From contig JBFOMH010000013.1 in the NCBI GenBank assembly GCA_040830765.1, forward strand, positions 64,001-128,000: DNA of 64,000 bases, read 5' to 3'. Source of the stretch: Puniceicoccaceae bacterium. Lineage in GTDB: Bacteria > Verrucomicrobiota > Verrucomicrobiia > Opitutales > Oceanipulchritudinaceae. Shown here one piece after another: positions 1-64,000 of this stretch; positions within the stretch are counted from its first letter, which is position 1; each line of letters starts with the position of its first letter. The notes below the pieces were generated by a model. It worked only from the letters and a program-made list of their open reading frames with translations, had not been told where the DNA came from and did no database searches. The position numbers and the translations under genes are program-made.

Positions 1-58
1 CATGACTTCCAGAAAATGAATGTCGCGGCGAAAGGCGAGCCTTCTCGGACCGATGGAA

Positions 59-1351
59 TCAAAGGCCGAGGAGGCGGGGCAGCCACAGGGAAACCGCCGG
101 TATATAGGTAATCGCCAGTAATCCGATGACCATGGCAATGAAGATTGGCAGAAGCGGTCGGATGACACTCCCCAGCGAAACACCGCCGACGCTGCAGCCA
201 ACGAAGAGACAGGTCCCAACAGGCGGGGTGCAGAGCCCGATACAGAGGTTGGCAATCATCAGGATTCCGAAGTGGGTCGGGTCCATTCCCATGGCCACGA
301 CAACCGGCAAAAAGATCGGCGTGAAAATCAACACTGCGGGTGTCATGTCCATGAATGTACCGACGACCAGCAGGAGAATATTGATTATGATAAGGATAAC
401 GAGCGGGTTCTCAGAGATCGTCAGGAGGGCGTTACTGACAGTCTGGGGAACACTTTCATAGGCAAGCACCCAGCTCATGGCCTGGCTGCAACCGACAAGA
501 ATCATCACAATGGAGGTTGTCTTGACGCTCTTGAGAAGAATCCGCGGAAGGTCGGCGGGCTTGATTTCCCTGTAGAGGACGACTCCGAGCAGAAGGGCAT
601 AGGCCACCGCCACGGAGGAAGCTTCCGTGGCTGAAAAGACGCCACCAAGGATACCGCCAAGAACAATGACGATAAGGAAGAGGCTGGGAATGGCACCGAG
701 GAAGGTTCGCCCAACTTCCTTCCAGTCGGCCACCTTCTCCACTGCCTGGACATCCTTGGGATTGAGGAACCAGGCAGCGATCATGATCAGCAGACCGATC
801 AGGATTCCCGGAACCACTCCGGCCATGAAGAGGGCTGCCACGCTGACGTTCCCCGAGACCACCGCGTAGACAATCATGATGTTGCTCGGCGGAATCAGAA
901 GCCCGGTGGTCGCGGAGGTAGTGGTCAGGGCGACACTGAATTCCTTCCCGTAGCCCTTGCGGGTCATTTCCGGAATCATGAATCCCCCGATGGAAGAGAC
1001 TGCCGCTGCCGCCGAGCCGGATACCGCGCCGAACATCATGCAGGTCATGGTGTTGACATAGCTGAGTCCGCCCCGGAAGCGTCCGACAACCGCATTGGCA
1101 AAATCAATCAGGCGGGTGGCCATTCCACCCTCTCCCATCAGGATGCCCGAGAGTATAAAGAACGGGATCGCCAGCAGCGGGAAGCTGGCAATGCCGGTCG
1201 AGATGCGCTGCGCCACAACATAGCCCGTCGGGACATCGCCCAGCGAGAAGATGGTCAGGACCGTCGCCAACCCGATGCAAATGGCAATAGGGACATTCAG
1301 CAGGAGCAAAACGACAAAGCTCAGGAGAAGTATGAGAATTTCCGTATCCAT
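59..1351 (-). CDS. dctM: TRAP transporter large permease (DctM family)
   Basis: 430 aa, highly hydrophobic; DctM motifs LLAIPFFILSG, FGAVSGSAAA, LIPPSNIMIVY, IGLCTPPVG. Confidence 0.95.
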   Translation of the reverse strand: MDTEILILLLSFVVLLLLNVPIAICIGLATVLTIFSLGDVPTGYVVAQRISTGIASFPLLAIPFFILSGILMGEGGMATRLIDFANAVVGRFRGGLSYVNTMTCMMFGAVSGSAAAAVSSIGGFMIPEMTRKGYGKEFSVALTTTSATTGLLIPPSNIMIVYAVVSGNVSVAALFMAGVVPGILIGLLIMIAAWFLNPKDVQAVEKVADWKEVGRTFLGAIPSLFLIVIVLGGILGGVFSATEASSVAVAYALLLGVVLYREIKPADLPRILLKSVKTTSIVMILVGCSQAMSWVLAYESVPQTVSNALLTISENPLVILIIINILLLVVGTFMDMTPAVLIFTPIFLPVVVAMGMDPTHFGILMIANLCIGLCTPPVGTCLFVGCSVGGVSLGSVIRPLLPIFIAMVIGLLAITYIPAVSLWLPRLLGL

Positions 1352-1356
1352 TTTTC

Positions 1357-1890
1357 CTATACGTCTTCTATGGGATTGTCATTTTCGGATTCAACTGCCC
1401 CTTGCTTCATCAGGCGGACCAGGTGTTCCACCGCGAAGAGCGTGAAGAACAGGCCACTGACCGGTGCCGCAAGATAGATAAAACCCATCGGCCAACCCAG
1501 TGTCGGGGAAACCTGGCCCGCGGCCAAGGTCTTCGAAACCAGCATCCAGCCACCATAAAGTAATCCAAAAACGGAGAAGAGGAGAACCATCAGCTCAACG
1601 ACAATTGAGGCCAGGAACTGCGCCTTCTTTTCCAGCTTCTGGACAAAGTAATCAACGCCCAAGTGCCCCCGCTCGCCATAAGTCAGGCTGGCTCCAAGGA
1701 GGGAAATCCAGATCAGCAGGTAAATAGCCAGCTCTTCGGTCCACCGGGTTTGTGATCCGAGGATAAACCGCGAAAACACCCCCCAGAGGACATCCAGCGT
1801 CATGGCCGCCATGGCCACGATTAGCAAAACCTCCAAGGGCTTGACGAGGAAACGCCGGAACCCGCCGCCAACAGGGCCTTCCCCGCTCAT
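1357..1890 (-). CDS. dctQ: TRAP transporter small permease (DctQ family)
   Basis: 4 TM segments, WTEELAIYLLIW and HLGVD motifs; lies between dctP and dctM. Confidence 0.93.
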   Translation of the reverse strand: MSGEGPVGGGFRRFLVKPLEVLLIVAMAAMTLDVLWGVFSRFILGSQTRWTEELAIYLLIWISLLGASLTYGERGHLGVDYFVQKLEKKAQFLASIVVELMVLLFSVFGLLYGGWMLVSKTLAAGQVSPTLGWPMGFIYLAAPVSGLFFTLFAVEHLVRLMKQGAVESENDNPIEDV

Positions 1891-2906
1891 TGGACGGCCT
1901 CCACCCGTTCAATAAGCTCATACAGGGATGTCCCCTTGAGGGCATCGTACATTGGCCGGACCTTCTCCCGGAAGGGCTCCTTCTCGGGATAATAGACGGT
2001 GACCCCGGCGGCTTCCAGTTTATCGAGCGACTCCTGGGTCTTCACCTTCCACAATTCACGCTGGAAGGTAACGGAGCGGTTGGCTGCCTCCTGCATCCAC
2101 CGCTGTTGCTGTGGAGTCAGGTCATCCCAGATCTTCTGGCTGAAAAGGACGATGTCCGGAATCCGCGAATGCTCATCAAGAGAGTAATGCTTGGCCACTT
2201 CGTAATGCCGGCTGGTGTCCACACTGGGTGGATTGTTCTCCGCTCCGTCAACCATGCCCTGCTGGAGGGCGGTGTAGAGCTCGCCGAAAGGAATTGGGGT
2301 GGGCGATCCCCCCATTGTGGAGATCATCTCGATCGATGTTTTGCTGCGCATGACCCGGATTTTCTTGTTCCTGAGGTCATCCGGATGGAGGACGGGAGAA
2401 TCGATAGTGTAGAAACTCCGGCTGCCGCTGTCGTAATAGATGAGGCCCTTCAGGCCGACGCCACTGCCCTTGGCCAGCAGTTCCTCACCGACGTCGCCAA
2501 GGAGGACATTCCAGTAATGTTCTGAGTCCCTGAACAGGTAGGGCAACCCAAAGAGGGCCATGTCCGGGATAAAGCCCTCGAGGGGTGCTGTTGAGGTCTT
2601 GACCATGGCCAAGACCCCCTTTTGCACCTGCTCGATACTGTCGGTTTCCGAACCCAGCTGGCCATTGGGAAAAATCTGCAGTTCCATCAACCCACCGGAA
2701 ACAGCATCCAGTTCCTCGGCCATGTTCTCCATCGCCAAATGAACAGGATGCGACTGGTCCAGCACATGGGCCAGCTTCAGGACAACTTTGCCGGCTGCAC
2801 CTTCCTCCTGACCACTTCCCCGTCCCAGCCAGGAAAATAGCATGACTGTCAGGATAATCCCGACTGCGAGACCGACACTAAAAAAGGAGACTGCTTTTCG
2901 ATCCAT
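1887..2906 (-). CDS. dctP: TRAP transporter substrate-binding protein (DctP family)
   Basis: FPNGQLGSE, KKIRVM, PIPFGELYTALQQGMVDGAENN motifs; start set at ATG 2906 (ORF track starts at TTG 2927). Confidence 0.93.
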   Translation of the reverse strand: MDRKAVSFFSVGLAVGIILTVMLFSWLGRGSGQEEGAAGKVVLKLAHVLDQSHPVHLAMENMAEELDAVSGGLMELQIFPNGQLGSETDSIEQVQKGVLAMVKTSTAPLEGFIPDMALFGLPYLFRDSEHYWNVLLGDVGEELLAKGSGVGLKGLIYYDSGSRSFYTIDSPVLHPDDLRNKKIRVMRSKTSIEMISTMGGSPTPIPFGELYTALQQGMVDGAENNPPSVDTSRHYEVAKHYSLDEHSRIPDIVLFSQKIWDDLTPQQQRWMQEAANRSVTFQRELWKVKTQESLDKLEAAGVTVYYPEKEPFREKVRPMYDALKGTSLYELIERVEAVQ

Positions 2907-2974
2907 AATCTTAAAACTTAAATTCAAGACACCATACTCAGGGGTTGTAAAGCTTCTTCACCGAATTTCATTAG

Positions 2975-3937
2975 CTAATTCATGAAATAGCTGTCCAATG
3001 CGGTGTCCTTGTACGCCGCATACCACTTATCCAGTAGTTCTTTCACCGGCTCCCCATCGAAGGCAATGATTCGATATCCCGCCTGATAAACGTTTCCAGG
3101 TTGAATATCGAGTGAACCGAGGATCGGTGGAGAAAAAACAAAATACGGCATTACCGGGTGGATGCGGACCGGCTGGGGATGGCGGAAATTGGATGGATGG
3201 TCCATAATCACCACACCAGCCGCTTCACCCTTGATTGGCCCATAGGCAGAGAACCAGCCTGGCCGTTCATTGTTCGCCTCCTCGAGATTGGTTGTTCCCA
3301 AACCGGTCAGGATGCGCATCGGGGACTCGTATGCCGGGTCACCATCGCTGTTCCAGGTCGCGCTTCCCCGAAAGGCGAATCCCCCGTAGTGAAACTCCCG
3401 CACATGAACAGGCTCATCCGTCGCTGTCTTCTGGCGCAGGGCAATGTCGATGATGTAAACCCCGTCTCCCTCCTCCACATGCACATCCCATGTCTCCAGG
3501 ATGGCCGGTCCAAACTCGCGACTGACCATCTGGCGAGTTACCCTGAAGCTGTGCTCCTTAACCTTGTCTACCGAGACGGCCTCATTGTAGCCCGTCAATC
3601 GGTGCTTGTTCCAAAAGTCGACGCGCTCTCCATGGAAGGTGGTACGGGTCCATGCGGAAAAGATTCCGTGTTGATGGGCATGGCCAACGGGAAAGGGATC
3701 CGTGAGGATGCGGCCGGAAGGGGACCACAGGGGATGGATAAATCCACTACCCGCATAATAAGCCTCCATCCCCTCCGGAGGCGGAATTTTCTTAAGCTGG
3801 AAATTCAGCACTGGCTGCCCACTGGCCGAGACATGAATTCCGTCTTCATTCTGCTCGATCGTCACCTCGCCAAAAAGAACCGCGGGAAGAATAGAGAAGA
3901 GGAAGCAGCATGCCTTTGCGAATGTGGGGAATTTCAT
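2975..3937 (-). CDS. Secreted DUF6807/'PmoA-family' protein (not a methane monooxygenase)
   Basis: Signal peptide; GFIHPLWSPSG, HAHQHGI, HYGGFAFRG, MDHPSNFRHP motifs typical of the family found in sugar-catabolic loci. Confidence 0.75.
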   Translation of the reverse strand: MKFPTFAKACCFLFSILPAVLFGEVTIEQNEDGIHVSASGQPVLNFQLKKIPPPEGMEAYYAGSGFIHPLWSPSGRILTDPFPVGHAHQHGIFSAWTRTTFHGERVDFWNKHRLTGYNEAVSVDKVKEHSFRVTRQMVSREFGPAILETWDVHVEEGDGVYIIDIALRQKTATDEPVHVREFHYGGFAFRGSATWNSDGDPAYESPMRILTGLGTTNLEEANNERPGWFSAYGPIKGEAAGVVIMDHPSNFRHPQPVRIHPVMPYFVFSPPILGSLDIQPGNVYQAGYRIIAFDGEPVKELLDKWYAAYKDTALDSYFMN

Positions 3938-4080
3938 GATTCAAGCCTACAGTCCCTTTCTCCGATGCCGAGGAATTTTTTCCATGGGTGGAGATCACCG
4001 GGCATGATGATTGACATTCGCATGCCGTTGGCTACCGAATAGGGCTCTCTTGCCCCGCATAAGGGAATGCTTCCTGAACC

Positions 4081-5568
4081 ATGAAACCACCCCTTCCCAA
4101 CCTTTCCCGTCGTTCCTTTATCAAAGGTGCCTCCCTGACCGCGTGTGGCATCGCCACATCCGGTTGCAGTGGCCTCTTTGGCAAATCAGAAGTCCGCTTC
4201 GCGGTGGTTGGCATGCGCATTCGCGGGATGCAATTGATTCGTCAATTCCTCTCCCAAGGCAAGGATGAGTCAGAACCATGGGACATACCACCTGTCCGCC
4301 TGGTGGCGATCTGTGATGTGGATTCTGAGATCCTTGCTCAAAGGGCGAGGGAAATTGAGGAAATAACGACTGAAAAGGTCGAGACTTACGACGACTACCA
4401 GGTACTGCTGCAGCAGAAACACATCGATGCCGTGGTCATTGCCACCCCGAACCACTGGCACGCGCTGCAGACGATCTGGGCCTGTGAGGCCGGCAAGGAT
4501 GTCTATGTCGAGAAGCCGGTCTGTCACTCCGTATGGGAAGGGCGGCAGATGGTGATTGCGGCACGGCGCCACAAGCGGATAGTCCAGTCCGGAACCCAAA
4601 ACCGTTCTGACCTAGGCCTGCTCGCGGCTTTCCCTCGCCTTCTGGCCGGGGACCTCGGGCCCATCCGCCATGTCCATGGCCTCTGTTTCAGGGACCGGAA
4701 AAGTATCGGCAAACAGGAAGCACCGCTCACGCCACCTCCATCGGTCAACTATGATCAGTGGCTTGGTCCGGCTGAGGACCTCCCGATGTACCGTCCCAGG
4801 TTTCATTACGACTGGCACTGGTTCTGGAACACGGGCAACGGTGACATTGGCAACCAGGGTCCGCACGAAATGGACTTGATCCGATGGGTCCTGGGGGATC
4901 CCGACCATCCGCAGGAAGTCTTTTCTTTCGGCGGCCGGTTTGCATGGGATGATGCCGGCGAGACTCCGAACATGCAGGTGGCCAGTTTTAAAATGAACAA
5001 CATCCCGGTCACTTTCGAGGTCAGGAACCTGACCGTGGATGCGGAAACAAACGCCGCCCCAAGCTACAAAGGTACCCGGGTCGGCGTAGTCGTGACTTGT
5101 GAAGGCGGCCAGTTCCGGGGTGGCCGCGGCGGTGGATTCTTCTACGACAACGATGGCAAGCGGATGCAGGCTTTTCCAGGTGATGGTGGCGGCGATCATA
5201 TGGCCGGCTTTTTCCGTGCCGTTGCCTCGAGACGGCGGAGCGAACTCAAGAGCCCCGTGCGGGAAGGGTACATGTCAAGTTGCCTCGGCCACTTGGGGAA
5301 CATTTCCTATCGTCTGGGAGAAACCGTGGGAGATGACACATTGCGCTCCAGCATCGCCGATGATCCATGGCTCTCGGCAGCACATGAGCGCCATTTGGAA
5401 CAACTCAAGGCATGGAACCTTGATCCGTCCCAGCTTCAGTGGACCCATGGCCAGGCCCTCCAGTTTGATGCAGCATCCGAACAATTCCATGGCGAAGCTG
5501 CGAATCGGGCCAATCCCCTCCTTCGCCGTGAAGGACGCGCTCCCTACACGATACCATCATACGTATAA
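4081..5568 (+). CDS. Tat-exported Gfo/Idh/MocA family oxidoreductase
   Basis: SRRSFIK twin-arginine signal; ATPNHWH, DVYVEKP, GTQNRS, NQGPHEMD motifs. Confidence 0.92.
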   Translation: MKPPLPNLSRRSFIKGASLTACGIATSGCSGLFGKSEVRFAVVGMRIRGMQLIRQFLSQGKDESEPWDIPPVRLVAICDVDSEILAQRAREIEEITTEKVETYDDYQVLLQQKHIDAVVIATPNHWHALQTIWACEAGKDVYVEKPVCHSVWEGRQMVIAARRHKRIVQSGTQNRSDLGLLAAFPRLLAGDLGPIRHVHGLCFRDRKSIGKQEAPLTPPPSVNYDQWLGPAEDLPMYRPRFHYDWHWFWNTGNGDIGNQGPHEMDLIRWVLGDPDHPQEVFSFGGRFAWDDAGETPNMQVASFKMNNIPVTFEVRNLTVDAETNAAPSYKGTRVGVVVTCEGGQFRGGRGGGFFYDNDGKRMQAFPGDGGGDHMAGFFRAVASRRRSELKSPVREGYMSSCLGHLGNISYRLGETVGDDTLRSSIADDPWLSAAHERHLEQLKAWNLDPSQLQWTHGQALQFDAASEQFHGEAANRANPLLRREGRAPYTIPSYV

Positions 5569-5601
5569 GTAGCGAATTTCGACTACAATAATTTTTCGAC
5601 C

Positions 5602-7095
5602 ATGAAACTATTAACCGGGCTCATTATCTGGTTTGTCGCTTCCACGGCAATGGCGACTGACCGGCCGAACGTTCTATTCATCATGACGGATGACCTGAAC
5701 TGCAACATAGGAGCATACGGTCACCCCCTTGTCCGGACCCCTCACATCGACCGGCTCGCCGAGGAGGGTTTGCTCTTCGAGAATGCCTTTTGCAACTTCC
5801 CTCTTTGCGGTCCATCCCGGGCAAGTTTCATGACTGGTCTTTATCCCGATCAGAATGGGGTCACCCGCCTGAGGAGGATGTTCCGCCGCTATGTTCCGGA
5901 TGCAGTCACCCTGAGCCAGCATTTCATGAATAACGGCTACGCGGTTGCGCGCGTGGGCAAGATTTACCATTACGACAATCCGGGTGGAATCGGTACCAAT
6001 GGCCACGATGATCCATTGTCTTGGGAGGAAAGGATTAATCCCAGGGGACGGGACAAGGAGGAACAGCATCTCATAGAAGTCATCCGTGGTATAAGTACGG
6101 ACAAAATTGGCGGGACTCTCAGTTGGATGGCCGCTGGCGGGGATGACCTTGAGCAGACGGATGGAATGGTGGCGACAGAGAGCATCGCATTGATGAGGGA
6201 ATATACAGCCCAGGGCAGGCCCTTCTTTCTGGCGGTGGGCTTTTATAAGCCCCATACGCCTTTTGTCGCTCCAAGGAAGTATTTCGACTTATATGATCCG
6301 GAGGAAATTGAGATACCACGGGTCCCGGACGGCTACTTTAATACCCTGCCCGCGCCGGCGGTCAAAACCCTGACCGTCAAAAAGGCCCAGCTCGACCTGC
6401 CTGAAGCGACACAGCGGGAGGTAATCCATGCCTATTACGCCACCATCAGCTTCCTTGATGCCCAGGTTGGACGGTTGATAACAGCGCTGGAGGAGTTGGA
6501 ATTGAAAGATCACACCATCGTCCTCTTCAGTTCAGACCACGGGTACCACATGGGTGAGCACGACCACTTCCAAAAGCAAACCCTCTTTGAGGACGCGGAC
6601 AGGGTGCCGTTGATCCTGTCTGTTCCAGGTATGGCAAGTGCAGGAAAAAGGACCCCTGCCATTGTTGAGATGATCGATTTCTACCGCACCCTCACTGAAC
6701 TAGCTGGTCTCGAGCAGCCACCGTCGTACATCCAGGGCAAAAGCATGGTTTCTGTCCTCAATGATCCTGAAAAGCAGACGCGAGAATCCGCCCTGACCCA
6801 GCACTATGAGGGCTACACGATCCGTACGAAGCGCTACCGCTATACCTACTGGCCGGATGCCAATGGATTGAATGCGGAGTTGTACGACCGCCTCAACGAT
6901 CCGGCGGAAATGGTCAATCTTGCCGGTCATGCCAACTATGAAGACGTGCAAATGCAATTGCATGCACTTTGGAAGCAACGGGTCGAAGAGGCTAAGGCCA
7001 TCCCGGACGGACTCGAATTCATTCCTCCGGGGCCCGAGGACAATGGAATCGGATCTGCTGAGGCCTTGAGGCTGTTCAAGGAAGGGAAATTATAA
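5602..7095 (+). CDS. Secreted sulfatase (iduronate/choline-sulfatase-like, S1 family)
   Basis: Signal peptide; PNVLFIMTDD, CGPSRAS (CxPxR), GKIYH, SDHG motifs. Confidence 0.95.
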   Translation: MKLLTGLIIWFVASTAMATDRPNVLFIMTDDLNCNIGAYGHPLVRTPHIDRLAEEGLLFENAFCNFPLCGPSRASFMTGLYPDQNGVTRLRRMFRRYVPDAVTLSQHFMNNGYAVARVGKIYHYDNPGGIGTNGHDDPLSWEERINPRGRDKEEQHLIEVIRGISTDKIGGTLSWMAAGGDDLEQTDGMVATESIALMREYTAQGRPFFLAVGFYKPHTPFVAPRKYFDLYDPEEIEIPRVPDGYFNTLPAPAVKTLTVKKAQLDLPEATQREVIHAYYATISFLDAQVGRLITALEELELKDHTIVLFSSDHGYHMGEHDHFQKQTLFEDADRVPLILSVPGMASAGKRTPAIVEMIDFYRTLTELAGLEQPPSYIQGKSMVSVLNDPEKQTRESALTQHYEGYTIRTKRYRYTYWPDANGLNAELYDRLNDPAEMVNLAGHANYEDVQMQLHALWKQRVEEAKAIPDGLEFIPPGPEDNGIGSAEALRLFKEGKL

Positions 7096-10000
7096 TTGCC
7101 CCAACAGGAAGTTGCTCGCCCGGGTATCGTAGTTCCCGTCTGATTCACTGATCGATTCAAGAACCTCCTTAAACGAAAGGATGTAATCGGTGTCCATAAA
7201 GCTGAGGACATTCAGGGCATGCACGCGGACCATTTCCTCATTGTGCTGCAGGGCCGCTTCCATTGCGGCACGGATTTTCTCTTCATCACCACGGCGGTAA
7301 AGGGCTTCGGCTGCGGCAATGCGGACGTCCGGTGAGGTGTCCTCTAGAAGTCGGTGAAGCAGCTTCCTCGTCTCAGCACAATCCTGCTCCAACCGGGCAA
7401 AGGCGGTCGCGGCCCAGTAGCGGACGCCGCTGTCACGGTGGCAGGAGAGTTCCATTAACTTGGGCAGGTCGTCAACGGAAGCAGCAGAGGCGAAGTTGGC
7501 GGCCTCAACCAGATCCTTGACGGGATACTCTTCCGAGCGCACGTAATCATAGCCATTTGTATTGGCATTGCGAATACGAATATTCAACTCACCTTCTGGG
7601 AGCAGGCCACTGTCCCGGGTATCCAAAACCCATCCATTGAGAGCACTTTTCATTCCCTCCAGGACATCGGCGTACCGGGGATCTTCGGCGAGGTTCCTGA
7701 CATTGTGGGGATCATTCAGACAATCATAAAGCTCCTCGGAGGGTTTTTGCGGATTGAAGAACACGGATTGCTCCGGGGCCAGGTTGCCCTCCAGGTAAGC
7801 CTTCTCCCAGGCACGGGTGGTTGGTGCCCTCCACAAATACTCGATGTACTGTCCATAGGGCCGGTGCGGCATCCAGTTACGGGTGTAGCGGTAGCGGTCA
7901 TCGCGAATGGTTCGTGAGCGGTCGATGCGCTCATCCATCCGACCCCTCAGGCTGTAAGCATACTGGCGAGGTGAATCGACGAAATTGCCGAGAAAGGCCA
8001 GCCCCTGCATATGGTTTGGCGGTTCGATCCCGGCCAGGCCAAGGACCGTTGGTGGAAGATCGGCAAAGGTAACAATTCTTCCGGATTGGCTGCCCGGTTG
8101 ATCCGGGGCGAGCTGGCTCCACTTCTCCGGGACGTGGACAATCAAGGGCACATGCAAGCCTGAATCAAAAAGGAATCGCTTGCTCCTCGCGAGAGCTCCT
8201 CCGTGGTCGCTGTAATAAAAGACAATTGTATCATCCTCCAGTCCATCGGCCTTGAGTGTTTCCAGGAAATTGCCGATCTGCTGGTCGAGTTCAGTCACCC
8301 GATCGTAGTAAACCGCCCAGTCCTGACGCACCTCCGGCAAATCAGGATGGTAAGGTGGGACCGGTGCCACCTGTGGGTCATGAAGAACCGGTTCGGTTCC
8401 CCGATGCAGGCTGCTTTCGTGACTGACCGTGAAATTCTGCACGTGAAAAAACGGCTGACCGGGGCGGCGGTTACGCCATGAGGCCGTCTTACTGCTTTCG
8501 TCCCAGGATCCTTCCGGTTTTATGGTGTTATAGTCTTCCTTGGAATTGTTGCTGCAGTAGTAACCGGCTTCCCGGAGATAACCGGAAAGGAAGCGGACGT
8601 TCTCCGGAATGGCATTCTTGCTCCGCATTCCTTCCGTACCGGCAGTATTCGGGTAGAGCCCGGTGGCCAGGGTGAAGCGCGCGGGCGCACAGACCGGCGC
8701 CGTGGCAAAGGCGTGGGTATAACGAATTCCCTGTGCGGCCAGGGCATCCAAATTCGGCGTCACGGCATAGGCATCACCATAGCATCCCAGCAGTGGACTA
8801 TTATCCTCGCTGACCAACCAAAGGATGTTAGGCCGATCCCGCGAATGAGACACTTGCTCCTGTCTTTGGCGGACCAGATATTCCGGCCAGGTTGTTGAGG
8901 AAGCTGGAGCCCAAAGTCGGTTGGTTTCCGGTAACCGTTTCTTCAGGCTGGCCTTTGCATCCATGTAAGTGGCTTTAGCAGCGACATTGGTGTAGGCATG
9001 CGGATCCGCCTTGCGGTCATACAGTTCCTCCGACCCATCCTCCCATTGTATATAATGCAAATCCTTGCTGATAACAGCATGGTTGTTGCGGCCGTAGGTA
9101 ACCAAGGCAGTAGCATCCTCAGGCAGCGGTTCCCCGCGCAGTACCGGAACAAGGCTTTCTCCTTCATTCCGCGGGTTTGGTTCGAGCCCCGCCAACTCCA
9201 CCAGGGTCGGATAGAGGTCCAGCAGCTCCACCGGTCCGGAAACAACTTGGCCAGCCTCAATACCAGGGCCGTTAAAAATCAAGGGTACCCGGGTCCCCTC
9301 TTCCCAGAGGCAATGTTTGGCAAAGGTCCCCTTTTCGCCAAGGCGGTAGCCATGATCTGAAAGAAGAATGACAATCGTATTATCAGCATTCGGACCATCC
9401 TCAAGAGCTTCAAGGATCTCGCCGACGTAGTGATCAACGAAGGTGACACAGGCCAGATAAGCCTCGATGATGTTCTGCCACTCGTTGTTCTCGATGGCCC
9501 ATTCCGTTGTCGGCATCATCGGCAGATCATCAATCCGGGATACGATGTCAGGGATGTCGTCGAAATCGTCGGAGCGGTAGGGAGGCGTGACGACGTCACC
9601 GGTTTCATAGAGGTCGAACCACTTTTGCGGGACATACCATGGGACATGGGGCCTCAGGAATCCAACACCAAGGAAGAAGGGCTGGTCATAGTAGCGGCCC
9701 AAACGCTCGATGGTCCACTGGGCCGACTCATAATCCGGCATTTCTTCATCGGTATCCGGAAACGCGCCCCAGTCGGTGCTGGTGCCCTCCCCTTTCCATT
9801 TGAAATATGTCCCATCGGCAGGCTTGGGACCGAAACCCGGTTCCCTCCCGCCGGATTCGTCCAGCAAACCATCCGGTGCATGCTGGTGAAACAACTTGCC
9901 AATGCCCATGGTGTGATAGCCGCGCTCCTTGAAATACTCCGGGAGAAACGCAATCCCCTCCATTGCTTCACTGGAGGTGCGGATGGCGTTGTCCTCGATG

Positions 10001-10281
10001 TGCCCGTAGACGCCCGTTGTGGATGGCCGCAGCCCGGTCATCAACGATGTCCGGGAGGGCCCGCAAATGGGAGCCTGGCAGTGGGCATCCTCAAACAAAA
10101 CACCCTCCGCTGCCAGCCGGTCCATATGGGGCGTGAGGGCGTTGGGATGACCAAGACTGCCCACGTAGGCATTCAGGTCATCCACCATGATCAGGAGGAT
10201 GTTCGGCGGCTGTTCCGCCCAGGCAAGGGGCGTCAGGGCCAGCGATAGGAGGAGGGGGACAATACTAAGCCGTTTGCGCAT
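7090..10281 (-). CDS. Tandem double-sulfatase fusion protein with C-terminal HEAT-like repeats
   Basis: Two full S1 sulfatase domains (PPNILLIMVDD...CGPSRTS...SDHG and RPNILWLVSED...CAPARFT...SDHG); C-terminal 'DSGVRYWAA', 'SPDVRIAAAEAL', 'EMVRVHAL' HEAT-like units. Confidence 0.92.
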   Translation of the reverse strand: MRKRLSIVPLLLSLALTPLAWAEQPPNILLIMVDDLNAYVGSLGHPNALTPHMDRLAAEGVLFEDAHCQAPICGPSRTSLMTGLRPSTTGVYGHIEDNAIRTSSEAMEGIAFLPEYFKERGYHTMGIGKLFHQHAPDGLLDESGGREPGFGPKPADGTYFKWKGEGTSTDWGAFPDTDEEMPDYESAQWTIERLGRYYDQPFFLGVGFLRPHVPWYVPQKWFDLYETGDVVTPPYRSDDFDDIPDIVSRIDDLPMMPTTEWAIENNEWQNIIEAYLACVTFVDHYVGEILEALEDGPNADNTIVILLSDHGYRLGEKGTFAKHCLWEEGTRVPLIFNGPGIEAGQVVSGPVELLDLYPTLVELAGLEPNPRNEGESLVPVLRGEPLPEDATALVTYGRNNHAVISKDLHYIQWEDGSEELYDRKADPHAYTNVAAKATYMDAKASLKKRLPETNRLWAPASSTTWPEYLVRQRQEQVSHSRDRPNILWLVSEDNSPLLGCYGDAYAVTPNLDALAAQGIRYTHAFATAPVCAPARFTLATGLYPNTAGTEGMRSKNAIPENVRFLSGYLREAGYYCSNNSKEDYNTIKPEGSWDESSKTASWRNRRPGQPFFHVQNFTVSHESSLHRGTEPVLHDPQVAPVPPYHPDLPEVRQDWAVYYDRVTELDQQIGNFLETLKADGLEDDTIVFYYSDHGGALARSKRFLFDSGLHVPLIVHVPEKWSQLAPDQPGSQSGRIVTFADLPPTVLGLAGIEPPNHMQGLAFLGNFVDSPRQYAYSLRGRMDERIDRSRTIRDDRYRYTRNWMPHRPYGQYIEYLWRAPTTRAWEKAYLEGNLAPEQSVFFNPQKPSEELYDCLNDPHNVRNLAEDPRYADVLEGMKSALNGWVLDTRDSGLLPEGELNIRIRNANTNGYDYVRSEEYPVKDLVEAANFASAASVDDLPKLMELSCHRDSGVRYWAATAFARLEQDCAETRKLLHRLLEDTSPDVRIAAAEALYRRGDEEKIRAAMEAALQHNEEMVRVHALNVLSFMDTDYILSFKEVLESISESDGNYDTRASNFLLGQL

Positions 10282-10293
10282 GGTCAGCCTGAA

Positions 10294-11649
10294 TCAAAGA
10301 GTCAACTCCCAGCCAGGTTCGTAGTCCCTGCCCCAATACTTTTTCATGACCGCCTTGTCCGTAAACTTGCCCGTTTTGGCATCAATCTCCAACTGGTTCC
10401 CCTCAACGCGTGAGGCGACATTGGTGTAATGGGTCAGATGCGTGCTGACGGCACCAATGGCCATCGGCGTCCTCAATGCTGCATTCCCGCGAATGGCATC
10501 GATGAAATTCCGGACATGGCTGGTGGTCAGGTCCCCGCCCCCACCGAGGGCAACACCGGCTTCCGTGCCACCGATTTTCTCCTCCAGCAATTCGCCTTTC
10601 CTTGAGAACAACCGGTAGCCGCCCCGGTCAACATAGACGCTCCCCTCCGTTCCATAAACGATGGTTCCACGACCCGAGCCATAGGTGGTGTAGCCATTGC
10701 GGCTCTTGCCATCCCACTGCAGCTCCTTGCCGCCCGGGAAGCGGAAAGTGACCAGCATCGTATCGTACATCGCCCATCCGTCGTCGACAAAGTGATACTT
10801 GCCCCCCTGCGCCTGGACATGTTCGGGATACTCCACTCCAAGCGCCCAGCGGGCCACGTCCATTTCATGGGTACCGTTGTTGGCCGACTCAGCCGTGCCG
10901 TAGTGCCAGTCCCAGTGCCAGTTATAGTCTTCGAGGATATCGAGGAAGGGACGCCGGGGAGCGGGACCTTGCCACAATTCCCAGTCGAGATGCGGCGGCA
11001 CCTCAACTTGCTGGGGTACCGGTACCTCACCACGGCCGTTACTGTAGAAAGCGAGGGCCTTGTATGGATCACCGATGGCCCCCTCGTGGATGGCCTTGAT
11101 AATTTCCATGGTCTCCGGGGAAGAGCGCTGCTGGGTGCCCATCTGAATCTTGAGGTCACTGTATTTCTCCTCCAGCGCCATCAGGAAGTCATCCTCGGCG
11201 AGGTTATGACTGCAGGGCTTCTCAACATAAACATGCTTCCCGTTCTGCAGGGCAATCATGGTACCGTAGGCATGCCAATGATCCGGGGTGGTAATGACCA
11301 CTGCGTCGACATCCTCCCGCTCGACGACCGCCCGCATGTCCTTCTCCGTTGCCGGCAGGTAACCGAGGGTCAATTGCGCCTCCTCAAGGCCCTTGGCCAT
11401 CTGGTTGTCGTCCACCTCGCAGATACAGGTGACGGCAACATTCTCAATCTGGGCCATTGATTTCATGAGTGGTATCCCGCGCCGCTTGAGCCCGATCACC
11501 GCGACCCGGACCTTGTCGTTGGCCCCGACAACCGAGGCATAGCTGCTGGCGCTGGTCATCATGGCCAGACCGGCCGTCCCGACAGCTGTTTTTCTGATAA
11601 AATCCCGACGGTCAATCGTGCCGGATGGGTTGAGGGTAGTGTGCTTCAT
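10294..11649 (-). CDS. Tat-exported Gfo/Idh/MocA family oxidoreductase
   Basis: DRRDFIRK Tat motif after the likely start ATG 11649; TPDHWH, HVYVEKP, GTQQRS, NGTHEMD motifs. Confidence 0.92.
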   Translation of the reverse strand: MKHTTLNPSGTIDRRDFIRKTAVGTAGLAMMTSASSYASVVGANDKVRVAVIGLKRRGIPLMKSMAQIENVAVTCICEVDDNQMAKGLEEAQLTLGYLPATEKDMRAVVEREDVDAVVITTPDHWHAYGTMIALQNGKHVYVEKPCSHNLAEDDFLMALEEKYSDLKIQMGTQQRSSPETMEIIKAIHEGAIGDPYKALAFYSNGRGEVPVPQQVEVPPHLDWELWQGPAPRRPFLDILEDYNWHWDWHYGTAESANNGTHEMDVARWALGVEYPEHVQAQGGKYHFVDDGWAMYDTMLVTFRFPGGKELQWDGKSRNGYTTYGSGRGTIVYGTEGSVYVDRGGYRLFSRKGELLEEKIGGTEAGVALGGGGDLTTSHVRNFIDAIRGNAALRTPMAIGAVSTHLTHYTNVASRVEGNQLEIDAKTGKFTDKAVMKKYWGRDYEPGWELTL

Positions 11650-11765
11650 GTGACTCCATTGATATTGGGGTATCCGGGGAATTCCGGAGTCCCACAATCT
11701 CAGTTTCACCACTCTCCAGTCCAGAGACAAGGATTTCCAACCGTCCCTTGAATTTACCTGAAAAC

Positions 11766-11790
11766 AAAAAAATCCCGCCTCTGCGGGATT
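11766..11790 (-). terminator. Rho-independent terminator downstream of tRNA-Val
   Basis: Minus strand AATCCCGC-AGAG-GCGGGATT followed by a T tract. Confidence 0.75.
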
Positions 11791-11864
11791 ACAAATGGGC
11801 CTGATTTAATTATAAATTTGATGGCTTGCCATCCGAAGCTTCGAGCAGAGCGAGGAGAGAAGGA

Positions 11865-11941
11865 TGGTGGGAGATACTGGAGTTGAACCAGTGACCTCAT
11901 GCGTGTCATGCATGCGCTCTAACCAACTGAGCTAATCCCCC
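11865..11941 (-). tRNA. tRNA-Val(GAC), CCA encoded
   Basis: Reverse complement GGGGGATTAGCTCAGTTGGTTAGAGCGCATGCATGACACGCATGAGGTCACTGGTTCAACTCCAGTATCTCCCACCA; cloverleaf folds, anticodon GAC in a CATGC/GCATG stem. Confidence 0.97.
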
Positions 11942-12007
11942 AAGATCCGCGGCAGGATTTGCCGAAAGAAGGGCTAAGGTGGGAATTGAATCCCATTTGT
12001 CAACCCC

Positions 12008-13219
12008 TTAGGACTCGCTGAGCCGCTTTTCGGGCTCGGCATAGAGGAGTTCGTTGGCCTCCTCAAGGACATCCATGAGAAGGTTTCCTGCCGGAAGGCG
12101 ACTGAAGAGTTGTTCCAGATCCCCACGAACGCTTTCCATCCGCTCGGGACTGGCCATTTGGCCAGGGAACCAGTCGGCGGCGTTTCCGAGGAGATTGTAC
12201 CGGAATTTGCCGTAATCGACCATGTCATAGGCCTTGGCCAGGTTGCGCAACTGGACGATGCGGCCGATGTTGATCTGGCCGGGGATGTCGGCAATCGGGG
12301 GAAGGCCGAGGGTCCAGGGGTGACGCAGCTCGGGTTCGATTTTGTCCTCATACCGCTCCGCGAGACGTCTCAGGATGGGCTCCAACAGGGAATCCGCATT
12401 ATCGAGATGCGGCAGGGCATCGAGGTGCTCATCGAAATCGGAAGGCCGGGCCGCCCCGACACTAAGGGTGTCGATATCGTTGCGGAGCAGGCAGAAAAGG
12501 TCGTTGAAGGTAATCGGGTGCAGGGGTGCGCAGAGCTCATGAAGGAGCGGCGGAGCCTTGTAGAGTTGGCCTCCCTTGTCGCTGGGGCTGATGATAAAGA
12601 CGCCCATGTCCCTTTCCTTGGCCGCCTGCAGGCAGGTCGTGGTCTCCTGGTAGATGTAGTACCAATGGAGGTTAAGATAATCGAAACTGGCCCCCGTCTT
12701 CTGGTCCGTATGCTGAATCGCCCGGGTGATCACATTGACGGATCCGTGGGTGGAAAAACCGATAAAGCGGCACTTTCCCTCCTCACGCAACCGGAGAGCC
12801 ATCTCAAAGCAACCCCCTTCGCGGGTTGTCCAACCCAGCTTTTCCTCGTTGTTAATCCCATGGATACCCAGCAGGTCGACCTGCTCCAGCTGAAGGCGTT
12901 CCATCGAGTCGAGGACATTGTTGTAGAAAACCTCCGCATCCGCATCCGGACCCACCTTCGTCTGGATGATCAACTTGTCCCGTTCCAGCTTGGGAAGATA
13001 CTGCCCCAGTTGCCGTTCAGAAGGACCGTACCCACGGGCGGTCTCAATGTGGTTAATTCCAACCTCAAGGGCCCGGCCCACGGTCGCTTCCAGGTTAACT
13101 TGTGTCTTCGGATCAATTTCTCCCAGCGGCTTGTCGGTCCAGCCGTCCTGGTAACGCATGCCGCCGCAGGAGAACACCGGCATCTGGAGTTCGGTACGGC
13201 CAAAACGTCGGTACTGCAT
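12008..13219 (-). CDS. Aldo/keto reductase family protein
   Basis: MQYRRFGRT start, GINHIETARGYG, QTKV, IGFSTHG motifs. Confidence 0.88.
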   Translation of the reverse strand: MQYRRFGRTELQMPVFSCGGMRYQDGWTDKPLGEIDPKTQVNLEATVGRALEVGINHIETARGYGPSERQLGQYLPKLERDKLIIQTKVGPDADAEVFYNNVLDSMERLQLEQVDLLGIHGINNEEKLGWTTREGGCFEMALRLREEGKCRFIGFSTHGSVNVITRAIQHTDQKTGASFDYLNLHWYYIYQETTTCLQAAKERDMGVFIISPSDKGGQLYKAPPLLHELCAPLHPITFNDLFCLLRNDIDTLSVGAARPSDFDEHLDALPHLDNADSLLEPILRRLAERYEDKIEPELRHPWTLGLPPIADIPGQINIGRIVQLRNLAKAYDMVDYGKFRYNLLGNAADWFPGQMASPERMESVRGDLEQLFSRLPAGNLLMDVLEEANELLYAEPEKRLSES

Positions 13220-13389
13220 AACAAATTAGCCGGCTTGGCCGTACGTTTTCTGTGGGGTTAAGACTACTTGGTTCGGACTCATGACATTTATTGAGCCATA
13301 GCTTCGAGGAATGGCAACCCCTGGCTGGTATTAAATCGCCTTGCTCTTGAACAGGGGGATGGCAAGTTGATGCCGTAACCGTATCCACC

Positions 13390-15057
13390 ATGCTGCACTC
13401 CCTGCGAATAGAGAACCTGGCCCTGATGGACGCAGTCTCGTTGGAATTCGAGGAAGGGTATACAGCTGTCACCGGTGAGACCGGAGCCGGCAAGTCCGTT
13501 CTTCTCGGAGCGCTGGCCCTCTTGTCCGGCTCCCGGGCCGACAAGACGCTTATTCGCCAGGGCACGGATACCTGCACTCTCGAAGCGGGCTTCGGATTTG
13601 CAGACACCCGCTCCCTTGACGCCCTTCTGGAGAATCTCGACCTGCCCGGCACTGAGGAAGGCCAGCTGCTTGTCCGGCGGACCGTCTCCACCGGAAAAGC
13701 GTCCCGCATCCAGGTCAACGGGGCCATGGCCACGCTGGGACAGTTGCAGAAAATCGGCCGCCAGTGGATTGATTTCCACGGGCCTGGAGAACCCCAGAAA
13801 CTTTTTCACGAAAGCGAACAACTGGCCCTCCTGGATCTTTATGCCGGCCTGCGCAGCGAACTTGCCGACTACCGTGCCGGGTACACGGAGTGGCGGAGGC
13901 AACTGGAGGACATGGAGCGCCTCCGCAACGAGGCGCGTCTATCACCCGAGGAGGCAGCATTCCTCAAAGCCCAGATCGAGGAAATCGATGGCCTCAGTCC
14001 AACGGAAGATTCAATTGCCCAGCTTGAACAGGACTTCCGGCGAGTCTCATCTGCCCAGGACCTGCGAGATCTCTGTGCCCAGCTGGACGAGCGCTTCCTC
14101 GGCTCCAAGGCTATTTGCGACCGGCTCCAGTCGGTTCTTCCGCTGGCCCGCCGGTTGGCTGAGTTGGATCCATCGGTGGCTTCTCTGGCGGACCGGGTGG
14201 AATCGCTCGTCATCGAGGCCAATGACCTATCGGGGGAATGGCGCGCCCTGGCTTTTGAATCGGATTACAATCCCAACCAGGTCAAGCAGATCGAGGAACA
14301 AATGGACTCCTGGATGAGCCTCCGGCGGCGCTATGGAGGGACCGTGGAAGGGGTCCTTGCGAAACGCGCCGCCATGGCCGAGCGTCTCGCCGTCCAAGGC
14401 GACCTCGAGGGTGCTTTGGAGTCCCGTCAAGCTGAGGCGGATAAGTTGGAAGCGCATCTCCGCAAGCAGGCGGCAACGCTTCGCTCGGCCCGCTTGAAGG
14501 CGGCACATGACCTTTCCCATAAAAGCGAGGAGCTCCTGCGCGGTCTGGGATTCAAGAAGCCGAAGCTGGGGATCGAGATTACCGCCCGGGAAAAGCTAGG
14601 AACGACCGGGGATTGCGACTGCAGCATGACCTTTGCCCCTAACCCGGGAAGCGCCCTCCTGCCCCTGAACAAGATCGCTTCCAGTGGGGAGATGGCCCGG
14701 GTGATGCTTGCCCTGAAGTCGGTCCTTGCCGAGGTTGATTCAACCCCGGTCCTGGTTTTTGACGAGGTCGATTCCAACATCGGGGGAGAGGTGGCCACCT
14801 CCGTGGCCCGCCTGCTTGCCGATCTGGGCAAGGAACATCAGGTGTTCTGCATCACCCACCTCCCGCAGGTGGCCGCCGTCGCGAAAAACCACTACGTTGT
14901 GGAAAAGGATCAGGAAGAAGATTCGACCACCATCCGCATCGAATGTCTCAATGGCAACAGGGAGGCCCGACTGGAGGAGTTTGCCCGCATGCTGGGCGAC
15001 CGTTCAAGCGAGTCCGCCCGGCAGCATGCGGCAGCCTTGCTCGAGAACGGTATTTGA
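13390..15057 (+). CDS. recN: DNA repair protein RecN
   Basis: Walker A TGETGAGKS, coiled coil, SSGEMAR signature, VFDEVD, CITHLPQVAA. Confidence 0.96.
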   Translation: MLHSLRIENLALMDAVSLEFEEGYTAVTGETGAGKSVLLGALALLSGSRADKTLIRQGTDTCTLEAGFGFADTRSLDALLENLDLPGTEEGQLLVRRTVSTGKASRIQVNGAMATLGQLQKIGRQWIDFHGPGEPQKLFHESEQLALLDLYAGLRSELADYRAGYTEWRRQLEDMERLRNEARLSPEEAAFLKAQIEEIDGLSPTEDSIAQLEQDFRRVSSAQDLRDLCAQLDERFLGSKAICDRLQSVLPLARRLAELDPSVASLADRVESLVIEANDLSGEWRALAFESDYNPNQVKQIEEQMDSWMSLRRRYGGTVEGVLAKRAAMAERLAVQGDLEGALESRQAEADKLEAHLRKQAATLRSARLKAAHDLSHKSEELLRGLGFKKPKLGIEITAREKLGTTGDCDCSMTFAPNPGSALLPLNKIASSGEMARVMLALKSVLAEVDSTPVLVFDEVDSNIGGEVATSVARLLADLGKEHQVFCITHLPQVAAVAKNHYVVEKDQEEDSTTIRIECLNGNREARLEEFARMLGDRSSESARQHAAALLENGI

Positions 15058-15058
15058 G

Positions 15059-16138
15059 TCAAAAGCCGATGCCTGCCTGAATGGAACCGAACTGGTGCCC
15101 GGTTTCCTGGGATTCAAACTCCTCTGTGCGGAACGTTCGCGAATAGGTGAGGCTGAATTGACTGATGCGCAGACCAAACCCAATGAGCACCTCGCCGACC
15201 CACGCCTCCGAGGAAACCGGGGAATTATAACTCCTGAAAACCGGTCCATCGAGGGTAATGTCATGCAGGACCGCACTCCCCCGCACCCCTCCAAAGGCGT
15301 AGATCGAGATATTTGAAAAGCGCGAGCCGTCCCGGATGAAGAGGCTGTGGGAATAGCTCCCGACACGTATGCGCGGTGTCATATACTGCACCGGCAGGTT
15401 GTAACCGGCACGGACAAGGGATCCAACATAGGCATCCGTACGGAAATTACCCAGTGCCGCGCCCCACTCAAGGTACCCGTCAAACTCAATCAGCCAGTCC
15501 CGCGTCCGGTCGCTGAGGAACGCCATTCGATGCTTTCGATCAAAGTTCAGGTTGAGGGTCAATTCAGCCGGAATCTGGCTGTCCCATCCCTGGAAAATGG
15601 GCGAGTTACTGATATTGCGATGGACCCACTCCTGCGTCTCCTCAGCAAAGGAGTACTTGCCAGTAACACCAATCGAGAAAATGACCGAGCTCAGTGCCTG
15701 GCTATCCTTCGCGTGCAGGGAAAATTCAGTCCCCAGCCAGCCGGCATAGGGCCGCTGCCCGGGCGGGGCCTCCAAGGCTTCCGGATCCTGTGGTGTGAAC
15801 ATGAGCTGGGTCAGCCCGATTCCCCAATCATACCGGATATCATCAGCGTTGACGAAAGACGTCAGGTCGCCAAAGACGGGATTACCCTTCGCCCCGGTGA
15901 GGCCCTGGAGCCACTCCTGAAAGTTGTTCAGCTTCTCCTCGCTGATCGGTCGCATGTAGGCCAGGCGGGCTCCATTGGTGTAATCGCGGTCCGACCCGGT
16001 AAAGAGGTCGTTATCCAGCTGGAATATCAGGTAGGAAGGTTTCTTTGCCGAGCGCTCATCAGCAAGCGCAGCAAGTCCGCCTGCCAGCAGAAATAGGATG
16101 CCCGCCCCCAGAAGGTGTCTAAACAATGTCCTCTTCAT
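15059..16138 (-). CDS. Lipid A deacylase LpxR-family / DUF2219 outer-membrane protein
   Basis: DNDLF, DRDYTNG, MFTP, RPYAGWL, GWDSQ motifs; C-terminal Phe; start ATG 16138 overlaps the upstream stop (ATGA). Confidence 0.85.
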   Translation of the reverse strand: MKRTLFRHLLGAGILFLLAGGLAALADERSAKKPSYLIFQLDNDLFTGSDRDYTNGARLAYMRPISEEKLNNFQEWLQGLTGAKGNPVFGDLTSFVNADDIRYDWGIGLTQLMFTPQDPEALEAPPGQRPYAGWLGTEFSLHAKDSQALSSVIFSIGVTGKYSFAEETQEWVHRNISNSPIFQGWDSQIPAELTLNLNFDRKHRMAFLSDRTRDWLIEFDGYLEWGAALGNFRTDAYVGSLVRAGYNLPVQYMTPRIRVGSYSHSLFIRDGSRFSNISIYAFGGVRGSAVLHDITLDGPVFRSYNSPVSSEAWVGEVLIGFGLRISQFSLTYSRTFRTEEFESQETGHQFGSIQAGIGF

Positions 16139-17751
16139 TCGCTTTCCAGGTAAACAAACTTCATCGGTCGCTGGTTGACCAGCTTTGGAGTCCATTCCTT
16201 CACCCTGGGATCGATGAGGAAGACATTGGTGTACCAGTAAACGGGAATGACCGGTTCGACTTCCATGAAAATCGCTTCCGCCTGCCGGATGAGCTCGTAG
16301 CGCTTCTCCATGTCCAGGGTCCGGGTAGACTCCTCCAACAACCAGTCAAATTCGGGGTTGTCGAACCCAGTATCGTTATTCGGGCTGTAGGAAAGGAAAA
16401 TGCGCAGGAACGAGAAGGGGTAAAGGTTGGCAATCCAGCCGGCCCGGGCGATGTCGTAGTCCATCTCCTTGGTTGTATCGAGGTAGACCTTCCACTCCTT
16501 GTTGGTCAGGGTGATGTCAATGCCCAGTTCCTTGCGCCACATGTTCTGCACCGCCTCGGCAATCTTGCGATGATTGTCGCTGGTATTGAAGAGCAGCTCG
16601 ACCCCCGGCCAGCCCTCACCCCCGGGAAATCCTGCTTCCGCCATCAGCCGCCGGGCCTCCTCCGGGTTGTAGACCTCGCTTTCCGGAAAGACATACCCAC
16701 CCGTTCCCTCCGGGATGTAGGATGTAGCGACTCGCTCATTACCACCTAGCAGCTGACGGACAATGACCTCCCGGTCAATGGTCAGGGAAAGCGCCTTCCG
16801 CACGCGCACATCGTCCAGCGGTGGCCTGGTAGTGTTTATGCGGTAGAAATAGACCCCGGCAAAGGGATCAAACCGGATCTTTTCGGGAAAGTTTTCCTTG
16901 TAGTAGTTTCGCATGTTTGCCGGCACGGTTCCGGTGACATGCAGCTGCCCGCTCTCGAAGGCCCGCAACTCCGTATTGACATCATCTATCGGATAGAACT
17001 CAAACGCGTCCGTCCGCACCGATCCAGCATCCCAGTAGTAGGGATTGCGCTCCACCCGGATAACCGAGTTCGGCTTCCATTCCACCAACCGGTAGGCCCC
17101 GTTACCGATGTAGCTCTCCGGACGGGTCCAGCCACTCTGGCGGATCCCCGGACCCCCATGGGCCTCAATCGTCGCCTTGTGCACCGGCAGGAAAGTATGG
17201 TTGAGGAGCATTTTCAGGAAATCCGCCGTCGGCTGGCGCAAGACCACCTTGAAGACCCGGTCACTCTCAGCCACAATGCCAACCTTTGAGACATCGGTCA
17301 GCTCCCCCTTGTGGAAGGCTTCAGCTCCGTCGATCATGTACATCCAGTCGGCATACTCGTTGCCCAGTCCCGGTTCCAGGACCCTGCGCCAAGAGTAAAC
17401 AAAGTCATGGGCCGTCAGCGGATCCCCATTACTCCAGCTGGCCTCGCGGAGGAAGAAACGCCAAGTCCTCCCGTCCTCTGAGGTCTCCCATCTCTCAGCG
17501 ATGCCGGGATAGGGAATCTCATCCGTGGTCGGGTGATAGGCCACCAATCCCTCCAACAGTGTCAGGATAATCCTCACTTCCGGAGTACCGGATACCGTAT
17601 GGGGATCGAGATCCCGCGGCTCGCCGCCGTTGCCGATGCGGATCACGGAGCCGTCATCGACAACCTCAGTCTGGCTGCATCCACCAAGTAGCAGGAAACC
17701 TGTCCCAATCAGGAGAACCGGCAGCAGCTTGAAAAATTTTCTCATGGCCAT
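16135..17751 (-). CDS. oppA: Peptide ABC transporter substrate-binding lipoprotein (OppA family)
   Basis: Lipobox LLGGC; EPRDLDP, WSNGDPLTAHDFVYSW, GNGAY, NPYYWD motifs. Confidence 0.9.
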   Translation of the reverse strand: MAMRKFFKLLPVLLIGTGFLLLGGCSQTEVVDDGSVIRIGNGGEPRDLDPHTVSGTPEVRIILTLLEGLVAYHPTTDEIPYPGIAERWETSEDGRTWRFFLREASWSNGDPLTAHDFVYSWRRVLEPGLGNEYADWMYMIDGAEAFHKGELTDVSKVGIVAESDRVFKVVLRQPTADFLKMLLNHTFLPVHKATIEAHGGPGIRQSGWTRPESYIGNGAYRLVEWKPNSVIRVERNPYYWDAGSVRTDAFEFYPIDDVNTELRAFESGQLHVTGTVPANMRNYYKENFPEKIRFDPFAGVYFYRINTTRPPLDDVRVRKALSLTIDREVIVRQLLGGNERVATSYIPEGTGGYVFPESEVYNPEEARRLMAEAGFPGGEGWPGVELLFNTSDNHRKIAEAVQNMWRKELGIDITLTNKEWKVYLDTTKEMDYDIARAGWIANLYPFSFLRIFLSYSPNNDTGFDNPEFDWLLEESTRTLDMEKRYELIRQAEAIFMEVEPVIPVYWYTNVFLIDPRVKEWTPKLVNQRPMKFVYLESE

Positions 17752-17800
17752 ACCTTACCGCATCTCACGCAAGGAGCAAGAAAGTGCTGACAAATGGGTC

Positions 17801-18460
17801 ATGAGGACGAACAGTAAAGAGATGGGAGAAACCGTCGATTGGGGTCGAACCGCCTACCGTGAGGCATGGGACCGGCAGATGGAAGTGGTCGACAAGCGTC
17901 GGTCCGGGGAATGCCCCGATACCCTCATCTTCACGGAGCACGAACCGGTTTTCACCATTGGGGCTCGGCCGGGAGCTGAACAGCACCTCGTCTGGACCGA
18001 GCAGATGCTCCGGCAACAGGGCATCGAGGTCGTCAAGACCAACCGGGGGGGCGATATCACCTACCATGGCCCGGGACAGATTGTCGGTTATCCGATTATC
18101 AGTCTTCAGGAAAAGCGGGACCTGCATGCCTACCTGCGGGACCTTGAGGAAGTCCTCATCCGAACAGTGGCACACTTTGGGATCACTGCGGACCGTCGAG
18201 AAGGCAAGACCGGTATCTGGATCGGGGAGCGGAAGATCGCCGCCATCGGGGTTGCCGTAAAAACCTGGGTGACCTACCATGGCTTTGCCCTCAATGTGAA
18301 TCCGGAACTTTCCCACTTTGCCGGTATCGTCCCCTGCGGTATCACGGATGGTACGGTAACCTCCCTTGAGCAGGAGTGCGAAAACCCTCCGCTGATGGGA
18401 TTGGTCAAATCCCGGCTGAAGGCGGAATTCTGGGACCTGTTTGGCGGGCATCGGGCCTGA
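17801..18460 (+). CDS. lipB: Lipoyl(octanoyl) transferase
   Basis: EHEPVFTIG, RGGDITYHGPGQ, KIAAIG, HGFALN, IVPCG motifs; start uncertain (17801 or 17822). Confidence 0.95.
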   Translation: MRTNSKEMGETVDWGRTAYREAWDRQMEVVDKRRSGECPDTLIFTEHEPVFTIGARPGAEQHLVWTEQMLRQQGIEVVKTNRGGDITYHGPGQIVGYPIISLQEKRDLHAYLRDLEEVLIRTVAHFGITADRREGKTGIWIGERKIAAIGVAVKTWVTYHGFALNVNPELSHFAGIVPCGITDGTVTSLEQECENPPLMGLVKSRLKAEFWDLFGGHRA

Positions 18461-18504
18461 TTTTAGCTTTGTCTCGTGGGGAGTGAAGACCTATCCTCCT
18501 GACG

Positions 18505-19515
18505 ATGAATAATCCACAACCCTCTCCGAATCCCCAACACGAGGGCAACAATTCCGGCTTGCTCAATGCATTCACCCTTAACGGTCAGGGAGGTGGTAAT
18601 GCCCTCGAATGGGAGCATATCCGGGATTGGCATAAGGAGGGGGCGCCCCTTTGGGTACACCTCGACCGCAAGTCCCGCAAGGCGCAGTCCTGGTTGAGAC
18701 ACGATACCGGCCTGAGTCCAGTCATTTGTAACGCCTTGCTGGCTGAGGAAACACGTCCACGGGCACAGGTCTTCGAGGATGGCATGCTGGTCATCCTCCG
18801 GGGGGTTAATCTCAATCCGGGGGAACAGCCGGATGACATGATTTCCGTTCGGGTATGGATTGAAGCGAACCGGATCATCACCCTGAGGGCTCCCAAGCTA
18901 ATGGCCGTCTCCGATGTCCGGGATTCCCTCAACAGTGGACGCGGTCCCGCCAGCCCCATGGGCGTACTGGTCTCCATAATTGAAAATCTCGGGCACCGCA
19001 TGGCCCCGGTTGTCGCCAACCTCGATGAACTGACCGACCAAGTCGAGGAATCGATGCTCGAGGATCCCGACACCTCACTCCGTTTGAACCTCGTCAACAT
19101 CCGGCGCCAGGCCATTGCCCTGCGACGCTACCTTGCTCCGCAAAGGGAGGCCATTTCCTACCTTATCGGTTCCCAAGCGCCCTGGATTCAGGCCGCGCAA
19201 AAGGCAATCCTGCAGGAGTGCCGTGATGCCGCAACCCGCTATGTCGAAGACCTGGACAGCATCCGGGAACGCTCCTCGATCGTTCATGAGGAACTATCCG
19301 CCCGGATGTCGGAACAAATGAACCGGACCATGTTTCTCCTCTCCATTGTTGCTGGCATATTCCTGCCCCTGGGCTTTGTCACCGGTCTCCTCGGGATCAA
19401 CGTCGGGGGCATGCCGGGAGTCGACAACCCCTACGCCTTTGGCATCGTCTGCCTGCTCCTCATTGCCATGGGACTTTTTGGCGTCTGGATATTCCGGCGG
19501 ATGCGGCTCTTCTAG
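18505..19515 (+). CDS. zntB: CorA/ZntB-family divalent metal transporter
   Basis: ETRPR, LRGVNLN, LRRYLAPQR motifs; two C-terminal TMs with GINVGGMPG. Confidence 0.88.
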   Translation: MNNPQPSPNPQHEGNNSGLLNAFTLNGQGGGNALEWEHIRDWHKEGAPLWVHLDRKSRKAQSWLRHDTGLSPVICNALLAEETRPRAQVFEDGMLVILRGVNLNPGEQPDDMISVRVWIEANRIITLRAPKLMAVSDVRDSLNSGRGPASPMGVLVSIIENLGHRMAPVVANLDELTDQVEESMLEDPDTSLRLNLVNIRRQAIALRRYLAPQREAISYLIGSQAPWIQAAQKAILQECRDAATRYVEDLDSIRERSSIVHEELSARMSEQMNRTMFLLSIVAGIFLPLGFVTGLLGINVGGMPGVDNPYAFGIVCLLLIAMGLFGVWIFRRMRLF

Positions 19516-19602
19516 GGATAACAATTCCTGTGCACACATATGCGATGTTGTTGACTTGATTCGGCAGCAGACCACCCTTTTGCAGCAGCACTTGAACCAT
19601 TG

Positions 19603-20655
19603 ATGCCGAAACCGAATCAGCAGCAAATCGCCGACCTGTTGGGTCTCTCCCGGACAACAGTATCCCGCTGCTTCACCCATAATTCCCGGATCAATCCGGA
19701 GACCCGGGCCCGGGTTTTCGAGTGTGCCGCCAAGTTGGGCTACCGTTACCACCCGCAGCGAACGATCATGGGGGAGGAGGTCCGTATCCGGAAGGACCGG
19801 GTTGCCGTACTCATCGGTTCCCCCGACCCGGCCGCCAAGGACACCGCAGCCGCCAAGGCCATCATCGGTGGACTTAGCAAGCAGGTGAACGCAGAGGGCT
19901 TGTCCCTTGAGGTGCATTATGTGGATCCCGCCACCTTCCAACCCAAGCCCCGCAGCCGGCGCATTGTCGGGGATGCCTCCTGGAGTGACTGGCTTGGCAT
20001 CATCATGCTCTATCCCTTTGACCAGGCAGCTATCAGTAACCTCAAGCTGCGACGCCCCCTCATCTCTCTTCTCGAGGATTACGAGGATGATGATGTCGAT
20101 TACATCGACACCGACCACGGCCGGGGTATTTCCCGCCTGATGGACCATCTCCAGGGTCTGGGCCATCGCCGGATTGGGTTCCTCAGCTGGAAATACTCCA
20201 TTCCCGTCCATTGGGCGGAACGCCGCTTTGGGGCCTACGTGGAAAGCCTCTTCCGGCATAATCTAGAATTCGACCCCTCCATTGTCCTCAATATTCGTCG
20301 CGACCAGCACATCCACTCCAGTGAACTCCCGGACCTCGTTATCCGTTCCATGGAAAAGGGCGTTACAGCATGGGTCTGCGCCGCCGACCACCAGGCTGTT
20401 GAGCTTATCAAAGCGCTCCAGAAGCGGGGGATCGACATCCCCCGGGACCTCTCGATCACCGGCTTCGACGGCATTCCCGTTCCGGAGGGCCTTCCCGCCC
20501 TCACCTCCATCCGCATGCCCTTCGACGAAATCGGGCGCAGCGCCGTCGCCACCCTTCTCCGCCGCACCCAGCAACCTACCGCGGAACGGCGCCAGGTCAT
20601 GATCAGCGGCCAGCTCATCAAGGGCCAGACAACTGCCCAACCGGCGAAAGACTGA
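19603..20655 (+). CDS. LacI-family transcriptional regulator
   Basis: N-terminal HTH (IADLLGLSRTTVSR); LGHRRIGF, DLSITGFDG, LTSI in the sensor domain. Confidence 0.92.
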   Translation: MPKPNQQQIADLLGLSRTTVSRCFTHNSRINPETRARVFECAAKLGYRYHPQRTIMGEEVRIRKDRVAVLIGSPDPAAKDTAAAKAIIGGLSKQVNAEGLSLEVHYVDPATFQPKPRSRRIVGDASWSDWLGIIMLYPFDQAAISNLKLRRPLISLLEDYEDDDVDYIDTDHGRGISRLMDHLQGLGHRRIGFLSWKYSIPVHWAERRFGAYVESLFRHNLEFDPSIVLNIRRDQHIHSSELPDLVIRSMEKGVTAWVCAADHQAVELIKALQKRGIDIPRDLSITGFDGIPVPEGLPALTSIRMPFDEIGRSAVATLLRRTQQPTAERRQVMISGQLIKGQTTAQPAKD

Positions 20656-20718
20656 CCCAATCCACCAAAGTGGATTGAGCCTTGAATTTTGGCCCCTTTT
20701 GGGAAACGGTATCCGTTT

Positions 20719-21594
20719 ATGGACGAAAGAAAGCCCAACTGGCTGCGGGCCAAGCTGCCGACCAGCCCGGAGTACCGCAAGACGCGCGAGATCGTCGACC
20801 GGACCTCCCTGCACACGGTCTGCCAGAGCGCCCAGTGTCCCAACATGGGGGAATGCTGGAGCCGCCGCACGGCGACGGTAATGATCCTCGGCAATACCTG
20901 CACCCGCGCCTGCACATTCTGCGCCATCCATACCGGGCGACCCACCGAGCTGGACCTCGCCGAGCCGGCACGGGTAGCCATGGGGGTCAAGGAAATGGGG
21001 CTGCGGCACGCGGTCATCACCTCGGTGGCCCGGGATGACCTGAAAGACGGCGGTGCCTCAGTCTGGGCCGCCACCATCAAGGCCATCCGCTATCGTTGCC
21101 CGGAGACTGCCATTGAGGTCCTGATCCCGGATTTCCGAGGCAATCTCGATCAACTGGACACCGTCCTCGATGCCCGGCCGGACATCCTCAACCACAATAT
21201 GGAAACCGTGAAACGCCTCCAGCGCCCGGTGCGCAAGACAGCTTCCTGGGACATCACGACCAAGGTGCTGGTGCATTCCAAGTCGCGCGACTTCACCACC
21301 AAGTCGGGCATCATGCTGGGTATTGGCGAAGAGGAACAGGAGATCGAGGAAACCATCCGCCACTTTGCTGACATCGGTCTGGATATCCTGACCATCGGCC
21401 AGTACCTCCGCCCCACTCGCGAGCACCGCAAGATGTTCCGCTGGGTCACTCCAGAGGAATTCCGCCACTGGAAGGAATTCGGGCTCAAGCTTGGTATTGG
21501 TGTAGTTGAATCCGGCCCCCTCGTCCGCTCCAGCTACCATGCCGACGAGCAATCCGACCGTTATACCCGCTCCGCCGAGGCCGCGACAGCGTAA
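20719..21594 (+). CDS. lipA: Lipoyl synthase
   Basis: CQSAQCPNMGEC and CTRACTFC motifs, ITSVARDDL, VRSSYHA. Confidence 0.97.
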   Translation: MDERKPNWLRAKLPTSPEYRKTREIVDRTSLHTVCQSAQCPNMGECWSRRTATVMILGNTCTRACTFCAIHTGRPTELDLAEPARVAMGVKEMGLRHAVITSVARDDLKDGGASVWAATIKAIRYRCPETAIEVLIPDFRGNLDQLDTVLDARPDILNHNMETVKRLQRPVRKTASWDITTKVLVHSKSRDFTTKSGIMLGIGEEEQEIEETIRHFADIGLDILTIGQYLRPTREHRKMFRWVTPEEFRHWKEFGLKLGIGVVESGPLVRSSYHADEQSDRYTRSAEAATA

Positions 21595-21598
21595 AAAT

Positions 21599-21653
21599 GA
21601 GTCGGCCCTTCAGGGCCGGTCACGCCACAACCGGGCCTGAAGGCCCGACTCCT
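21599..21653. repeat. REP doublet (REPIN) copy 1
   Basis: GAGT-CGGCCC-TTCA-GGGCCG-GTCACGCCACAAC-CGGGCC-TGAA-GGCCCG-ACTCCT; two inverted REP hairpins; identical to 22334-22388. Confidence 0.92.
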
Positions 21654-22257
21654 TTGTTTCAGATGGTTCCTTGATTCCGCTATCCGCAGATGGATAGGTT
21701 AGGAGGATTTCCTGTGCCTGTTTTATCCCGAGTTGATTCGTAAATTCAAGTGCACTCGACCAGGGCCAATCATTCTTGTTCAAAGAGTAACCGTGATGAA
21801 CAGGATTTTCATGAATGTAATTGAGTACAGAGTAATATTGTCGGTTTGAACGTATGATTCTATCAAACACTCGGAACCAGACTTTCCTCCCAGTACACTT
21901 ATCTTCCAAATTCCATTGCCGGGATGTTCTTCCATGCAATTTACCTAGCGTCAAGCGGAGTGCAGCAATGTCATTTCCCTCGACGAGAAGGTGGTAATGA
22001 TTCGGGAGCACACAGAAAGCTTCTAAAACGAAATCAGCCCTGATTACCTCTGACAAAAGATTTTCCGTGAACGTACCCATTCGCTCATTGGAAGAGCCAA
22101 GTACAGGTTGATGCTGGTAATTGGCTCCAGTGAGGAAAAATATGCCTGCGATGCCATCAGTGAAATGTGGCAGGTCATGGGCTGGCTGCCCTTTATGCAT
22201 CCATTCCTTGAGCACTTTTCGCCGCTCTGAAACATCCAATTTCTGCCATGCATACAT
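21610..22257 (-). mobile_element. REP-associated tyrosine transposase (RAYT; HUH Y1 family)
   Basis: PNHYHLL (HUH), DRIIR, NYIHENPVHHG (catalytic Tyr), WPWSS motifs; visibly AT-rich; flanked by REPINs. Confidence 0.92.
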
Positions 22258-22333
22258 AATCCTTAGCCTGCCTCTGACCCCTTATCCATCAATCATCTCC
22301 ATTACCCTAATTTGAGTATCGGCGAACTAAAGA

Positions 22334-22415
22334 GAGTCGGCCCTTCAGGGCCGGTCACGCCACAACCGGGCCTGAAGGCCCGACTCCTATTACTCTAGCC
22401 TGAAGGCCCGACTCC
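22334..22415. repeat. REP doublet (REPIN) copy 2 plus an extra partial REP arm
   Basis: 22334-22388 identical to 21599-21653; GCCTGAAGGCCCGACTCC repeated at 22398-22415. Confidence 0.92.
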
Positions 22416-22482
22416 CAAAGGATATCCTAAAGTCGTGATCGGTCTTTACTCCACGGCGGTTTTGGATGAAATTAGCCAGGTC

Positions 22483-22635
22483 ATGTGGCAACTTTTCAAG
22501 GAATTCCTCCTTTTCCTGAGACAGGAGAAAAAGTGGTGGCTGATCCCGCTGGTGGTCATTCTGCTCCTCCTTGCGGCCATCATCGTATTCACTGGTGGCT
22601 CCGTTCTGGCCCCGCTGATGTATCCGTTCATGTAG
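22483..22635 (+). CDS. DUF5989 / SxtK-like small membrane protein
   Basis: 50 aa MWQLFKEFLLFLRQEKKWWLIP...SVLAPLMYPFM; directly upstream of the carbamoyltransferase. Confidence 0.85.
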   Translation: MWQLFKEFLLFLRQEKKWWLIPLVVILLLLAAIIVFTGGSVLAPLMYPFM

Positions 22636-22644
22636 GAGAGTCGC

Positions 22645-24462
22645 GTGCGTCACATCCTCGGCATCTCCGCCTATTACCACGACTCAGCCGCTGCCTTGCT
22701 GAAGGACGGTGCTATCGTTGCAGCCGCCCAGGAGGAACGCTTTTCCCGGAGAAAGAACGATGAACGATTCCCGCGTCATGCCGTCGCCTTTTGTCTTGAA
22801 AAAGCGGGCCTGACAGAGGCCGATCTCGATGCGGTGGTCTTCTATGACAAGCCGATCGTCAAGTTCGCCCGCCTTTTGGAATCCTATCTGGCCGTTGCTC
22901 CGGCCGGCTGGCTGACCTTTCCCCGTGTCGTCCCTCCATGGCTGGGTGAAAAGCTTAATCTTCGCGGCACCATCCGCCACGAAATGCCGGGACTCGATAC
23001 GGAGACTCCCGTCCTCTTTACCGAGCACCACCAATCCCATGCCGCCAGCGCCTTCTTTCCTTCGCCCTTCGAGGAGGCGGCTATCCTGACGGTTGATGGT
23101 GTCGGTGAATGGGCCACCACGACGATTGGCTATGGCGAGGGGAATGACGTGGAGATCCTTAAGGAACTGAAATTCCCCCACTCCCTCGGACTGCTTTACT
23201 CCGCCTTCACCGCTTATTGCGGGTTCCGGATCAATTCAGGGGAGTACAAGTTAATGGGACTGGCCCCCTATGGGGAACCGAAGTACGTCGACCGGATTTA
23301 CGACCACCTCATCGACGTCAAGGCAGACGGCTCCCTGCGGCTCAACCTGGATTACTTCCATTTCCTGCGCGGTTTCAAGATGACCAATGGAAAATTCGAC
23401 CAGCTGTTTGGTGGACCGATGCGCAAGCCGGAGACCCAGTTGGAGCAACGTCACATGGACCTCGCCCGCTCCATCCAGGTGGTCACCGAGGAGACGATGC
23501 TCAAGCTGGCCCGCCATGCCCGGGAGGTGACTGGCAAGGCCAACCTTTGTCTCGCCGGCGGCGTGGCGCTCAACTGTGTCGCCAACGGGAAGATTCTCCG
23601 GGAAAAGATCTTTGACAACATCTGGATCCAGCCGGCCGCTGGCGACGCCGGTGGCGCACTGGGTGCGGCTCTCGCCGTCTGGCATATGCACAAGGAACAC
23701 CCCCAGCCGCGCACGGTGCAAAAGCCGGACTCCATGCAGGGGGCATTCCTCGGACCCGAGTTTTCCGACGAGGCAATCGAAGCGCTCCTCAAGCAGCACA
23801 ATGCGGTCTACCAAAAGTTGGACCCTGCTGCCCTTCATTCGACCATCGTCAACCTATTGGAAAAGGGCCATATCGTGGCCCGCTTCCATGGCCGCATGGA
23901 GTACGGTCCCCGGGCCCTAGGCCACCGATCGATCCTTGGGGATCCCCGCTCGGAGAAAATGCAAACCGTGCTCAACCTCAAGGTGAAGTTCCGCGAGTCC
24001 TTCCGGCCCTTTGCCCCGGCCGTGCTGGAGGAAAGGGTGGGTGAGTTATTTGAGCTCAAGACCCCCTCCCCCTACATGCTCATTGTCGCCCCGGTCCATC
24101 AGGAGCAACGGCTGCAAGTGGAGCCTGGGGCCAGTGGACTCGAACGCCTCAAGCAGCTCCGTTCAAGACTTCCGGCCATTACCCATGTCGATTACTCCGC
24201 CCGGGTCCAGACAGTCAGTCAGGATACCAATCCCGACTTCCATGCCATCCTCAAGCGCTTTGAGGAGCAGACCGGTTGTCCTGTCCTCGTCAATACCTCC
24301 TTCAATGTCCGGGGCGAACCGGTTGTCTGTTCTCCCGACGATGCCTACCGTTGCTTCGTCAACACTGAGATGGACTACCTGGCCATCGGCAGCTTCCTTC
24401 TTGAACGCAACGCCCAGCCCCATGAGGGCGTCAAACAACAATTTCATCCTGTTCCCGATTAA
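22645..24462 (+). CDS. Carbamoyltransferase (NodU/CmcH/SxtI family)
   Basis: ILGISAYYHDSAA, EERFSR, HHQSHAASAF, GEYKLMGLAPYG, GPRALGHRS, RESFRPFAP, NTSFNVRGEP motifs. Confidence 0.95.
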   Translation: MRHILGISAYYHDSAAALLKDGAIVAAAQEERFSRRKNDERFPRHAVAFCLEKAGLTEADLDAVVFYDKPIVKFARLLESYLAVAPAGWLTFPRVVPPWLGEKLNLRGTIRHEMPGLDTETPVLFTEHHQSHAASAFFPSPFEEAAILTVDGVGEWATTTIGYGEGNDVEILKELKFPHSLGLLYSAFTAYCGFRINSGEYKLMGLAPYGEPKYVDRIYDHLIDVKADGSLRLNLDYFHFLRGFKMTNGKFDQLFGGPMRKPETQLEQRHMDLARSIQVVTEETMLKLARHAREVTGKANLCLAGGVALNCVANGKILREKIFDNIWIQPAAGDAGGALGAALAVWHMHKEHPQPRTVQKPDSMQGAFLGPEFSDEAIEALLKQHNAVYQKLDPAALHSTIVNLLEKGHIVARFHGRMEYGPRALGHRSILGDPRSEKMQTVLNLKVKFRESFRPFAPAVLEERVGELFELKTPSPYMLIVAPVHQEQRLQVEPGASGLERLKQLRSRLPAITHVDYSARVQTVSQDTNPDFHAILKRFEEQTGCPVLVNTSFNVRGEPVVCSPDDAYRCFVNTEMDYLAIGSFLLERNAQPHEGVKQQFHPVPD

Positions 24463-24465
24463 GCC

Positions 24466-24864
24466 ATGCTCCGACTCAAGGAAAAGCCCTCCGAATGGAT
24501 CCAGTTCACCGCCGTCATGGGACTGGGGGCCAATATCATTGTCTGGCTCCTGGCACGGCAGGGAATCGTGTCGCCCGCCGTCTCCCTCACCACGGCCATC
24601 CTCGCCCTTCTGGCCATTGCTATTGCCTTCGCCCGGCCCCGATGGTTCAGGGGCTTCTATCGTGGAGGAATGACCGTCAGCTTCCACATCGGCCAGACCT
24701 TCGGCAAGGTCCTCCTCATCCTCTTCTTCTTCCTCCTCGTTACGCCCATGGGACTCCTCCTCCGACTCCTCGGCAAGGACCTTCTTCATCTAAAGCCCAG
24801 CGCTGGGGAAAAATCCTGCTGGCAGAAGGCCAATTCCAGCCGCGAATTCGATAGGATGTTCTAG
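24466..24864 (+). CDS. SxtJ-family membrane protein
   Basis: Hydrophobic; FFLLVTPMGLLLRLLGKDLL and terminal 'DRMF'; follows the carbamoyltransferase. Confidence 0.8.
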   Translation: MLRLKEKPSEWIQFTAVMGLGANIIVWLLARQGIVSPAVSLTTAILALLAIAIAFARPRWFRGFYRGGMTVSFHIGQTFGKVLLILFFFLLVTPMGLLLRLLGKDLLHLKPSAGEKSCWQKANSSREFDRMF

Positions 24865-24872
24865 TCCAAAAA

Positions 24873-24936
24873 GAGTCGGGTCCCGCATTGGCGGGAACCG
24901 GTTGTTTCGTAACCGGCCCTGAAGGGCCGAATCCCT
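24873..24936. repeat. Variant inverted REPIN copy
   Basis: Right arm CCGGCCCTGAAGGGCCGAATCC matches the reverse complement of the REP; left arm has a substituted TCCCGC-ATTG-GCGGGA hairpin. Confidence 0.8.
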
Positions 24937-24950
24937 AAGTTCACTTATTC

Positions 24951-24980
24951 AAAAAAACCCGCACTCCGAAGAGTGCGGGT
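24951..24980 (-). terminator. Rho-independent terminator of PEP-CTERM gene 25021-25602
   Basis: ACCCGCACTC-TTCG-GAGTGCGGGT followed by a T tract on the minus strand. Confidence 0.9.
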
Positions 24981-25020
24981 CGTTCATAAGGAATGGAATG
25001 TTCCCAAATTTAAGTTAAGC

Positions 25021-25602
25021 TTACGCCTGCTTGCGACGACGATACAGGACAAATCCGAGAGCGGCAAACCCACCCAAGAGGGCAAAAGTTGAGGGCTCAG
25101 GTACAACACCAACGTTGTCGAAACCAGTATTCCCGCCGGCCACAGAAAGCGGCACAAACTTGAGAAAGGTTGCAGCAGCATTGATGGTATACTCAAAGGT
25201 GTAAGTGTCCCAACTGGTAGTTGGATCAAACAATACATCACCAGTGCCGTTGTCGAGGAAACCACCACCGTTCCAGGATTCAATCTTTAAACCGGCAACA
25301 ATAGCATCATCGGCCAAATCGATCATATCCCATGAAATAGTAACTGTGTCCCCAGCACTCAGGCCATTTGATGCCAGGTCAAAATCGCCTACAAGAACGC
25401 CCCAACCAGTGGTTGAGTCAATTACACCATATCCGCCGGGATTTCCGCCAGTGGTAGGGTAGCTGAAAGTGGCAGGACCATCTGCTGCGACCCAACCTGC
25501 CCCGTCAGGTGTCTCGAAGTCACCGTTGGGGACCAAAACAAGTTGAGCACTTGCAACTGTTGCGATAGACAGAGCTGCCAGGCATAGGAATAGTTTCTTC
25601 AT
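25021..25602 (-). CDS. PEP-CTERM sorting domain protein (carbohydrate-binding-like beta-sandwich)
   Basis: Signal peptide, NGDFE...FDNV core, VPEPSTFALLGG + TM + RRRK tail. Confidence 0.92.
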   Translation of the reverse strand: MKKLFLCLAALSIATVASAQLVLVPNGDFETPDGAGWVAADGPATFSYPTTGGNPGGYGVIDSTTGWGVLVGDFDLASNGLSAGDTVTISWDMIDLADDAIVAGLKIESWNGGGFLDNGTGDVLFDPTTSWDTYTFEYTINAAATFLKFVPLSVAGGNTGFDNVGVVPEPSTFALLGGFAALGFVLYRRRKQA

Positions 25603-25828
25603 AAGTCTAAGAATTAGTGATTATCGTTGGTCAAACTCGGATAAGGTATCCGAACGATAACCATGCAATACAATGCTGTTCGGTTGTCAAATAAAAGATG
25701 CAATAAAATGCAATTTTAATTTTACAAACACCGGGCTAATTCCCCTTTTTATGCGGTCTCCAGCCGTTATTATGCAAAAATCTTAACATAAAAACTGCCT
25801 TGGGCAGGATATCCTGCATAAATTCCAC

Positions 25829-27718
25829 TTATTTTCGCAAGGAAGGATAAGCGGCGAGAATCCGGTCGAGCTCATCCTTGGCAAAGGACTGGTTGGGATC
25901 GATCTCCAATGCCTTCCGTAAATACTCCACGGCTTCCTTGAAGCGATCCTCCTTGGCCAACAATGATCCGACGAAATAATGCGGCCAGGGGGCATGAGGC
26001 AGGAGAGTACAAATCTCCTTTCCCTGATTGATGGCTTCAGGCAATGCACCCGTCATCTCAAAAAATTGCGCATAGTTCCACCTGATCAGAGTGTCTTCCG
26101 GAGACCGGCGGAGCGCATCCTCATAAGATTTTTGATCTCTCGCAGGCGTAGCCGATGTCGTTCGCGAATCCACTTCAAGCATCCTGTCCTTACAGTATTG
26201 GACATTTGAAGGGTGACTGGACTGGGAAATAAAGGGGGCCACAGAAATGCGCCCGAGGGCAACATCCCATACGCGCTTCTGGTCCCATAAGGTAATCGCC
26301 AATTGGCGAACACAGGCTTGGTATTCATACTCAGACGTGTTCTCCCTGTGATTCTCTACGATCGACGGTGGTAGTAATTCGCCGACCCTGCCGGCAAGGA
26401 TTCGAGCCAGGCGATAGTTCCCCTCGAGCGTGAAATGTACGTGCTCGTAGAACAGTTCTTTTCCCGGAATACCGTAAGACGCCTGATTCGCCAACGCCTT
26501 TTCCGCATCTACACCGAGCACCGAAGCATCGACGTGCTTGGCCGCCGCGTCCATGATAATCCGGTTGATCCTCGTGTCCGCTCGAACGGCAAGCGCATCA
26601 AGATCCCTTGCCCGGTTGAAGGCCTCCATCGCAAGATCATTGTCCCCCAGCTTCAGGTAACATGATCCAATACGGAACTGAAGCTCCGCAAAACCAGCAT
26701 CAATCGCCGCCGCCTTCAGGTAATCATCCAACGCGGCCTCAAGCGAGCCGGTCTTCTCCAGTTTAAGTCCATTTTGATAAAGGAGATCCCATGCGCTTAG
26801 ATCCTCGCCAGTCAGATGCGTGGAGTGCAATGACGAAAACGGTGAACAATTCCTCAGATTACTAACCACAGTACTCAGGACAACCGGGACACCTGCCTTT
26901 TCGCCTTCCCTGATAATATCCTCAAGATTTCCCCTGAAATTCTCATAGGCTTTCAATCGCGCCGGATCATCATGCCGGAGCAGATTTTTGCTGAACATTT
27001 CGATGCCACCCCACGCCTCTGGTTCACCGGATCCACCCCTTGCTAAGGCAATCATGTCGGCAATGAGCTGACCGATTCGGGTCGACTTCAAAAGGAGGCT
27101 GGTTCTGACAACTGTTAAACCGGGTGCTTTTTCGCCGAATACGGTACCCGCACCGAACGGGCCAACCATCTCGTTGTTGCCCATGTAGATGAGCCACATA
27201 TCACCGTCCCGCTTGGCACAATCCCGGGCAATGGGGAGAATAACGTGTGAATTGATGGCTGTTATGGCGACGGGAACCACTTCAAAATTCGTATCCGGAT
27301 AACGCGTTTCAAGAAGCACCTCCAGAAAGCGGCCCATCCCGAAGGAGGGATCCGGATCTCCATACGCGGCGGATTCCCCGAACAAGAAAATCCTGAAGGT
27401 ACCCTCTGGCTTCTCTGCCGCCATTCGCATCGGAAGTGGCGCACGAGCGAGTGCTGGCGGGAAAAATCGATGGGTGAACTTCCGGTTGGGGATCAAGTAC
27501 TCCTCTCCTTCGATCGTGCTGGGCACAAAGTAATCTGTGTTATACCCGTATCCGGAAAAACGGAGCAACAACTCCAATCCCCCCAGTATAAGGAGTGGCA
27601 TGAATACCATCGCCACAAGACGCATGAGCCAACGACGACCTTCAGGAGCGGAAGGCTGTTGCGAATCCATGCCTTCAGGTGCTTCTCGCAAGTCGCTTTC
27701 GGTAGGAATTAAATTCAT
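25829..27718 (-). CDS. Membrane-anchored SGNH/GDSL-hydrolase-like protein with TPR repeats
   Basis: N-terminal TM; FGESAAYG, YMGNNE, EHVHF blocks; TPR-like helices in the middle and at the C-terminus. Confidence 0.78.
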   Translation of the reverse strand: MNLIPTESDLREAPEGMDSQQPSAPEGRRWLMRLVAMVFMPLLILGGLELLLRFSGYGYNTDYFVPSTIEGEEYLIPNRKFTHRFFPPALARAPLPMRMAAEKPEGTFRIFLFGESAAYGDPDPSFGMGRFLEVLLETRYPDTNFEVVPVAITAINSHVILPIARDCAKRDGDMWLIYMGNNEMVGPFGAGTVFGEKAPGLTVVRTSLLLKSTRIGQLIADMIALARGGSGEPEAWGGIEMFSKNLLRHDDPARLKAYENFRGNLEDIIREGEKAGVPVVLSTVVSNLRNCSPFSSLHSTHLTGEDLSAWDLLYQNGLKLEKTGSLEAALDDYLKAAAIDAGFAELQFRIGSCYLKLGDNDLAMEAFNRARDLDALAVRADTRINRIIMDAAAKHVDASVLGVDAEKALANQASYGIPGKELFYEHVHFTLEGNYRLARILAGRVGELLPPSIVENHRENTSEYEYQACVRQLAITLWDQKRVWDVALGRISVAPFISQSSHPSNVQYCKDRMLEVDSRTTSATPARDQKSYEDALRRSPEDTLIRWNYAQFFEMTGALPEAINQGKEICTLLPHAPWPHYFVGSLLAKEDRFKEAVEYLRKALEIDPNQSFAKDELDRILAAYPSLRK

Positions 27719-27907
27719 GGATTTAAAGGTAGAAAGCTTTTAGACAATGAGGGAATAAATTACTAATGCTTCAATCTTCTCCGTTTGTGCAAGCGTCAAG
27801 TTGTGGTCATCACTACGCTAAGTGGACCACGAGCAGTATGGCCTAAAATCTCTAAACCAACCAGAACAAGTGGTTGGACTCTCACTCTCCGAGCTGACCG
27901 ACTGACA

Positions 27908-28199
27908 ATCGAGTAGCTAGGGGAGATTGCTCTCCCCCGGCTCTCAAACCACCGGACGAACGGGTCACCTATCACGGCGGTTCCTAGCCAGATGCTGTTC
28001 TCAGTTTCATCAGGTAATCGAAGACGGAAACGAGTCCCCATTCGGAGAGGAGGCGCTTTGCCATGGGCTTCCTCCCCACGACCACCTCGCGATGCCGCAG
28101 CTGACCTTCGGCTAATCCTTCCCCTTGCCGGGTGGATAACTGACTTTCATGGGTCTTGCTCATGATCACTGTCAAGCAGTTGCGCCCTGACGGGCGCCC
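27908..28199 (-). mobile_element. Internally deleted group IIC intron (292 nt)
   Basis: 5' GGGCGCCCGTCAGGGCGCA directly after a terminator; DI-like TTAGCCGAAGG...GGAAGCCCATGGCAAA; DV GAACCGCCG...CGGTGGTTT; DVI with GCAA loop, bulged A and terminal GAT. Confidence 0.88.
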
Positions 28200-28201
28200 A
28201 T

Positions 28202-28231
28202 AAAAAAACCCGCCATCCGAAGATGGCGGGT
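28202..28231 (-). terminator. Rho-independent terminator of PEP-CTERM gene 28266-28907 (intron target site)
   Basis: ACCCGCCATC-TTCG-GATGGCGGGT followed by a T tract. Confidence 0.9.
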
Positions 28232-28265
28232 AGTAGAAAAAGACGTTAACTCAAGACCGGAGCGA

Positions 28266-28907
28266 TTACTTGCGCTTCCGGTAGATAACGAATCCGAGAG
28301 CCAACAGGCCACCCAGAAAGGCAAAGGTGGACGGCTCAGGTACGAGGACCAGAGACATGTCATCCAAGTAGAAGCCCTGCGGGTCAACCGCGGTGGAACC
28401 AAACTCGATGAAAATACCGAAAGGTTGGATCTTGGTAGTACCGGCTGGTGCGGTAGCTGTGATCGACATCGGGATCCATTCGCCGACCGGCTGGCCAGGG
28501 AACATCTGGAAGTCAGCACTGGCAGTTCCAGGACCGGCTTCAACAGTACCTAGATCAGTTCCAGCGTCATCGAAATAGCTGATTTGGATACCGCCGAAAA
28601 CCGTACCGGATTCCAAGGCGACGGGCATGTAGCCCCAACCCGTCAAGGTGTAGACTTCACCCGGTGCAGCGGGAAGTGCTTCGAAGGCACCAGGAACGTT
28701 GTCCTTGGTGTAGAACTTGCCGGAATAAGTACCGGTGCGGACGATTTCCGTAGAGAACTCTGCCCCGTTGAAGAATTCCCAGCCGCCAATACCGCCGGCT
28801 GCTCCGGGGGTGTTGGATTCGAATCCGGGATCGGAGAGGAGATTCTGAGCAGTAACTGAACCCCATGCGAGGGTCATCACACATAAGGTGGCGATTACTT
28901 TCTTCAT
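28266..28907 (-). CDS. PEP-CTERM sorting domain protein
   Basis: Signal peptide, NLLSDPGFE...YLDDMSL core, VPEPSTFAFLGG + TM + RKRK tail. Confidence 0.92.
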   Translation of the reverse strand: MKKVIATLCVMTLAWGSVTAQNLLSDPGFESNTPGAAGGIGGWEFFNGAEFSTEIVRTGTYSGKFYTKDNVPGAFEALPAAPGEVYTLTGWGYMPVALESGTVFGGIQISYFDDAGTDLGTVEAGPGTASADFQMFPGQPVGEWIPMSITATAPAGTTKIQPFGIFIEFGSTAVDPQGFYLDDMSLVLVPEPSTFAFLGGLLALGFVIYRKRK

Positions 28908-29041
28908 ATGTCTAATAAGTTGAGGGTTGATTAAGGGTTAAAAAACTTATCGAAATCTTGAATGAGATAAAATCCAACGGCCATCCAACCCCTCTGTCAA
29001 CCCTTATTAGTGCAATTTGGTGCGATTTTTTACGGGGGTAT

Positions 29042-29071
29042 AAAAGGGGCCGCCCCTTTTTGGAGCGGCCC
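29042..29071 (-). terminator. Probable terminator of amt
   Basis: GGGCCGC...GCGGCCC hairpin followed by T4 on the minus strand. Confidence 0.6.
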
Positions 29072-29099
29072 ACAAAGAATTATCTCGATTTGTAAAAAC

Positions 29100-30413
29100 C
29101 TAGATCTCGTAGCCCTGCTCGTCGTGCAGGTTAAGGTCGAGGCCGGAGACCTCAACATCCTCGGAGACCCGCAGGCCGATCGTGAGGTCCAACACCTTGA
29201 GGACGACGAAGGAGACGACCCCGCTCCAGACGATGGTGAAGAGGACGGACAGGGTCTGGGCCCAGACCTGGGCACCGACGCCAACGCCATCCAGCCCAAT
29301 ACCTCCCATGAAGGAGGCGGCACAGAGGCCGGTGAGGATGGCCCCGACAATCCCACCGATGCCGTGGACGCCAAAGACGTCGAGACTGTCATCGTAGCCG
29401 AATTTCTTCTTCACGCTGGTGGCGAAGTAATAGCAGAGGGCGCTGGAGACAAAACCGATAAGGACGGCTCCCAGGGGTCCGGCGGTACCGGAAGCAGGGG
29501 TGATGGCGACCAGGCCGGCAACGGCCCCGGTAATGATACCAAGGACACTCGGCTTCCCGTGTCGCATCCACTCAATAAACATCCAGGTGACGGCAGCGGT
29601 GGCAGTGGCGAAGTGCGTCACGAGGACAGCCATTCCGGCAACGCCGTCAGCCGCCAGCTGGGAACCGCCATTGAACCCGAACCATCCGACCCAAAGCATA
29701 CATCCGCCAATGACGGCCAGTGGCAAACTGTGCGGTTTGATGGGCTCGTTCGGGTAACCGGTCCGCTTGCCGAGCATGATACAGGAGACAAGGCCGGCGA
29801 TCCCGGCGTTGATGTGGACAACCGTGCCGCCCGCGAAGTCAAGGACGCCCCAGTCATGGAAGAGTCCCCCACCCCATGCCATGTGGCAGATTGGGAGATA
29901 GGAAAAAACGGTCCAGACGAGAAGGAAGAGCAGCATGGCGCTGAACTTCATCCGCTCGGCAAAAGCACCCACCACAAGGGCTGGCGTGATAATGATGAAG
30001 GTCATCTGGAACATGACGAAGACCGCCTCCGGAATTGTCCCGCTGACGGTATCGACGGACATGTGCTTCAGGAAAGCGAAGTCGAGCCCCCCGATAAATT
30101 TATTGAGTCCGCCCGGACCTTCCGAGAAGGCCAGGCTGTAACCGAAGGCCAGCCACAGAAGGGACATCACTCCGGCCATGGCCATGCAGTGCATCAGTAC
30201 ACTGAGGACGTTTTTCGCGCGCACGAGGCCGCCGTAGAAGAGCGCCAACCCGGGCAGGGTCATGAAAAGCACAAGGGCACAGGCGACAATCATCCAGGCC
30301 GTGTCGCCAGTGTTGATGGTCGGGATTTCAATCAATTCCTCGGCTTTCAGGGCCGAAGGGAGGGTGGCCAATGCAGTGGCCAGCATTGTTGGTTTCAACA
30401 AGGATTTCATCAT
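29100..30413 (-). CDS. amtB: Ammonium transporter
   Basis: PGLALFYGG, FQMTF, DFAGGTVVH, GWFGFNGGS, YDDSLDVFGVHG motifs. Confidence 0.96.
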   Translation of the reverse strand: MMKSLLKPTMLATALATLPSALKAEELIEIPTINTGDTAWMIVACALVLFMTLPGLALFYGGLVRAKNVLSVLMHCMAMAGVMSLLWLAFGYSLAFSEGPGGLNKFIGGLDFAFLKHMSVDTVSGTIPEAVFVMFQMTFIIITPALVVGAFAERMKFSAMLLFLLVWTVFSYLPICHMAWGGGLFHDWGVLDFAGGTVVHINAGIAGLVSCIMLGKRTGYPNEPIKPHSLPLAVIGGCMLWVGWFGFNGGSQLAADGVAGMAVLVTHFATATAAVTWMFIEWMRHGKPSVLGIITGAVAGLVAITPASGTAGPLGAVLIGFVSSALCYYFATSVKKKFGYDDSLDVFGVHGIGGIVGAILTGLCAASFMGGIGLDGVGVGAQVWAQTLSVLFTIVWSGVVSFVVLKVLDLTIGLRVSEDVEVSGLDLNLHDEQGYEI

Positions 30414-30463
30414 ACTGGTGTCATTGATGGTTAAACGATGTTAGTGAAAAACCCTTCCCATAA

Positions 30464-30480
30464 AGCAGGAAACGAGCCAA
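30464..30480 (-). promoter_or_regulatory. Putative sigma-54 (-24/-12) promoter of amt
   Basis: Minus strand TTGGCTCGTTTCCTGCT = GG-N10-GC, about 50 bp upstream of the amt start. Confidence 0.7.
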
Positions 30481-30631
30481 TCAGATCAGGGTGCTTCATA
30501 TTGGCGACCTCCGGGGTGAGCTGAGCAGAAATTGGCCAAAACTGGCCATTTCCGGGGTGGAAATTAGCCAACCCGGATGGCAATGGTGCTTTCGCTTGCC
30601 GCTGGGAAGCGGAGCCCCCAACCTGATGGGG

Positions 30632-31039
30632 ATGGAAGAGGTCATGTTCAGCTGGGAATCCGAAGTCCGCGACTACGAGTGCGACTTGCAGGGCATCGTC
30701 AACAACGCCACCTACCAGAATTACCTTGAGCACGCCCGCCACCTATTCCTCAAGGAGAAGGGGATCGATTTTGCCGAAGTCACGGCCCGGGGCATTTTCC
30801 TCATCGTGGTGAGGATTGAGATTGATTATAAAAGTCCGCTCAAGAGCGGCGACTCCTACCGGGTGGACTTGCGGGTGGAGCGGGTTTCCCGCATCCGCTT
30901 TGCCTTTGTGCAGGAGATTGTCCGGCTTAATGATGACAAGACCTGCATCCAGGCCCGGGTTATTACTTCCGCCATGAACGAACGCGGCCGGCCGATGTTT
31001 CCCCGGGAAATCGAAGACCTGCTCCCGGAAGCGGATTGA
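30632..31039 (+). CDS. Acyl-CoA thioesterase (4HBT/YbgC hot-dog family)
   Basis: VRDYECDLQGIVNNATYQNYLEHAR motif; start uncertain (30626/30632/30644). Confidence 0.88.
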   Translation: MEEVMFSWESEVRDYECDLQGIVNNATYQNYLEHARHLFLKEKGIDFAEVTARGIFLIVVRIEIDYKSPLKSGDSYRVDLRVERVSRIRFAFVQEIVRLNDDKTCIQARVITSAMNERGRPMFPREIEDLLPEAD

Positions 31040-31116
31040 GCCAGGACAACTAAACGGCACCCCGGCATCTGAACATTCCTCTGGAATGCGTCGTCCAATA
31101 CCGGTACATTGCCATT

Positions 31117-31761
31117 ATGCGAAATTTCCCGCGCTACATAGTTCCCGCTTTTCTTACTACCTGTGTGGTTGTGAGCGGCTTTTTCTGGCTCCGTGAGGAA
31201 GTCACCTCGCAAATCTACCGCAACAAATTGGAATCGATGGCAGCGGAGTACGCCGAACTCGCCGACCGCTATAACGATGCCGTGCGGCAGTCGGCGGTCA
31301 CCGAACTGGAAGTGACCGAAGACAGCGTGGCGGTCCTGATCCGGACCATTGACGGGGACCTCAAGCGCATCCCCACCCCATATGATCCGAAGGAGGAGAT
31401 TTTCGTCGATTACCTGGTCGGGAACGGGCGCATCTGGATCCGGCGGGTCTTTGATGAAAACACCGCTCCCGGGAACGGTCTCGTCATCGATCCGGTCTGG
31501 GAAGTGGTCGACTGGAAGGACAGCGCACTGAGCTATGGCAAAATTGTCTACCGTTCTCTTGAACCGGGCATCTGGTCGATCCAGGTCAGTGGCAACGGTG
31601 CCCTCAGCCTCGAGCCGGCCGCGGAATCCCATCCCGAGGCGCTGACGGCCGCCCCGGAACTCCGTTCATTCGAGGAAATCCAGCTTTCCCTTGATGCGGA
31701 AGTGCAGTCCATCACCCTTGCCGACTTGTGGGATTACTGCTGCGGACTCTTTGACGAATAA
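31117..31761 (+). CDS. Hypothetical membrane-anchored protein with coiled coil
   Basis: N-terminal TM followed by a helical segment; no recognised motif. Confidence 0.7.
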   Translation: MRNFPRYIVPAFLTTCVVVSGFFWLREEVTSQIYRNKLESMAAEYAELADRYNDAVRQSAVTELEVTEDSVAVLIRTIDGDLKRIPTPYDPKEEIFVDYLVGNGRIWIRRVFDENTAPGNGLVIDPVWEVVDWKDSALSYGKIVYRSLEPGIWSIQVSGNGALSLEPAAESHPEALTAAPELRSFEEIQLSLDAEVQSITLADLWDYCCGLFDE

Positions 31762-31800
31762 AAAAACGACCGCCGCACCTGGATCAAGGGTACGGCGGTC
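31760..31800 (-). terminator. Terminator hairpin between convergent genes
   Basis: GACCGCCG...CGGCGGTC stem; A tract on the left. Confidence 0.6.
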
Positions 31801-31847
31801 AACGAGATAAGGGAATCTGGAGTTAGTGAGATTCCGTTTAATGTACC

Positions 31848-33029
31848 TTACGGTGAGATTGGTTGCCAGGAAGCGGTGACGTAATCGTAGTACCATCCGC
31901 TCATGGCATTAATAAAGACCCACTTGTATCCTTTGGGGATGTAGGCAAAAAAGCCATCGGGAGTACCGCCCTGCTCGTAGACCCACATCCATTCGCCGTC
32001 CTTCATGCTGTAACTGAAGACCCACGGCCAGTGTTCGTCGGCAATCCAGCCCATGCGGCCCATGTAGCCGTGCCCGGCCGGACCCCGGGCAACCGAATGC
32101 CCCCACCATGAACCGATGGGAATGATGTCCATGGCTTTTTGTGCCAATACAGCATGAGTGGCAGTGGTTGGGTGGAAGCCATCCCAGGAAAGATATTCAT
32201 TGGGATTGGGAACAAGGGTTCCTGCGGTTAGATCCAAGGCCGGCATCCAGACCTCCACGAGGCCATAAGATCCCGGATCGGCTAACAATCCGCCATAAAG
32301 GGTCTCAATGTCGAGTCGCAGAATGGTCACCTTGTCGTAGGCGTTCTCAATCCGGTTCAAAGCCTGCTCAAGCCCGGCATTAAATCCATTGACCAGAAGC
32401 TCCAGCTGGGCTTGGGCCTCCGGTGGCTGGGACAATCCGTACGGGGTCAGGTGCAATGGCGGCATGTTCATGACAAGGAACATCCGCGCGCCCAGTTCAT
32501 GCAGGCCAACGATGCCACGGGCGATATTGGTCACGGAATTCTGAATATCCTCCCGCGTTACCGGCCGCTGCTCGGTTTCGATAATGCGGAGGAAATCATT
32601 GGGGCCGAACCAGACCGTGAAAAGTTGCCATGGCATCGGTCCCGGAATCTCCTCATTGGCGACCGCATTTTGCCACATGCGGATCTGGGCCCAGAAATTG
32701 GGTGTGTCCTGATCACTCAGGCCGGCTCCGGATTCAGCACCGCCAAAGGCAAAGTTTGTTCCTCCTGCAAGTGAAGGGCTGACATCGAAACCGTAGGCAC
32801 CAGCCGCGATCTCAATCCAAACAAGGCCGTTGGAAGCGCGGTTGTTGTAATAGGGGAACGGGTAATTGGGTGGGAGTGTGGGATCATCCCGGCCTTCTGC
32901 CCAAATGGCTGAATTGCCATTGGCCGAGAGACTGTCACCAAAGACAACAATGCTCTTAATGCCGGGTTTTGCCTGTACCCCCGCAACAATAAAGCAGCAT
33001 ACCGCTGCAAGGAGACATCTGTTAAACAT
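31848..33029 (-). CDS. Secreted SGNH/GDSL lipase/acylhydrolase with Trp-rich C-terminal module
   Basis: FGDSLS, RASNG, NFAFGGA, GPNDF, WDGFHPT motifs; aromatic C-terminal ~85 aa. Confidence 0.9.
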   Translation of the reverse strand: MFNRCLLAAVCCFIVAGVQAKPGIKSIVVFGDSLSANGNSAIWAEGRDDPTLPPNYPFPYYNNRASNGLVWIEIAAGAYGFDVSPSLAGGTNFAFGGAESGAGLSDQDTPNFWAQIRMWQNAVANEEIPGPMPWQLFTVWFGPNDFLRIIETEQRPVTREDIQNSVTNIARGIVGLHELGARMFLVMNMPPLHLTPYGLSQPPEAQAQLELLVNGFNAGLEQALNRIENAYDKVTILRLDIETLYGGLLADPGSYGLVEVWMPALDLTAGTLVPNPNEYLSWDGFHPTTATHAVLAQKAMDIIPIGSWWGHSVARGPAGHGYMGRMGWIADEHWPWVFSYSMKDGEWMWVYEQGGTPDGFFAYIPKGYKWVFINAMSGWYYDYVTASWQPISP

Positions 33030-33125
33030 AGTAGTACCTTTCTCTGGGGGATAGTACCCACTTGCAAGTGCAAGTCAACACAATCCAGATGGCCAGACTG
33101 GAGTCCTGTTCCGGAGTCCCGGCCG

Positions 33126-33878
33126 CTAAAACTGCACCTTGATACGCGCTTTGACAACAGTTGGCCGTCCATTACACCGTGGTGGCGCGAAGCGAAACTG
33201 CTCAACAGTCTGGTGGGCAGCATCCCTCAAAAACGGGTCATCTTCCTGATCAGAGCGGACGACCCTGGGGATCCCATCCTGATCAATATAAAATTCCACC
33301 TCCTGTTCGCCGGAGACGCGGTTTCCTGCCTCATCAATGAAGACGACCGGCTTCCCCTCGCTGATTAGCTTCAATGGTTCATCCAAGGCATGGCCTGGGG
33401 CCACCCGGAGACCGTACAGGCCGCCACTCATCCGGTTGAGCTTTATTTCAAGGTAAGTGGCCGGATCGAGATTGATAATTCCGTAGTAGCCAACCTCCCC
33501 CACCGGAACATCGACAACAATGTCAATCAGGACTGCTTCCCCATCCATCATTGCTGGTTGGAACCGAGCGGATTGGAAGGCGCGGTCAAGGGGCCGAATC
33601 AAATCGTAGTGCGGTAAGTCCAAGGCTACCCAGTCGATAACGGATCCTGACTCATCAATTCGTAAAATAACCGTTGCGGTGGCATCCGCATCAACCAAGT
33701 GGACAATGGTGTAGGGGATATTAATATGGAGGGGCCACAACAGCACGGGATCGATGATCTCGGGACCATCTGCGTTCCCGGCTGATGTGGCTGACTGCCC
33801 GCCTGTTGAAAGTATAAGGAAAATGAGCCCGGCAATCAGCAACCGGGCCAGACAGCGAAGACTGTTGCCCCTCCTCAT
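33126..33878 (-). CDS. TonB C-terminal-domain-like protein (two domains)
   Basis: N-terminal TM; two 'I-D-x-x-G...F-x-P...G' TonB_C-like units. Confidence 0.6.
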   Translation of the reverse strand: MRRGNSLRCLARLLIAGLIFLILSTGGQSATSAGNADGPEIIDPVLLWPLHINIPYTIVHLVDADATATVILRIDESGSVIDWVALDLPHYDLIRPLDRAFQSARFQPAMMDGEAVLIDIVVDVPVGEVGYYGIINLDPATYLEIKLNRMSGGLYGLRVAPGHALDEPLKLISEGKPVVFIDEAGNRVSGEQEVEFYIDQDGIPRVVRSDQEDDPFLRDAAHQTVEQFRFAPPRCNGRPTVVKARIKVQF

Positions 33879-33903
33879 TGGAACACCAGTAACTTATTGC
33901 AAA

Positions 33904-35040
33904 TCAGGCCTGGTGGCAACTGGAATCGGTGGAACTCACCGCGGCGGTGAAGGCAGCATCGTACCTTGGCGACAGGCGGGCCCAGTCATACCGGCCAACT
34001 GCCCCAGCCTGCTGGCATGGTTCCCGCCAGGCACCGGATTCAATCAGCGCGGAGATGCTGTCAACTGCCTCCTCCAGATGCTCGTAGAAGTACCGTTTGT
34101 CATCCAGATGCTCGGGATAAGCCAACCTTCGCGGAAGGACTGGATGATTACCGGTATATATAGCCTCCACCACACTACCGCCAAAGAAGTCCTGGATGCT
34201 GGTCACCGGCAGGATATCTGACCGCCAAAGCCAGCGGGCATAGTCGGCAAAGGCCTCCACGGGTCCATCATGGACAATAGCCGGGCCCAGTACCTTCCTT
34301 GTTTCGGCAAGGCCGGAAGGCTCCCCGGACCCGCGTTCGCCGAGGAGGGCCACTTCGAAAGTGAGACCACGCTGATGCAACTGCAGGAGAATCTGCAGGA
34401 AGGCTTCCGGACATTTGTCGAACTCCCAACGGTGGTTCCACAGGATCAGGGGAACGGCTTTGGTTTCCGGTCGCGAAGGGCGGTATTCGTCAAGGGCCCG
34501 GAGATCCAGTCCGAGCGGCAACACATCCGACTTCGCCACTATCTCGTCAACCGTTTCAAGGTTCACGGAGTCGGGATAACGTTTCAGGATTTCCGGCAGG
34601 GACGAGAGGAAACTGTCCTTGTGGTAGTGGGAATTAAAATACACCTTTTGTACGGCCAATGCACTGGTGTAATTGATCCAGCCGTAATGCAGGTCGCGGG
34701 ACTCCGTGACATCCGTATCCCGCGGGGAAACAGGATAGGAAATCTGGTTCTCGTGGAAATAGGCGACTACGGGAGTCCTGATTCCTGCCTGGCGTATCAA
34801 GGAAATAAATACAGCGACATCCATCATGTCACTGACGAGGAACAGGTCATACCGGGATCCCGAATGAATGACCTGCCGGGCCAGGGTCACCGCCGCCCCA
34901 TGCATCCTCCACTTCCAGTGACGAGCGGGCAGGGAAAGAATTTCGATATGGTGTTCAGAGTACTGTACCAGCCCGTCGGCCCAGCGTCGGTGGGATCCAC
35001 CGTACCAAGGCTCGAGCAACCCGATTTGCAACCCGCTCAT
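33904..35040 (-). CDS. DUF3524 GT-B glycosyltransferase (GTDC1/QTMAN-like)
   Basis: LEPWYGGSH, LPARHWKWRM, YFHENQISYP, FNSHYH, WNHRWEFDK, DFFGGSVVEA motifs. Confidence 0.85.
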   Translation of the reverse strand: MSGLQIGLLEPWYGGSHRRWADGLVQYSEHHIEILSLPARHWKWRMHGAAVTLARQVIHSGSRYDLFLVSDMMDVAVFISLIRQAGIRTPVVAYFHENQISYPVSPRDTDVTESRDLHYGWINYTSALAVQKVYFNSHYHKDSFLSSLPEILKRYPDSVNLETVDEIVAKSDVLPLGLDLRALDEYRPSRPETKAVPLILWNHRWEFDKCPEAFLQILLQLHQRGLTFEVALLGERGSGEPSGLAETRKVLGPAIVHDGPVEAFADYARWLWRSDILPVTSIQDFFGGSVVEAIYTGNHPVLPRRLAYPEHLDDKRYFYEHLEEAVDSISALIESGAWREPCQQAGAVGRYDWARLSPRYDAAFTAAVSSTDSSCHQA

Positions 35041-37211
35041 TTATCAAGGGCCCAGAAGAGGAAGGCATAAACATCCGCCTGTTCCTCCCAGATAGCACTC
35101 CGGGCAACGCCCCCATGCCCGGCCTCGAACTCCACCCGCAGAAAGAAGGGACCCCCCTCGTCATCGGCCTGCTGCAGGCGGGCCGCCATCTTGCCCGGCA
35201 TCCAGGGGTCAACCCGGGTATCGTTGTATCCGCAGGTTAGCAGGACCGGCGGATAACGCACCCCGTCCTGAACGCCAAAATAGCTGTCCATTGCGAGTAC
35301 GTATGGGAACTCCTCCGGATCGAGGGGGTTTCCATATTCAGGATAGTTCGCCGGGCCGTTGGCCCGCCGGTGATTCCGGACAGGGTTGTGGTTGCCCACC
35401 GAGGAAACAATGGCCCCGAACAAGCCGGGATCGGCTTGCATCGCCTTGCCAACAAGGACACCGCCCATGCTGCCTCCCTGCGCAGCAATGCGTCCGCGGG
35501 AAGTATACCCCTGCTCGATGAGAAATTCCGCGCAGGCATTCAAGTCGAGCCAGCTGTTGCGCTTGGTCTCCAAATGGCCGCCATCATGCCATGCCTTGCC
35601 CAGTTCGCCACCGCCGCGGACATGCGCCACCACAAAAACACCACCCCGCTCAATCCACGGAAGCCGTAACGGCCCGTAACCCGGGCGCAGGGAAGTACCA
35701 TAGGCCCCGTAACCCCAGATACGAGCTAGATTGGTTCCATCCAGCTGAACGGATTCATGGTGCACGACCGTCAGGGGTACCTTCACCCCATCGTGCGAGG
35801 GAACCATGTAGCGCTTCGTAACCATGCCTTCGGGGGCGTCAAACGGCCCCAGTGGACGCAAGTCACTCTGTTCCACTGTTCCGTCTTCCGGGTTGTAGCG
35901 GTAATAGGCGAAGGCGCGGGTCCACGAGGTCAGGGCAAGGTATGGATCCGGCATCCGGTAGTCGTTGCTGAGGATAGTAACCCGGCCCACCACTGGCAGG
36001 TCGACCATCTTGAAGACGGAACCGGGATCACCCAAATCTTTTGTCATGAGGAAATCGATACCTACTTCCATTCCCGTCACATAGAGCCTGCCTCCAAGCA
36101 CATTGATACCGGACAGAACCTTGTCGCTTTGCGGGAGAATCTCCACGATGCGCGACTTATCGAAACCCTCAATGGCAGCAGAGAGGACCTTACGCCTCGG
36201 GGCATCCTTGTGGGACAGCATGTAGAGCATGCCGTCGTGATAATCGACCGATTCAATGCCATCCTCCTTCGTGCAGATGTTCGTCCACACTGTCTCACTC
36301 GCCTTCGCGGGGTCAAAGTCCCTGGCCACGAAATAACTGTCTGCCCGTTCCACCCCGTGGGAAATTACCGCCATGGTGTAGGGACTGTCAGGAAGCGGAA
36401 ACAGATAAGCCGTATCCACCTCGCTCATCCCGGGAAGCGGCAGATTGTCGTACCAGACGACCAGCTCGTCCCGCCCAAGGTCGGTACCCAACTTGTGGAA
36501 CTTGGTATACTGGCGCTTATAGCGGTCGCCGGGATCCTGGTCAGGACTGTCCGGGCGCAGTTGGGTATAGTAGAATCCGCTCCCGTCCTGCAACCAGCCG
36601 GGATAGGACCGTACCCTCGGGATGGGCCCGTCAACCACTTCACCGGTTTCCACCTCAATGATATAAAGGTCCGGAATTTCCGCTCCTCCGGCCCCAATAG
36701 TCACCCCAACCAAATCGCCATCATAGGATGGCTGATAGCCCAATATCGAATGGATGGTATCCGTGGCGGCGAAATTGGCTGCGTCGGCCACCAAGCGACC
36801 CTCCCCGTCAATCCCATCACGGTAATACAACTTGCCGACCTCTTCCCCGACTTCCTGCTTAAGGTAGAAGAAGCGGTCAAAACGGCGATTGAAGGAGGAA
36901 ATTTTAACCGTCTTGGCTTCGTCAATCTCCTTGATACGCTCGTAGAGCTCATCTCGACCGGGCATCTTGCCAATCTGCTTGCGGGCAAAGGCATCCTGGT
37001 CCCGGAACCACTCCTCGTTGTCCGGGTCATTCTTGTCCTCCAGCCAGACAAAAGGATCCGGCAGGCGTACATTGCCATACTCGTGGACGACTTCCTTGAC
37101 CGGGGTTTTCGGGTAGCGGAGCTTCTTGGCTACTGAGGTCAGGGGAGCCAACAGCAGTCCGGCTGTTACAAGCATAAGGACGACACGACGGAATAAACTA
37201 ATACGATCCAT
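35037..37211 (-). CDS. Prolyl oligopeptidase (S9A), secreted
   Basis: Signal peptide; DPFVWLED, GYGAYG, RGGGELG; catalytic GGSMGG / DTRV / AGHG. Confidence 0.93.
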   Translation of the reverse strand: MDRISLFRRVVLMLVTAGLLLAPLTSVAKKLRYPKTPVKEVVHEYGNVRLPDPFVWLEDKNDPDNEEWFRDQDAFARKQIGKMPGRDELYERIKEIDEAKTVKISSFNRRFDRFFYLKQEVGEEVGKLYYRDGIDGEGRLVADAANFAATDTIHSILGYQPSYDGDLVGVTIGAGGAEIPDLYIIEVETGEVVDGPIPRVRSYPGWLQDGSGFYYTQLRPDSPDQDPGDRYKRQYTKFHKLGTDLGRDELVVWYDNLPLPGMSEVDTAYLFPLPDSPYTMAVISHGVERADSYFVARDFDPAKASETVWTNICTKEDGIESVDYHDGMLYMLSHKDAPRRKVLSAAIEGFDKSRIVEILPQSDKVLSGINVLGGRLYVTGMEVGIDFLMTKDLGDPGSVFKMVDLPVVGRVTILSNDYRMPDPYLALTSWTRAFAYYRYNPEDGTVEQSDLRPLGPFDAPEGMVTKRYMVPSHDGVKVPLTVVHHESVQLDGTNLARIWGYGAYGTSLRPGYGPLRLPWIERGGVFVVAHVRGGGELGKAWHDGGHLETKRNSWLDLNACAEFLIEQGYTSRGRIAAQGGSMGGVLVGKAMQADPGLFGAIVSSVGNHNPVRNHRRANGPANYPEYGNPLDPEEFPYVLAMDSYFGVQDGVRYPPVLLTCGYNDTRVDPWMPGKMAARLQQADDEGGPFFLRVEFEAGHGGVARSAIWEEQADVYAFLFWALDK

Positions 37212-37269
37212 GACGGAAAAGGAATGCCGGCAGGCCTGTTTTGCAAGTTCCCTCAGCCAATCAGTACTA

Positions 37270-38424
37270 TCACCAGAGGTTGGTATGGGTAAGGATCAAT
37301 TCCACAGGATCGTTCAGAACCGGCTCCTCCTGCCGGCTGCGGATGAGACCCACGCCCGGGGCCAGCCACATTTCCGTCTCAAGGTCCTCAGAGGGACCCC
37401 CGAACGGATCCGGGGAGTGGACAGAGGCACGGATGACCACGACATCACTGTAGGACCTTCCCTGAAGAATATAGAGGGGGATCTTGTCGATCAATTCGTA
37501 GCGGATTGCCGGATAAAAGGGTGTAGAGAAATTCTGTCTATCCTCCAGAAAATCGTTCGCCCAAACCTCATAGGTGCCTGACACCCAGCCACCGGAGGCC
37601 CATTGCTCATAAACCGTCCCGACTGGGAGCTGATACAGGTCAGCCCGCCATGGAAGGTTGACCAGCAACTCACCGATGACATTGGTATTGGCCGATGCAT
37701 TAACGAGAAAGCTGTTCCCGACGACGCTGAATGCCAGGGACAGGTTTATTGAACTATCATCGAGATAAACACCCAGGTCATCACGCACAAATTGGCTGCT
37801 TTCCGCCCCGGTCAGGACGCCGACAATTGGATAGTAGAAACCATCGACTAAAACTCGTCCAGTGGCATCCGCCTCCATCGTTGAGTTCTGCAGCAGGTCC
37901 CTTCCTGAGAAACGGACAGAATACTTACTGAAGCTCAGGAACAATTCGACATCATCAACCTGGCCACCAACGGGATTACCGCCATTGACACTATAGTCCC
38001 AGGTGAAGACCTGCGATCCTTCCGGTACCGGAAAGTAACTGGCACTCGACGCAACCGCCGCATCGCTGACCCATTCCTCCGGAGCCCGGTCGAAAAACCA
38101 GCGGGGATTAACGGATCCCCTCGCATAATAGATCCATCCACGATTCTGTTCATAGATGTTGGGGTAGCTTTCCTTGCTCGTCCAGAGCCACCCTAGGCCG
38201 GGGCTCCACAACCAGAGACTCGAAGGGTTTTCATCACCACTGTAGAGCCAGCCATGGTCAAAATGGTAAACCCATGGATAAAATTGGTCGTTGAAGTAAT
38301 CGAACCATTCCAGGTAACGGTTGCCACCCCCTAAATCAACGGCGCCTTCAAAGGGGCTCGCCGGCAGAAGGCTACCACCCCAGGAAAGGGCTGATAGCAT
38401 TAACAATATCCTGCACGCTTTCAT
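37270..38424 (-). CDS. Secreted hypothetical protein with N-terminal Trp-rich module
   Basis: Signal peptide from ATG 38424; aromatic ~95-aa module; C-terminal 'WLAPGVGLIR' motif. Confidence 0.75.
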   Translation of the reverse strand: MKACRILLMLSALSWGGSLLPASPFEGAVDLGGGNRYLEWFDYFNDQFYPWVYHFDHGWLYSGDENPSSLWLWSPGLGWLWTSKESYPNIYEQNRGWIYYARGSVNPRWFFDRAPEEWVSDAAVASSASYFPVPEGSQVFTWDYSVNGGNPVGGQVDDVELFLSFSKYSVRFSGRDLLQNSTMEADATGRVLVDGFYYPIVGVLTGAESSQFVRDDLGVYLDDSSINLSLAFSVVGNSFLVNASANTNVIGELLVNLPWRADLYQLPVGTVYEQWASGGWVSGTYEVWANDFLEDRQNFSTPFYPAIRYELIDKIPLYILQGRSYSDVVVIRASVHSPDPFGGPSEDLETEMWLAPGVGLIRSRQEEPVLNDPVELILTHTNLW

Positions 38425-38491
38425 GAAAATCTCCTCCTCACGGAATAATAATATACGCCGCCTCGAATTTCCCGGCAACTCGAAAAAGGTT

Positions 38492-38511
38492 GGAGCTCCG
38501 CCTTCAGGCGG
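38492..38511 (+). repeat. Single REP-like hairpin
   Basis: GGAG-CT-CCGCC-TTCA-GGCGG; same GGAG foot and TTCA loop as the RAYT-flanking REPs; intergenic. Confidence 0.55.
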
Positions 38512-38515
38512 CCCT

Positions 38516-39064
38516 TCATCCCTCCCAATGGAGTCGCCGGACCCGGACCTGGACCTCGAATTTTTTCAGGAACCAGGGAGTAAAGGGCCCGTTCCAATAA
38601 ACCGCATAGGGCTTGCCGAGAACTTCGAGGTCACTCTCTGTCCGAACCCACCGCAGAAGCTGGGCCCGCGCCTTTTCAAAATTCCTTTTCGTGTAGGCCC
38701 CACGGCCCCCGATAGCCGCCACCATCCGCTCCTCAACCTCAATGACCCGGACCTTTTCAGTATCATTGGTGGCCTTGTCGACCTGGTCATCAGCCACCCA
38801 GAAATACATTGTACCGGGCTCGATCTTCGCCTCCACCGGAGTGGTCATGGAAATGTCGTGCTCCTTGATATACTGGAAGAGCGGCCCAAACAAGCTGTTC
38901 GCCTGGTCGAAATAGTTCCCTTCCCCGATGGACTCGAGGAGGCGGCCTTCCGGCAAGACCTTGACCTCGAATTCACCCGGTTCGGTACGCGGGAATGCCT
39001 GCTGATATGCATGAGCGTTCGACATGAGAAAGAGAATAATGGTGCTGAGAATAACCCGGCTCAT
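38516..39064 (-). CDS. SOUL heme-binding family protein
   Basis: LFQYI...ISMTTPV, MYF, YWNGPFTPWF motifs. Confidence 0.8.
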   Translation of the reverse strand: MSRVILSTIILFLMSNAHAYQQAFPRTEPGEFEVKVLPEGRLLESIGEGNYFDQANSLFGPLFQYIKEHDISMTTPVEAKIEPGTMYFWVADDQVDKATNDTEKVRVIEVEERMVAAIGGRGAYTKRNFEKARAQLLRWVRTESDLEVLGKPYAVYWNGPFTPWFLKKFEVQVRVRRLHWEG

Positions 39065-39162
39065 GCGGCAAGCTAACCGTTCATTGAAAAATTGCAATCG
39101 GAAGTGCAGCCTTGTGAAATTTGCCTTGGGTCGCTTGGGAATTGCCGCTAAACCCCTAGGGC

Positions 39163-40542
39163 ATGAAAACGGGAAACAGTTACGAAGCCCTGGGTAATCA
39201 ATTGACCGGCCGCCTTATTGAGGCGGGTGATCCATCTTTTGAGGATATCCGATCCATCTGGAACAGCCGGCTGGCGAAAATACCGGCGGCGATTGTCCAG
39301 TGTGCCAATGCGGCCGATGTGGCGGTGACTGTCCAGTTTGCCAACGCCCACGGACTGCGACTGGCTGTTCGCGGGGGCGGGCACAGCTATGCCGGACTGG
39401 GAACCGCCGATGACTGCCTCCTGCTCGATTTCTCCGGCATGAAGGGAATTGAGATCGATCCCTCCACCCGCACCGCAACCGTGCAACCGGGCGTCCTCTG
39501 GGGTGAATTCTATGAAGCCACCCTCCCCCATGGCCTTTTGCCAGTCGGCGGAACGGTTTCCTCGGTCGGCGTGGCCGGTTTCACCCTCGGCGGCGGCAGT
39601 GGCTGGCTGACCCGTAAGCACGGTTTGGCACTCGACAACCTGCTCTCGGTCGAAGCGGTAACCGCCAATGGCGAAATCCTGACCGCCAGCGAAACGGAGA
39701 ATCCTGACCTCTTCTGGGGCATCCGTGGGAGTGCCGGCAATCTCGCCATTGTCACCCGATTTGAATTCCAGCTCCATCGGGTTCCGGCAGAGATATTTGC
39801 GGGGCAGGTTATCTACCCGATGGAGTTGGCCGGGAAGGCCATGCAAGTCTACCGGGAGGTCATGCTATCGGCCCCGGAGGCGTTTACCTGTTATCCAGCG
39901 ACTTTCCGTATACCACCGATTGAGGCCTTTCCGGCAGAGTTGCATGGGCAGGTGGTTTTTGATTTCATTCTCGCCCACATTGGGGATGTTTCTGAGGGAG
40001 AGACGATCGCCGGGCCCCTGCGTGAGATGGGCACGCCCATTATGGACCTCTGCGCACCTCAGCCCCTGGCCAACCACCTCAAGGTCTTTGATGCCGGGAC
40101 GCCGCCCGGGCAGCGCTGGTATTCACGTTCCCACTACTTAAGTGAGTTGAGCGACGATGCCGTTGCGGTCTTTCTCAAGCACTCCGCCAAAATGCAGGGT
40201 GCCTTCACCTTCGCCTACTTTGAGTGGCTCGGCGGAGCGGTCGGTCGAGTCGATCCCGGCGCTACCGCCTTTCCCCATCGCAAGGCCCCTTGTGATTACC
40301 ACATCCTTGCCGGCTGGCCAGGGGAAGAGGAAGACACCGCTGTCATGCAGTGGGTCCGGGACTTCCATCAGGACATGGCGCAATTCTCCAACGGCGGGGT
40401 CTACGTCAACCTACTCGGCGAGGATGAAGGGGCACGGGTCCGGGAAGCATATGGGAGCAATTACGACCGCCTCGTTGAATTGAAACAACGATGGGATCCA
40501 GAGAATCGCCTCCAGAATAACCAGAATATCCGACCACATTAG
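39163..40542 (+). CDS. FAD-binding oxidoreductase (VAO/BBE family)
   Basis: VRGGGHS (covalent FAD His), [18 protein letters not shown]...[15 protein letters not shown] (BBE domain). Confidence 0.93.
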
Positions 40543-40742
40543 GATTCCTCCTGTTCGTCGTTGAAAACATCCTCGATGTGCCGGTCAAAGACCCGGCCAA
40601 TGGCAAAGGCCAGTTTCAGGCTGGGATCGTACTTCCCGTTCTCGAGGGCGATGATGGTCTGGCGGGAGACCCCCAGTTTATCACCCAACGCCACCTGGGA
40701 CCAGCCAGCCTCCGTGCGTAGTTCCTTGAGGGTGTTTTTCAC
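40539..40742 (-). CDS. XRE-family HTH transcriptional regulator
   Basis: [36 protein letters not shown] start 40742 overlaps the upstream TGA. Confidence 0.92.
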
Positions 40743-41125
40743 TCGTAGCGCCTCCGGGCAATGGCTTGTCCGATCGTCCACAGAACCATCAGCATCGGGA
40801 ATATCCAGATGGTATCCAGCTTCGGGTAGCCAATTTTCTCGAGAAAACCGTAGGCCACCGTCAACAGGGCCGTCAGGACAGCTGCAAACACCACCGCGTC
40901 CAGCTGAATTTTCCGCTGCAGTTCATCGAGATTGTGCATGCAGCTCATGATGATCTGCATCAACCAGATAATGGGCAGCATTGGCACCAGGGCGATGACC
41001 GTCTGCAGGGCAAAGTTCTCGATGCCGGATGTTTTCAAAACGTAGATAGAGCCGGCTACAGTCGAACAGTAAACCACCGCCCACAGTAGCAGCTTGTTTC
41101 GGTATTTGGGATCACAGGTTGTCAT
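40739..41125 (-). CDS. Small 4-TM membrane protein partnered with the XRE regulator
   Basis: 4 hydrophobic segments, '[10 protein letters not shown]' motif, ends ARRRYE. Confidence 0.8.
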
Positions 41126-41164
41126 TTCTTTAGTCCTTTCCGTTCAGGATAGCGTGTTTTTCAA

Positions 41165-41218
41165 TGTAAAGTATCCTTAACATGTAAAGCGTGCTTAACA
41201 TGTCAAGCACGCTTTACA
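41165..41218. promoter_or_regulatory. Three tandem 18-bp palindromic operators
   Basis: TGTAAAGTATCCTTAACA / TGTAAAGCGTGCTTAACA / TGTCAAGCACGCTTTACA upstream of the membrane protein-XRE operon. Confidence 0.8.
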
Positions 41219-41272
41219 TAAAAATGGAGAAACCTGCCCGGCTAACCGAATTCAACAGGCAGCAGGCGGATC

Positions 41273-41947
41273 CTATCTCCCTGGCATCATGCCGCCCATG
41301 CCGGCTGGCATATTAAACTTCATGAAGCCCTCAGGGGGCTGAAACAGGGCTTCCGGCAGTTCCTTGGGTTCAATCCGCTGGACGGTCATGCGGAAGGACT
41401 CCTTCCCTTTTTCGTAGCCGATTGTCTCGAGCGGGAAAAAGGCCTTGAGCCCTGTCACCATGCGCATGGCCGCTCCCCATCCCTCAAGGATGGGGTTCTC
41501 GGAGTAAGGCATCGTCCCAAGGCCCTCGGTGGCCCAGATGACCATCTTCTCCGCGCCGTCCTCCATCAGGAACTCGTGAGCTTTGAAGCCGAGGATAGTC
41601 CGCGTCTCGCCGGTCCGCTTGAAGGGAAAGTCCTCCTCCAGTTCCTCCTCGTCCGGCGCCGGGACACTGATTCCCTCCGGAATCTCCATTTCCATGTACA
41701 TCCGCTGTGAGGGCACGATCATGATCATCGTCGAAGTCCCGTTGCGGAAAATCATCTCGCCGGACTCCTGTCCCTTACCGGAGATCTTCATCCGCATATT
41801 GCCAGTCTTGACCCAGAAGGTGCAATTGACGACCTCCCCGTCTCCCTGCAGTTGCATGTCGTACTCACCCTCGAAGGCCTTGCCCGACAAGAGCGGAGCA
41901 GCCATCAGGAACAAAAGTATTACTCCCGTTAAGATTGTCTTGTGCAT
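41273..41947 (-). CDS. DUF4412-like secreted protein
   Basis: Signal peptide, FEG start, KRTGETRTILG, LPEALFQPPEGF motifs. Confidence 0.75.
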   Translation of the reverse strand: MHKTILTGVILLFLMAAPLLSGKAFEGEYDMQLQGDGEVVNCTFWVKTGNMRMKISGKGQESGEMIFRNGTSTMIMIVPSQRMYMEMEIPEGISVPAPDEEELEEDFPFKRTGETRTILGFKAHEFLMEDGAEKMVIWATEGLGTMPYSENPILEGWGAAMRMVTGLKAFFPLETIGYEKGKESFRMTVQRIEPKELPEALFQPPEGFMKFNMPAGMGGMMPGR

Positions 41948-42020
41948 GGGCGGAACTGTACCGATTCCCCGGCCCCCGGCAATGCCTATTGTTAACCACA
42001 AAGAGAGAAAACATATCCCT

Positions 42021-42449
42021 TCATCTAACAGTCTGCAGCAGATCCCGGGCCTCGCGCAGGTGCTTGGGGACGATTTCCTTGCCGACCGGCATCAGGGCGG
42101 CCCCGGCCAGCTTGAAGTGCGCCACGCCAAACGGGATCCCAATGATGGTGATGAAGAAAAAGATACCGGCCAGGATATGGGTAATGGCAATCCAGATACC
42201 AGCAAAGATCAGCCAGACGACATTGAGGATGCCGGACAGCGCCGCACCGGTCATTCCCTTGGGTGAGCTGATCATTTGCTGACCGAAAGGAAAGGCGGAA
42301 AAAAGGGCGATCCGCCAAATGCCCGGGACAAAGGGAATGCCAATGATGGTTATGGCCAGGACAATCCCGCCGATGAACCATTCAATCGCCAGTAGCCATC
42401 CTCCCAAAAGAAACCAGATCACATTCAATAAAAGTGCCAATCCACGCAT
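42021..42449 (-). CDS. YccF-domain inner-membrane protein
   Basis: Duplicated NVIWF/NVVWL...ITIIGIPF units. Confidence 0.88.
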   Translation of the reverse strand: MRGLALLLNVIWFLLGGWLLAIEWFIGGIVLAITIIGIPFVPGIWRIALFSAFPFGQQMISSPKGMTGAALSGILNVVWLIFAGIWIAITHILAGIFFFITIIGIPFGVAHFKLAGAALMPVGKEIVPKHLREARDLLQTVR

Positions 42450-42545
42450 GCCGGCAGCATAGCAGGCAGAACGGGAGAAGGAATCATAAAATCCGGCAAT
42501 TGCCACTCAACCCCTTAGACCCAGAGGCGCTATCCGTAATAGAGA

Positions 42546-42579
42546 GCGCCCCGCCGCGGAAGAATCCGCAACGGGGCGC
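42546..42579. terminator. GC-rich hairpin after the 1105-aa gene
   Basis: GCGCCCCG...CGGGGCGC with inner GCGGA-AGAA-TCCGC; no clear U tract. Confidence 0.45.
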
Positions 42580-42604
42580 ACATGGAACAGTTAGCGGAGA
42601 CCGA

Positions 42605-45600
42605 TCAGACCCCGGATTCGTGGAGGTATTCTCCGGAGCTCAAGGAAAAGTACCAGCGGTTCGGCGTGGTCGTCGTCTCGAAGTAGTAGTACCACGTTCC
42701 TTGCCCACCCTCAAACCGGTAGACATAGGGCCAATAAGCCGGTGCGCTCCAGAACCACTCGCCAAGGGCATAGTCGAAGTAGAAGAAGGAATCCGGACTC
42801 GCCCCTTCCGGGATGTAGATGTTGTGCATGTTGAGGTGGAAGACGACCGGGAACTTGTCCTGGTTCATCCAGCCCAGCCACTTCGACTCGATCCAGCCGT
42901 CCTCGAAGACCGAGGCATCCGGCCAGAGTGACCCGCCGTAGGCATTGAGAAGGGCCCAGCCGGTATTGTTGTCCTCGTGGATTTCCGCGACGAGATTCTC
43001 CTCATCGATCACGGCATAGATACGTGCGTTTGGATTAATGATCCAAGGCACCGTCCAGTCCGTAAGAATCATGACAAAGGATTCCCGCGGAGCCATGCCG
43101 GGGATAGTCAGGACCGATTGCCCTTCCCCACCGACCATCGGGATAGGCGGGCGTCCGTCCTTGTTGTCGAGATAGAACCGGAGGCTGGCTGGTGACGATC
43201 CGCCCGGGTCGAGGGAGTAGTTATGGATACGGGCCATGACGTCGACCTTGTCACCGGCACGCGGCTTGGAAGGATTGACGAGGATGTTCCGCGTCCGCTG
43301 CACCTGATCCTGAGGGATGTTTGAACCCCGCTCGATGTCGTAGCGCCAGGGAAGCGTGAAGGCGAGGTCCGGCTGATGGGCATATTTCTGCTGCCACCAG
43401 CCCTCGTAGCCATCGCCGAGAACCGGGTCCACGGCATAGTCGAGGACAAGGGCCCCATTGGTTCCCCAGTAAAGGTATGGCGTGACCTCGTAAGTGGTGT
43501 CCCCAAGAATCCCGACATCGACGTTGCCGAAGTTGACCAGGACCGTGTGGTCCACGGAGACGGTTGTCTTGTGCGTACTGACCGTGGACCGGGAATAGTC
43601 CCCCTGGATGTAGCCACCCACGGTGACCCCCAGCGAGCCGGTGACAAACTTGGCAATCGGCAGTTCCACGGAAGCCTCCCGCTCGACCTCAACGCGCGCA
43701 CTGATGCTCATGTTGGTCGTCCGGGTCAGCTGGTTCTGCTGGTATTGTGACAGTTCCAGTGTCCAGGAAGAGGTTCCCTGGCCCTGCATTTCCCAGCTGA
43801 ATCCGGTGAAGGACGTCACCGGACTGGCGACCAGCGGGTTGTCGATCATCTCCACCGACGGGCGATAGGAGAGGATGTTGCCCGGTTCATGCGGCGTGAC
43901 ATACTCGGCCGCCCGCGGGCTCTTGGAGTTGAAGGTCACCAGCTTGGGGCGCTTCGGAACCACCGAGGCGATCGTCCCGAGAAACTCCCCGGCCCGGTAG
44001 ACCGGATATTCGAGGATATCGTAATCGGCCACCGAGGCGTAGATGAGATCATCCCCCCGGGCAACAAACTCCCGCGTTTCCCGGATCGTCGTGCCCGAGT
44101 TGCGGACCCTCGAGAAGCCTTGCCCGTATTTGCCGTCGAGGCTGGCCTTGACCCGTTGCTTGGCCTTGCCGATGGGAGTGCTGATACCGCCCTCCACTTC
44201 AACCGAGACGCCCGCCGAAATGGCCCAGTCCGCCCGGACCTCCGTCGAGACCTCCTGGATCAGTTCGTTCTGCAGGGTGTAGGAAGCATAGGTACCGCAG
44301 TCGCCGGAAAGGCAGCCGTTCACGTCGAAGACTTCTCCATTGAGAATATCGAAGTGCGTCGGGGGGGCATTGAGAATCATAACCGGATGGCCCAGCTCCG
44401 TCCGGCGGTAAATGGTGGGACGACCGAGACGGAGTGAATCAGCATCAATGTCCCCGGTAACCATGGCCACACAGGGGGGATCGTTGCTGCCGATTGAATA
44501 CATTTGAAAGTCACCGACGCTGACGATGTAGCTGCCGCCGGAGAGCTGTGCCGTGACGGAAACAACTTCCCCCTCCAGGTCAGCCTCGGTATCGGAGTTC
44601 AGGTCCGTGACAGAAACCCCGGAAGCAACCTGGATGTACTCGTTGTCACCATTCGTCGACGTAAAGCCAATCGAGCTCGGCTTGCCATCGATGTAAGAGC
44701 CATTGAGGTAGCGGGTCAGGGCACGGGCACCGCGTTTGCCCATCCAGCCCAGATCGTCGATGTTGTCGTAATTGTAGTCACCGGTATCGAGGGTCAGCGG
44801 ATACAGGTTGTTACCCAAGGTTGTTTCCATGATGAAAGGGAGGGATTGCGTGGCAACCAGGCCGTTCATCTCCGGATTCATGATGTAGTAACCGAGTTCA
44901 AAATAATTGGTCGCGCCCCCGGACCTGGATCCGATGGAACAGCCCATGGCAATCTCCTCGAGGCCGTCATTATTGAAGTCTCCTGCAGCCACTCCGAGAG
45001 CAAAGACCTGGTCGAAGGTCCGGCTGGTGGCATCCCAGTCCGGCTCCTCGATCTCGAAGCGGTAGGTGATAGATGTCTCGGCCTCCGGGTCAAAGTCATA
45101 GACCCGCGCAAAAACTTTCCGGTAGACTCCCGATGCCTTGGTCAAGTCCTGCCAGACATAGGCAAGGATGATTTCATCCCCATAATCTGTATCGAGGCTG
45201 CCGGCAGCGATGTCAAAACGGGCACTGTCACTCGCTGCCGAAACATCCAGGTCCGTATCGCTGACCATGCTGACGTCAGCAATGGAGCCAAGGACAACCA
45301 GGTCGCCTGACTTGCTGATTTCCGCAGCGATCAGTTGCACTTCACCCTCCCCGGCCCAGTAGCCAAGGATGAACTCAGAGGCCAGGTCCTTGTCCAGCTG
45401 GGCTGGAATTACCCGCATCAGGGAAACCGTCCGGGTGGACTTTTCCTCATAGAGCAGAGGAAATCCCAAGTCGCTCAGCATGTAGCGTTCTCCTGCGGTA
45501 AACTGACCTGTATTGGGATTGTAGCGGGGGCGCTGCAGGATCGGCTCCCGGTCCTCACCCTCAAAAAACACCAGCATGTCGTCGTGCATGTCCTTGTCCA

Positions 45601-45922
45601 GGTCCAGCATCGCCAGATCAACCACCGGGCTCTCGCGCTCAACGACCGAGCCAACGGGAATTTTCGCCCCGGGAAGGGATAAGCTGCCCAGCAGGGGATA
45701 ATCGTCCCCGTTGGGATCGTCATCAAGCAGCCGGAGCTCGATCATGCCGGAGGTCGCGTCGGCGACAGCGACGAGGATCTCGTTGGATGGGGCCAGGCGG
45801 TAGTTATCCGCAAACGGGTCCTCATCATTGAACTGTGCCAGGCACGCCGTTGTTCCTACCAGCAAGGGCGCGAACAGGCGTGACAAGCGTCGGGTCAGTG
45901 GGTTATTGCTTATATGTTCCAT
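42605..45922 (-). CDS. Large secreted protein: FG-GAP-like repeats, Ser/Thr-rich beta-hairpin region, CARDB-like Ig domain, Trp-rich C-terminal module
   Basis: DLDKDMHDD, GDFNNDGLEE, GDYNYDNIDD Ca-binding loops; 'IDEENLVAEIHEDNN' CARDB-like motif; aromatic C-terminus. Confidence 0.8.
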   Translation of the reverse strand: MEHISNNPLTRRLSRLFAPLLVGTTACLAQFNDEDPFADNYRLAPSNEILVAVADATSGMIELRLLDDDPNGDDYPLLGSLSLPGAKIPVGSVVERESPVVDLAMLDLDKDMHDDMLVFFEGEDREPILQRPRYNPNTGQFTAGERYMLSDLGFPLLYEEKSTRTVSLMRVIPAQLDKDLASEFILGYWAGEGEVQLIAAEISKSGDLVVLGSIADVSMVSDTDLDVSAASDSARFDIAAGSLDTDYGDEIILAYVWQDLTKASGVYRKVFARVYDFDPEAETSITYRFEIEEPDWDATSRTFDQVFALGVAAGDFNNDGLEEIAMGCSIGSRSGGATNYFELGYYIMNPEMNGLVATQSLPFIMETTLGNNLYPLTLDTGDYNYDNIDDLGWMGKRGARALTRYLNGSYIDGKPSSIGFTSTNGDNEYIQVASGVSVTDLNSDTEADLEGEVVSVTAQLSGGSYIVSVGDFQMYSIGSNDPPCVAMVTGDIDADSLRLGRPTIYRRTELGHPVMILNAPPTHFDILNGEVFDVNGCLSGDCGTYASYTLQNELIQEVSTEVRADWAISAGVSVEVEGGISTPIGKAKQRVKASLDGKYGQGFSRVRNSGTTIRETREFVARGDDLIYASVADYDILEYPVYRAGEFLGTIASVVPKRPKLVTFNSKSPRAAEYVTPHEPGNILSYRPSVEMIDNPLVASPVTSFTGFSWEMQGQGTSSWTLELSQYQQNQLTRTTNMSISARVEVEREASVELPIAKFVTGSLGVTVGGYIQGDYSRSTVSTHKTTVSVDHTVLVNFGNVDVGILGDTTYEVTPYLYWGTNGALVLDYAVDPVLGDGYEGWWQQKYAHQPDLAFTLPWRYDIERGSNIPQDQVQRTRNILVNPSKPRAGDKVDVMARIHNYSLDPGGSSPASLRFYLDNKDGRPPIPMVGGEGQSVLTIPGMAPRESFVMILTDWTVPWIINPNARIYAVIDEENLVAEIHEDNNTGWALLNAYGGSLWPDASVFEDGWIESKWLGWMNQDKFPVVFHLNMHNIYIPEGASPDSFFYFDYALGEWFWSAPAYWPYVYRFEGGQGTWYYYFETTTTPNRWYFSLSSGEYLHESGV

Positions 45923-45957
45923 GAGACCAGCTTATCAACATCCGCATATTTCGGGAA

Positions 45958-45996
45958 TACCCCCTTGGGAGTATTCGACCTACTCCCTTTGGAGCA
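45958..45996. promoter_or_regulatory. Two NarL/LuxR-type 7-2-7 inverted-repeat boxes
   Basis: TACCCCC-TT-GGGAGTA (45958-45973) and TACTCCC-TT-TGGAGCA (45981-45996) in a divergent intergenic region. Confidence 0.6.
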
Positions 45997-46035
45997 TGGC
46001 CGTGAACTAAGGTCCCTGTTATTCTGAGGAACACC

Positions 46036-49000
46036 ATGCTGACACGTTGCCGAACTATACCCTTTCGCCTCCTCCTGCCCGCCTGCCTGATCCTCGGCCT
46101 GGCCAGCCTCATTGCTCAACCGCTGATCGCCGGGGGGGCCTCTGAAATCGGGCTGTCGCGCATGGCTCATTACCCGCCGCACGCCTACAAGGGTCACAGC
46201 CAGGTCTTCCAGTCCGTGCAAGGGCCGGATGGTGTCATCTACATCACCAATTACGGAGCTGTCTTTACCTGGGACGGCGAACGATGGGGGAAAATTCCGG
46301 TCCCTGGAGCCGGGTTCCTCTACGGGATCTCCGTACTCGATGCGGACCGGTTCGCCGTCTGTGGCGTCAACACGATAGGATTGATTGAACCGGATGGCCA
46401 GGGAGGCTGGGCCTTCCGCTCACTCGCCCCCGACCTCCCGGAAGCTTACCAGGAAGGCCTTGGGGAAGTCTGGGACATGGCGGTGACCCCGGAGGGCCTG
46501 TTCTTCTTTACCCGTCGGGCGATGATCCGCTGGAAGGATGGAACGGCCAAGGTCTGGCCATTCGATACCGAGAAAATGATTTACGGATTCTGGAGCGGCT
46601 CCTCCATCTATGTGCAGAATCTTGATGATGGATTGTATCGACTGGATGGTGACAACCTTATTCCCGTCAGCCAGGATCCGTTGTTTAAGAAGCCCGGCCC
46701 GCGCTTGCTGGCCGACCGGGAAAACGGGGACCTCGTCATCGCTACCCAGAAGGAGGGCCTGTGGCTTTTCGATGGATCCACTCTCAGTCCTTTCGCGCCG
46801 GAAGCATCGGCCTACTTGTCTGAAGCGATCATGAACCGGGGGACCCGGATGGCCGACGGCCGCCTTGCGCTGGGCAGTTTCCAGGGAGGCGTGGCCATTG
46901 TCGACCCTGAGGGGAATTTCCAGATGCTCATCAATGAAGCCAGCGGACTGGCCAACAACACGGTGACCCACATCAGTCAGGACCGGGAGGGCGGGCTCTG
47001 GGTATCCCTGGCCAGTGGAATCAGCCGGGTGGAGGTTGATGGAGTGATCACCCGCTACAACCGCTCGGTCGGATTGCCCAGCGTCACGGTCACCGGTATC
47101 CTGCGCCATCAGGGGAGCATTTACCTGAGCTCCGCCGACGGGCTTTACCGCTTGCGCGGCGTCGAGCCACCGGAATTGCCCCGGTGGGAATTAGTCCCCG
47201 GGGCCAGCTCGGAGGTCAATACACTGGTCCCAAACGGGGAGGACCTATTTGTCACGACCAAGGGACAGGTCATTCGCTATGACGGTTCTGAAAGTGAAGT
47301 CGTGTGGGAAGATTTCGGGTTACTCCGGGACCTTCACCGGATGCGCTCAAAGGAAAACCATCTCATTGTCGGGGGACGCATCGGCATGGGGCTGATCTAT
47401 CGGGACGCGTCCGATGGAGAATGGAAACGCGCTGGACCGCTGCCCGGTTTGGAAGACCATGTCTACTCCATCAATGAGGATGCGAACGGGGACATCTGGA
47501 TGGGGACCGCCTTTTCCGGCGTGATTCGAGTCCGCAGCACAGGGAGTGGCTCCGACTGGCTCGAGAATGCCGAAATTACCCGCTTCGGGCTGGATTCCGG
47601 GCTTGGAGGGCTGGAGCATGTCTCTATCAAGTACCGCGATGGGCGGGTGGTGATCAGTCCTCCATCAGGGCCTCAGTACTTTGACGAGGAAAGTGGCCGC
47701 TTCATACCGGCGGAGGGCACCGCCAGCCTCCCGCCTCCGGAAGGATGGGCTTGGGATGTCGTGGTCCGCAACAAGACCCTGGGTGCCCTTGGTTCCGTCT
47801 ATCCCCTCACCGGGGCAGAGGACGACTTCACTCTCTATGTCGGCCGGCGCTCAATGGATGGAGACTGGACCTGGATTTCCCCCGACGTCTTTGAGGACAT
47901 CGGTGGCCTCCTCTTTCTCTTTGTGGAGGATAAAGAGTCGCCCGTCCTTTGGGCCGGTGGTTGGTCCGGTTTCCTCCGGTGGGAACTCAATAACGAATTA
48001 ACCGAATTAAAGTCCCCCACCCTCGATCTACGGATGCGGGAAATCCAGCTTCCCGACGGTTCACTGGCCCATGCCGGCTCCGGTCTGGCCAGCGACTTTG
48101 CGTTCCCGCACAGCCGCGGCAGCCTGAGCTTCCGGTTCACCGCTCCGGTTCACACACCCGGTATCAACCTCACCTACCGGTCCCGCCTCGAGGGCTATGA
48201 GGATGACTGGACGGATTGGATGGAGGTCCCTGAACGCGCCTTTACGAATCTCCCCGGTGGATCCTACAAGTTTGTCGCTGAAGTCCGGACTCCGTCGGGA
48301 CTGACGACCAGCGAAACGCTGGCCGAGTTCGACGTCCTGCCACCCTGGCATCAGACCCCACTCGCCTATGCCGGCTACGTCGCCCTTGCCGGGATCCTCT
48401 TCTGGGGAGGCGCCCGTCTCCGCCTCGCCGCCCTTCGACGGGAAAACCGGCGCCTCGAAGACAAGGTGGAGGAACGTACTGCTGAACTGGCTGAAAACGA
48501 AAAGGAACTCCGCAAGGCCCGCGATGCCGCCGAACATGCCAACAAGCAGAAAAGCCGCTTTCTCGCCAACATGAGCCACGAGCTGCGTACCCCCCTGAAC
48601 GCGATCATGGGCTATGCGCAGATTCTTGACCGGGATCCCGGACTGGACAGCCGCAACAAGCAAAGGGTGGGTATCCTTAACACCAGCTGCAACCTGCTCG
48701 TCCACCTCATCAACGAGGTTCTGGACCTTTCCAAGATTGAGGCCGGACGACTCGAGGTCCAGGAGAGTACCGTCAACCTCAAGCGGGCCGTTCATTCCCT
48801 CGTCGAAAGCTTTGGCGCCCGTGCTTCCCAGAAAAGCTTGTCACTGGAATTTACCGCTGGTCCTTCCGTTCCGGAATGGGTCATGGCGGATATCCGCAAG
48901 GTGGAGCAAATCCTCAGTAACCTCATCGGCAATGCCTTGAAATTCACCGAGACGGGAGGAATCAAGGTGGAAATGGAGGCAAAGGGCGAATTGCTCTGTA

Positions 49001-49905
49001 TTGATGTTACCGATACAGGTATCGGAATTGCCGAGGAGGAAGTTGAAGCCATTTTTGACGCCTTCTACCAGACCGGCGAGCAGCCCGGCCAGGAGCCGGG
49101 AACAGGACTGGGGCTGGCTATCTCCCGCCGCCTTTCCGAGGTCATGGGAGGGGGCCTGGAGTGCACCAGCCGTCTTGGCGAAGGAACCCGGTTCAGGCTT
49201 CAACTGCCATTGAAACCGGTTGAGGCCATCAATGCCCCCGCGACCGAGGAGGCAAGGCACCTGACTGGCTACAAAGGACCGCCCCGCTGTCTTCTCGTGG
49301 TCGACGATATTCCCGCCAACCGGGACATTGTCGTCGAGTTACTCAGTCCCCTTGGAATTGAGGTGAGGACATCCCCCGACGGCATGGATGCGCTGGCAAA
49401 GATCGAGGCTGGCGGCATTGATGTGGTGCTTCTTGATGTCCGCATGTCTCCCATGGGCGGGGAGGAGGTCCTCAAGCGTATTCGTCAATTACCGCAAGGG
49501 GATGAACTCCCGGTCGTCTCCTATTCGGCCAGCCTGATTGGTTTTACCCGCAAGGAAGCACTGGAGATGGGCTGCAATGACTGGTTGCCGAAGCCATTTT
49601 CCCCGGAAGACCTTTATGGCAAGCTGGGCCAGTTGCTCAATCTGGAGTGGGAGTATGCCGAGGCCGAGACCGCTTCGCCATCCGGGAGTGAGTTCACCTT
49701 CAAGGCGGGTGACCTTGAGAAGCTCCGTGCCCTTGCCTACCGGCGCGAACCGGTTGCGCTGAAGGAATGCCTGGACCAGATCCTCGAGAAGGAACCGGAG
49801 GCGAAAGTCATCATCAAGGAGTTACAGGACCTGGTCAGGAAATTCCGCCTCGCCGAATTGAGTGACACGTTGGATTCCCTGCAGCCCGGGGAGGAAGGGT
49901 CGTGA
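46036..49905 (+). CDS. Hybrid sensor histidine kinase (periplasmic beta-propellers, Y_Y_Y, HisKA, HATPase, REC)
   Basis: QDREGGLW / EDANGDIW propeller motifs, YRSRLEG...FTNLPGGSY, FLANMSHELRTPLN, NALKFT, GTGLGL, REC LLDVRM. Confidence 0.95.
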   Translation: MLTRCRTIPFRLLLPACLILGLASLIAQPLIAGGASEIGLSRMAHYPPHAYKGHSQVFQSVQGPDGVIYITNYGAVFTWDGERWGKIPVPGAGFLYGISVLDADRFAVCGVNTIGLIEPDGQGGWAFRSLAPDLPEAYQEGLGEVWDMAVTPEGLFFFTRRAMIRWKDGTAKVWPFDTEKMIYGFWSGSSIYVQNLDDGLYRLDGDNLIPVSQDPLFKKPGPRLLADRENGDLVIATQKEGLWLFDGSTLSPFAPEASAYLSEAIMNRGTRMADGRLALGSFQGGVAIVDPEGNFQMLINEASGLANNTVTHISQDREGGLWVSLASGISRVEVDGVITRYNRSVGLPSVTVTGILRHQGSIYLSSADGLYRLRGVEPPELPRWELVPGASSEVNTLVPNGEDLFVTTKGQVIRYDGSESEVVWEDFGLLRDLHRMRSKENHLIVGGRIGMGLIYRDASDGEWKRAGPLPGLEDHVYSINEDANGDIWMGTAFSGVIRVRSTGSGSDWLENAEITRFGLDSGLGGLEHVSIKYRDGRVVISPPSGPQYFDEESGRFIPAEGTASLPPPEGWAWDVVVRNKTLGALGSVYPLTGAEDDFTLYVGRRSMDGDWTWISPDVFEDIGGLLFLFVEDKESPVLWAGGWSGFLRWELNNELTELKSPTLDLRMREIQLPDGSLAHAGSGLASDFAFPHSRGSLSFRFTAPVHTPGINLTYRSRLEGYEDDWTDWMEVPERAFTNLPGGSYKFVAEVRTPSGLTTSETLAEFDVLPPWHQTPLAYAGYVALAGILFWGGARLRLAALRRENRRLEDKVEERTAELAENEKELRKARDAAEHANKQKSRFLANMSHELRTPLNAIMGYAQILDRDPGLDSRNKQRVGILNTSCNLLVHLINEVLDLSKIEAGRLEVQESTVNLKRAVHSLVESFGARASQKSLSLEFTAGPSVPEWVMADIRKVEQILSNLIGNALKFTETGGIKVEMEAKGELLCIDVTDTGIGIAEEEVEAIFDAFYQTGEQPGQEPGTGLGLAISRRLSEVMGGGLECTSRLGEGTRFRLQLPLKPVEAINAPATEEARHLTGYKGPPRCLLVVDDIPANRDIVVELLSPLGIEVRTSPDGMDALAKIEAGGIDVVLLDVRMSPMGGEEVLKRIRQLPQGDELPVVSYSASLIGFTRKEALEMGCNDWLPKPFSPEDLYGKLGQLLNLEWEYAEAETASPSGSEFTFKAGDLEKLRALAYRREPVALKECLDQILEKEPEAKVIIKELQDLVRKFRLAELSDTLDSLQPGEEGS

Positions 49906-50840
49906 AGCGCCAGGGGACAGTCCTTGTCATCGATGATGTGCCGGAGAACCTGGCCGTTGTCTTTGATGTGCTCTCGAGCGCCGGTTACGAGGTTCTGGTC
50001 GTGGAAAGTGGGGAAATCGCACTGGAGCGGATGGAACTGATGCGACCCGACCTGATCCTTCTTGATGTCCGCCTGCCGGGTGCCGATGGCTTCAGCATTT
50101 GCCGCCAGTTGAAAAGTGAGCCGGAAACAGCCGAGATCCCGGTCATCATGATGACCGGCCTGAACGAGACCAAGGACATGGTCACGGGCTTCAAGGCAGG
50201 GGCGGTTGACTATGTCTGCAAGCCAGTGGCCCCGGAGGAAGTGCTGGTTCGCGTTGATACCCATATTCAGCTCCGGCGCCTCAGGATCGAACTCCAGAAA
50301 CGCAATAAGGATCTTCTCCGGGAAGTCCGCAGAAGAAAAAGGGCGGAGCGACAACTGGAGCAATCCCTTGATCAAGCCGTGCTGCTGATCGACGAGGAGG
50401 GATCCACCCAGTTTGCCACGGAGCGGGCGTGGGACCTCCTGTCCCGATTCTTCCCTGATGCCCCGCTGGCCGGCTTGCCACCTGCCCTCAAGGACTGGCT
50501 CGATTCAGGGGACGATCCAACCCACGAATTTGAGAACCCGCAGGGAATCCTCTTTGCCAAGCGCTTCTCCAGCACCACCGGAAGCGGCAGCGTCCTCAAG
50601 CTGGAAGAGCGGTTGACGGTGCCTTCCAGTGAACAACTGCAATCCCTCGGCCTGACCCCGAAGGAGGCCGAAGTCCTCTACTGGATGGCCCAGGGGAAAA
50701 CCAGTCCGGAAATCGCGACCATTCTCGAAAGCGCGCCCAACACCGTCAAGAAACACGCCCAGCGGATATACCAGAAACTCGGGGTCGAAAACAGGACCGC
50801 CGCAGCCATGCGGGCCGCGGAAATGACGAGCGAGAGCTAA
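49902..50840 (+). CDS. Response regulator (REC + LuxR-type HTH)
   Basis: VIDD...LLDVRLP...KP receiver; C-terminal LTPKEAEVLYW...KLGVENR; GTGA overlap with the kinase. Confidence 0.93.
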   Translation: MKRQGTVLVIDDVPENLAVVFDVLSSAGYEVLVVESGEIALERMELMRPDLILLDVRLPGADGFSICRQLKSEPETAEIPVIMMTGLNETKDMVTGFKAGAVDYVCKPVAPEEVLVRVDTHIQLRRLRIELQKRNKDLLREVRRRKRAERQLEQSLDQAVLLIDEEGSTQFATERAWDLLSRFFPDAPLAGLPPALKDWLDSGDDPTHEFENPQGILFAKRFSSTTGSGSVLKLEERLTVPSSEQLQSLGLTPKEAEVLYWMAQGKTSPEIATILESAPNTVKKHAQRIYQKLGVENRTAAAMRAAEMTSES

Positions 50841-50890
50841 GTCCCTTTCAGAAAGGGAACCTGTTCATGCTCCGGAAAGCCTCGCTGAGC

Positions 50891-52468
50891 TCACCGGCAG
50901 GTACTCCTGAAAAAGACCGGATTGCCGGATACCGTTTGAATGAATGGACTGAAGGGCTGAGGGATGACATCGGTCCATGTCTCCAAGTCGTCACTCCTTT
51001 GCAACCAACCTTCAAACTCGATGTGAACCTGGTTCGCCTCCCCCCGGGAGATGGCGTGACTGGCCTCTAGATTGGGCTGCATTCGCCGGATGATGCCATC
51101 CTGCTTGTTGATAAGATAAATCCGTCCGGGTGTGTTAACACTGAAACGCAGATCCGCACGACTGGTGGTTGAGAGGGAACGCGCGGTTCGCGCCGAATTG
51201 ATGACATCAAGCATGCGCATGGCAGAACCGCCTCCCTCACGGACAAGAACTTCAACAAAGCCATCCTGGCCCCCAACCAAAGGGTCGCTATCGAGGTCGA
51301 GAAGAAAAATAATCCCGGTTGGAAAGTCGGCCGTTAGGAGATTGCCATCCAACCCATCAATGCAGGTGCCCCGGGCCACTTCTCCAATCGTGATCGCCCG
51401 GTTGCTGATAGACGGTTGCGGATCCGTGACAAAATCGACATGTCCATACTCCGCAACGGGATCCGTCAGTCCGGTTGTTGTTCCACCTTCAAGCTCCTGG
51501 CTTCCTTCCCGCACATCCCAACCGTAGTTGGCCCCGTTGGATGCCAGGTTAATTTCCTCGAGCGCATCGTGCCCGATATCAGCAATAAACAAATAACCGG
51601 TGGCGACGTCCCAACCGAACCGCTGCGGATTTCGCAATCCATAGCAAAAAATCTCCGCCAGCGTTCCTGAATCGCCATCGGAGGCAAAAAGATTCTCCGG
51701 GACAATCCCGTATTCTCCGTTGGCACTGTTGCTCCCGAGGGGATTGATCCTGAGGATCGCCCCGTAGGGATTGGCGGGATTCTCGGCGTTCTCGAGCGGG
51801 TCAGCCTCCCCGCCCCCCTGTGCTCCGTCCCCTAGGGCAATGTAAAGATTTCCACGATCGGGATGCCCGGAGGATACACTGCAGTTGAACGCAATCAATC
51901 CTCCAACGTGTCCCCCGAGAGGCTGGTTGATACGCAGTACCTCACGATAGGGATTGGCCAGGTTAGCGGCAACGAAGGTCAGGTCCGCGGGACTATCCGT
52001 CCGCCACTCAAGGAGCAGGGTATGGAAACTGGTCCCCTCTCCAGAGGTAAAATCAGGATCAGGCTCCGTGGCGTTTGAACTGAAGAGGGTATAGAAACGG
52101 CCAAAGCCGGGTTTGCCGGATTTATGAAAGTCTGGATGGAAGGCAAAACTTTGCAAACCATGGAATCCGGCATTGAGGTCGAGCTCGGGATAGTCCCTCA
52201 GGTCGAGATACTCGGTAACACTGCCGCTGTCCTCATCGACGTGAAACAGTGGCCCCCGCAGGTCATTAACAAAAAGGCGACCCATTGGATCCTCCGTCAT
52301 CACCGTACACCGCGGAACCACTCCCGGAGTCGAGTCGGGAACAACAGCGATCTCACTGACCTCCATGACCAATGAGGATAACGGCACCGGCAATGGATAG
52401 ACGTCCGTCGAGGCCCCTGTGTTGAATGCACCCAACAAGCCAGTCAGGAGGAACACGTATCGCTGCAT
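50891..52468 (-). CDS. PQQ-dependent glucose/sorbosone dehydrogenase-like beta-propeller with C-terminal FxR module
   Basis: AFHPDF, YIALGDG, YGLRNP, ADIG, NYGW motifs; C-terminal LQRSDDLETW...FFR. Confidence 0.82.
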   Translation of the reverse strand: MQRYVFLLTGLLGAFNTGASTDVYPLPVPLSSLVMEVSEIAVVPDSTPGVVPRCTVMTEDPMGRLFVNDLRGPLFHVDEDSGSVTEYLDLRDYPELDLNAGFHGLQSFAFHPDFHKSGKPGFGRFYTLFSSNATEPDPDFTSGEGTSFHTLLLEWRTDSPADLTFVAANLANPYREVLRINQPLGGHVGGLIAFNCSVSSGHPDRGNLYIALGDGAQGGGEADPLENAENPANPYGAILRINPLGSNSANGEYGIVPENLFASDGDSGTLAEIFCYGLRNPQRFGWDVATGYLFIADIGHDALEEINLASNGANYGWDVREGSQELEGGTTTGLTDPVAEYGHVDFVTDPQPSISNRAITIGEVARGTCIDGLDGNLLTADFPTGIIFLLDLDSDPLVGGQDGFVEVLVREGGGSAMRMLDVINSARTARSLSTTSRADLRFSVNTPGRIYLINKQDGIIRRMQPNLEASHAISRGEANQVHIEFEGWLQRSDDLETWTDVIPQPFSPFIQTVSGNPVFFRSTCR

Positions 52469-52514
52469 GCAACTCTATTAACAGGTCATCCCCTCGCTGG
52501 GCGAGCTTGAATTG

Positions 52515-52778
52515 CTACTGGGGAGCCAACCCCCTCCTGACCAGCTGCTCCTTCTCCGGCTTGCTCAATTGCTTGATCCGCCACTCTTCGCTGGCCGCCT
52601 CGGAGCGGGTTCCCAATTTCATGGAATAAACAAGCTTCAAGGGCAGGCGCCCGCGAACGTATCGGGCTGACTTAGGCCCCTGGGAGCGATGCTCTTCCAG
52701 CCGCCGCTCAACATCGGTTGCGATACCTGTGTACAGGCTATCGTCACCGCAGCGGAGAATGTAGACGTACCAGTCCAC
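52515..52778 (-). CDS. Stand-alone GIY-YIG nuclease (UPF0213/YhbQ-like)
   Basis: YVYILRC...LYTG...RRLEEH...EWRIKQL. Confidence 0.9.
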   Translation of the reverse strand: MDWYVYILRCGDDSLYTGIATDVERRLEEHRSQGPKSARYVRGRLPLKLVYSMKLGTRSEAASEEWRIKQLSKPEKEQLVRRGLAPQ

Positions 52779-52784
52779 CTTCGG

Positions 52785-53132
52785 CTAGCTGCGGGCCCGG
52801 CTGAGCATGAACTGGTTGCCATCGGTGTCTTCACACATTGCCAGATGCGGCGGTTCGCCGTTTTCCGGCTGCGGTTCGCGCTCACACTTGCCGCCGGCAG
52901 CCCTGACCTCGGCTGCCCCGGCAACTACGTCAGCCACCTGGAAGGTCAGTCCGGTCCATGTCTGTTTGCCTTCCCCGCCCCCGTGGATGGCAATGAGTCC
53001 GCCTGCGACCGCCAGTTCGGTAATGTGGGGATTCTGCCGCTCTACCGTGGCCCCGAAAACGGACTGGTAAAACGCTGCCGCCCGGCCGGCATCCGCGGCC
53101 CAGATGGTGTACTTGAGTTTTTCAACCTGCAT
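52785..53132 (-). CDS. VOC/glyoxalase family protein
   Basis: AAAFYQSVFG, LTFQVADV, DTDGNQFML motifs. Confidence 0.87.
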   Translation of the reverse strand: MQVEKLKYTIWAADAGRAAAFYQSVFGATVERQNPHITELAVAGGLIAIHGGGEGKQTWTGLTFQVADVVAGAAEVRAAGGKCEREPQPENGEPPHLAMCEDTDGNQFMLSRARS

Positions 53133-53147
53133 GGCTCTACCTGGCAG

Positions 53148-54224
53148 TTACCTTTCCAGTTTCATAAGGGCGTTACCCAGACCGGAGGCATAAACGATGC
53201 CCCTTTCCTCGTCGAGGATCATCCCGGTCATGAGCCCCGGGGCAGGGGCAGACAGTTCGGGCAGGGCAAGATCCGCCCAGGACACGCCATTGGCGAGGCG
53301 TTCGTTGATTTGCCCGATCAACAACTCGCTCTCTTGTGTTGAAATTCTGAATACAGATTCCGATTCGCCAGTTGCCGGATCAAAGACGACAATTTCGCTT
53401 CTTAACGGGCAGGCAATCCAGAGGCGACCCTCCTCGTCAAGGTCGAGATTGTCCGGGACGTTGATCTCAACGGCCTTTGTCCGTCCGGAAGCTTTCCCGG
53501 AATGGAAATCAACGTCAAAGCGCCACACGCAACTGCCAAGAGACTCCGCGACATAGAGCAGGCCACCCGCCTCATCCAACACCAGCCCGTTGGCAAAGAC
53601 AAAATCATCTGCCAGGTAGACCGCCTTGCGCTCGACCTCCGCACCTTCCGGTGGAACGTAGCAGACGGCCCCATCCGGCCGGCCCACCCAGACACTATCC
53701 CACAGCCCGGAGGAATTCTGCTCAGGCCGGTTGCGGGTCGACTGGGTAAACCAGATGCCGCCATGGCTGTCGTAACGGGCCATATTCACTCCGAATTCAT
53801 GCTGGTAGACCTTGCGAGTGGCCTCGGTGGCAATCTCCACTGCATAAATACCTCCGCGAAAGACATCAGCCACGAGGAGGTGCGTCCCGGCAGGATTCAT
53901 CGTCACCCCATTGGCGCAGCCCTCCGTTTCGGGGGGATTATGGACATAGCCCGCCTCTGCCATTTTTCCAAACGGTCGGTTACTGCCGTCCTGGTTCACC
54001 AGTCGCAATCCTGTGGCCTGGTCCGTGACAACGAGGCGGCCATCGGGCAAAACCACCCCATCCTCCGGTCGGTTCAAGGATCGGTCAGCAGGAAAGATCT
54101 CCGCATTCTCGAAAGTCCACTGTGGTAAAGCGGAAACCGGTTGCGGATTTTCACAGGTGCAACCGGAGAACAGAATGAAGGTGCACAGTGGCAGGCAGGC
54201 AATGAAGGATTTGCTCAAGGTCAT
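53148..54224 (-). CDS. SMP-30/gluconolactonase family lipoprotein
   Basis: Lipobox FSGC; RPEDG, FANGL, LYVAES, PDNLDLDEEGRLW motifs. Confidence 0.85.
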   Translation of the reverse strand: MTLSKSFIACLPLCTFILFSGCTCENPQPVSALPQWTFENAEIFPADRSLNRPEDGVVLPDGRLVVTDQATGLRLVNQDGSNRPFGKMAEAGYVHNPPETEGCANGVTMNPAGTHLLVADVFRGGIYAVEIATEATRKVYQHEFGVNMARYDSHGGIWFTQSTRNRPEQNSSGLWDSVWVGRPDGAVCYVPPEGAEVERKAVYLADDFVFANGLVLDEAGGLLYVAESLGSCVWRFDVDFHSGKASGRTKAVEINVPDNLDLDEEGRLWIACPLRSEIVVFDPATGESESVFRISTQESELLIGQINERLANGVSWADLALPELSAPAPGLMTGMILDEERGIVYASGLGNALMKLER

Positions 54225-54349
54225 TCCGCATAATCAAAAATGCAGGAGCAGCAGGCAATGGAAAATGCATATCCCGATTCCCCCTTGGCAAAAATCCCGG
54301 GACGGTTCACGATGTGGAGAACAACAAGAATACAACGGGGGCAGGAAGC

Positions 54350-55570
54350 ATGAGTGAAGTCATAATCATCGGGGCCGGCATGAGCGGATTATCCTGTGCC
54401 TGTACACTCCAGGCTGCAGGCAGAAAGGTAACCGTGCTTGAGGCTGCGGATCACATCGGCGGACGTGTGGCCACAGACGAACTGGGCGGCTTCCGCTTTG
54501 ATCGTGGGTTCCAGGTCCTGCTGACGGCCTATCCGGAGGCACAAAATCAACTGGATTATAAGGCCCTCGATCTGAAGACCATCTATCCCGGTGCCTTGGT
54601 CCGCTACAACCGTCGCTGGCACCGGACGGCAGACCCCTTCCGACGTCCCTTGGCAGGCCTGTTCAGTTGTCTTAATCCCATCGGTAGCCTGAAGGACAAG
54701 TTGCTCCTCGGCCAGATGCGGCTCAAGGGATTCGATTTCTCGCGTCATCCTGACTCGCGGACTGCCCTGGAGACCTTGAGAGCCGAAGGTTTCAGCGACT
54801 CGATGATTGAGCGCTTTTTCCGTCCCTTCCTTGGGGGCATTTTCCTCGAAACCGGGTTGAAGACCAGTGTCCGTAAAATGGAGGATGTCCTGAGAAATTT
54901 CGCCAGGGGCTCCGCGGCTGTACCGGCTAACGGCATGGGCGAGATTCCTGCGCAATTGGCTGCCTGCCTCCCGGATGGCACAATTCGGACTGGCTTACGG
55001 GTTCTGGACTGCAAACCGGGGCATGTTCAGCTCGATGATGGAACACACATGGAGGCCGGTGCGGTTGTCATCGCCACGGATGTCCGGGCTGCACAGCACC
55101 TGCTGGGACACGAGGGGCCTCAAGCAAAAGTGAATAAGGTCGTCAGTCTCTATTTTGACGCCCCGGATCCACCTCCAACCAAGGCCATGCTTGTCCTCAA
55201 CGGGGACAAGCGCGGACCGATCAACAATCTCATCAACCTGAGTGCGGTCAGCCCCGCCTATGCTCCCGAAGGACGACACTTGATTTCCGTCAGTGTCGTT
55301 GATCCCATTGCCGCTGGGGCCGATGACCTGGTCGACCGTGTCAGGCAGCAGCTGGATGTGTGGTTCGGCCCGGAAGCCAGCCTTTGGCGGCACCTGCGGA
55401 CCTACCACATACCCGAGGCCGTCCCGGCCAAGCCGGTTGTCCCCGCCATCCATCCCCGCATCGAGAAGGGCTTGTATGCCTGCGGCGACTACAGCGGGGT
55501 GGCTTCTCTCAATACCGCCATGGTAAGCGGGAGGCAGGCGGCGGAGGCGGTGCTGGAGGAGATGGACTGA
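54350..55570 (+). CDS. FAD-dependent amine oxidase / protoporphyrinogen-oxidase-like protein
   Basis: GAGMSG, GGRV, DRGFQVL, CGDY...AMVSG motifs. Confidence 0.87.
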   Translation: MSEVIIIGAGMSGLSCACTLQAAGRKVTVLEAADHIGGRVATDELGGFRFDRGFQVLLTAYPEAQNQLDYKALDLKTIYPGALVRYNRRWHRTADPFRRPLAGLFSCLNPIGSLKDKLLLGQMRLKGFDFSRHPDSRTALETLRAEGFSDSMIERFFRPFLGGIFLETGLKTSVRKMEDVLRNFARGSAAVPANGMGEIPAQLAACLPDGTIRTGLRVLDCKPGHVQLDDGTHMEAGAVVIATDVRAAQHLLGHEGPQAKVNKVVSLYFDAPDPPPTKAMLVLNGDKRGPINNLINLSAVSPAYAPEGRHLISVSVVDPIAAGADDLVDRVRQQLDVWFGPEASLWRHLRTYHIPEAVPAKPVVPAIHPRIEKGLYACGDYSGVASLNTAMVSGRQAAEAVLEEMD

Positions 55571-55617
55571 GGAGGCATTAAGTCCAGGTTGCCATAGTCT
55601 TTGGAAGGGCAATTCGA

Positions 55618-55646
55618 TTGACCTTGATATTCCAATTGGCTACAAT
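55618..55646 (+). promoter_or_regulatory. Sigma-70-like promoter, near-leaderless
   Basis: TTGACC-17 bp-TACAAT ending 9 bp before ATG 55656. Confidence 0.65.
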
Positions 55647-55655
55647 CCGAGCATC

Positions 55656-56522
55656 ATGAAATGGAGCATTATGGGGATATGCTCCCTTATGTTGGTGGGC
55701 TTGACGGGATGCGACGTCGATTCCGATTCGAGCACGTCGTCACAACCACGGCAACGCGCGCCAGTGGCGAAGTTCAAGCAGGTGCATCCGATCGAGGAAA
55801 CAGCCAACGGTGTGGAAGTACCGTTAAGCCAAAAAAGGGAAATAATTTCATTTATTGAAGCTGGTATTGCGCAAGCAAAGGCCAAAGGAACTGACGATCT
55901 GGCCCAGCGGGAACGGATCCTGCGGGATGCAGCAAGGCGATTCGGGATCGACCAGGAAACCGTGGAAACAATCCACAGCCAGATGTCCGCGGTTGAAACC
56001 GACCCGGGGAAGTCCGGGACTGGAGGTGTTTACGAGGAGTCGGTGGCCTCCGACATGCTATTGGCCGAGCAAGGGGACGCTGCTGCCCAGTATCGCCTGG
56101 GGATGCGCTACATGGTTGGCGAAGGTTTGCCCCAGGACTTTGCCATGGCGGCGCAGTGGCTCAACCTGGCCGCTGAACAGGGGCATGTGGAGGCAGCCTA
56201 CCGGCTTGGCCTGTGTTACAAGGATGGTCTTGGCGTCAGTCTGGATCCCTTGGTGGCCCTTCACTGGTGGCGCTACGCGGCCGAGCAATACCACGTAGAC
56301 GCGCAGGATGAATTGGCCAATGCTTACTTTGTCGGATTCGGGGCAAGGCGCGATGTGGTCACCGCCGGGATGTGGTCGATCATCGCCACTACCTTGGAAC
56401 CGGACAATCCCGCCTGCCGGATGACCCGTCAGGCCATTGCCAACGAGCTGACTTATCTCGAAGAGGAGCAGGCCAGGGAACGGGCCAGCATGTGGCTTTC
56501 ATCCGTGCCGCCGGGTGGTTAG
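55656..56522 (+). CDS. Sel1-repeat lipoprotein
   Basis: Lipobox LTGC; AEQGDAAAQYRLG...G, AAEQGHVEAAYRLG Sel1 repeats. Confidence 0.88.
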   Translation: MKWSIMGICSLMLVGLTGCDVDSDSSTSSQPRQRAPVAKFKQVHPIEETANGVEVPLSQKREIISFIEAGIAQAKAKGTDDLAQRERILRDAARRFGIDQETVETIHSQMSAVETDPGKSGTGGVYEESVASDMLLAEQGDAAAQYRLGMRYMVGEGLPQDFAMAAQWLNLAAEQGHVEAAYRLGLCYKDGLGVSLDPLVALHWWRYAAEQYHVDAQDELANAYFVGFGARRDVVTAGMWSIIATTLEPDNPACRMTRQAIANELTYLEEEQARERASMWLSSVPPGG

Positions 56523-56548
56523 CACTCCCGAACAGGAGGGGAAGGGCT

Positions 56549-57304
56549 TTAATCCGAAGGCAGTTCCTTGACCCGCATTCCGCGAAAGAGGATGGTCCCC
56601 TGCTTTCCGGAATGAGATTGGAGGGCGAAGAATCCTGAAGGGAACTCATCGAGTATCACCTTTCCGGCAGGAATGCCGTTGATCCAGGTCATCAGCAAAT
56701 CGCCCCTGGCATAAATCGTGACCCGGTTCCAATTATCATAATCCACGGCCTCGCGAACAGCCTTGTGCGCATCCAGCCAGAGGGGATACCAGTAGCCCCC
56801 ACAGCTCTGGCCGTAAATGCCGCCCGACCAGCCGCGGATGCGGGATTCCTCCTCCATCTCAAATTGAGGACCGTAGACCACCTCCTTGCCATCCTCCGTG
56901 CGGACGCCTGAACGAAACTGGATACCGGTATTGGCGTCGACAACATACTTCACTTCGCAGGTGAAGATAAAGTCGGTGTAATCGTCCTTCACAGTTGTCA
57001 GGTAAGTACTGGGGGAGCCGGGAACACAAATTGCCTGGATCCATTCCCCCTTGGCCTCAAACAAATGCTCGCCGCCGCGGACCACCCAACCGTCAAGGTT
57101 CCGGCCGTTGTACAATTCGACAAAGCCGGTTTCCAGATCAGCCGGTTCAGGCGCCGTGTTGAGGAGCATCTCCTCCGGATCCGGCGCATTCGCCTGTTTG
57201 CTGTACCTCGGATACCAGTCCTTCATCTGGTCCTCCGAAACCGTGTTTATCCCCCAACCGGTCAGCGCTCCCAGCAGGAACAAGGCAAGTGTCATGGTCT
57301 TCAT
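56549..57304 (-). CDS. DUF1080 (3-keto-disaccharide hydrolase-like) protein
   Basis: LYNGRNLDGW, NTGIQFRS, GGIYG, WN, FALQSH motifs. Confidence 0.88.
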   Translation of the reverse strand: MKTMTLALFLLGALTGWGINTVSEDQMKDWYPRYSKQANAPDPEEMLLNTAPEPADLETGFVELYNGRNLDGWVVRGGEHLFEAKGEWIQAICVPGSPSTYLTTVKDDYTDFIFTCEVKYVVDANTGIQFRSGVRTEDGKEVVYGPQFEMEEESRIRGWSGGIYGQSCGGYWYPLWLDAHKAVREAVDYDNWNRVTIYARGDLLMTWINGIPAGKVILDEFPSGFFALQSHSGKQGTILFRGMRVKELPSD

Positions 57305-57649
57305 GGAACCAACGATTACGACTTCCTCGGCAAATGGCAAGGGGTCAACCCTTGGAATTTGGCCTTCCGGTCGAACCCAGAAAGGAGAAGGACTCGTCCG
57401 CGATATCCAGTGATGCCTTGGGTGCGTTGTGCGGCTTGCCGCTACGGCAGGGCTAGACGAAGCATGGGCCTGTTGCTGGTGCTATGCGTCGGGGTTAATC
57501 CGTATGGATTAGACGCGGATCCATTAAGTTGATGTATTAGCACTGCTATTCTGCGTAATTAGGATTGCTAAACCGGGACTTCGTCGTTTAATCAGGCATT
57601 CCCCGGATCAAATATAATGGCCATCAACGACAAAGGGAGAAGAACAAGG

Positions 57650-58933
57650 ATGCAAAAAGCGAAAGTGACAATTTGTGGACTGGCATGGGGAATCCTGCTT
57701 GGGGCAACGCCTGTCAATGCCAACTACCTGCAAGGGCTGGGCACTCTTGCCAATGCGCCAGTCCGATTCACTGAAGCAACGGCTATTTCGGCAGATGGCT
57801 CTGTGGTTGTGGGGAAGACCGTTCAAGCTGATGGGTCGGAATTCGGGAGCGAAATTGCCTACTGGTGGAAGAACGGCGTGGGCATGCACAGCCTCGGTGA
57901 AATTCCCCAGGATCTAAAAACATTTAACGCCACCGCGGTTTCGGGAGATGGCACAATCGTTGCCGGAATCAGCGTTACCGGAGACGTCTTTTTAGCGCGG
58001 GTGGATGTGAACGGGATGGTAACCGACGGAAATTCCGTCACCGGGATGCGCTTTGCCGGGGCCATATCTGCAGATGGAAAAACAATTGTTGGCGCCAGCG
58101 GATCATTTCCCACGACAGCGGAAACGCGCATCATTCGCAACCTCGATGCGGCAAATCCACTAACCGCGGTACCGATTGTCGTAGAGGAATTAAATGACCA
58201 GAATGAATTGGTTAATGTGAATGTCCAAGGCGTTGCAACAGCCACCAACAGTGACGGCTCAGTTATTGTTGGATACCGGGGTAGCGAGGCCTTCCGTATT
58301 GAGAACAATACTGAGGTGACGATTGAGAAGGACTCCACAGACCAAGGCCTTGGCCCTGTCGGGGTCAGTGACGACGGATTGATTGTTGCCGGGACGCGGT
58401 CAACGTCGGAATTCCTGAGCATGCCTTTCGTGTGGAAGAAAGGTGAGCTCAATATACGGGAATTGTCCACCGGTGCATACACCCAGGTCGTTGCAAGGGG
58501 CCTTTCCGGTGATGGAAAAACCATTCTCGGCGAAGGTCGGGATGCCTTTTCCCGGAAACGCGCCCTGCTGTGGCTGGATGATGATGGGGACGGGAATTAC
58601 GCAGGTCCGGGAGAAGTCCTTTTCACTGGGACAAACACGTCAGGGAATTTCCAGATTCAAACAGTTGCCGGCCTGAGTGCCGATGGAAAATTCGCTGCCG
58701 GCTGGGGTACCGAATCCGGGGCCCGGGTTGCCTTCCGCATCGTTTTTGATGCCACAATATGGGCCCGTTACCTGGCCCATTCAGATGGAGTGAACGTAGA
58801 TACGGGCGATTTTCTTGGCTGGATAAACATCAGTTCCCCACCATGGGTTTATGTGTATAGCCTGGATAACTACGTCTATCTGCCGGAGGAATTTGTCCAG
58901 GACAGCGGCGCCTGGGTCTGGATCGGGCCCTGA
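57650..58933 (+). CDS. Secreted HAF-like repeat (beta-propeller) protein with Trp-rich C-terminal module
   Basis: Repeated A-x-S-x-D-G-x-x-[VI]-[VA]-G units; C-terminal VDTG-x-FLGWI...PPWVY; start 57617 or 57650. Confidence 0.82.
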   Translation: MQKAKVTICGLAWGILLGATPVNANYLQGLGTLANAPVRFTEATAISADGSVVVGKTVQADGSEFGSEIAYWWKNGVGMHSLGEIPQDLKTFNATAVSGDGTIVAGISVTGDVFLARVDVNGMVTDGNSVTGMRFAGAISADGKTIVGASGSFPTTAETRIIRNLDAANPLTAVPIVVEELNDQNELVNVNVQGVATATNSDGSVIVGYRGSEAFRIENNTEVTIEKDSTDQGLGPVGVSDDGLIVAGTRSTSEFLSMPFVWKKGELNIRELSTGAYTQVVARGLSGDGKTILGEGRDAFSRKRALLWLDDDGDGNYAGPGEVLFTGTNTSGNFQIQTVAGLSADGKFAAGWGTESGARVAFRIVFDATIWARYLAHSDGVNVDTGDFLGWINISSPPWVYVYSLDNYVYLPEEFVQDSGAWVWIGP

Positions 58934-58937
58934 GCCC

Positions 58938-59744
58938 CTACTCCACCAGGCGCATCGTCTGGAGGTTCTTTTCCCGGATCTCATCTGCCCGGGCAATGAG
59001 GTCGTCGAGGTCATGGGCCGAGGCGTGGATATAGCGCCCGGACAACTTGTCCGCCTTGCCCGAGGCCAGGGCGAGGCAAAGCTCGGCTGACTTCTCGATG
59101 GGCGTCCATTCCGCCTTGGCGACGAACTCATCCGGTATTTCGCGGGTCATCTCGGTCTTGACCAGTCCGGGGCTGATGGTGAAGACGGATATTCCCTGCT
59201 CATGGAGGGCCTCGGCCAGGTTATCCCCCAGCCGGATAAGGGCCGCCTTGCTGCAACCATAGGCCGATTTCATTGGGAAGGGCCAAAAGGCCATATTGCT
59301 TCCGACCATGATGATGCGGCCGGTCTTTCGCTTGATCATCCCAGGTATGACCGCCTTGGCACAAAGGTAAGGTCCGCGGAGGTTGACTTCAAAGGTCTGC
59401 CACCAATCTGCCGATTCAACCTCCCAGGGCATCCCGTCAGGACCTGACGTGCCCGCGTTGTTAACCAGCAGGTCGACATGTCCATAGGTGGACTCTATGG
59501 TCGCGAAGGTGGCCTTGATGGCAGCTTCGTCACTGACGTCGAGGGCCATGCTGCTGCACCGGCCGCCGGTTGCTCGAATTAACTGGCAAGTTTCCTCCAA
59601 CTGGGCGACTGTCCGCGCAGTCACGACCACGCGTGCCCCGGCAGCCGCCAGCTGACGGGCCACCTCTCGCCCAATTCCCCGGCCGCCGCCGGTAACCACG
59701 GCCACCTGGCCACTCAACAAGTTGTTACCCATGTTCTCAGTCAT
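58938..59744 (-). CDS. Short-chain dehydrogenase/reductase
   Basis: TGGGRGIG, NNAG, YGCSK, PGLVKT motifs. Confidence 0.94.
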   Translation of the reverse strand: MTENMGNNLLSGQVAVVTGGGRGIGREVARQLAAAGARVVVTARTVAQLEETCQLIRATGGRCSSMALDVSDEAAIKATFATIESTYGHVDLLVNNAGTSGPDGMPWEVESADWWQTFEVNLRGPYLCAKAVIPGMIKRKTGRIIMVGSNMAFWPFPMKSAYGCSKAALIRLGDNLAEALHEQGISVFTISPGLVKTEMTREIPDEFVAKAEWTPIEKSAELCLALASGKADKLSGRYIHASAHDLDDLIARADEIREKNLQTMRLVE

Positions 59745-59817
59745 GGCTGCAGTTTACAGGTTCTGGCACAAGGTACCAGCACTTTGCATGACGAATTGCT
59801 GTGACAGGAGAGGTCTC

Positions 59818-61179
59818 TTATTGACCAAGCCACATCCAACTGCCGGATTCGGTCACGAATTCCTCCGGCAGATAGGCATAGCTGCCCAGGGCATAGATAT
59901 AAACCCACGGTGGACTGCTGGTATCGATCCAGCCCAGGAATCCACCCGTATCGACACTAACACCATCCTGGGCAATATCCCAGATGCCGGCCCACTGATT
60001 GGAACCTTTCAAGGTTATCCCGCTGAAAACCTGTACCGGGGTGGTGACTTCATCCGGGGCACTAACGCCCAATTGGTCAAAGAAATTGGAGCCACAGGCC
60101 CAGACGGTCCCGTCATTCTTGAGGATGAGAGTGTAATAGGGACCCGCTTCCATCGCTGCGACATCGCTGAGTAACTGGAATGGGGTGGCCTTGTCATCGT
60201 TTGTGCCATCGCCTAATGCGCCCCAGATATTGCTGCCAACAGCCCACAAGGCGCCGTTACTTTTCAGGAAAAGGCTGTGCCCGAATCCCGCATCAATAGC
60301 GATAATGTCTGTCATCCCCGGCACGGGCTGGAGAGCACCGGAACTCGAAAACTCCCCATTGCCCAGCTGGCCGGTATTGTTGCGGCCGACTGCGCTGACC
60401 GTTCCATCATTCATGAGGAACAAACTGTGGTAACCGCCTGCGGAAATCGCTTTGACTCCTGTCTGGGTAATCGTCGCAATGGACCGGTCAGTGTTGGTTC
60501 CATCACCCAATTGGCCAAACGTATTGAAGCCTGCGGCCCAGGCATTGCCATCCTTGTCCAGGAAGAGCGCGTGTGCCTGCCCCACTGAAACCGTCTCGAT
60601 ATTACTGATCCCCTGAACCTGGACCGGGCTGGACTTGTCCTCCGTCGTCCCGTCTCCCAGCTGGCCGGTGCTGTTGCCTCCTGTGGCCCAGACAGTCCCG
60701 TCCTCCATGATAAAATAGCTGCTGGCATCGTAGGCGGCAATGGCCTTGACCCCGGTCAGTCCGGACACTGGAACGGGCGTGATGCGAAATTCCAGCGTCC
60801 CGTCGCCGAGTTGGCCACTAAAGTTGTCACCGGTCCCAACAACTGTCTTGTCATCCTTCAGGAAGAGGCTGTAGGCATTTCCGGAAGCAACCATGGTGAT
60901 TCCACTGAGGTGGTCCAATTTGGTATACACGGAGGCTGGTGTCTGGGACCCGTTGCCAAACTCATAATTGGTGTTGGAACCGGTTCCCCAGACCGACCCG
61001 TCATCCTTGAGAATAAGGCTGGTAAAGTATCCAGTAGAAAAATACACCCCGTTGGGGACTTTCCCAATGGCCGCTTCCGCAAGCGGGCCACTGGCAAGAA
61101 AAGGAAGCAGCAGGCAGGTAAACGTAAACGCTCGTTTCAAGCGGGTCGTGGAGAACATTATATGAACCTTGGTTGGCAA
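59818..61179 (-). CDS. Secreted RCC1/BLIP-II repeat protein with Trp-rich C-terminal module
   Basis: Seven DG-x-VW-x-x-G-x-N-x-x-GQLG-type repeats; C-terminal VDTGGFLGWI...PPWVY. Confidence 0.9.
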   Translation of the reverse strand: MPTKVHIMFSTTRLKRAFTFTCLLLPFLASGPLAEAAIGKVPNGVYFSTGYFTSLILKDDGSVWGTGSNTNYEFGNGSQTPASVYTKLDHLSGITMVASGNAYSLFLKDDKTVVGTGDNFSGQLGDGTLEFRITPVPVSGLTGVKAIAAYDASSYFIMEDGTVWATGGNSTGQLGDGTTEDKSSPVQVQGISNIETVSVGQAHALFLDKDGNAWAAGFNTFGQLGDGTNTDRSIATITQTGVKAISAGGYHSLFLMNDGTVSAVGRNNTGQLGNGEFSSSGALQPVPGMTDIIAIDAGFGHSLFLKSNGALWAVGSNIWGALGDGTNDDKATPFQLLSDVAAMEAGPYYTLILKNDGTVWACGSNFFDQLGVSAPDEVTTPVQVFSGITLKGSNQWAGIWDIAQDGVSVDTGGFLGWIDTSSPPWVYIYALGSYAYLPEEFVTESGSWMWLGQ

Positions 61180-61375
61180 TTAGAGAATGAGAGAGTTTGT
61201 GCCATGAAGGCAACGAAGCTGGCGCAACTCAGCCCATTGAATGGTCAAAGGTCAATTCTTATGTGGAAGCTGGCCAAGCCATGACGGAAGCTTCCCGGAC
61301 AAAGCATTGACCTCCCGGCCCCTGGGGGATAATAATCGTCCTTCAACAATTAATTTCTCAAAGGAGACACTTGTC

Positions 61376-62050
61376 ATGAAAAACCTGCCATTAGCCCTTT
61401 TGATTACCGCCACTGTCCTCTCCGGATGCGGCAAGAAGGATGAAACACCCTCCACCGTTGCGGCTTCCGCTCCGGAAGCACCCGTTGTCGAAGAGGTTCC
61501 CCAGGAACCTGTAGCCGAAGAGGCCGCACCGGCAACTGAATCTGCCTCCTCGCTGGTTTCATCGCTGACCGCACAGGTAGAGGAAACGGTTAAGGCGGCC
61601 ATGCCGGAGGCCGAGGAGACTGCCACCGCAGCCGCTCCGGAAGTGGAAGAGACTGTTGCCGCCGCGATGCCGGAAGTTGAAGAGTCCGCCACCTCCGTCA
61701 TGCCGGATATCAAGGAAGCCGCCATGGCGGCAGCCAGCTCGGTCGACTGGGCCAACCTTTCCTGGAATGATGTCTCGGCCATTCCCTATGATGACAAGGA
61801 AAAGCTCCTCGCATGGGCAGCCCCCCAAATCGACTCCCTGAAGGATCAACTTTCGAAAGCCGTCATGGACAAGGGACTGACCGGCCTGGCCAGCCTCGGC
61901 GACAGTGGCTGGCAGGGGGCGGTCAAGACAGCCGTCGAGGCTCTCGATACCGTGCGCAACTCCTCCCCGGAAACCTGGGAACTGGCCCGCGGTGCCCTGG
62001 TCAGCGCCTGGCAGACCCTGGAAACCGAAGCGCGGAAGTATCTTGAATAG
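61376..62050 (+). CDS. Ala/Glu-rich lipoprotein with 11-aa repeats
   Basis: AAGGAG RBS at 61361; lipobox LSGC; repeats VEETVKAAMPE etc. Confidence 0.8.
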   Translation: MKNLPLALLITATVLSGCGKKDETPSTVAASAPEAPVVEEVPQEPVAEEAAPATESASSLVSSLTAQVEETVKAAMPEAEETATAAAPEVEETVAAAMPEVEESATSVMPDIKEAAMAAASSVDWANLSWNDVSAIPYDDKEKLLAWAAPQIDSLKDQLSKAVMDKGLTGLASLGDSGWQGAVKTAVEALDTVRNSSPETWELARGALVSAWQTLETEARKYLE

Positions 62051-62527
62051 ATGACCCGGCATTTGCTTTCCAAATCCTCCAGCCGTCAGTCCTGTAGGTT
62101 GCGGATTTCCATCCTCACGGGGATTGGACTGATCGCCCTGCTCCTATCCGGGGGCTGCTCAACCAGTTCCACCGTGGTCACCGGTGATACGCGCGAGCCG
62201 ACCGATCCATCATCGGTGCAGATTTACCGCGAGGTGCCGCCCGTTTTTGAGGAAATCGGCCTGGTTCAAGCAACCAGCAAGGGGGCGATGGCATTTTCAG
62301 AGCAGGAGAAATCGGATGTCGCCATCGAGCGATTGAAGGAAGCCGCTGCCGAGCTTGGAGCGAATGGGATAATCCTTGAAAGCATGACGGATGAATACGG
62401 AGGCAGTTTCTCCCTCGGTTTTGGTACCGGAAGCTACTCCGGAAGCGGGGGGGCATCCGTGGGGGTCGGCAGCTCCACCGCAACCTCATTCAAGATGGCC
62501 AGTGGCGTTGCCATCTGGGTCCCCTGA
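62051..62527 (+). CDS. Lipoprotein, YbjQ/heavy-metal-binding-like fold
   Basis: Lipobox SGGC; FEEIGLV, LKEAAAELGANGII motifs. Confidence 0.7.
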   Translation: MTRHLLSKSSSRQSCRLRISILTGIGLIALLLSGGCSTSSTVVTGDTREPTDPSSVQIYREVPPVFEEIGLVQATSKGAMAFSEQEKSDVAIERLKEAAAELGANGIILESMTDEYGGSFSLGFGTGSYSGSGGASVGVGSSTATSFKMASGVAIWVP

Positions 62528-62532
62528 GTCGA

Positions 62533-64000
62533 TTACTCCAACTCCACCGTCAACCGGAAGTAACGGGAATCATCTTCACCCGCAAGGACCAGTTCCTCGA
62601 CACGGTAGGTGATGCCATCCACTGTCTCGGTCTGGCTGCTGGAAGGGCTCTTGCCGGCATACGGACCCTCTGGTGTAGCGGCTCCCTGAATACCAATTCC
62701 GGCCTCAAGGGCAGCCTCGTTGTAAGGATAGCGGAAGGTAAAGGTGACCGGCCCATCGACAGAGAAGTCGACAATCTCGAATCCGGGGTCGGCATCGGGG
62801 CTGGCCAGATCTGTCCCAATGGCCCATTCCAGAAGATTAGGCAAACGGTCGCCATCGGCATCCTGCCCGGCGAAGGGAATTAAGTCGGAACCCGGCAAAA
62901 TGCTCTCTCCAGTTGCCCCTTCAAGGGCCTTGCGGAAGTTTTCCGTTCGTTCGTAGGCAACAACGACCGCCACATCACCATAGGCGAGGACATACTCGAA
63001 ACCCTCAGCAGGCACTGGCAGGGAAACCTCGCTGAAGGTGCCACTGACCGCGCTGCCACTGAGAATTGTCCAAACATTGCCCGGAACGGGGTTGAATCCA
63101 TTCTCGAGGGAGACAACCAAAGTTCCATCAAGGCTGAGGGTTCCCGAGGTGGAAAGCCGATCCGAGGCATTTCCGGCACCGAGCTCGATCTCGAGAGTGG
63201 CAGTCGAGGAAAGTTCAGCCTTGCCCGTGACAGCCAAGGTCCCGATGGATTGGCCCGGCTGGGTTGGCCCGCTGAATACAACGGTAGTTGCCCGAATCGT
63301 ACCCCCGCCACGGAGCGTGGAGCTGTCGCCAAAGATCAGGCTGCTCCCGCCTCTCAAGGTGGTCCCCTCAAGGACCTCGATGGTCCCGCTCAGGGTTAAT
63401 CCAGAATAGGGAGCACGAAGCGTCCCGGTCTCGACCCTGAGGGTGCCACCGCCACTGTAGTCCCGCGCCACAAGGAGAGACTCACCCGTGCCGCCGGTCT
63501 TGGTAATGGACCCGTTATTGATGATCGTAAGGTAAGAGAAATTGTTGATGGGGCCATTGTTGTTGATGTCACCATCATCACTGAACTCGAGGCTGCCATC
63601 GACACGCAGGGTGGCGGTTCCGTTGTTCACCAGCGCGGAACCGGCTTCGTCAAAGACGATCGTGCCCCCTGTGTTGATGTGCAGTTCGGACGTTCCCTCC
63701 AGGTTTGTCTGGGTACCTCCCTTGACCGCAAGCTCAGCCCCGTTTGTCACCTGGACAAGGACGGCATCTCCTAGTTTTCCGGACTCGAATTCGAGGGAGT
63801 TCCCGCTGAGCTTGACCGTTCCCTCACCTCCGATGAAGCCGCTGCTGGCAAGGGTAAAATTATTGACGGGTACAGTTACTCCGTCCGGCACAGACATTTT
63901 CGCTGCCAGACGCGTTTCCCCATCTCCGATAATTGTCGATCCGTCCTCGAAGACAATTTCCCGGGACATCAAGCGGATGATTCCGGGTGTTTCCGTCCGG
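62533..64000 (-). CDS. Autotransporter-passenger-like beta-helix protein with C-terminal FxR module (5' end probably beyond the window)
   Basis: G/T/L-rich beta-strand repeats, PGQSIGTLAVTG, DRL...GTL; ends DADGDRLPNLLEW...YFRLTVELE; frame is open to the window edge. Confidence 0.78.
   Translation of the reverse strand, partial: RTETPGIIRLMSREIVFEDGSTIIGDGETRLAAKMSVPDGVTVPVNNFTLASSGFIGGEGTVKLSGNSLEFESGKLGDAVLVQVTNGAELAVKGGTQTNLEGTSELHINTGGTIVFDEAGSALVNNGTATLRVDGSLEFSDDGDINNNGPINNFSYLTIINNGSITKTGGTGESLLVARDYSGGGTLRVETGTLRAPYSGLTLSGTIEVLEGTTLRGGSSLIFGDSSTLRGGGTIRATTVVFSGPTQPGQSIGTLAVTGKAELSSTATLEIELGAGNASDRLSTSGTLSLDGTLVVSLENGFNPVPGNVWTILSGSAVSGTFSEVSLPVPAEGFEYVLAYGDVAVVVAYERTENFRKALEGATGESILPGSDLIPFAGQDADGDRLPNLLEWAIGTDLASPDADPGFEIVDFSVDGPVTFTFRYPYNEAALEAGIGIQGAATPEGPYAGKSPSSSQTETVDGITYRVEELVLAGEDDSRYFRLTVELE

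Follow-up and report, generated by a model that had tools for sequence, protein, structure and literature searches.

What occupies the 292 nt between the terminator of a gene for a PEP-CTERM protein and a downstream gene for a TPR protein in this genome, and is it still active? The block lies within the analysed window, a stretch of 64,000 nt, and had been read in an earlier note as a group IIC intron from which one deletion had removed the interior. All features listed in that note were found behind the PEP-CTERM terminator, with coordinates correct to within a few bases (Table 1). The analysis described below indicates that the element is very probably an inactive remnant, a fossil, of a class C (terminator-targeting) group II intron. 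It accounts for an otherwise unannotated 292-nt intergenic block and for a spurious 63-codon open reading frame (ORF). Truncated intron copies are well known in bacteria, and the element is therefore an ordinary decayed mobile element and no new kind of ribozyme or mobile element; its value lies mainly in annotation and in the dating of an intron invasion.

Table 1. Coordinates of the intron remnant, its parts and its neighbours (positions in the window).
Feature	Position	Strand	Basis
PEP-CTERM protein gene, 213 aa	28907-28266	minus	ORF; upstream, 5' exon context
Intrinsic terminator	28231-28200	minus	Stem-loop 28231-28208, then T run and A-T; intron target motif
Class C group II intron remnant (putative), whole, 292 nt	28199-27908	minus	Insertion relative to empty sites; ends homologous to intron ends of relatives
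First 147 nt of intron, 5' part of domain I	28199-28053	minus	Homology to G002:C64 and G006:C3
Deletion junction, just 3' of AAAGCGC	28053/28052	minus	Alignment to longer copies; branching contigs
Tail of intron-encoded protein (RT/maturase; best reading), 22 codons and stop	28052-27984	minus	Tail profile, position, frame
Domain V	27983-27946	minus	RF00029 alignment, fold, lineage consensus
Domain VI and 3' end GAU	27945-27908	minus	GCAA loop, bulged A
TPR protein gene, 629 aa	27718-25829	minus	ORF and TPR families; 3' exon side

Genomic context and extent of the insertion

The upstream protein was recognised by a Pfam search (PF07589, residues 189-211 of 213, E 9e-4). The stem of its terminator comprises 10 pairs, 7 of them G-C, with a 4-nt loop, and is directly followed by T7-A-T, so that the element starts 9 bases past the stem. 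At the other end, about 190 nt separate the remnant from the listed start of the TPR gene on the same strand. The TPR orthologs of two relatives, G004 (same genus) and G032 (same family), align to the window protein only from residue 28 on, and the listed ATG is therefore probably not the true start, which would lie later. The spacer between remnant and TPR gene (27625-27907 region) measures about 190 nt or more, as compared with about 40-60 nt in the relatives with an empty site.

The empty site that the earlier note had suggested seeking was found in both of these relatives. G004 carries a near-identical hairpin with a T7-A-T tail, followed after about 40 nt by the TPR ortholog (60% protein identity; 70% DNA identity to window 27523-26825), and is intron-free. 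In G032, a PEP-CTERM gene (31% at the amino acid level) with a similar terminator lies adjacent to the TPR ortholog (58% at the amino acid level), again with no intron between them. Because terminator and TPR ortholog occur in both genomes with nothing between them, the 292-nt stretch is, by comparison with these sites, identified as an insertion. The empty site of G004 ends in an identical T7-A-T; the A-T was therefore assigned to the exon and the 5' boundary placed at 28199, with a start 2 nt upstream as a conceivable alternative. The 3' boundary was taken from an alignment of the lineage, in which the flanks of all copies diverge right past the terminal AT or GT.

A third relative, G010, has an ortholog of the PEP-CTERM gene, with identities of 82.7% (DNA) and 91.5% (protein). 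Its orthologous site retains the same terminator and the first 29 nt of the intron alone (27/29 identical, with GGGCG), after which the sequence is unrelated. Because this site keeps the terminator together with an intron stub, the insertion seems to predate the split between G010 and the window genome and to have decayed further in G010. The PEP-CTERM terminator would thus once have been invaded by a IIC intron in an ancestor common with one sister genome.

Terminator hairpins nearly identical to that of the window (88-93% over 28-33 nt) lie 3' of different PEP-CTERM genes in G004, G009 and G032. The copy in G009 serves a PEP-CTERM gene downstream of the TPR gene; it was rejected as an empty site, since it belongs to this other gene. 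One contig of public run X4 (record 20) holds a similar terminator in another context and represents a paralogous site.

Domains V and VI and assignment to class C

The earlier note had placed domain V (DV) at 27983-27946, followed by a domain VI (DVI) with a GCAA loop, a bulged A and a terminal GAT, and both the predicted fold and the alignment of the lineage agreed with this placement. The lower stem of DV is conserved, with C-G, G-U and C-G pairs; there is a 2-nt bulge, and the upper stem is imperfect and carries a UGAC loop. The 77-nt DV-DVI sequence folds as the two expected hairpins at -40.2 kcal/mol, as compared with a mean of -24.5 (sd 3.15) for shuffled sequences (z -5.0), of which 0/200 folded as well. 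In an RNAalifold consensus of 10 lineage members, 21 pairs were predicted, and the 7 pairs of the DV lower stem are kept in 8-10 of the 10 sequences. Compensatory double changes across the lineage were found at 6 predicted pairs, all of them in DVI. Compared with its kin, the remnant shows two internal mismatches in the DV upper helix, together with the UGAC loop, and one C-A mismatch in DVI.

Covariance models, which the earlier note had named as a check, gave a mixed outcome. RF00029 matches 27982-27908 over its full length with 20.5 bits, below the gathering score of 40; this is the sole match at E<=1 in the 3.99-Mb genome (E 0.19; 0.023 on a short stretch), and the alignment leaves the DV upper helix unaligned. 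At Rfam gathering thresholds, no intron was matched across the whole 64-kb window, where a tRNA gene (11868-11941, minus; 68.1 bits) was the sole match. A cmscan of 901 bases in E-value mode listed a weak match to RF02001, with RF00029 absent, whereas searches of a smaller stretch and of the genome listed RF00029. The 3' 77 nt of the remnant are 84% identical to the DV-DVI beside an intact intron-encoded protein (IEP) of 469 aa in another relative (G011:C277), and that sequence itself scores 31 bits (43.1 bits for G006:C3). Given that a DV-DVI next to an intact IEP reaches just 31 bits, the lineage appears to fit RF00029 poorly in general, and the low score of the remnant is weak evidence of decay.

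The intact IEP of G011:C277 matches the GsI-IIC RT (6ar1) best, end to end (E 5.7e-146), followed by other IIC RTs (7uim, 5hhj, 5hhl); the matches to LtrA (E 2.7e-41) and to the 6me0 maturase (E 9.8e-36) are far weaker. All of the seven 5' ends examined in the lineage (window, G002:C64, G006:C3, G006:C47, G022:C15, G027:C54 and G029:C132) directly follow a hairpin and a T run, in agreement with the statement in the earlier note that class C introns insert behind terminators. By descent, the element is assignable to class C of the group II introns.

Insertion after intrinsic terminators is described as a known habit of IIC introns in passages of PMC1702495 and PMC4424553. Like the full-length IIC introns B.h.I1 of Bacillus halodurans and GsI-IIC, the remnant sits directly after a terminator in sense orientation and has the DV-DVI architecture with a bulged A. 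Unlike them, it misses about 1.6 kb (two thirds of the 5' ribozyme section and the IEP bar 23 codons), starts with GGGCG instead of GUGYG and has an imperfect DV upper helix.

The 5' segment and the deletion junction

A search for a full-length parent, as proposed in the earlier note, returned the full-length-like intron G002:C64, which is 82% identical to window 28205-28053 over 153 nt (E 9e-38); identity of the 5' segment to G006:C3 is 85%, and both G002 and G006 belong to the same genus. The G002:C64 intron starts with GTGCG directly after a groEL terminator and leads on into matches to RF02001 (126.7 bits) and RF01998 (55.8 bits) and then into an RT-like ORF that shows N-terminal RT motifs and runs until the contig end. 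Its section ahead of the ORF measures 428 nt, of which the window covers positions 3-144 only (746-nt G002 query). RF02001 matches the window weakly (17.4 bits, E 0.51) and at model positions 1-40 only. The closing helix of this match (GCCCA with UGGGG) was read as chance, its 3' strand falling in codons of the IEP tail. The rest of RF02001, and RF01998, are unmatched in the remnant, which thus has no complete DI-DVI ribozyme.

The consensus for the 5' end of group II introns is GUGYG. The remnant has GGGCG at this place (28199-28195), compared with GTGCG in G002:C64, G006:C3, G006:C47 and G027:C54; GGGCG is found in G029:C132, too, and may be a tolerated variant.

The earlier note had let a domain-I-like stretch extend to about 28057. 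Its homology was borne out by the alignments, with the junction 4 nt further on, at 28053. Five longer copies (G002:C64, G027:C9, G027:C18, G027:C43 and G006:C159) have the same domain-I sequence past AAAGCGC, or a near variant of it, whereas the window switches to CTCCTC... past 28053/28052. Contigs of four public runs (X1-X4) were aligned to the window. One contig each of X1 and X3 shares the 30 nt 28082-28053 with the window and then diverges, and the 30-base continuation is identical at 30/30 positions to the sequence that follows AAAGCGC in G002:C64. Because these contigs branch at 28053 into the G002:C64 continuation, the deletion endpoint is exact at 28053, and a longer copy of the full-length type is present in the X1 and X3 samples.

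The deleted form itself is bridged by contigs of X2 (27502-28123, 0 differences) and X3 (27962-28134, 1 difference), which come from two studies. Contig cover has gaps at 28124-28311 in X2 and at about 28151-28654 in X3, and X4 covers little. The alignments gave no joint across the element, although contigs do not demonstrate absence. Variant contigs of the 5' part of the intron (28053-28207; X1 and X3) differ from the window at 3/88 and 9/97 letters and have a depth of 15-16, as compared with about 10 for the flanks; a variant contig of the 3' part differs at 4/119 letters and has a depth of 2.6. As variants of both parts occur there, other copies of the intron lineage exist in the same samples.

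No copy with the 28053/28052 junction was found among the 61 genomes searched (19/61 had any match), and the 27-mer across the junction had no exact match in two public collections (genome and metagenome contigs), so that the sibling copies considered in the earlier note did not turn up in these sets. The single deletion with both ends kept that it had postulated agrees with the alignments, in which the first 147 nt are joined to about 23 IEP codons and DV-DVI. A consensus P-K-K/R precedes the IEP-tail motif, and AAGCG(C) may therefore have formed a short repeat that flanked the deletion. The locus provides a clean example of an internal deletion, since an empty site and a full-length relative are both known and branching contigs confirm the junction.

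The probable C-terminal remnant of the intron-encoded protein

The 69 nt between junction and DV read LLSEWGLVSVFDYLMKLRTASG plus a stop codon that directly abuts DV; relatives have 3-36 nt between their IEP stop and DV. A tail profile was built from the last 45 residues of those members of at least 400 aa among 120 homologs of the G011:C277 IEP. With this profile, the remnant frame ranked first among 2016 six-frame peptides of the window (115,583 residues), with a weak score (8.9 bits, E 0.13). In the alignment, KRLLSEWGLVSVFDYLMKLRTAS pairs with the consensus kkyFdklGLislLeklrsfrtal. The best single tails (P0092 and P0038) have 11/24 residues in common with the remnant peptide, and the remnant G006:C47 ends in ...NNDRLLKWGFITPDTLARAAAR. 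Position, frame and motif together, the statistics alone being insufficient, make the C-terminus of the IEP the best reading of the peptide, as the earlier note had proposed. A parent IEP with the exact tail was not found, as the degenerate pattern EWGLVSVFDYL was unmatched in both public contig collections.

In the history that we favour, a full-length intron of about 1.9 kb would have reverse-spliced just past the U tract of the PEP-CTERM terminator, in sense orientation and in an ancestor probably common to G010 but not to G004. A single internal deletion of about 1.6 kb, possibly mediated by the short repeat AAGCGC, would then have brought intron position 147 next to the final 23 or so codons of the RT/maturase; it would have cost the element nearly all of the ORF and, in the 5' ribozyme section, the distal two thirds. 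In the general layout of IIC introns, the section lost here would hold, by position, the rest of DI, DII, DIII and DIVa, and likewise J2/3. The leftover DI stub, DV and DVI could not form a catalytic core and would encode no protein. It follows from the missing core and protein that the remnant would neither splice nor move and would persist as passive intergenic DNA, transcribed at most by read-through.

Decayed copies in related genomes

A composite reference was compared by BLAST with 30 loci and the window (31 sequences). Collinear 5' and 3' pieces were found in 7/31 sequences, namely the window, G022:C15 (about 406 nt), G027:C54 (about 621 nt), G027:C18 (about 328 nt), G029:C116 (about 135 nt), and G027:C9 and G027:C30, both of which are cut by contig ends. 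Further internally deleted copies are G006:C3 (284 nt) and G006:C47 (about 480 nt), and each of the eight other internally deleted copies in relatives has its own junction. The lineage also comprises 5' stubs of 29-83 nt, 3'-only pieces and full-length-like copies. Taken as a whole, it has the appearance of a retroelement in general decay and not of a family of mobile miniature elements.

It is unlikely, though the idea deserves some weight, that the copy in the window was born deleted, i.e. that during retromobility the RT switched at a short repeat, leaving the 3' end of the ORF for domain I, and that a shortened cDNA was integrated. Such an origin would suit the two G006 derivatives, which lie at two terminators with 100% identical ends, the junction of G022:C15, which falls inside the 7-nt repeat ACTGCGG found in both DI and the IEP gene, and the AAGCG(C) that may be common to both sides of the window junction. 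Replication slippage after insertion explains microhomology equally well, however, and deletions confined to the element are expected anyway, with the flanking terminator and gene under selection; moreover, 5'-only and 3'-only fragments exist, too. A deletion after insertion is therefore the reading retained here. Extended to the whole family, the proposal would be that class C introns are often 'born dead' because the RT jumps between short repeats during cDNA synthesis and internally deleted copies with both termini are integrated. A hint in this direction comes from G006, where identical ends combined with different interiors would allow for deletions at or soon after insertion. In this general form it appears quite doubtful; if true, it would cover the element in the window, the two G006 derivatives and the G022 copy with the ACTGCGG repeat, and it would represent a source of miniature copies that is intrinsic to the retroelement and distinct from slow genomic decay.

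Several of the decayed copies have features of their own. The G006 derivatives G006:C3 (L005 1507-1790) and G006:C47 (19548-20030, minus; L051) are two deletion products behind two terminators; their ends are 100% identical over 29 nt at the 5' and 103 nt at the 3' side, and their interiors differ. About 130 IEP codons are left in one of them; the other has retained about 112 nt of DI, together with some 60 nt of filler also present at G002:C132 and G006:C105. The groEL terminator (ORF ending ...GGMGGMM) is occupied by the lineage in two genera, by the full-length-like copy in G002 (G002:C64; L004 1437-1507) and by the 406-nt deleted copy in G022 (G022:C15; L009, minus). In G029:C116 (L069 221-355), 80 nt of the 5' end are fused directly to the last 53 nt, and G027:C18 (L053 1298-1625) has undergone two internal deletions. 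G027:C30 (L066 1-463), cut by the contig start, consists of the later 5' ribozyme section and the first IEP codons, followed by DV. Possibly it represents an ORF-less form whose ribozyme is more complete, although its DVI looks absent or diverged.

Activity of the element

Between the two states offered in the earlier note, a fossil or a non-autonomous miniature element, the evidence clearly favours the former. The reasons are that about two thirds of the 5' ribozyme section are gone, that the 5' end is GGGCG and the DV upper helix imperfect, that the element is single-copy with no RT gene in the assembly, that the orthologous site of G010 has decayed to a 29-nt stub, and that the eight other deleted copies in relatives each differ in junction. 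The assembly (3.99 Mb, 40 contigs, 96.9% complete) contains no match to RVT_1, no match to GIIM over the cut-off and no homolog of the G011:C277 IEP; one sub-threshold GIIM match lies elsewhere in the genome (12.8 bits, C4). Against a fossil speak the strong folding of DV and DVI, the preserved bulged A and the modest decay by point mutation.

Three runs from two studies, including one RNA library, yielded contigs in which the unspliced remnant is contiguous, with 0-1 differences, and the contig of the RNA library (X2) covers the remnant and extends into the TPR gene. Only assembled contigs were used, from which rare spliced RNA would escape. Retention in these samples, the link to the TPR gene and the strong fold would all be expected if the remnant had been co-opted, for example to serve the TPR gene as a leader or regulatory RNA, or to strengthen termination by a second hairpin. 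We consider this very improbable, given that G004 and G032 do without the remnant and G010 has lost all but 29 nt, and that no promoter-like site was found on the minus strand within 27000-29200. Moreover, the strains compared are near-identical, which renders the retention uninformative, and RNA libraries can contain DNA, as may be the case for this one.

A still remoter prospect is that the remnant serves as a non-autonomous miniature intron that still splices or moves because a full-length relative supplies the RT/maturase and ribozyme in trans. Both termini, DV and the DVI with its bulged A are kept, a longer relative occurs in the same samples, and trans-helped ORF-less introns are known from bacteria, as a section of PMC4424553 describes. 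On the other side, the 5' ribozyme section has shrunk from about 428 to 147 nt, the genome holds a single copy and the assembly no RT, the junction was absent from the 61 genomes searched and its exact 27-mer from two public collections, and all eight other deleted copies differ in junction. A helper intron could nevertheless reside in the same cell: these samples contain a longer copy, identical over the 30 nt ahead of the junction, and the assembly consists of 40 contigs, is 96.9% complete and has 2,372 bases withheld. An inactive fossil thus remains the preferred reading of the element.

Truncated or inactivated copies form the majority of bacterial group II introns according to the relevant part of the review by Zimmerly and Semper (PMC4424553), and in 90 Enterobacteriales strains, 111 fragments are given for 55 of 135 distinct copies in the portion of the survey by Leclercq and Cordaux (PMC3522654) considered here. 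The remnant resembles such copies as a non-functional retroelement leftover; it differs from them, as they are described in the relevant portions of PMC4424553 and PMC3522654 and within a literature search that was not exhaustive, in that it has kept both termini and lost sequence from within. According to a passage of PMC4424553, bacteria seldom carry ORF-less introns, and related introns that encode an IEP nearly always accompany them. Similar to such ORF-less introns, which are spliced by an IEP in trans, the remnant is without an IEP and has related introns in the same community; unlike them, with their complete DI-DVI ribozyme, it misses most of DI and everything up to DV, and it is not a member of this group. 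Like the Group III introns of Euglena chloroplasts, as portrayed in part of PMC4424553, it is very short and has terminal intron motifs only. Those introns lie in essential genes, are without DV and are excised, whereas the remnant is intergenic and keeps DV, and its excision was unseen.

The 63-codon frame and other frames across the intron

That the 63-codon ORF (27984-28175) is a real small-protein gene is hardly credible: the frame is open and alike in several copies, with a slight excess of differences at third positions (54/286, 60/287 and 84/283), but it is broken by stops or frameshifts in 2/3 longer copies (G006:C159 and G019:C47), has neither a Pfam match nor a protein homolog, and is accounted for as a chance fusion of ribozyme sequence and IEP tail. 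When residues 24-63 of the 63-aa product were compared with longer proteins, none of the 13 candidates reached E<=1.

In G002:C64 (L004 1507-1938), a frame of 143 codons runs from the first intron base across the ribozyme section and overlaps with the IEP start at ATGA. A conserved ORF across the ribozyme region was considered and rejected because of the stops and frameshifts in G006:C159 and G019:C47. Some database IEPs of the lineage (P0002 and P0004, 493 aa) are 24 residues longer, with the called ORF extending into DV (tails ...GTAVIREPFVRWCESRGG), and the window frame 27796-28041 carries the same DV translation (GTAVIGDPFVRWFESRG) as these tails.

Follow-up and report, generated by a model that had tools for sequence, protein, structure and literature searches.

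A tryptophan-rich module of putatively exported proteins in a Puniceicoccaceae bacterium and its possible role as an anchor for envelope polysaccharide

Results and Discussion

A Trp/Tyr-rich module, carried by 91 ORFs of a Puniceicoccaceae genome, constituted one unnamed protein family with a short (ca. 60 aa) and a long (ca. 105 aa) form. The module may act as a non-covalent anchor for envelope polysaccharide, functionally comparable to SLH and choline-binding modules but a member of neither family; this is our leading reading, held tentatively and with slightly less than even confidence. The module was traced from a window of 64,000 nucleotides (GCA_040830765.1 JBFOMH010000013.1:64001-128000; positions are counted from its first letter), in which the following five carriers and their modules were located:

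31848..33029, minus strand: GDSL esterase, 393 aa, with a predicted signal peptide (PF00657, E 3e-20, residues 27-298)
31854..32120, minus strand: C-terminal copy of the long form in the GDSL esterase, shortened and divergent (found by iteration; leave-out E 0.011)
37270..38424, minus strand: 384-aa protein with a predicted signal peptide, an N-terminal long module and ca. 260 aa without a known family (the 37270 protein)
38056..38367, minus strand: long-form module of the 384-aa protein, adjoining the signal peptide (leave-out E 1.6e-23)
42605..45922, minus strand: 1105-aa carrier with weak FG-GAP and CARDB matches (ORF and Pfam)
42611..42943, minus strand: long-form copy, C-terminal in the 1105-aa protein (leave-out E 2e-21)
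57617..58933, plus strand: HAF-repeat carrier, 438 aa (TIGR02913, E 8e-12)
58748..58930, plus strand: short-form copy reaching the very end of the HAF protein (leave-out E 7e-21; pLDDT 95.2)
59818..61179, minus strand: RCC1-repeat carrier, 453 aa from TTG (PF25390, E 2e-68)
59821..60006, minus strand: short-form copy likewise reaching the very end of the RCC1 protein (leave-out E 2e-17)

The five 13-mers quoted for the module in the initial annotation were present in the respective ORFs (32016-32054, 38266-38304, 42839-42877 and 59899-59937 on the minus strand; 58814-58852 on the plus strand), and the placement given there was also correct, the module immediately following the signal peptide of the 37270 protein and standing at the C-terminal end in the other four. 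The aromatic motif as first written was not common to the five, matching only the HAF and RCC1 copies (2/5). Family searches left two of the five passengers without any family above cut-off; HAF and RCC1 repeats are both of the beta-propeller type. The RCC1 protein likely starts at a Met seven codons past the TTG. An Rfam search over the window yielded only one tRNA.

One module family in two forms

Among the five segments, phmmer linked only the HAF and RCC1 copies directly (iE 1e-20; 59% identical); the comparison of the 37270 and 1105-aa modules gave an iE of 0.54, and the GDSL tail was linked to none of the other four. Leave-out profiles recovered the two short copies and the long copies of the 37270 and 1105-aa proteins at the E-values listed above, and the GDSL tail, picked up by profile iteration, at 0.011 and 0.028 only. 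The short and long forms were joined by profile-profile comparison (hhalign probability 96.4, E 1.4e-9, 50 columns). The proposal of a single shared module holds at the level of one family, the forms of which are linked by hhalign, but gives way to two related forms with a weakly linked GDSL copy. The internal repetition ascribed to the longer versions was borne out by alignment of the first and second halves of the long form (probability 89.8, E 1.8e-6), with a repeat length of ca. 40–45 aa; the hhalign self-alignment showed an off-diagonal match only once the two halves had been separated.

Profiles built up iteratively from the copies in the window identified the 91 carriers. When all 40,584 ORFs were reversed or locally shuffled, none scored E < 0.05, so that the family signal greatly exceeds chance. 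There were 95 aligned copies (61 short and 34 long; 55 carriers have the short form), and the module contained ca. 9% Trp against a background of 1.7%. Net charge was negative in 94 of the 95 copies, the acidity of the module (−7.9 per 100 aa) not exceeding that of its passengers (−7.0), and the peak 19-residue hydropathy was 1.10 for the long and 1.26 for the short form.

Searches for a known family or fold

In agreement with the initial annotation, in which no named family was recognised, the module was without a Pfam, NCBIfam, PHROG or solved-structure match. Searches of Pfam and NCBIfam with whole carriers and all 95 aligned copies returned nothing over cut-off for the module, PHROGs gave 0/34 matches, and a phage tblastn search with the module gave no match. 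ESM Atlas matches were to unnamed Verrucomicrobiota clusters only. Two candidates were rejected: DUF7183, which reached seven of the 61 short copies with an E-value of 0.017 at best and gave only sub-threshold matches in the genome; and designed Kelch propellers, for which the PDB sequence matches of the long form were the sum of six pieces of 2–3 bits. Dockerin, a duplicated calcium-binding loop-helix motif, had no Pfam match and differs from the all-beta models of the module.

The top PDB sequence match of the short profile was weak (E 0.034) and fell on chain 7pl5, a putative endo-beta-N-acetylglucosaminidase that we take to be the choline-binding module of LytB. Choline-binding repeats (CW_binding_1/Choline_bind_1, PF01473; LytA, LytB) are likewise aromatic-rich beta-hairpin repeats found on unrelated enzymes, and their function as non-covalent anchors to a wall polymer is analogous to the role proposed here. 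However, they are ca. 20 aa in length compared with ca. 40–45 aa for the module repeat, and the host of the module has an outer membrane. At E ≤ 1, PF01473 matched 0/61 short and 0/34 long copies, and nothing in the genome passed its cut-off.

In the models of both forms, DSSP assigned strands and no helix of four or more residues, and the long-form module of the 37270 protein had 11 beta-strands in its AlphaFold2 model (pLDDT 93.7). These models predict a small all-beta domain composed of hairpins. Foldseek against the PDB gave best E-values of 0.68 (long) and 3.9 (short), and a viral structure library gave 0.51. Among 48,161 chains, VIA-align found none at Z 5 or more for either form; the best were a lipid-binding insect protein for the long form (Z 4.1, rmsd 3.1 over 68 residues) and PipX for the short form (Z 2.9, rmsd 3.0 over 45). 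The fold searches listed no choline-binding protein, although the module could still have such a fold. These blank searches are no proof of a new fold, although the fold is possibly new. A description of the module was not found in a literature search covering main texts and few subscription journals.

Carriers in the genome

The initial annotation had placed the module on secreted proteins, and this was extended to the genome: 79 of the 91 carriers passed a signal-peptide test, a crude hydropathy-plus-basic-residue heuristic rather than SignalP, compared with 652 of 1847 background proteins. Their cargo included enzymes (GH10, 16, 88 and 95, pectate lyase, chondroitinase B, heparinase, sulfatase, S8 peptidase and nucleases) as well as BspA repeats, cadherin, fasciclin, CotH, cyclophilins (PPIases) and a redoxin-like protein. 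Two carriers were multiheme cytochromes with 8 and 9 CxxCH motifs, and several had their own CBM6, CBM9 or CBM96. Judged from these family assignments, the cargo is typical of surface enzymes.

The module was C-terminal in 83 carriers, N-terminal in six and internal in two. The best 150 matches in the public library comprised 120 C-terminal, 13 N-terminal and four internal copies and 13 at both ends or alone; for example, P0005 and P0010 had a module at both ends, whereas P0007 and P0144 consisted of a signal peptide with two modules and one module, respectively. All 15 short carriers of this genome that lacked a single end-flush module had a second full or half copy (15/15). As a general rule for short modules away from the end, this was broken by relatives, where four of 116 ORFs carried just one short module, close to the N-terminus. 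Since it is found at the N- or the C-terminus, within proteins, as tandem copies, with one copy at each end and as the entire mature protein, the module behaves as a binding domain rather than a cleaved signal, as had been suggested.

GtrII-like glycosyltransferases and glycan loci

A degenerate long module also formed the C-terminal end of a GtrII-like membrane protein family with 6–10 hydropathy peaks and a DD motif after helix 1. One member matched GtrII (PF14264) at E 1.8e-4, below the Pfam cut-off, and the tails of the family matched the long form (probability 97.5, E 5.5e-12, 80 columns). The hydropathy peaks of the GtrII-like protein stop before residue 460 and the module starts near 540, suggesting a topology in which the module would be a soluble beta domain following the final transmembrane helix of the GT-C protein. 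The C-terminal CBMs of other GT-C enzymes (GT136 ORF12, EmbC and AftD) are beta-rich domains at the same place; according to one report, such a CBM after the last membrane helix binds the acceptor polysaccharide (PMC11127046), and that of GT136 is described as immunoglobulin-like. In contrast, no immunoglobulin-like fold matched the module, which resides mainly on soluble exported proteins. With a profile of eight GtrII-like proteins, the module was recovered from 19 of the 21 genomes rich in it and from none of the 20 that lack it. The GT-C enzyme part was present in 1/21 and 5/20, respectively, when the best 31 or fewer candidates were scored per genome, so that six module-rich genomes may hide it; five of eight retrieved family homologs matched the profile. 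The enzyme part thus fails to accompany the module across genomes, and the fusion is local.

SLH domains are position-free anchors on many surface enzymes, with genes often near polymer genes, and have a helical fold. The module is similarly position-free, and in a genome of another order (G080) seven carriers lie amid GT2/GT4, ABC-2 and O-antigen-ligase-like genes. Unlike SLH (PF00395), both module models are all-beta, and PF00395 had no match among the module copies or in the genome. In the present genome, 0/91 carriers lay within 2 kb, and 1/91 within 5 kb, of 15 GT-like genes. TonB-dependent receptors occurred within 2 kb of 4/91 carriers and 13/642 signal-peptide background genes, a link that is weak at best with only 11 receptors detected.

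Interchange with PEP-CTERM and the question of export

In neighbouring paralogs, the module was exchanged for PEP-CTERM (TIGR02595). Three carriers (C34:17558, 18490 and 11796) had 60–65% identity to a PEP-CTERM neighbour (C34:16525), and a second module/PEP-CTERM swap was found between neighbours with 57% identity (C12:62474 and C12:63596). Similar to the PEP-CTERM/exosortase (PF09721) system, with which it is interchangeable on these adjacent paralogs, the module constitutes many paralogous tails on unrelated exported proteins (91 carriers). In contrast to PEP-CTERM, it lacks the motif-helix-basic-tail design, remains low in hydropathy (at most 1.26), is net acidic and folds as a beta domain in the models; moreover, 8 of 91 copies were N-terminal or internal, whereas PEP-CTERM is always C-terminal. 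One account of that system (bioRxiv 10.1101/2023.06.07.544157) describes a tripartite sorting signal (signature motif, transmembrane helix and basic cluster) and proteins whose destination is the cell surface. PEP-CTERM (21 ORFs) and a third tail family (21 ORFs) were absent from all 99 carriers (91 firm and 8 borderline), a mutual exclusion that three export labels fit as well as three anchors.

The module could be a folded export signal recognised by the type II machinery or by a so far unknown translocon, similar to the T9SS C-terminal domain (TIGR04183), with retention being a separate matter. Both are folded beta domains, by prediction in the case of the module, of 60–105 aa at the end of dozens of signal-peptide proteins with similar cargo, which also resembles PEP-CTERM cargo; the predominantly C-terminal position, the mutual exclusion with the other two tails and a gsp locus in the genome would fit this explanation. 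We nevertheless regard it as unlikely, given the N-terminal, internal, tandem, both-ends and lone copies and the copy on a polytopic, GtrII-like inner-membrane protein, for which a signal for passage of the outer membrane would be pointless. Position likewise separates the module from the T9SS domain, which matched 0/95 copies and nothing over cut-off in the genome, and the N-terminal copies argue against removal by a PorU-type sortase. Two candidates for dedicated machinery were profiled, and neither secretins, found in 39/40 panel genomes with or without the module, nor the GT-C protein tracked it; a link between the gsp locus and the module was not seen. SprA_N had no match in the genome, a result shared by every control genome, and LicD, a marker of phosphocholine on a wall polymer, had none in this 97% complete genome, with the control matching 1/14.

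Predicted self-pairing of the short form

Homodimer prediction for the short form scored 0.75, compared with 0.00 for the best of three controls, with 100% contact agreement among runs and pLDDT of at least 92. At the same mark, 20/30 solved homodimers and 1/23 single chains were called in a benchmark, counts that hold only roughly because the analyst's own alignment was used. The predicted interface in the HAF module (residues 19-24, 36, 38-41 and 53-61) includes the invariant Trp56 and Gly24, and half-copies retain the segment with most of it. The predicted pair resembles the dimer of LytA, which forms via the C-terminal hairpin (PMC4929436). In a shallow alignment of 194 sequences, 0/15 interface pairs were in the top 60 of 1596 covarying pairs, and conservation of the interface columns was not significantly higher (p 0.14). 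The short form is thus predicted to homodimerise, with no backing from covariation.

Such pairing could in itself make the module a protein–protein handle, with homo- or heterodimers of short forms and long forms held on a surface protein, giving enzyme assemblies without a glycan. The dimer score, the conserved residues in the modelled interface, the half-copies and the module-only proteins, which could serve as adaptors, would suit this arrangement. However, covariation lends it no support, no lipoprotein or membrane-anchored scaffold was seen among the carriers except for the GT-C protein, and pairing alone leaves the swap with a membrane anchor unexplained; we consider it quite unlikely. 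A more ambitious proposal, to which we attach similarly little confidence, is sortase-free surface display in a diderm by a possibly new fold, the 55 short carriers being strand-paired in varying combinations into scaffoldin-free two-enzyme complexes on envelope glycan.

Possible anchoring to an envelope glycan and its alternatives

The case for a cell-surface polymer as the ligand of the proposed anchor is indirect, its basis being the PEP-CTERM swap, the GT-C copy and the one genome with carriers inside glycan loci. Judging from their signal peptides, carriers would pass the inner membrane by Sec. After folding in the periplasm they would leave through the outer membrane, probably via type II secretion, as suggested by the multiheme cytochrome carriers and the gsp locus. 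The module may subsequently dock on a glycan built at the periplasmic face and shown outside, for example O-antigen or capsule. The working unit would probably be two repeats, supplied either by one chain (the long form or tandem short copies) or by two chains, with single short modules predicted to pair via the last strand. About ninety enzymes, adhesins and cytochromes, all probably exported, could in this way be kept at the cell surface without cleavage. The acidity of the module is odd for binding of an anionic polymer and counts against this anchor, although its passengers are just as acidic.

Binding to a periplasmic structure (peptidoglycan or a periplasmic glycan), with the carriers acting there, would make outer-membrane export unnecessary and would suit the GT-C tail copy, which should face the periplasm, as well as the cyclophilins, redoxin-like protein and cytochromes. 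It appears improbable, as BspA, cadherin, fasciclin, chondroitinase B and pectate lyase fit the outside better and the swap partner PEP-CTERM ends at the cell surface. Equally improbable is a CBM-like role in fixing released enzymes to algal glycans or surfaces rather than the cell: the aromatic-rich all-beta domain and the numerous CAZymes among the carriers would agree with it, but the module is common to enzymes of unrelated substrates and non-glycan proteins (cytochromes, PPIases and nucleases), several carriers already have CBMs, and it swaps with PEP-CTERM.

Distribution and significance

Relatives of this bacterium are polysaccharide degraders; the available portion of a proteomics paper on them does no more than suggest type II export and contains neither 'C-terminal' nor 'anchor' (PMC13274419). 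If confirmed, a fold unmatched among solved structures, an anchor that binds glycan in an outer-membrane bacterium and self-pairing enzyme tails would each be new. With 60–105 residues predicted to fold alone, the module opens the questions of ligand, location and dimer to ordinary biochemistry. Three outcomes had been named beforehand as speaking against the proposal, namely profiles failing to link the five segments, a match to a characterised domain and common occurrence in cytoplasmic proteins; none was observed, with the GDSL copy linked weakly. The public library contained 5,565 module clusters at 50% identity; together with the ca. 90 proteins here, the module could therefore provide a ready surface-proteome marker for a whole group. 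The expected restriction to a lineage was also seen: of 200 genomes within the order, 65 had the long form, and the short form was nearly family-specific.

A large domain family in two forms

The Trp/Tyr-rich module that the initial annotation described in five secreted proteins of the window (a GDSL esterase, the protein at 37270, a 1105-aa protein, a HAF-repeat protein and an RCC1 protein) is a real, large and unnamed domain family in this genome (3.99 Mb, 40 contigs, 56% G+C, completeness 96.9%). All five ORFs and the five 13-mers quoted from them were present at their places. The aromatic pattern, taken as written, matched two of the five segments and missed the other three, and direct pairwise comparison linked only the HAF-repeat with the RCC1 segment. 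Iterated profiles over the genome ORFs resolved a short form (ca. 60 aa), whose iteration settled on 62 domains spread over 55 ORFs, and a long form (ca. 105 aa) in 36 ORFs beyond the short-form set, with eight additional borderline ORFs. The module profiles matched nothing at E < 0.05 when all 40,584 ORFs were searched in reversed or locally shuffled form. When profiles built without the five window copies were scored against them, four were joined to the family at E 2e-17 or better; the GDSL esterase tail reached only E 0.011 and was therefore regarded as a weak, shortened member. Profile–profile comparison aligned the short form with the N-terminal half of the long one (probability 96.4, E 1.4e-9) and detected an internal repeat within the long form itself (probability 89.8). 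Among the papers listed by literature searches, none was found to describe the module. A CotH-type paralog (contig C21, 3233-6904, − strand) ends in a short Trp-rich tail scored by neither profile, which is perhaps a third form.

Carrier proteins

The module lay at the C-terminus (within 45 residues of the end) in 83 of the 91 firm carriers, directly after the signal peptide in six and internally in two. A crude signal-peptide test was passed by 79/91 carriers vs. 652/1847 background ORFs; several of the failing carriers were fragments or lay at contig ends. A family scan of 94 ORFs, with the five window carriers scanned separately, identified polysaccharide-acting passengers (GH10, GH16, GH88, GH95, pectate lyases, chondroitinase B and heparinase) together with a sulfatase, an S8 peptidase, nucleases, cyclophilins, BspA repeats, RCC1, fasciclin, CotH and two multiheme cytochromes. 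The module contains no membrane helix, and its net charge is acidic, about equal to that of the passengers.

The multiheme c-type cytochromes that carry the module (L010:1-1647, L019:4-2172 and L060:11-2152) have weak MtrC/MtrF-like matches and are possible surface electron-transfer proteins; one of them was the sole module match in a genome from another order. In L067 and L068 (genomes G353 and G334), a single long module follows repeats, presumably DUF4214-like, in proteins of ca. 2000 residues, and in L074 (G416, contig C22) the module is internal to a 3594-aa frame, upstream of a region that, by eye, resembles the beginning of an RHS/YD-type protein. The only Rfam match within the window was a tRNA gene (11868-11941, − strand).

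Exchange with other C-terminal tails

The genome also encodes 21 PEP-CTERM proteins, three exosortases and a third tail family, in at least 21 ORFs, in which a Ser-x-Asp-Leu-x-x-Trp segment is followed by a terminal Phe-x-Arg strand. As a search for tails found two PEP-CTERM proteins in the window, all three tail families are represented there:

Proteins of the window bearing the other two tails
25021-25602, − strand, PEP-CTERM protein
28266-28907, − strand, PEP-CTERM protein
50891-52468, − strand, third-tail protein (Ser-x-Asp-Leu-x-x-Trp segment and Phe-x-Arg end)
62533-63999, − strand, third-tail protein (Ser-x-Asp-Leu-x-x-Trp segment and Phe-x-Arg end)

No ORF in the genome carried more than one of the three tails. 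Related proteins differed in the tail they bore: three short-form carriers on contig C34 were 60%–65% identical to the adjoining PEP-CTERM protein, a module and a PEP-CTERM protein on C12 were 57% identical paralogs, a module carrier (C27:43873) shared 50% identity with a third-tail protein (C1:31719), and the third-tail protein at 50891-52468 was 36% identical to the module carrier C24:10255. By this swapping of tails between paralogs, the module stands in for PEP-CTERM and takes the place of a surface anchor.

Range of the module

The proposal that the module is lineage-specific was borne out. Within the order, 200 other genomes were searched and 65 matched the long profile, distributed family by family: all 13 genomes of its own family, 13/13, 5/5, 5/5, 3/3, 3/3, 6/7, 6/8 (f72), 4/13 (f8), 4/10 (f5) and 1/13 in other families, and none in several more, including three families represented by 13 genomes apiece. 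Family f79 was mixed as well, with a match in one of its two genomes. A sample drawn from across the phylum gave matches in 9/300 genomes (five of its own family, two elsewhere in the order and two outside it). The short profile was nearly confined to its own family (13/13), with one genome matching strongly and four marginally elsewhere. A protein library clustered at 50% yielded 5,565 matches at E ≤ 0.001 and 2,859 at 1e-10, and source names on homologs included Verrucomicrobiota, Puniceicoccaceae bacterium and Oceanipulchritudo sp., which makes a verrucomicrobium of the Opitutales the most likely host. Among the best 150 of the 5,565 matches, none carried a PEP-CTERM or third tail, and in 30 the module was placed otherwise than at the C-terminus alone; some of these had a module at each end, and others were nothing but a signal peptide followed by one or two modules.

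Predicted structure and self-pairing

AlphaFold2 gave confident all-beta models for the long form (pLDDT 93.7, 11 strands) and the short form (pLDDT 95.2). The predicted fold is unmatched, since fold searches with both models returned nothing among solved or viral structures; the only hint of kinship was a weak sequence match of the short profile to PDB chain 7pl5 (E 0.034), which we take to be a pneumococcal choline-binding module.

The short module is a predicted homodimer. Two copies were predicted to bind: three runs scored 0.75 and the best control 0.00, with all contacts agreeing between runs and pLDDT at least 92. In calibration, the mark was attained by 20/30 solved homodimers and 1/23 single chains, counts that are only rough because an analyst-supplied alignment was used. 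Fold searches found no complex resembling the pair, so recall of a solved structure by the predictor is unlikely. In the predicted interface, the last strand (residues 53-61) pairs with itself around the invariant Trp56, together with residues 19-24, 36 and 38-41; covariation and conservation analyses did not confirm it. In the long form, the strand matching this last strand (50-55) is immediately followed by another (59-64). The latter may shield the pairing edge intramolecularly. In the genome, 40 of the 55 short carriers have a single copy flush with the end, and the 15 others each carry an additional copy, full or half. Among 116 ORFs of relatives (60 loci selected from the strongest matches outside the genus, plus 49 library proteins after exclusion of 10 apparently from this genome), 85 had a single flush copy, 26 a second copy, one a nearly flush copy and four a single copy near the N-terminus; the second-copy rule is therefore not strict.

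Glycan-related genes and a GtrII-like membrane protein

No clustering of carriers with glycosyltransferase genes was found in the window's own genome. In a genome of another order (G080), seven carriers lie among glycosyltransferase, ABC-2 and O-antigen-ligase-like genes. These carriers bear shortened long forms and are interleaved with GT2/GT4, ABC-2, methyltransferase and O-antigen-ligase-TPR genes (L057-L059, contigs C45 and C20); the protein at L057:2683-4911 may begin with a related aromatic segment.

A polytopic GtrII-like membrane protein (C1:61513-63435; L142:1489-3408) ends in a degenerate long module (E 2.3e-5). Homologs occurred in 9/30 family genomes, and of eight fetched ORFs, five matched the long profile, two aligned by eye and one had no tail. 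A DD motif following helix 1 is common to the family; one of nine members matched GtrII, below the cut-off. The tails aligned with the long form (probability 97.5), and a profile built from them recovered the module in 19/21 module-rich and 0/20 module-negative genomes. The enzyme part occurred in 1/21 module-rich genomes (broken, without a tail) and in 5/20 module-negative genomes, where the module was absent from the four of five ORFs checked and the fifth frame was too short for one. Since the enzyme does not track the module, it is not the module's machinery; the module was instead added to this enzyme in one family. Among these proteins (L142 and L143-L149), one adjoins a GT2 gene and one genome has a tandem pair.

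According to PMC11127046, the GT-C enzymes GT136 ORF12, EmbC and AftD carry an acceptor-binding module at this same C-terminal place. An outer-membrane export signal would be useless on a polytopic GT-C protein. Mainly on these two grounds we favour, by analogy, an envelope glycan of the bacterium itself as the ligand.

Proposed function

The most likely explanation, at somewhat less than even odds, is that carriers are exported and the module then docks non-covalently on envelope polysaccharide, in keeping with the surface-polymer binding first proposed. Carriers would pass through Sec, fold, probably undergo type II transport and dock through a two-repeat working unit, formed within one chain or by pairing of chains. 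An export signal, as which the module would serve no purpose on the GT-C protein, is an unlikely alternative, and a handle for protein–protein contact only is somewhat less likely still. A periplasmic retention device and a substrate-binding CBM both seem improbable. The module would work like SLH and choline-binding modules and fills the slot of PEP-CTERM, but the membership tests run placed it in none of these families. On present evidence, it is best regarded as a putative non-covalent surface anchor.

Genome searches for the T9SS marker SprA_N, for LicD and for SLH and choline-binding repeats gave no match; SprA_N was likewise unmatched in the control genomes, and LicD was matched in one of 14 controls. 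A gsp-type locus on contig C15 encodes a secretin, an ATPase, GspK and a pseudopilin, and the genome has two more secretins. Secretins occurred in 39/40 panel genomes irrespective of the module; the exception, G312 (2.6 Mb, one contig, module-negative), belongs to the same genus as the module-rich G383, a pair useful for profiling. On contig C9 of the window's genome (L063:8620-12927), a PilQ-type secretin operon is followed, two genes further downstream, by an exosortase gene.
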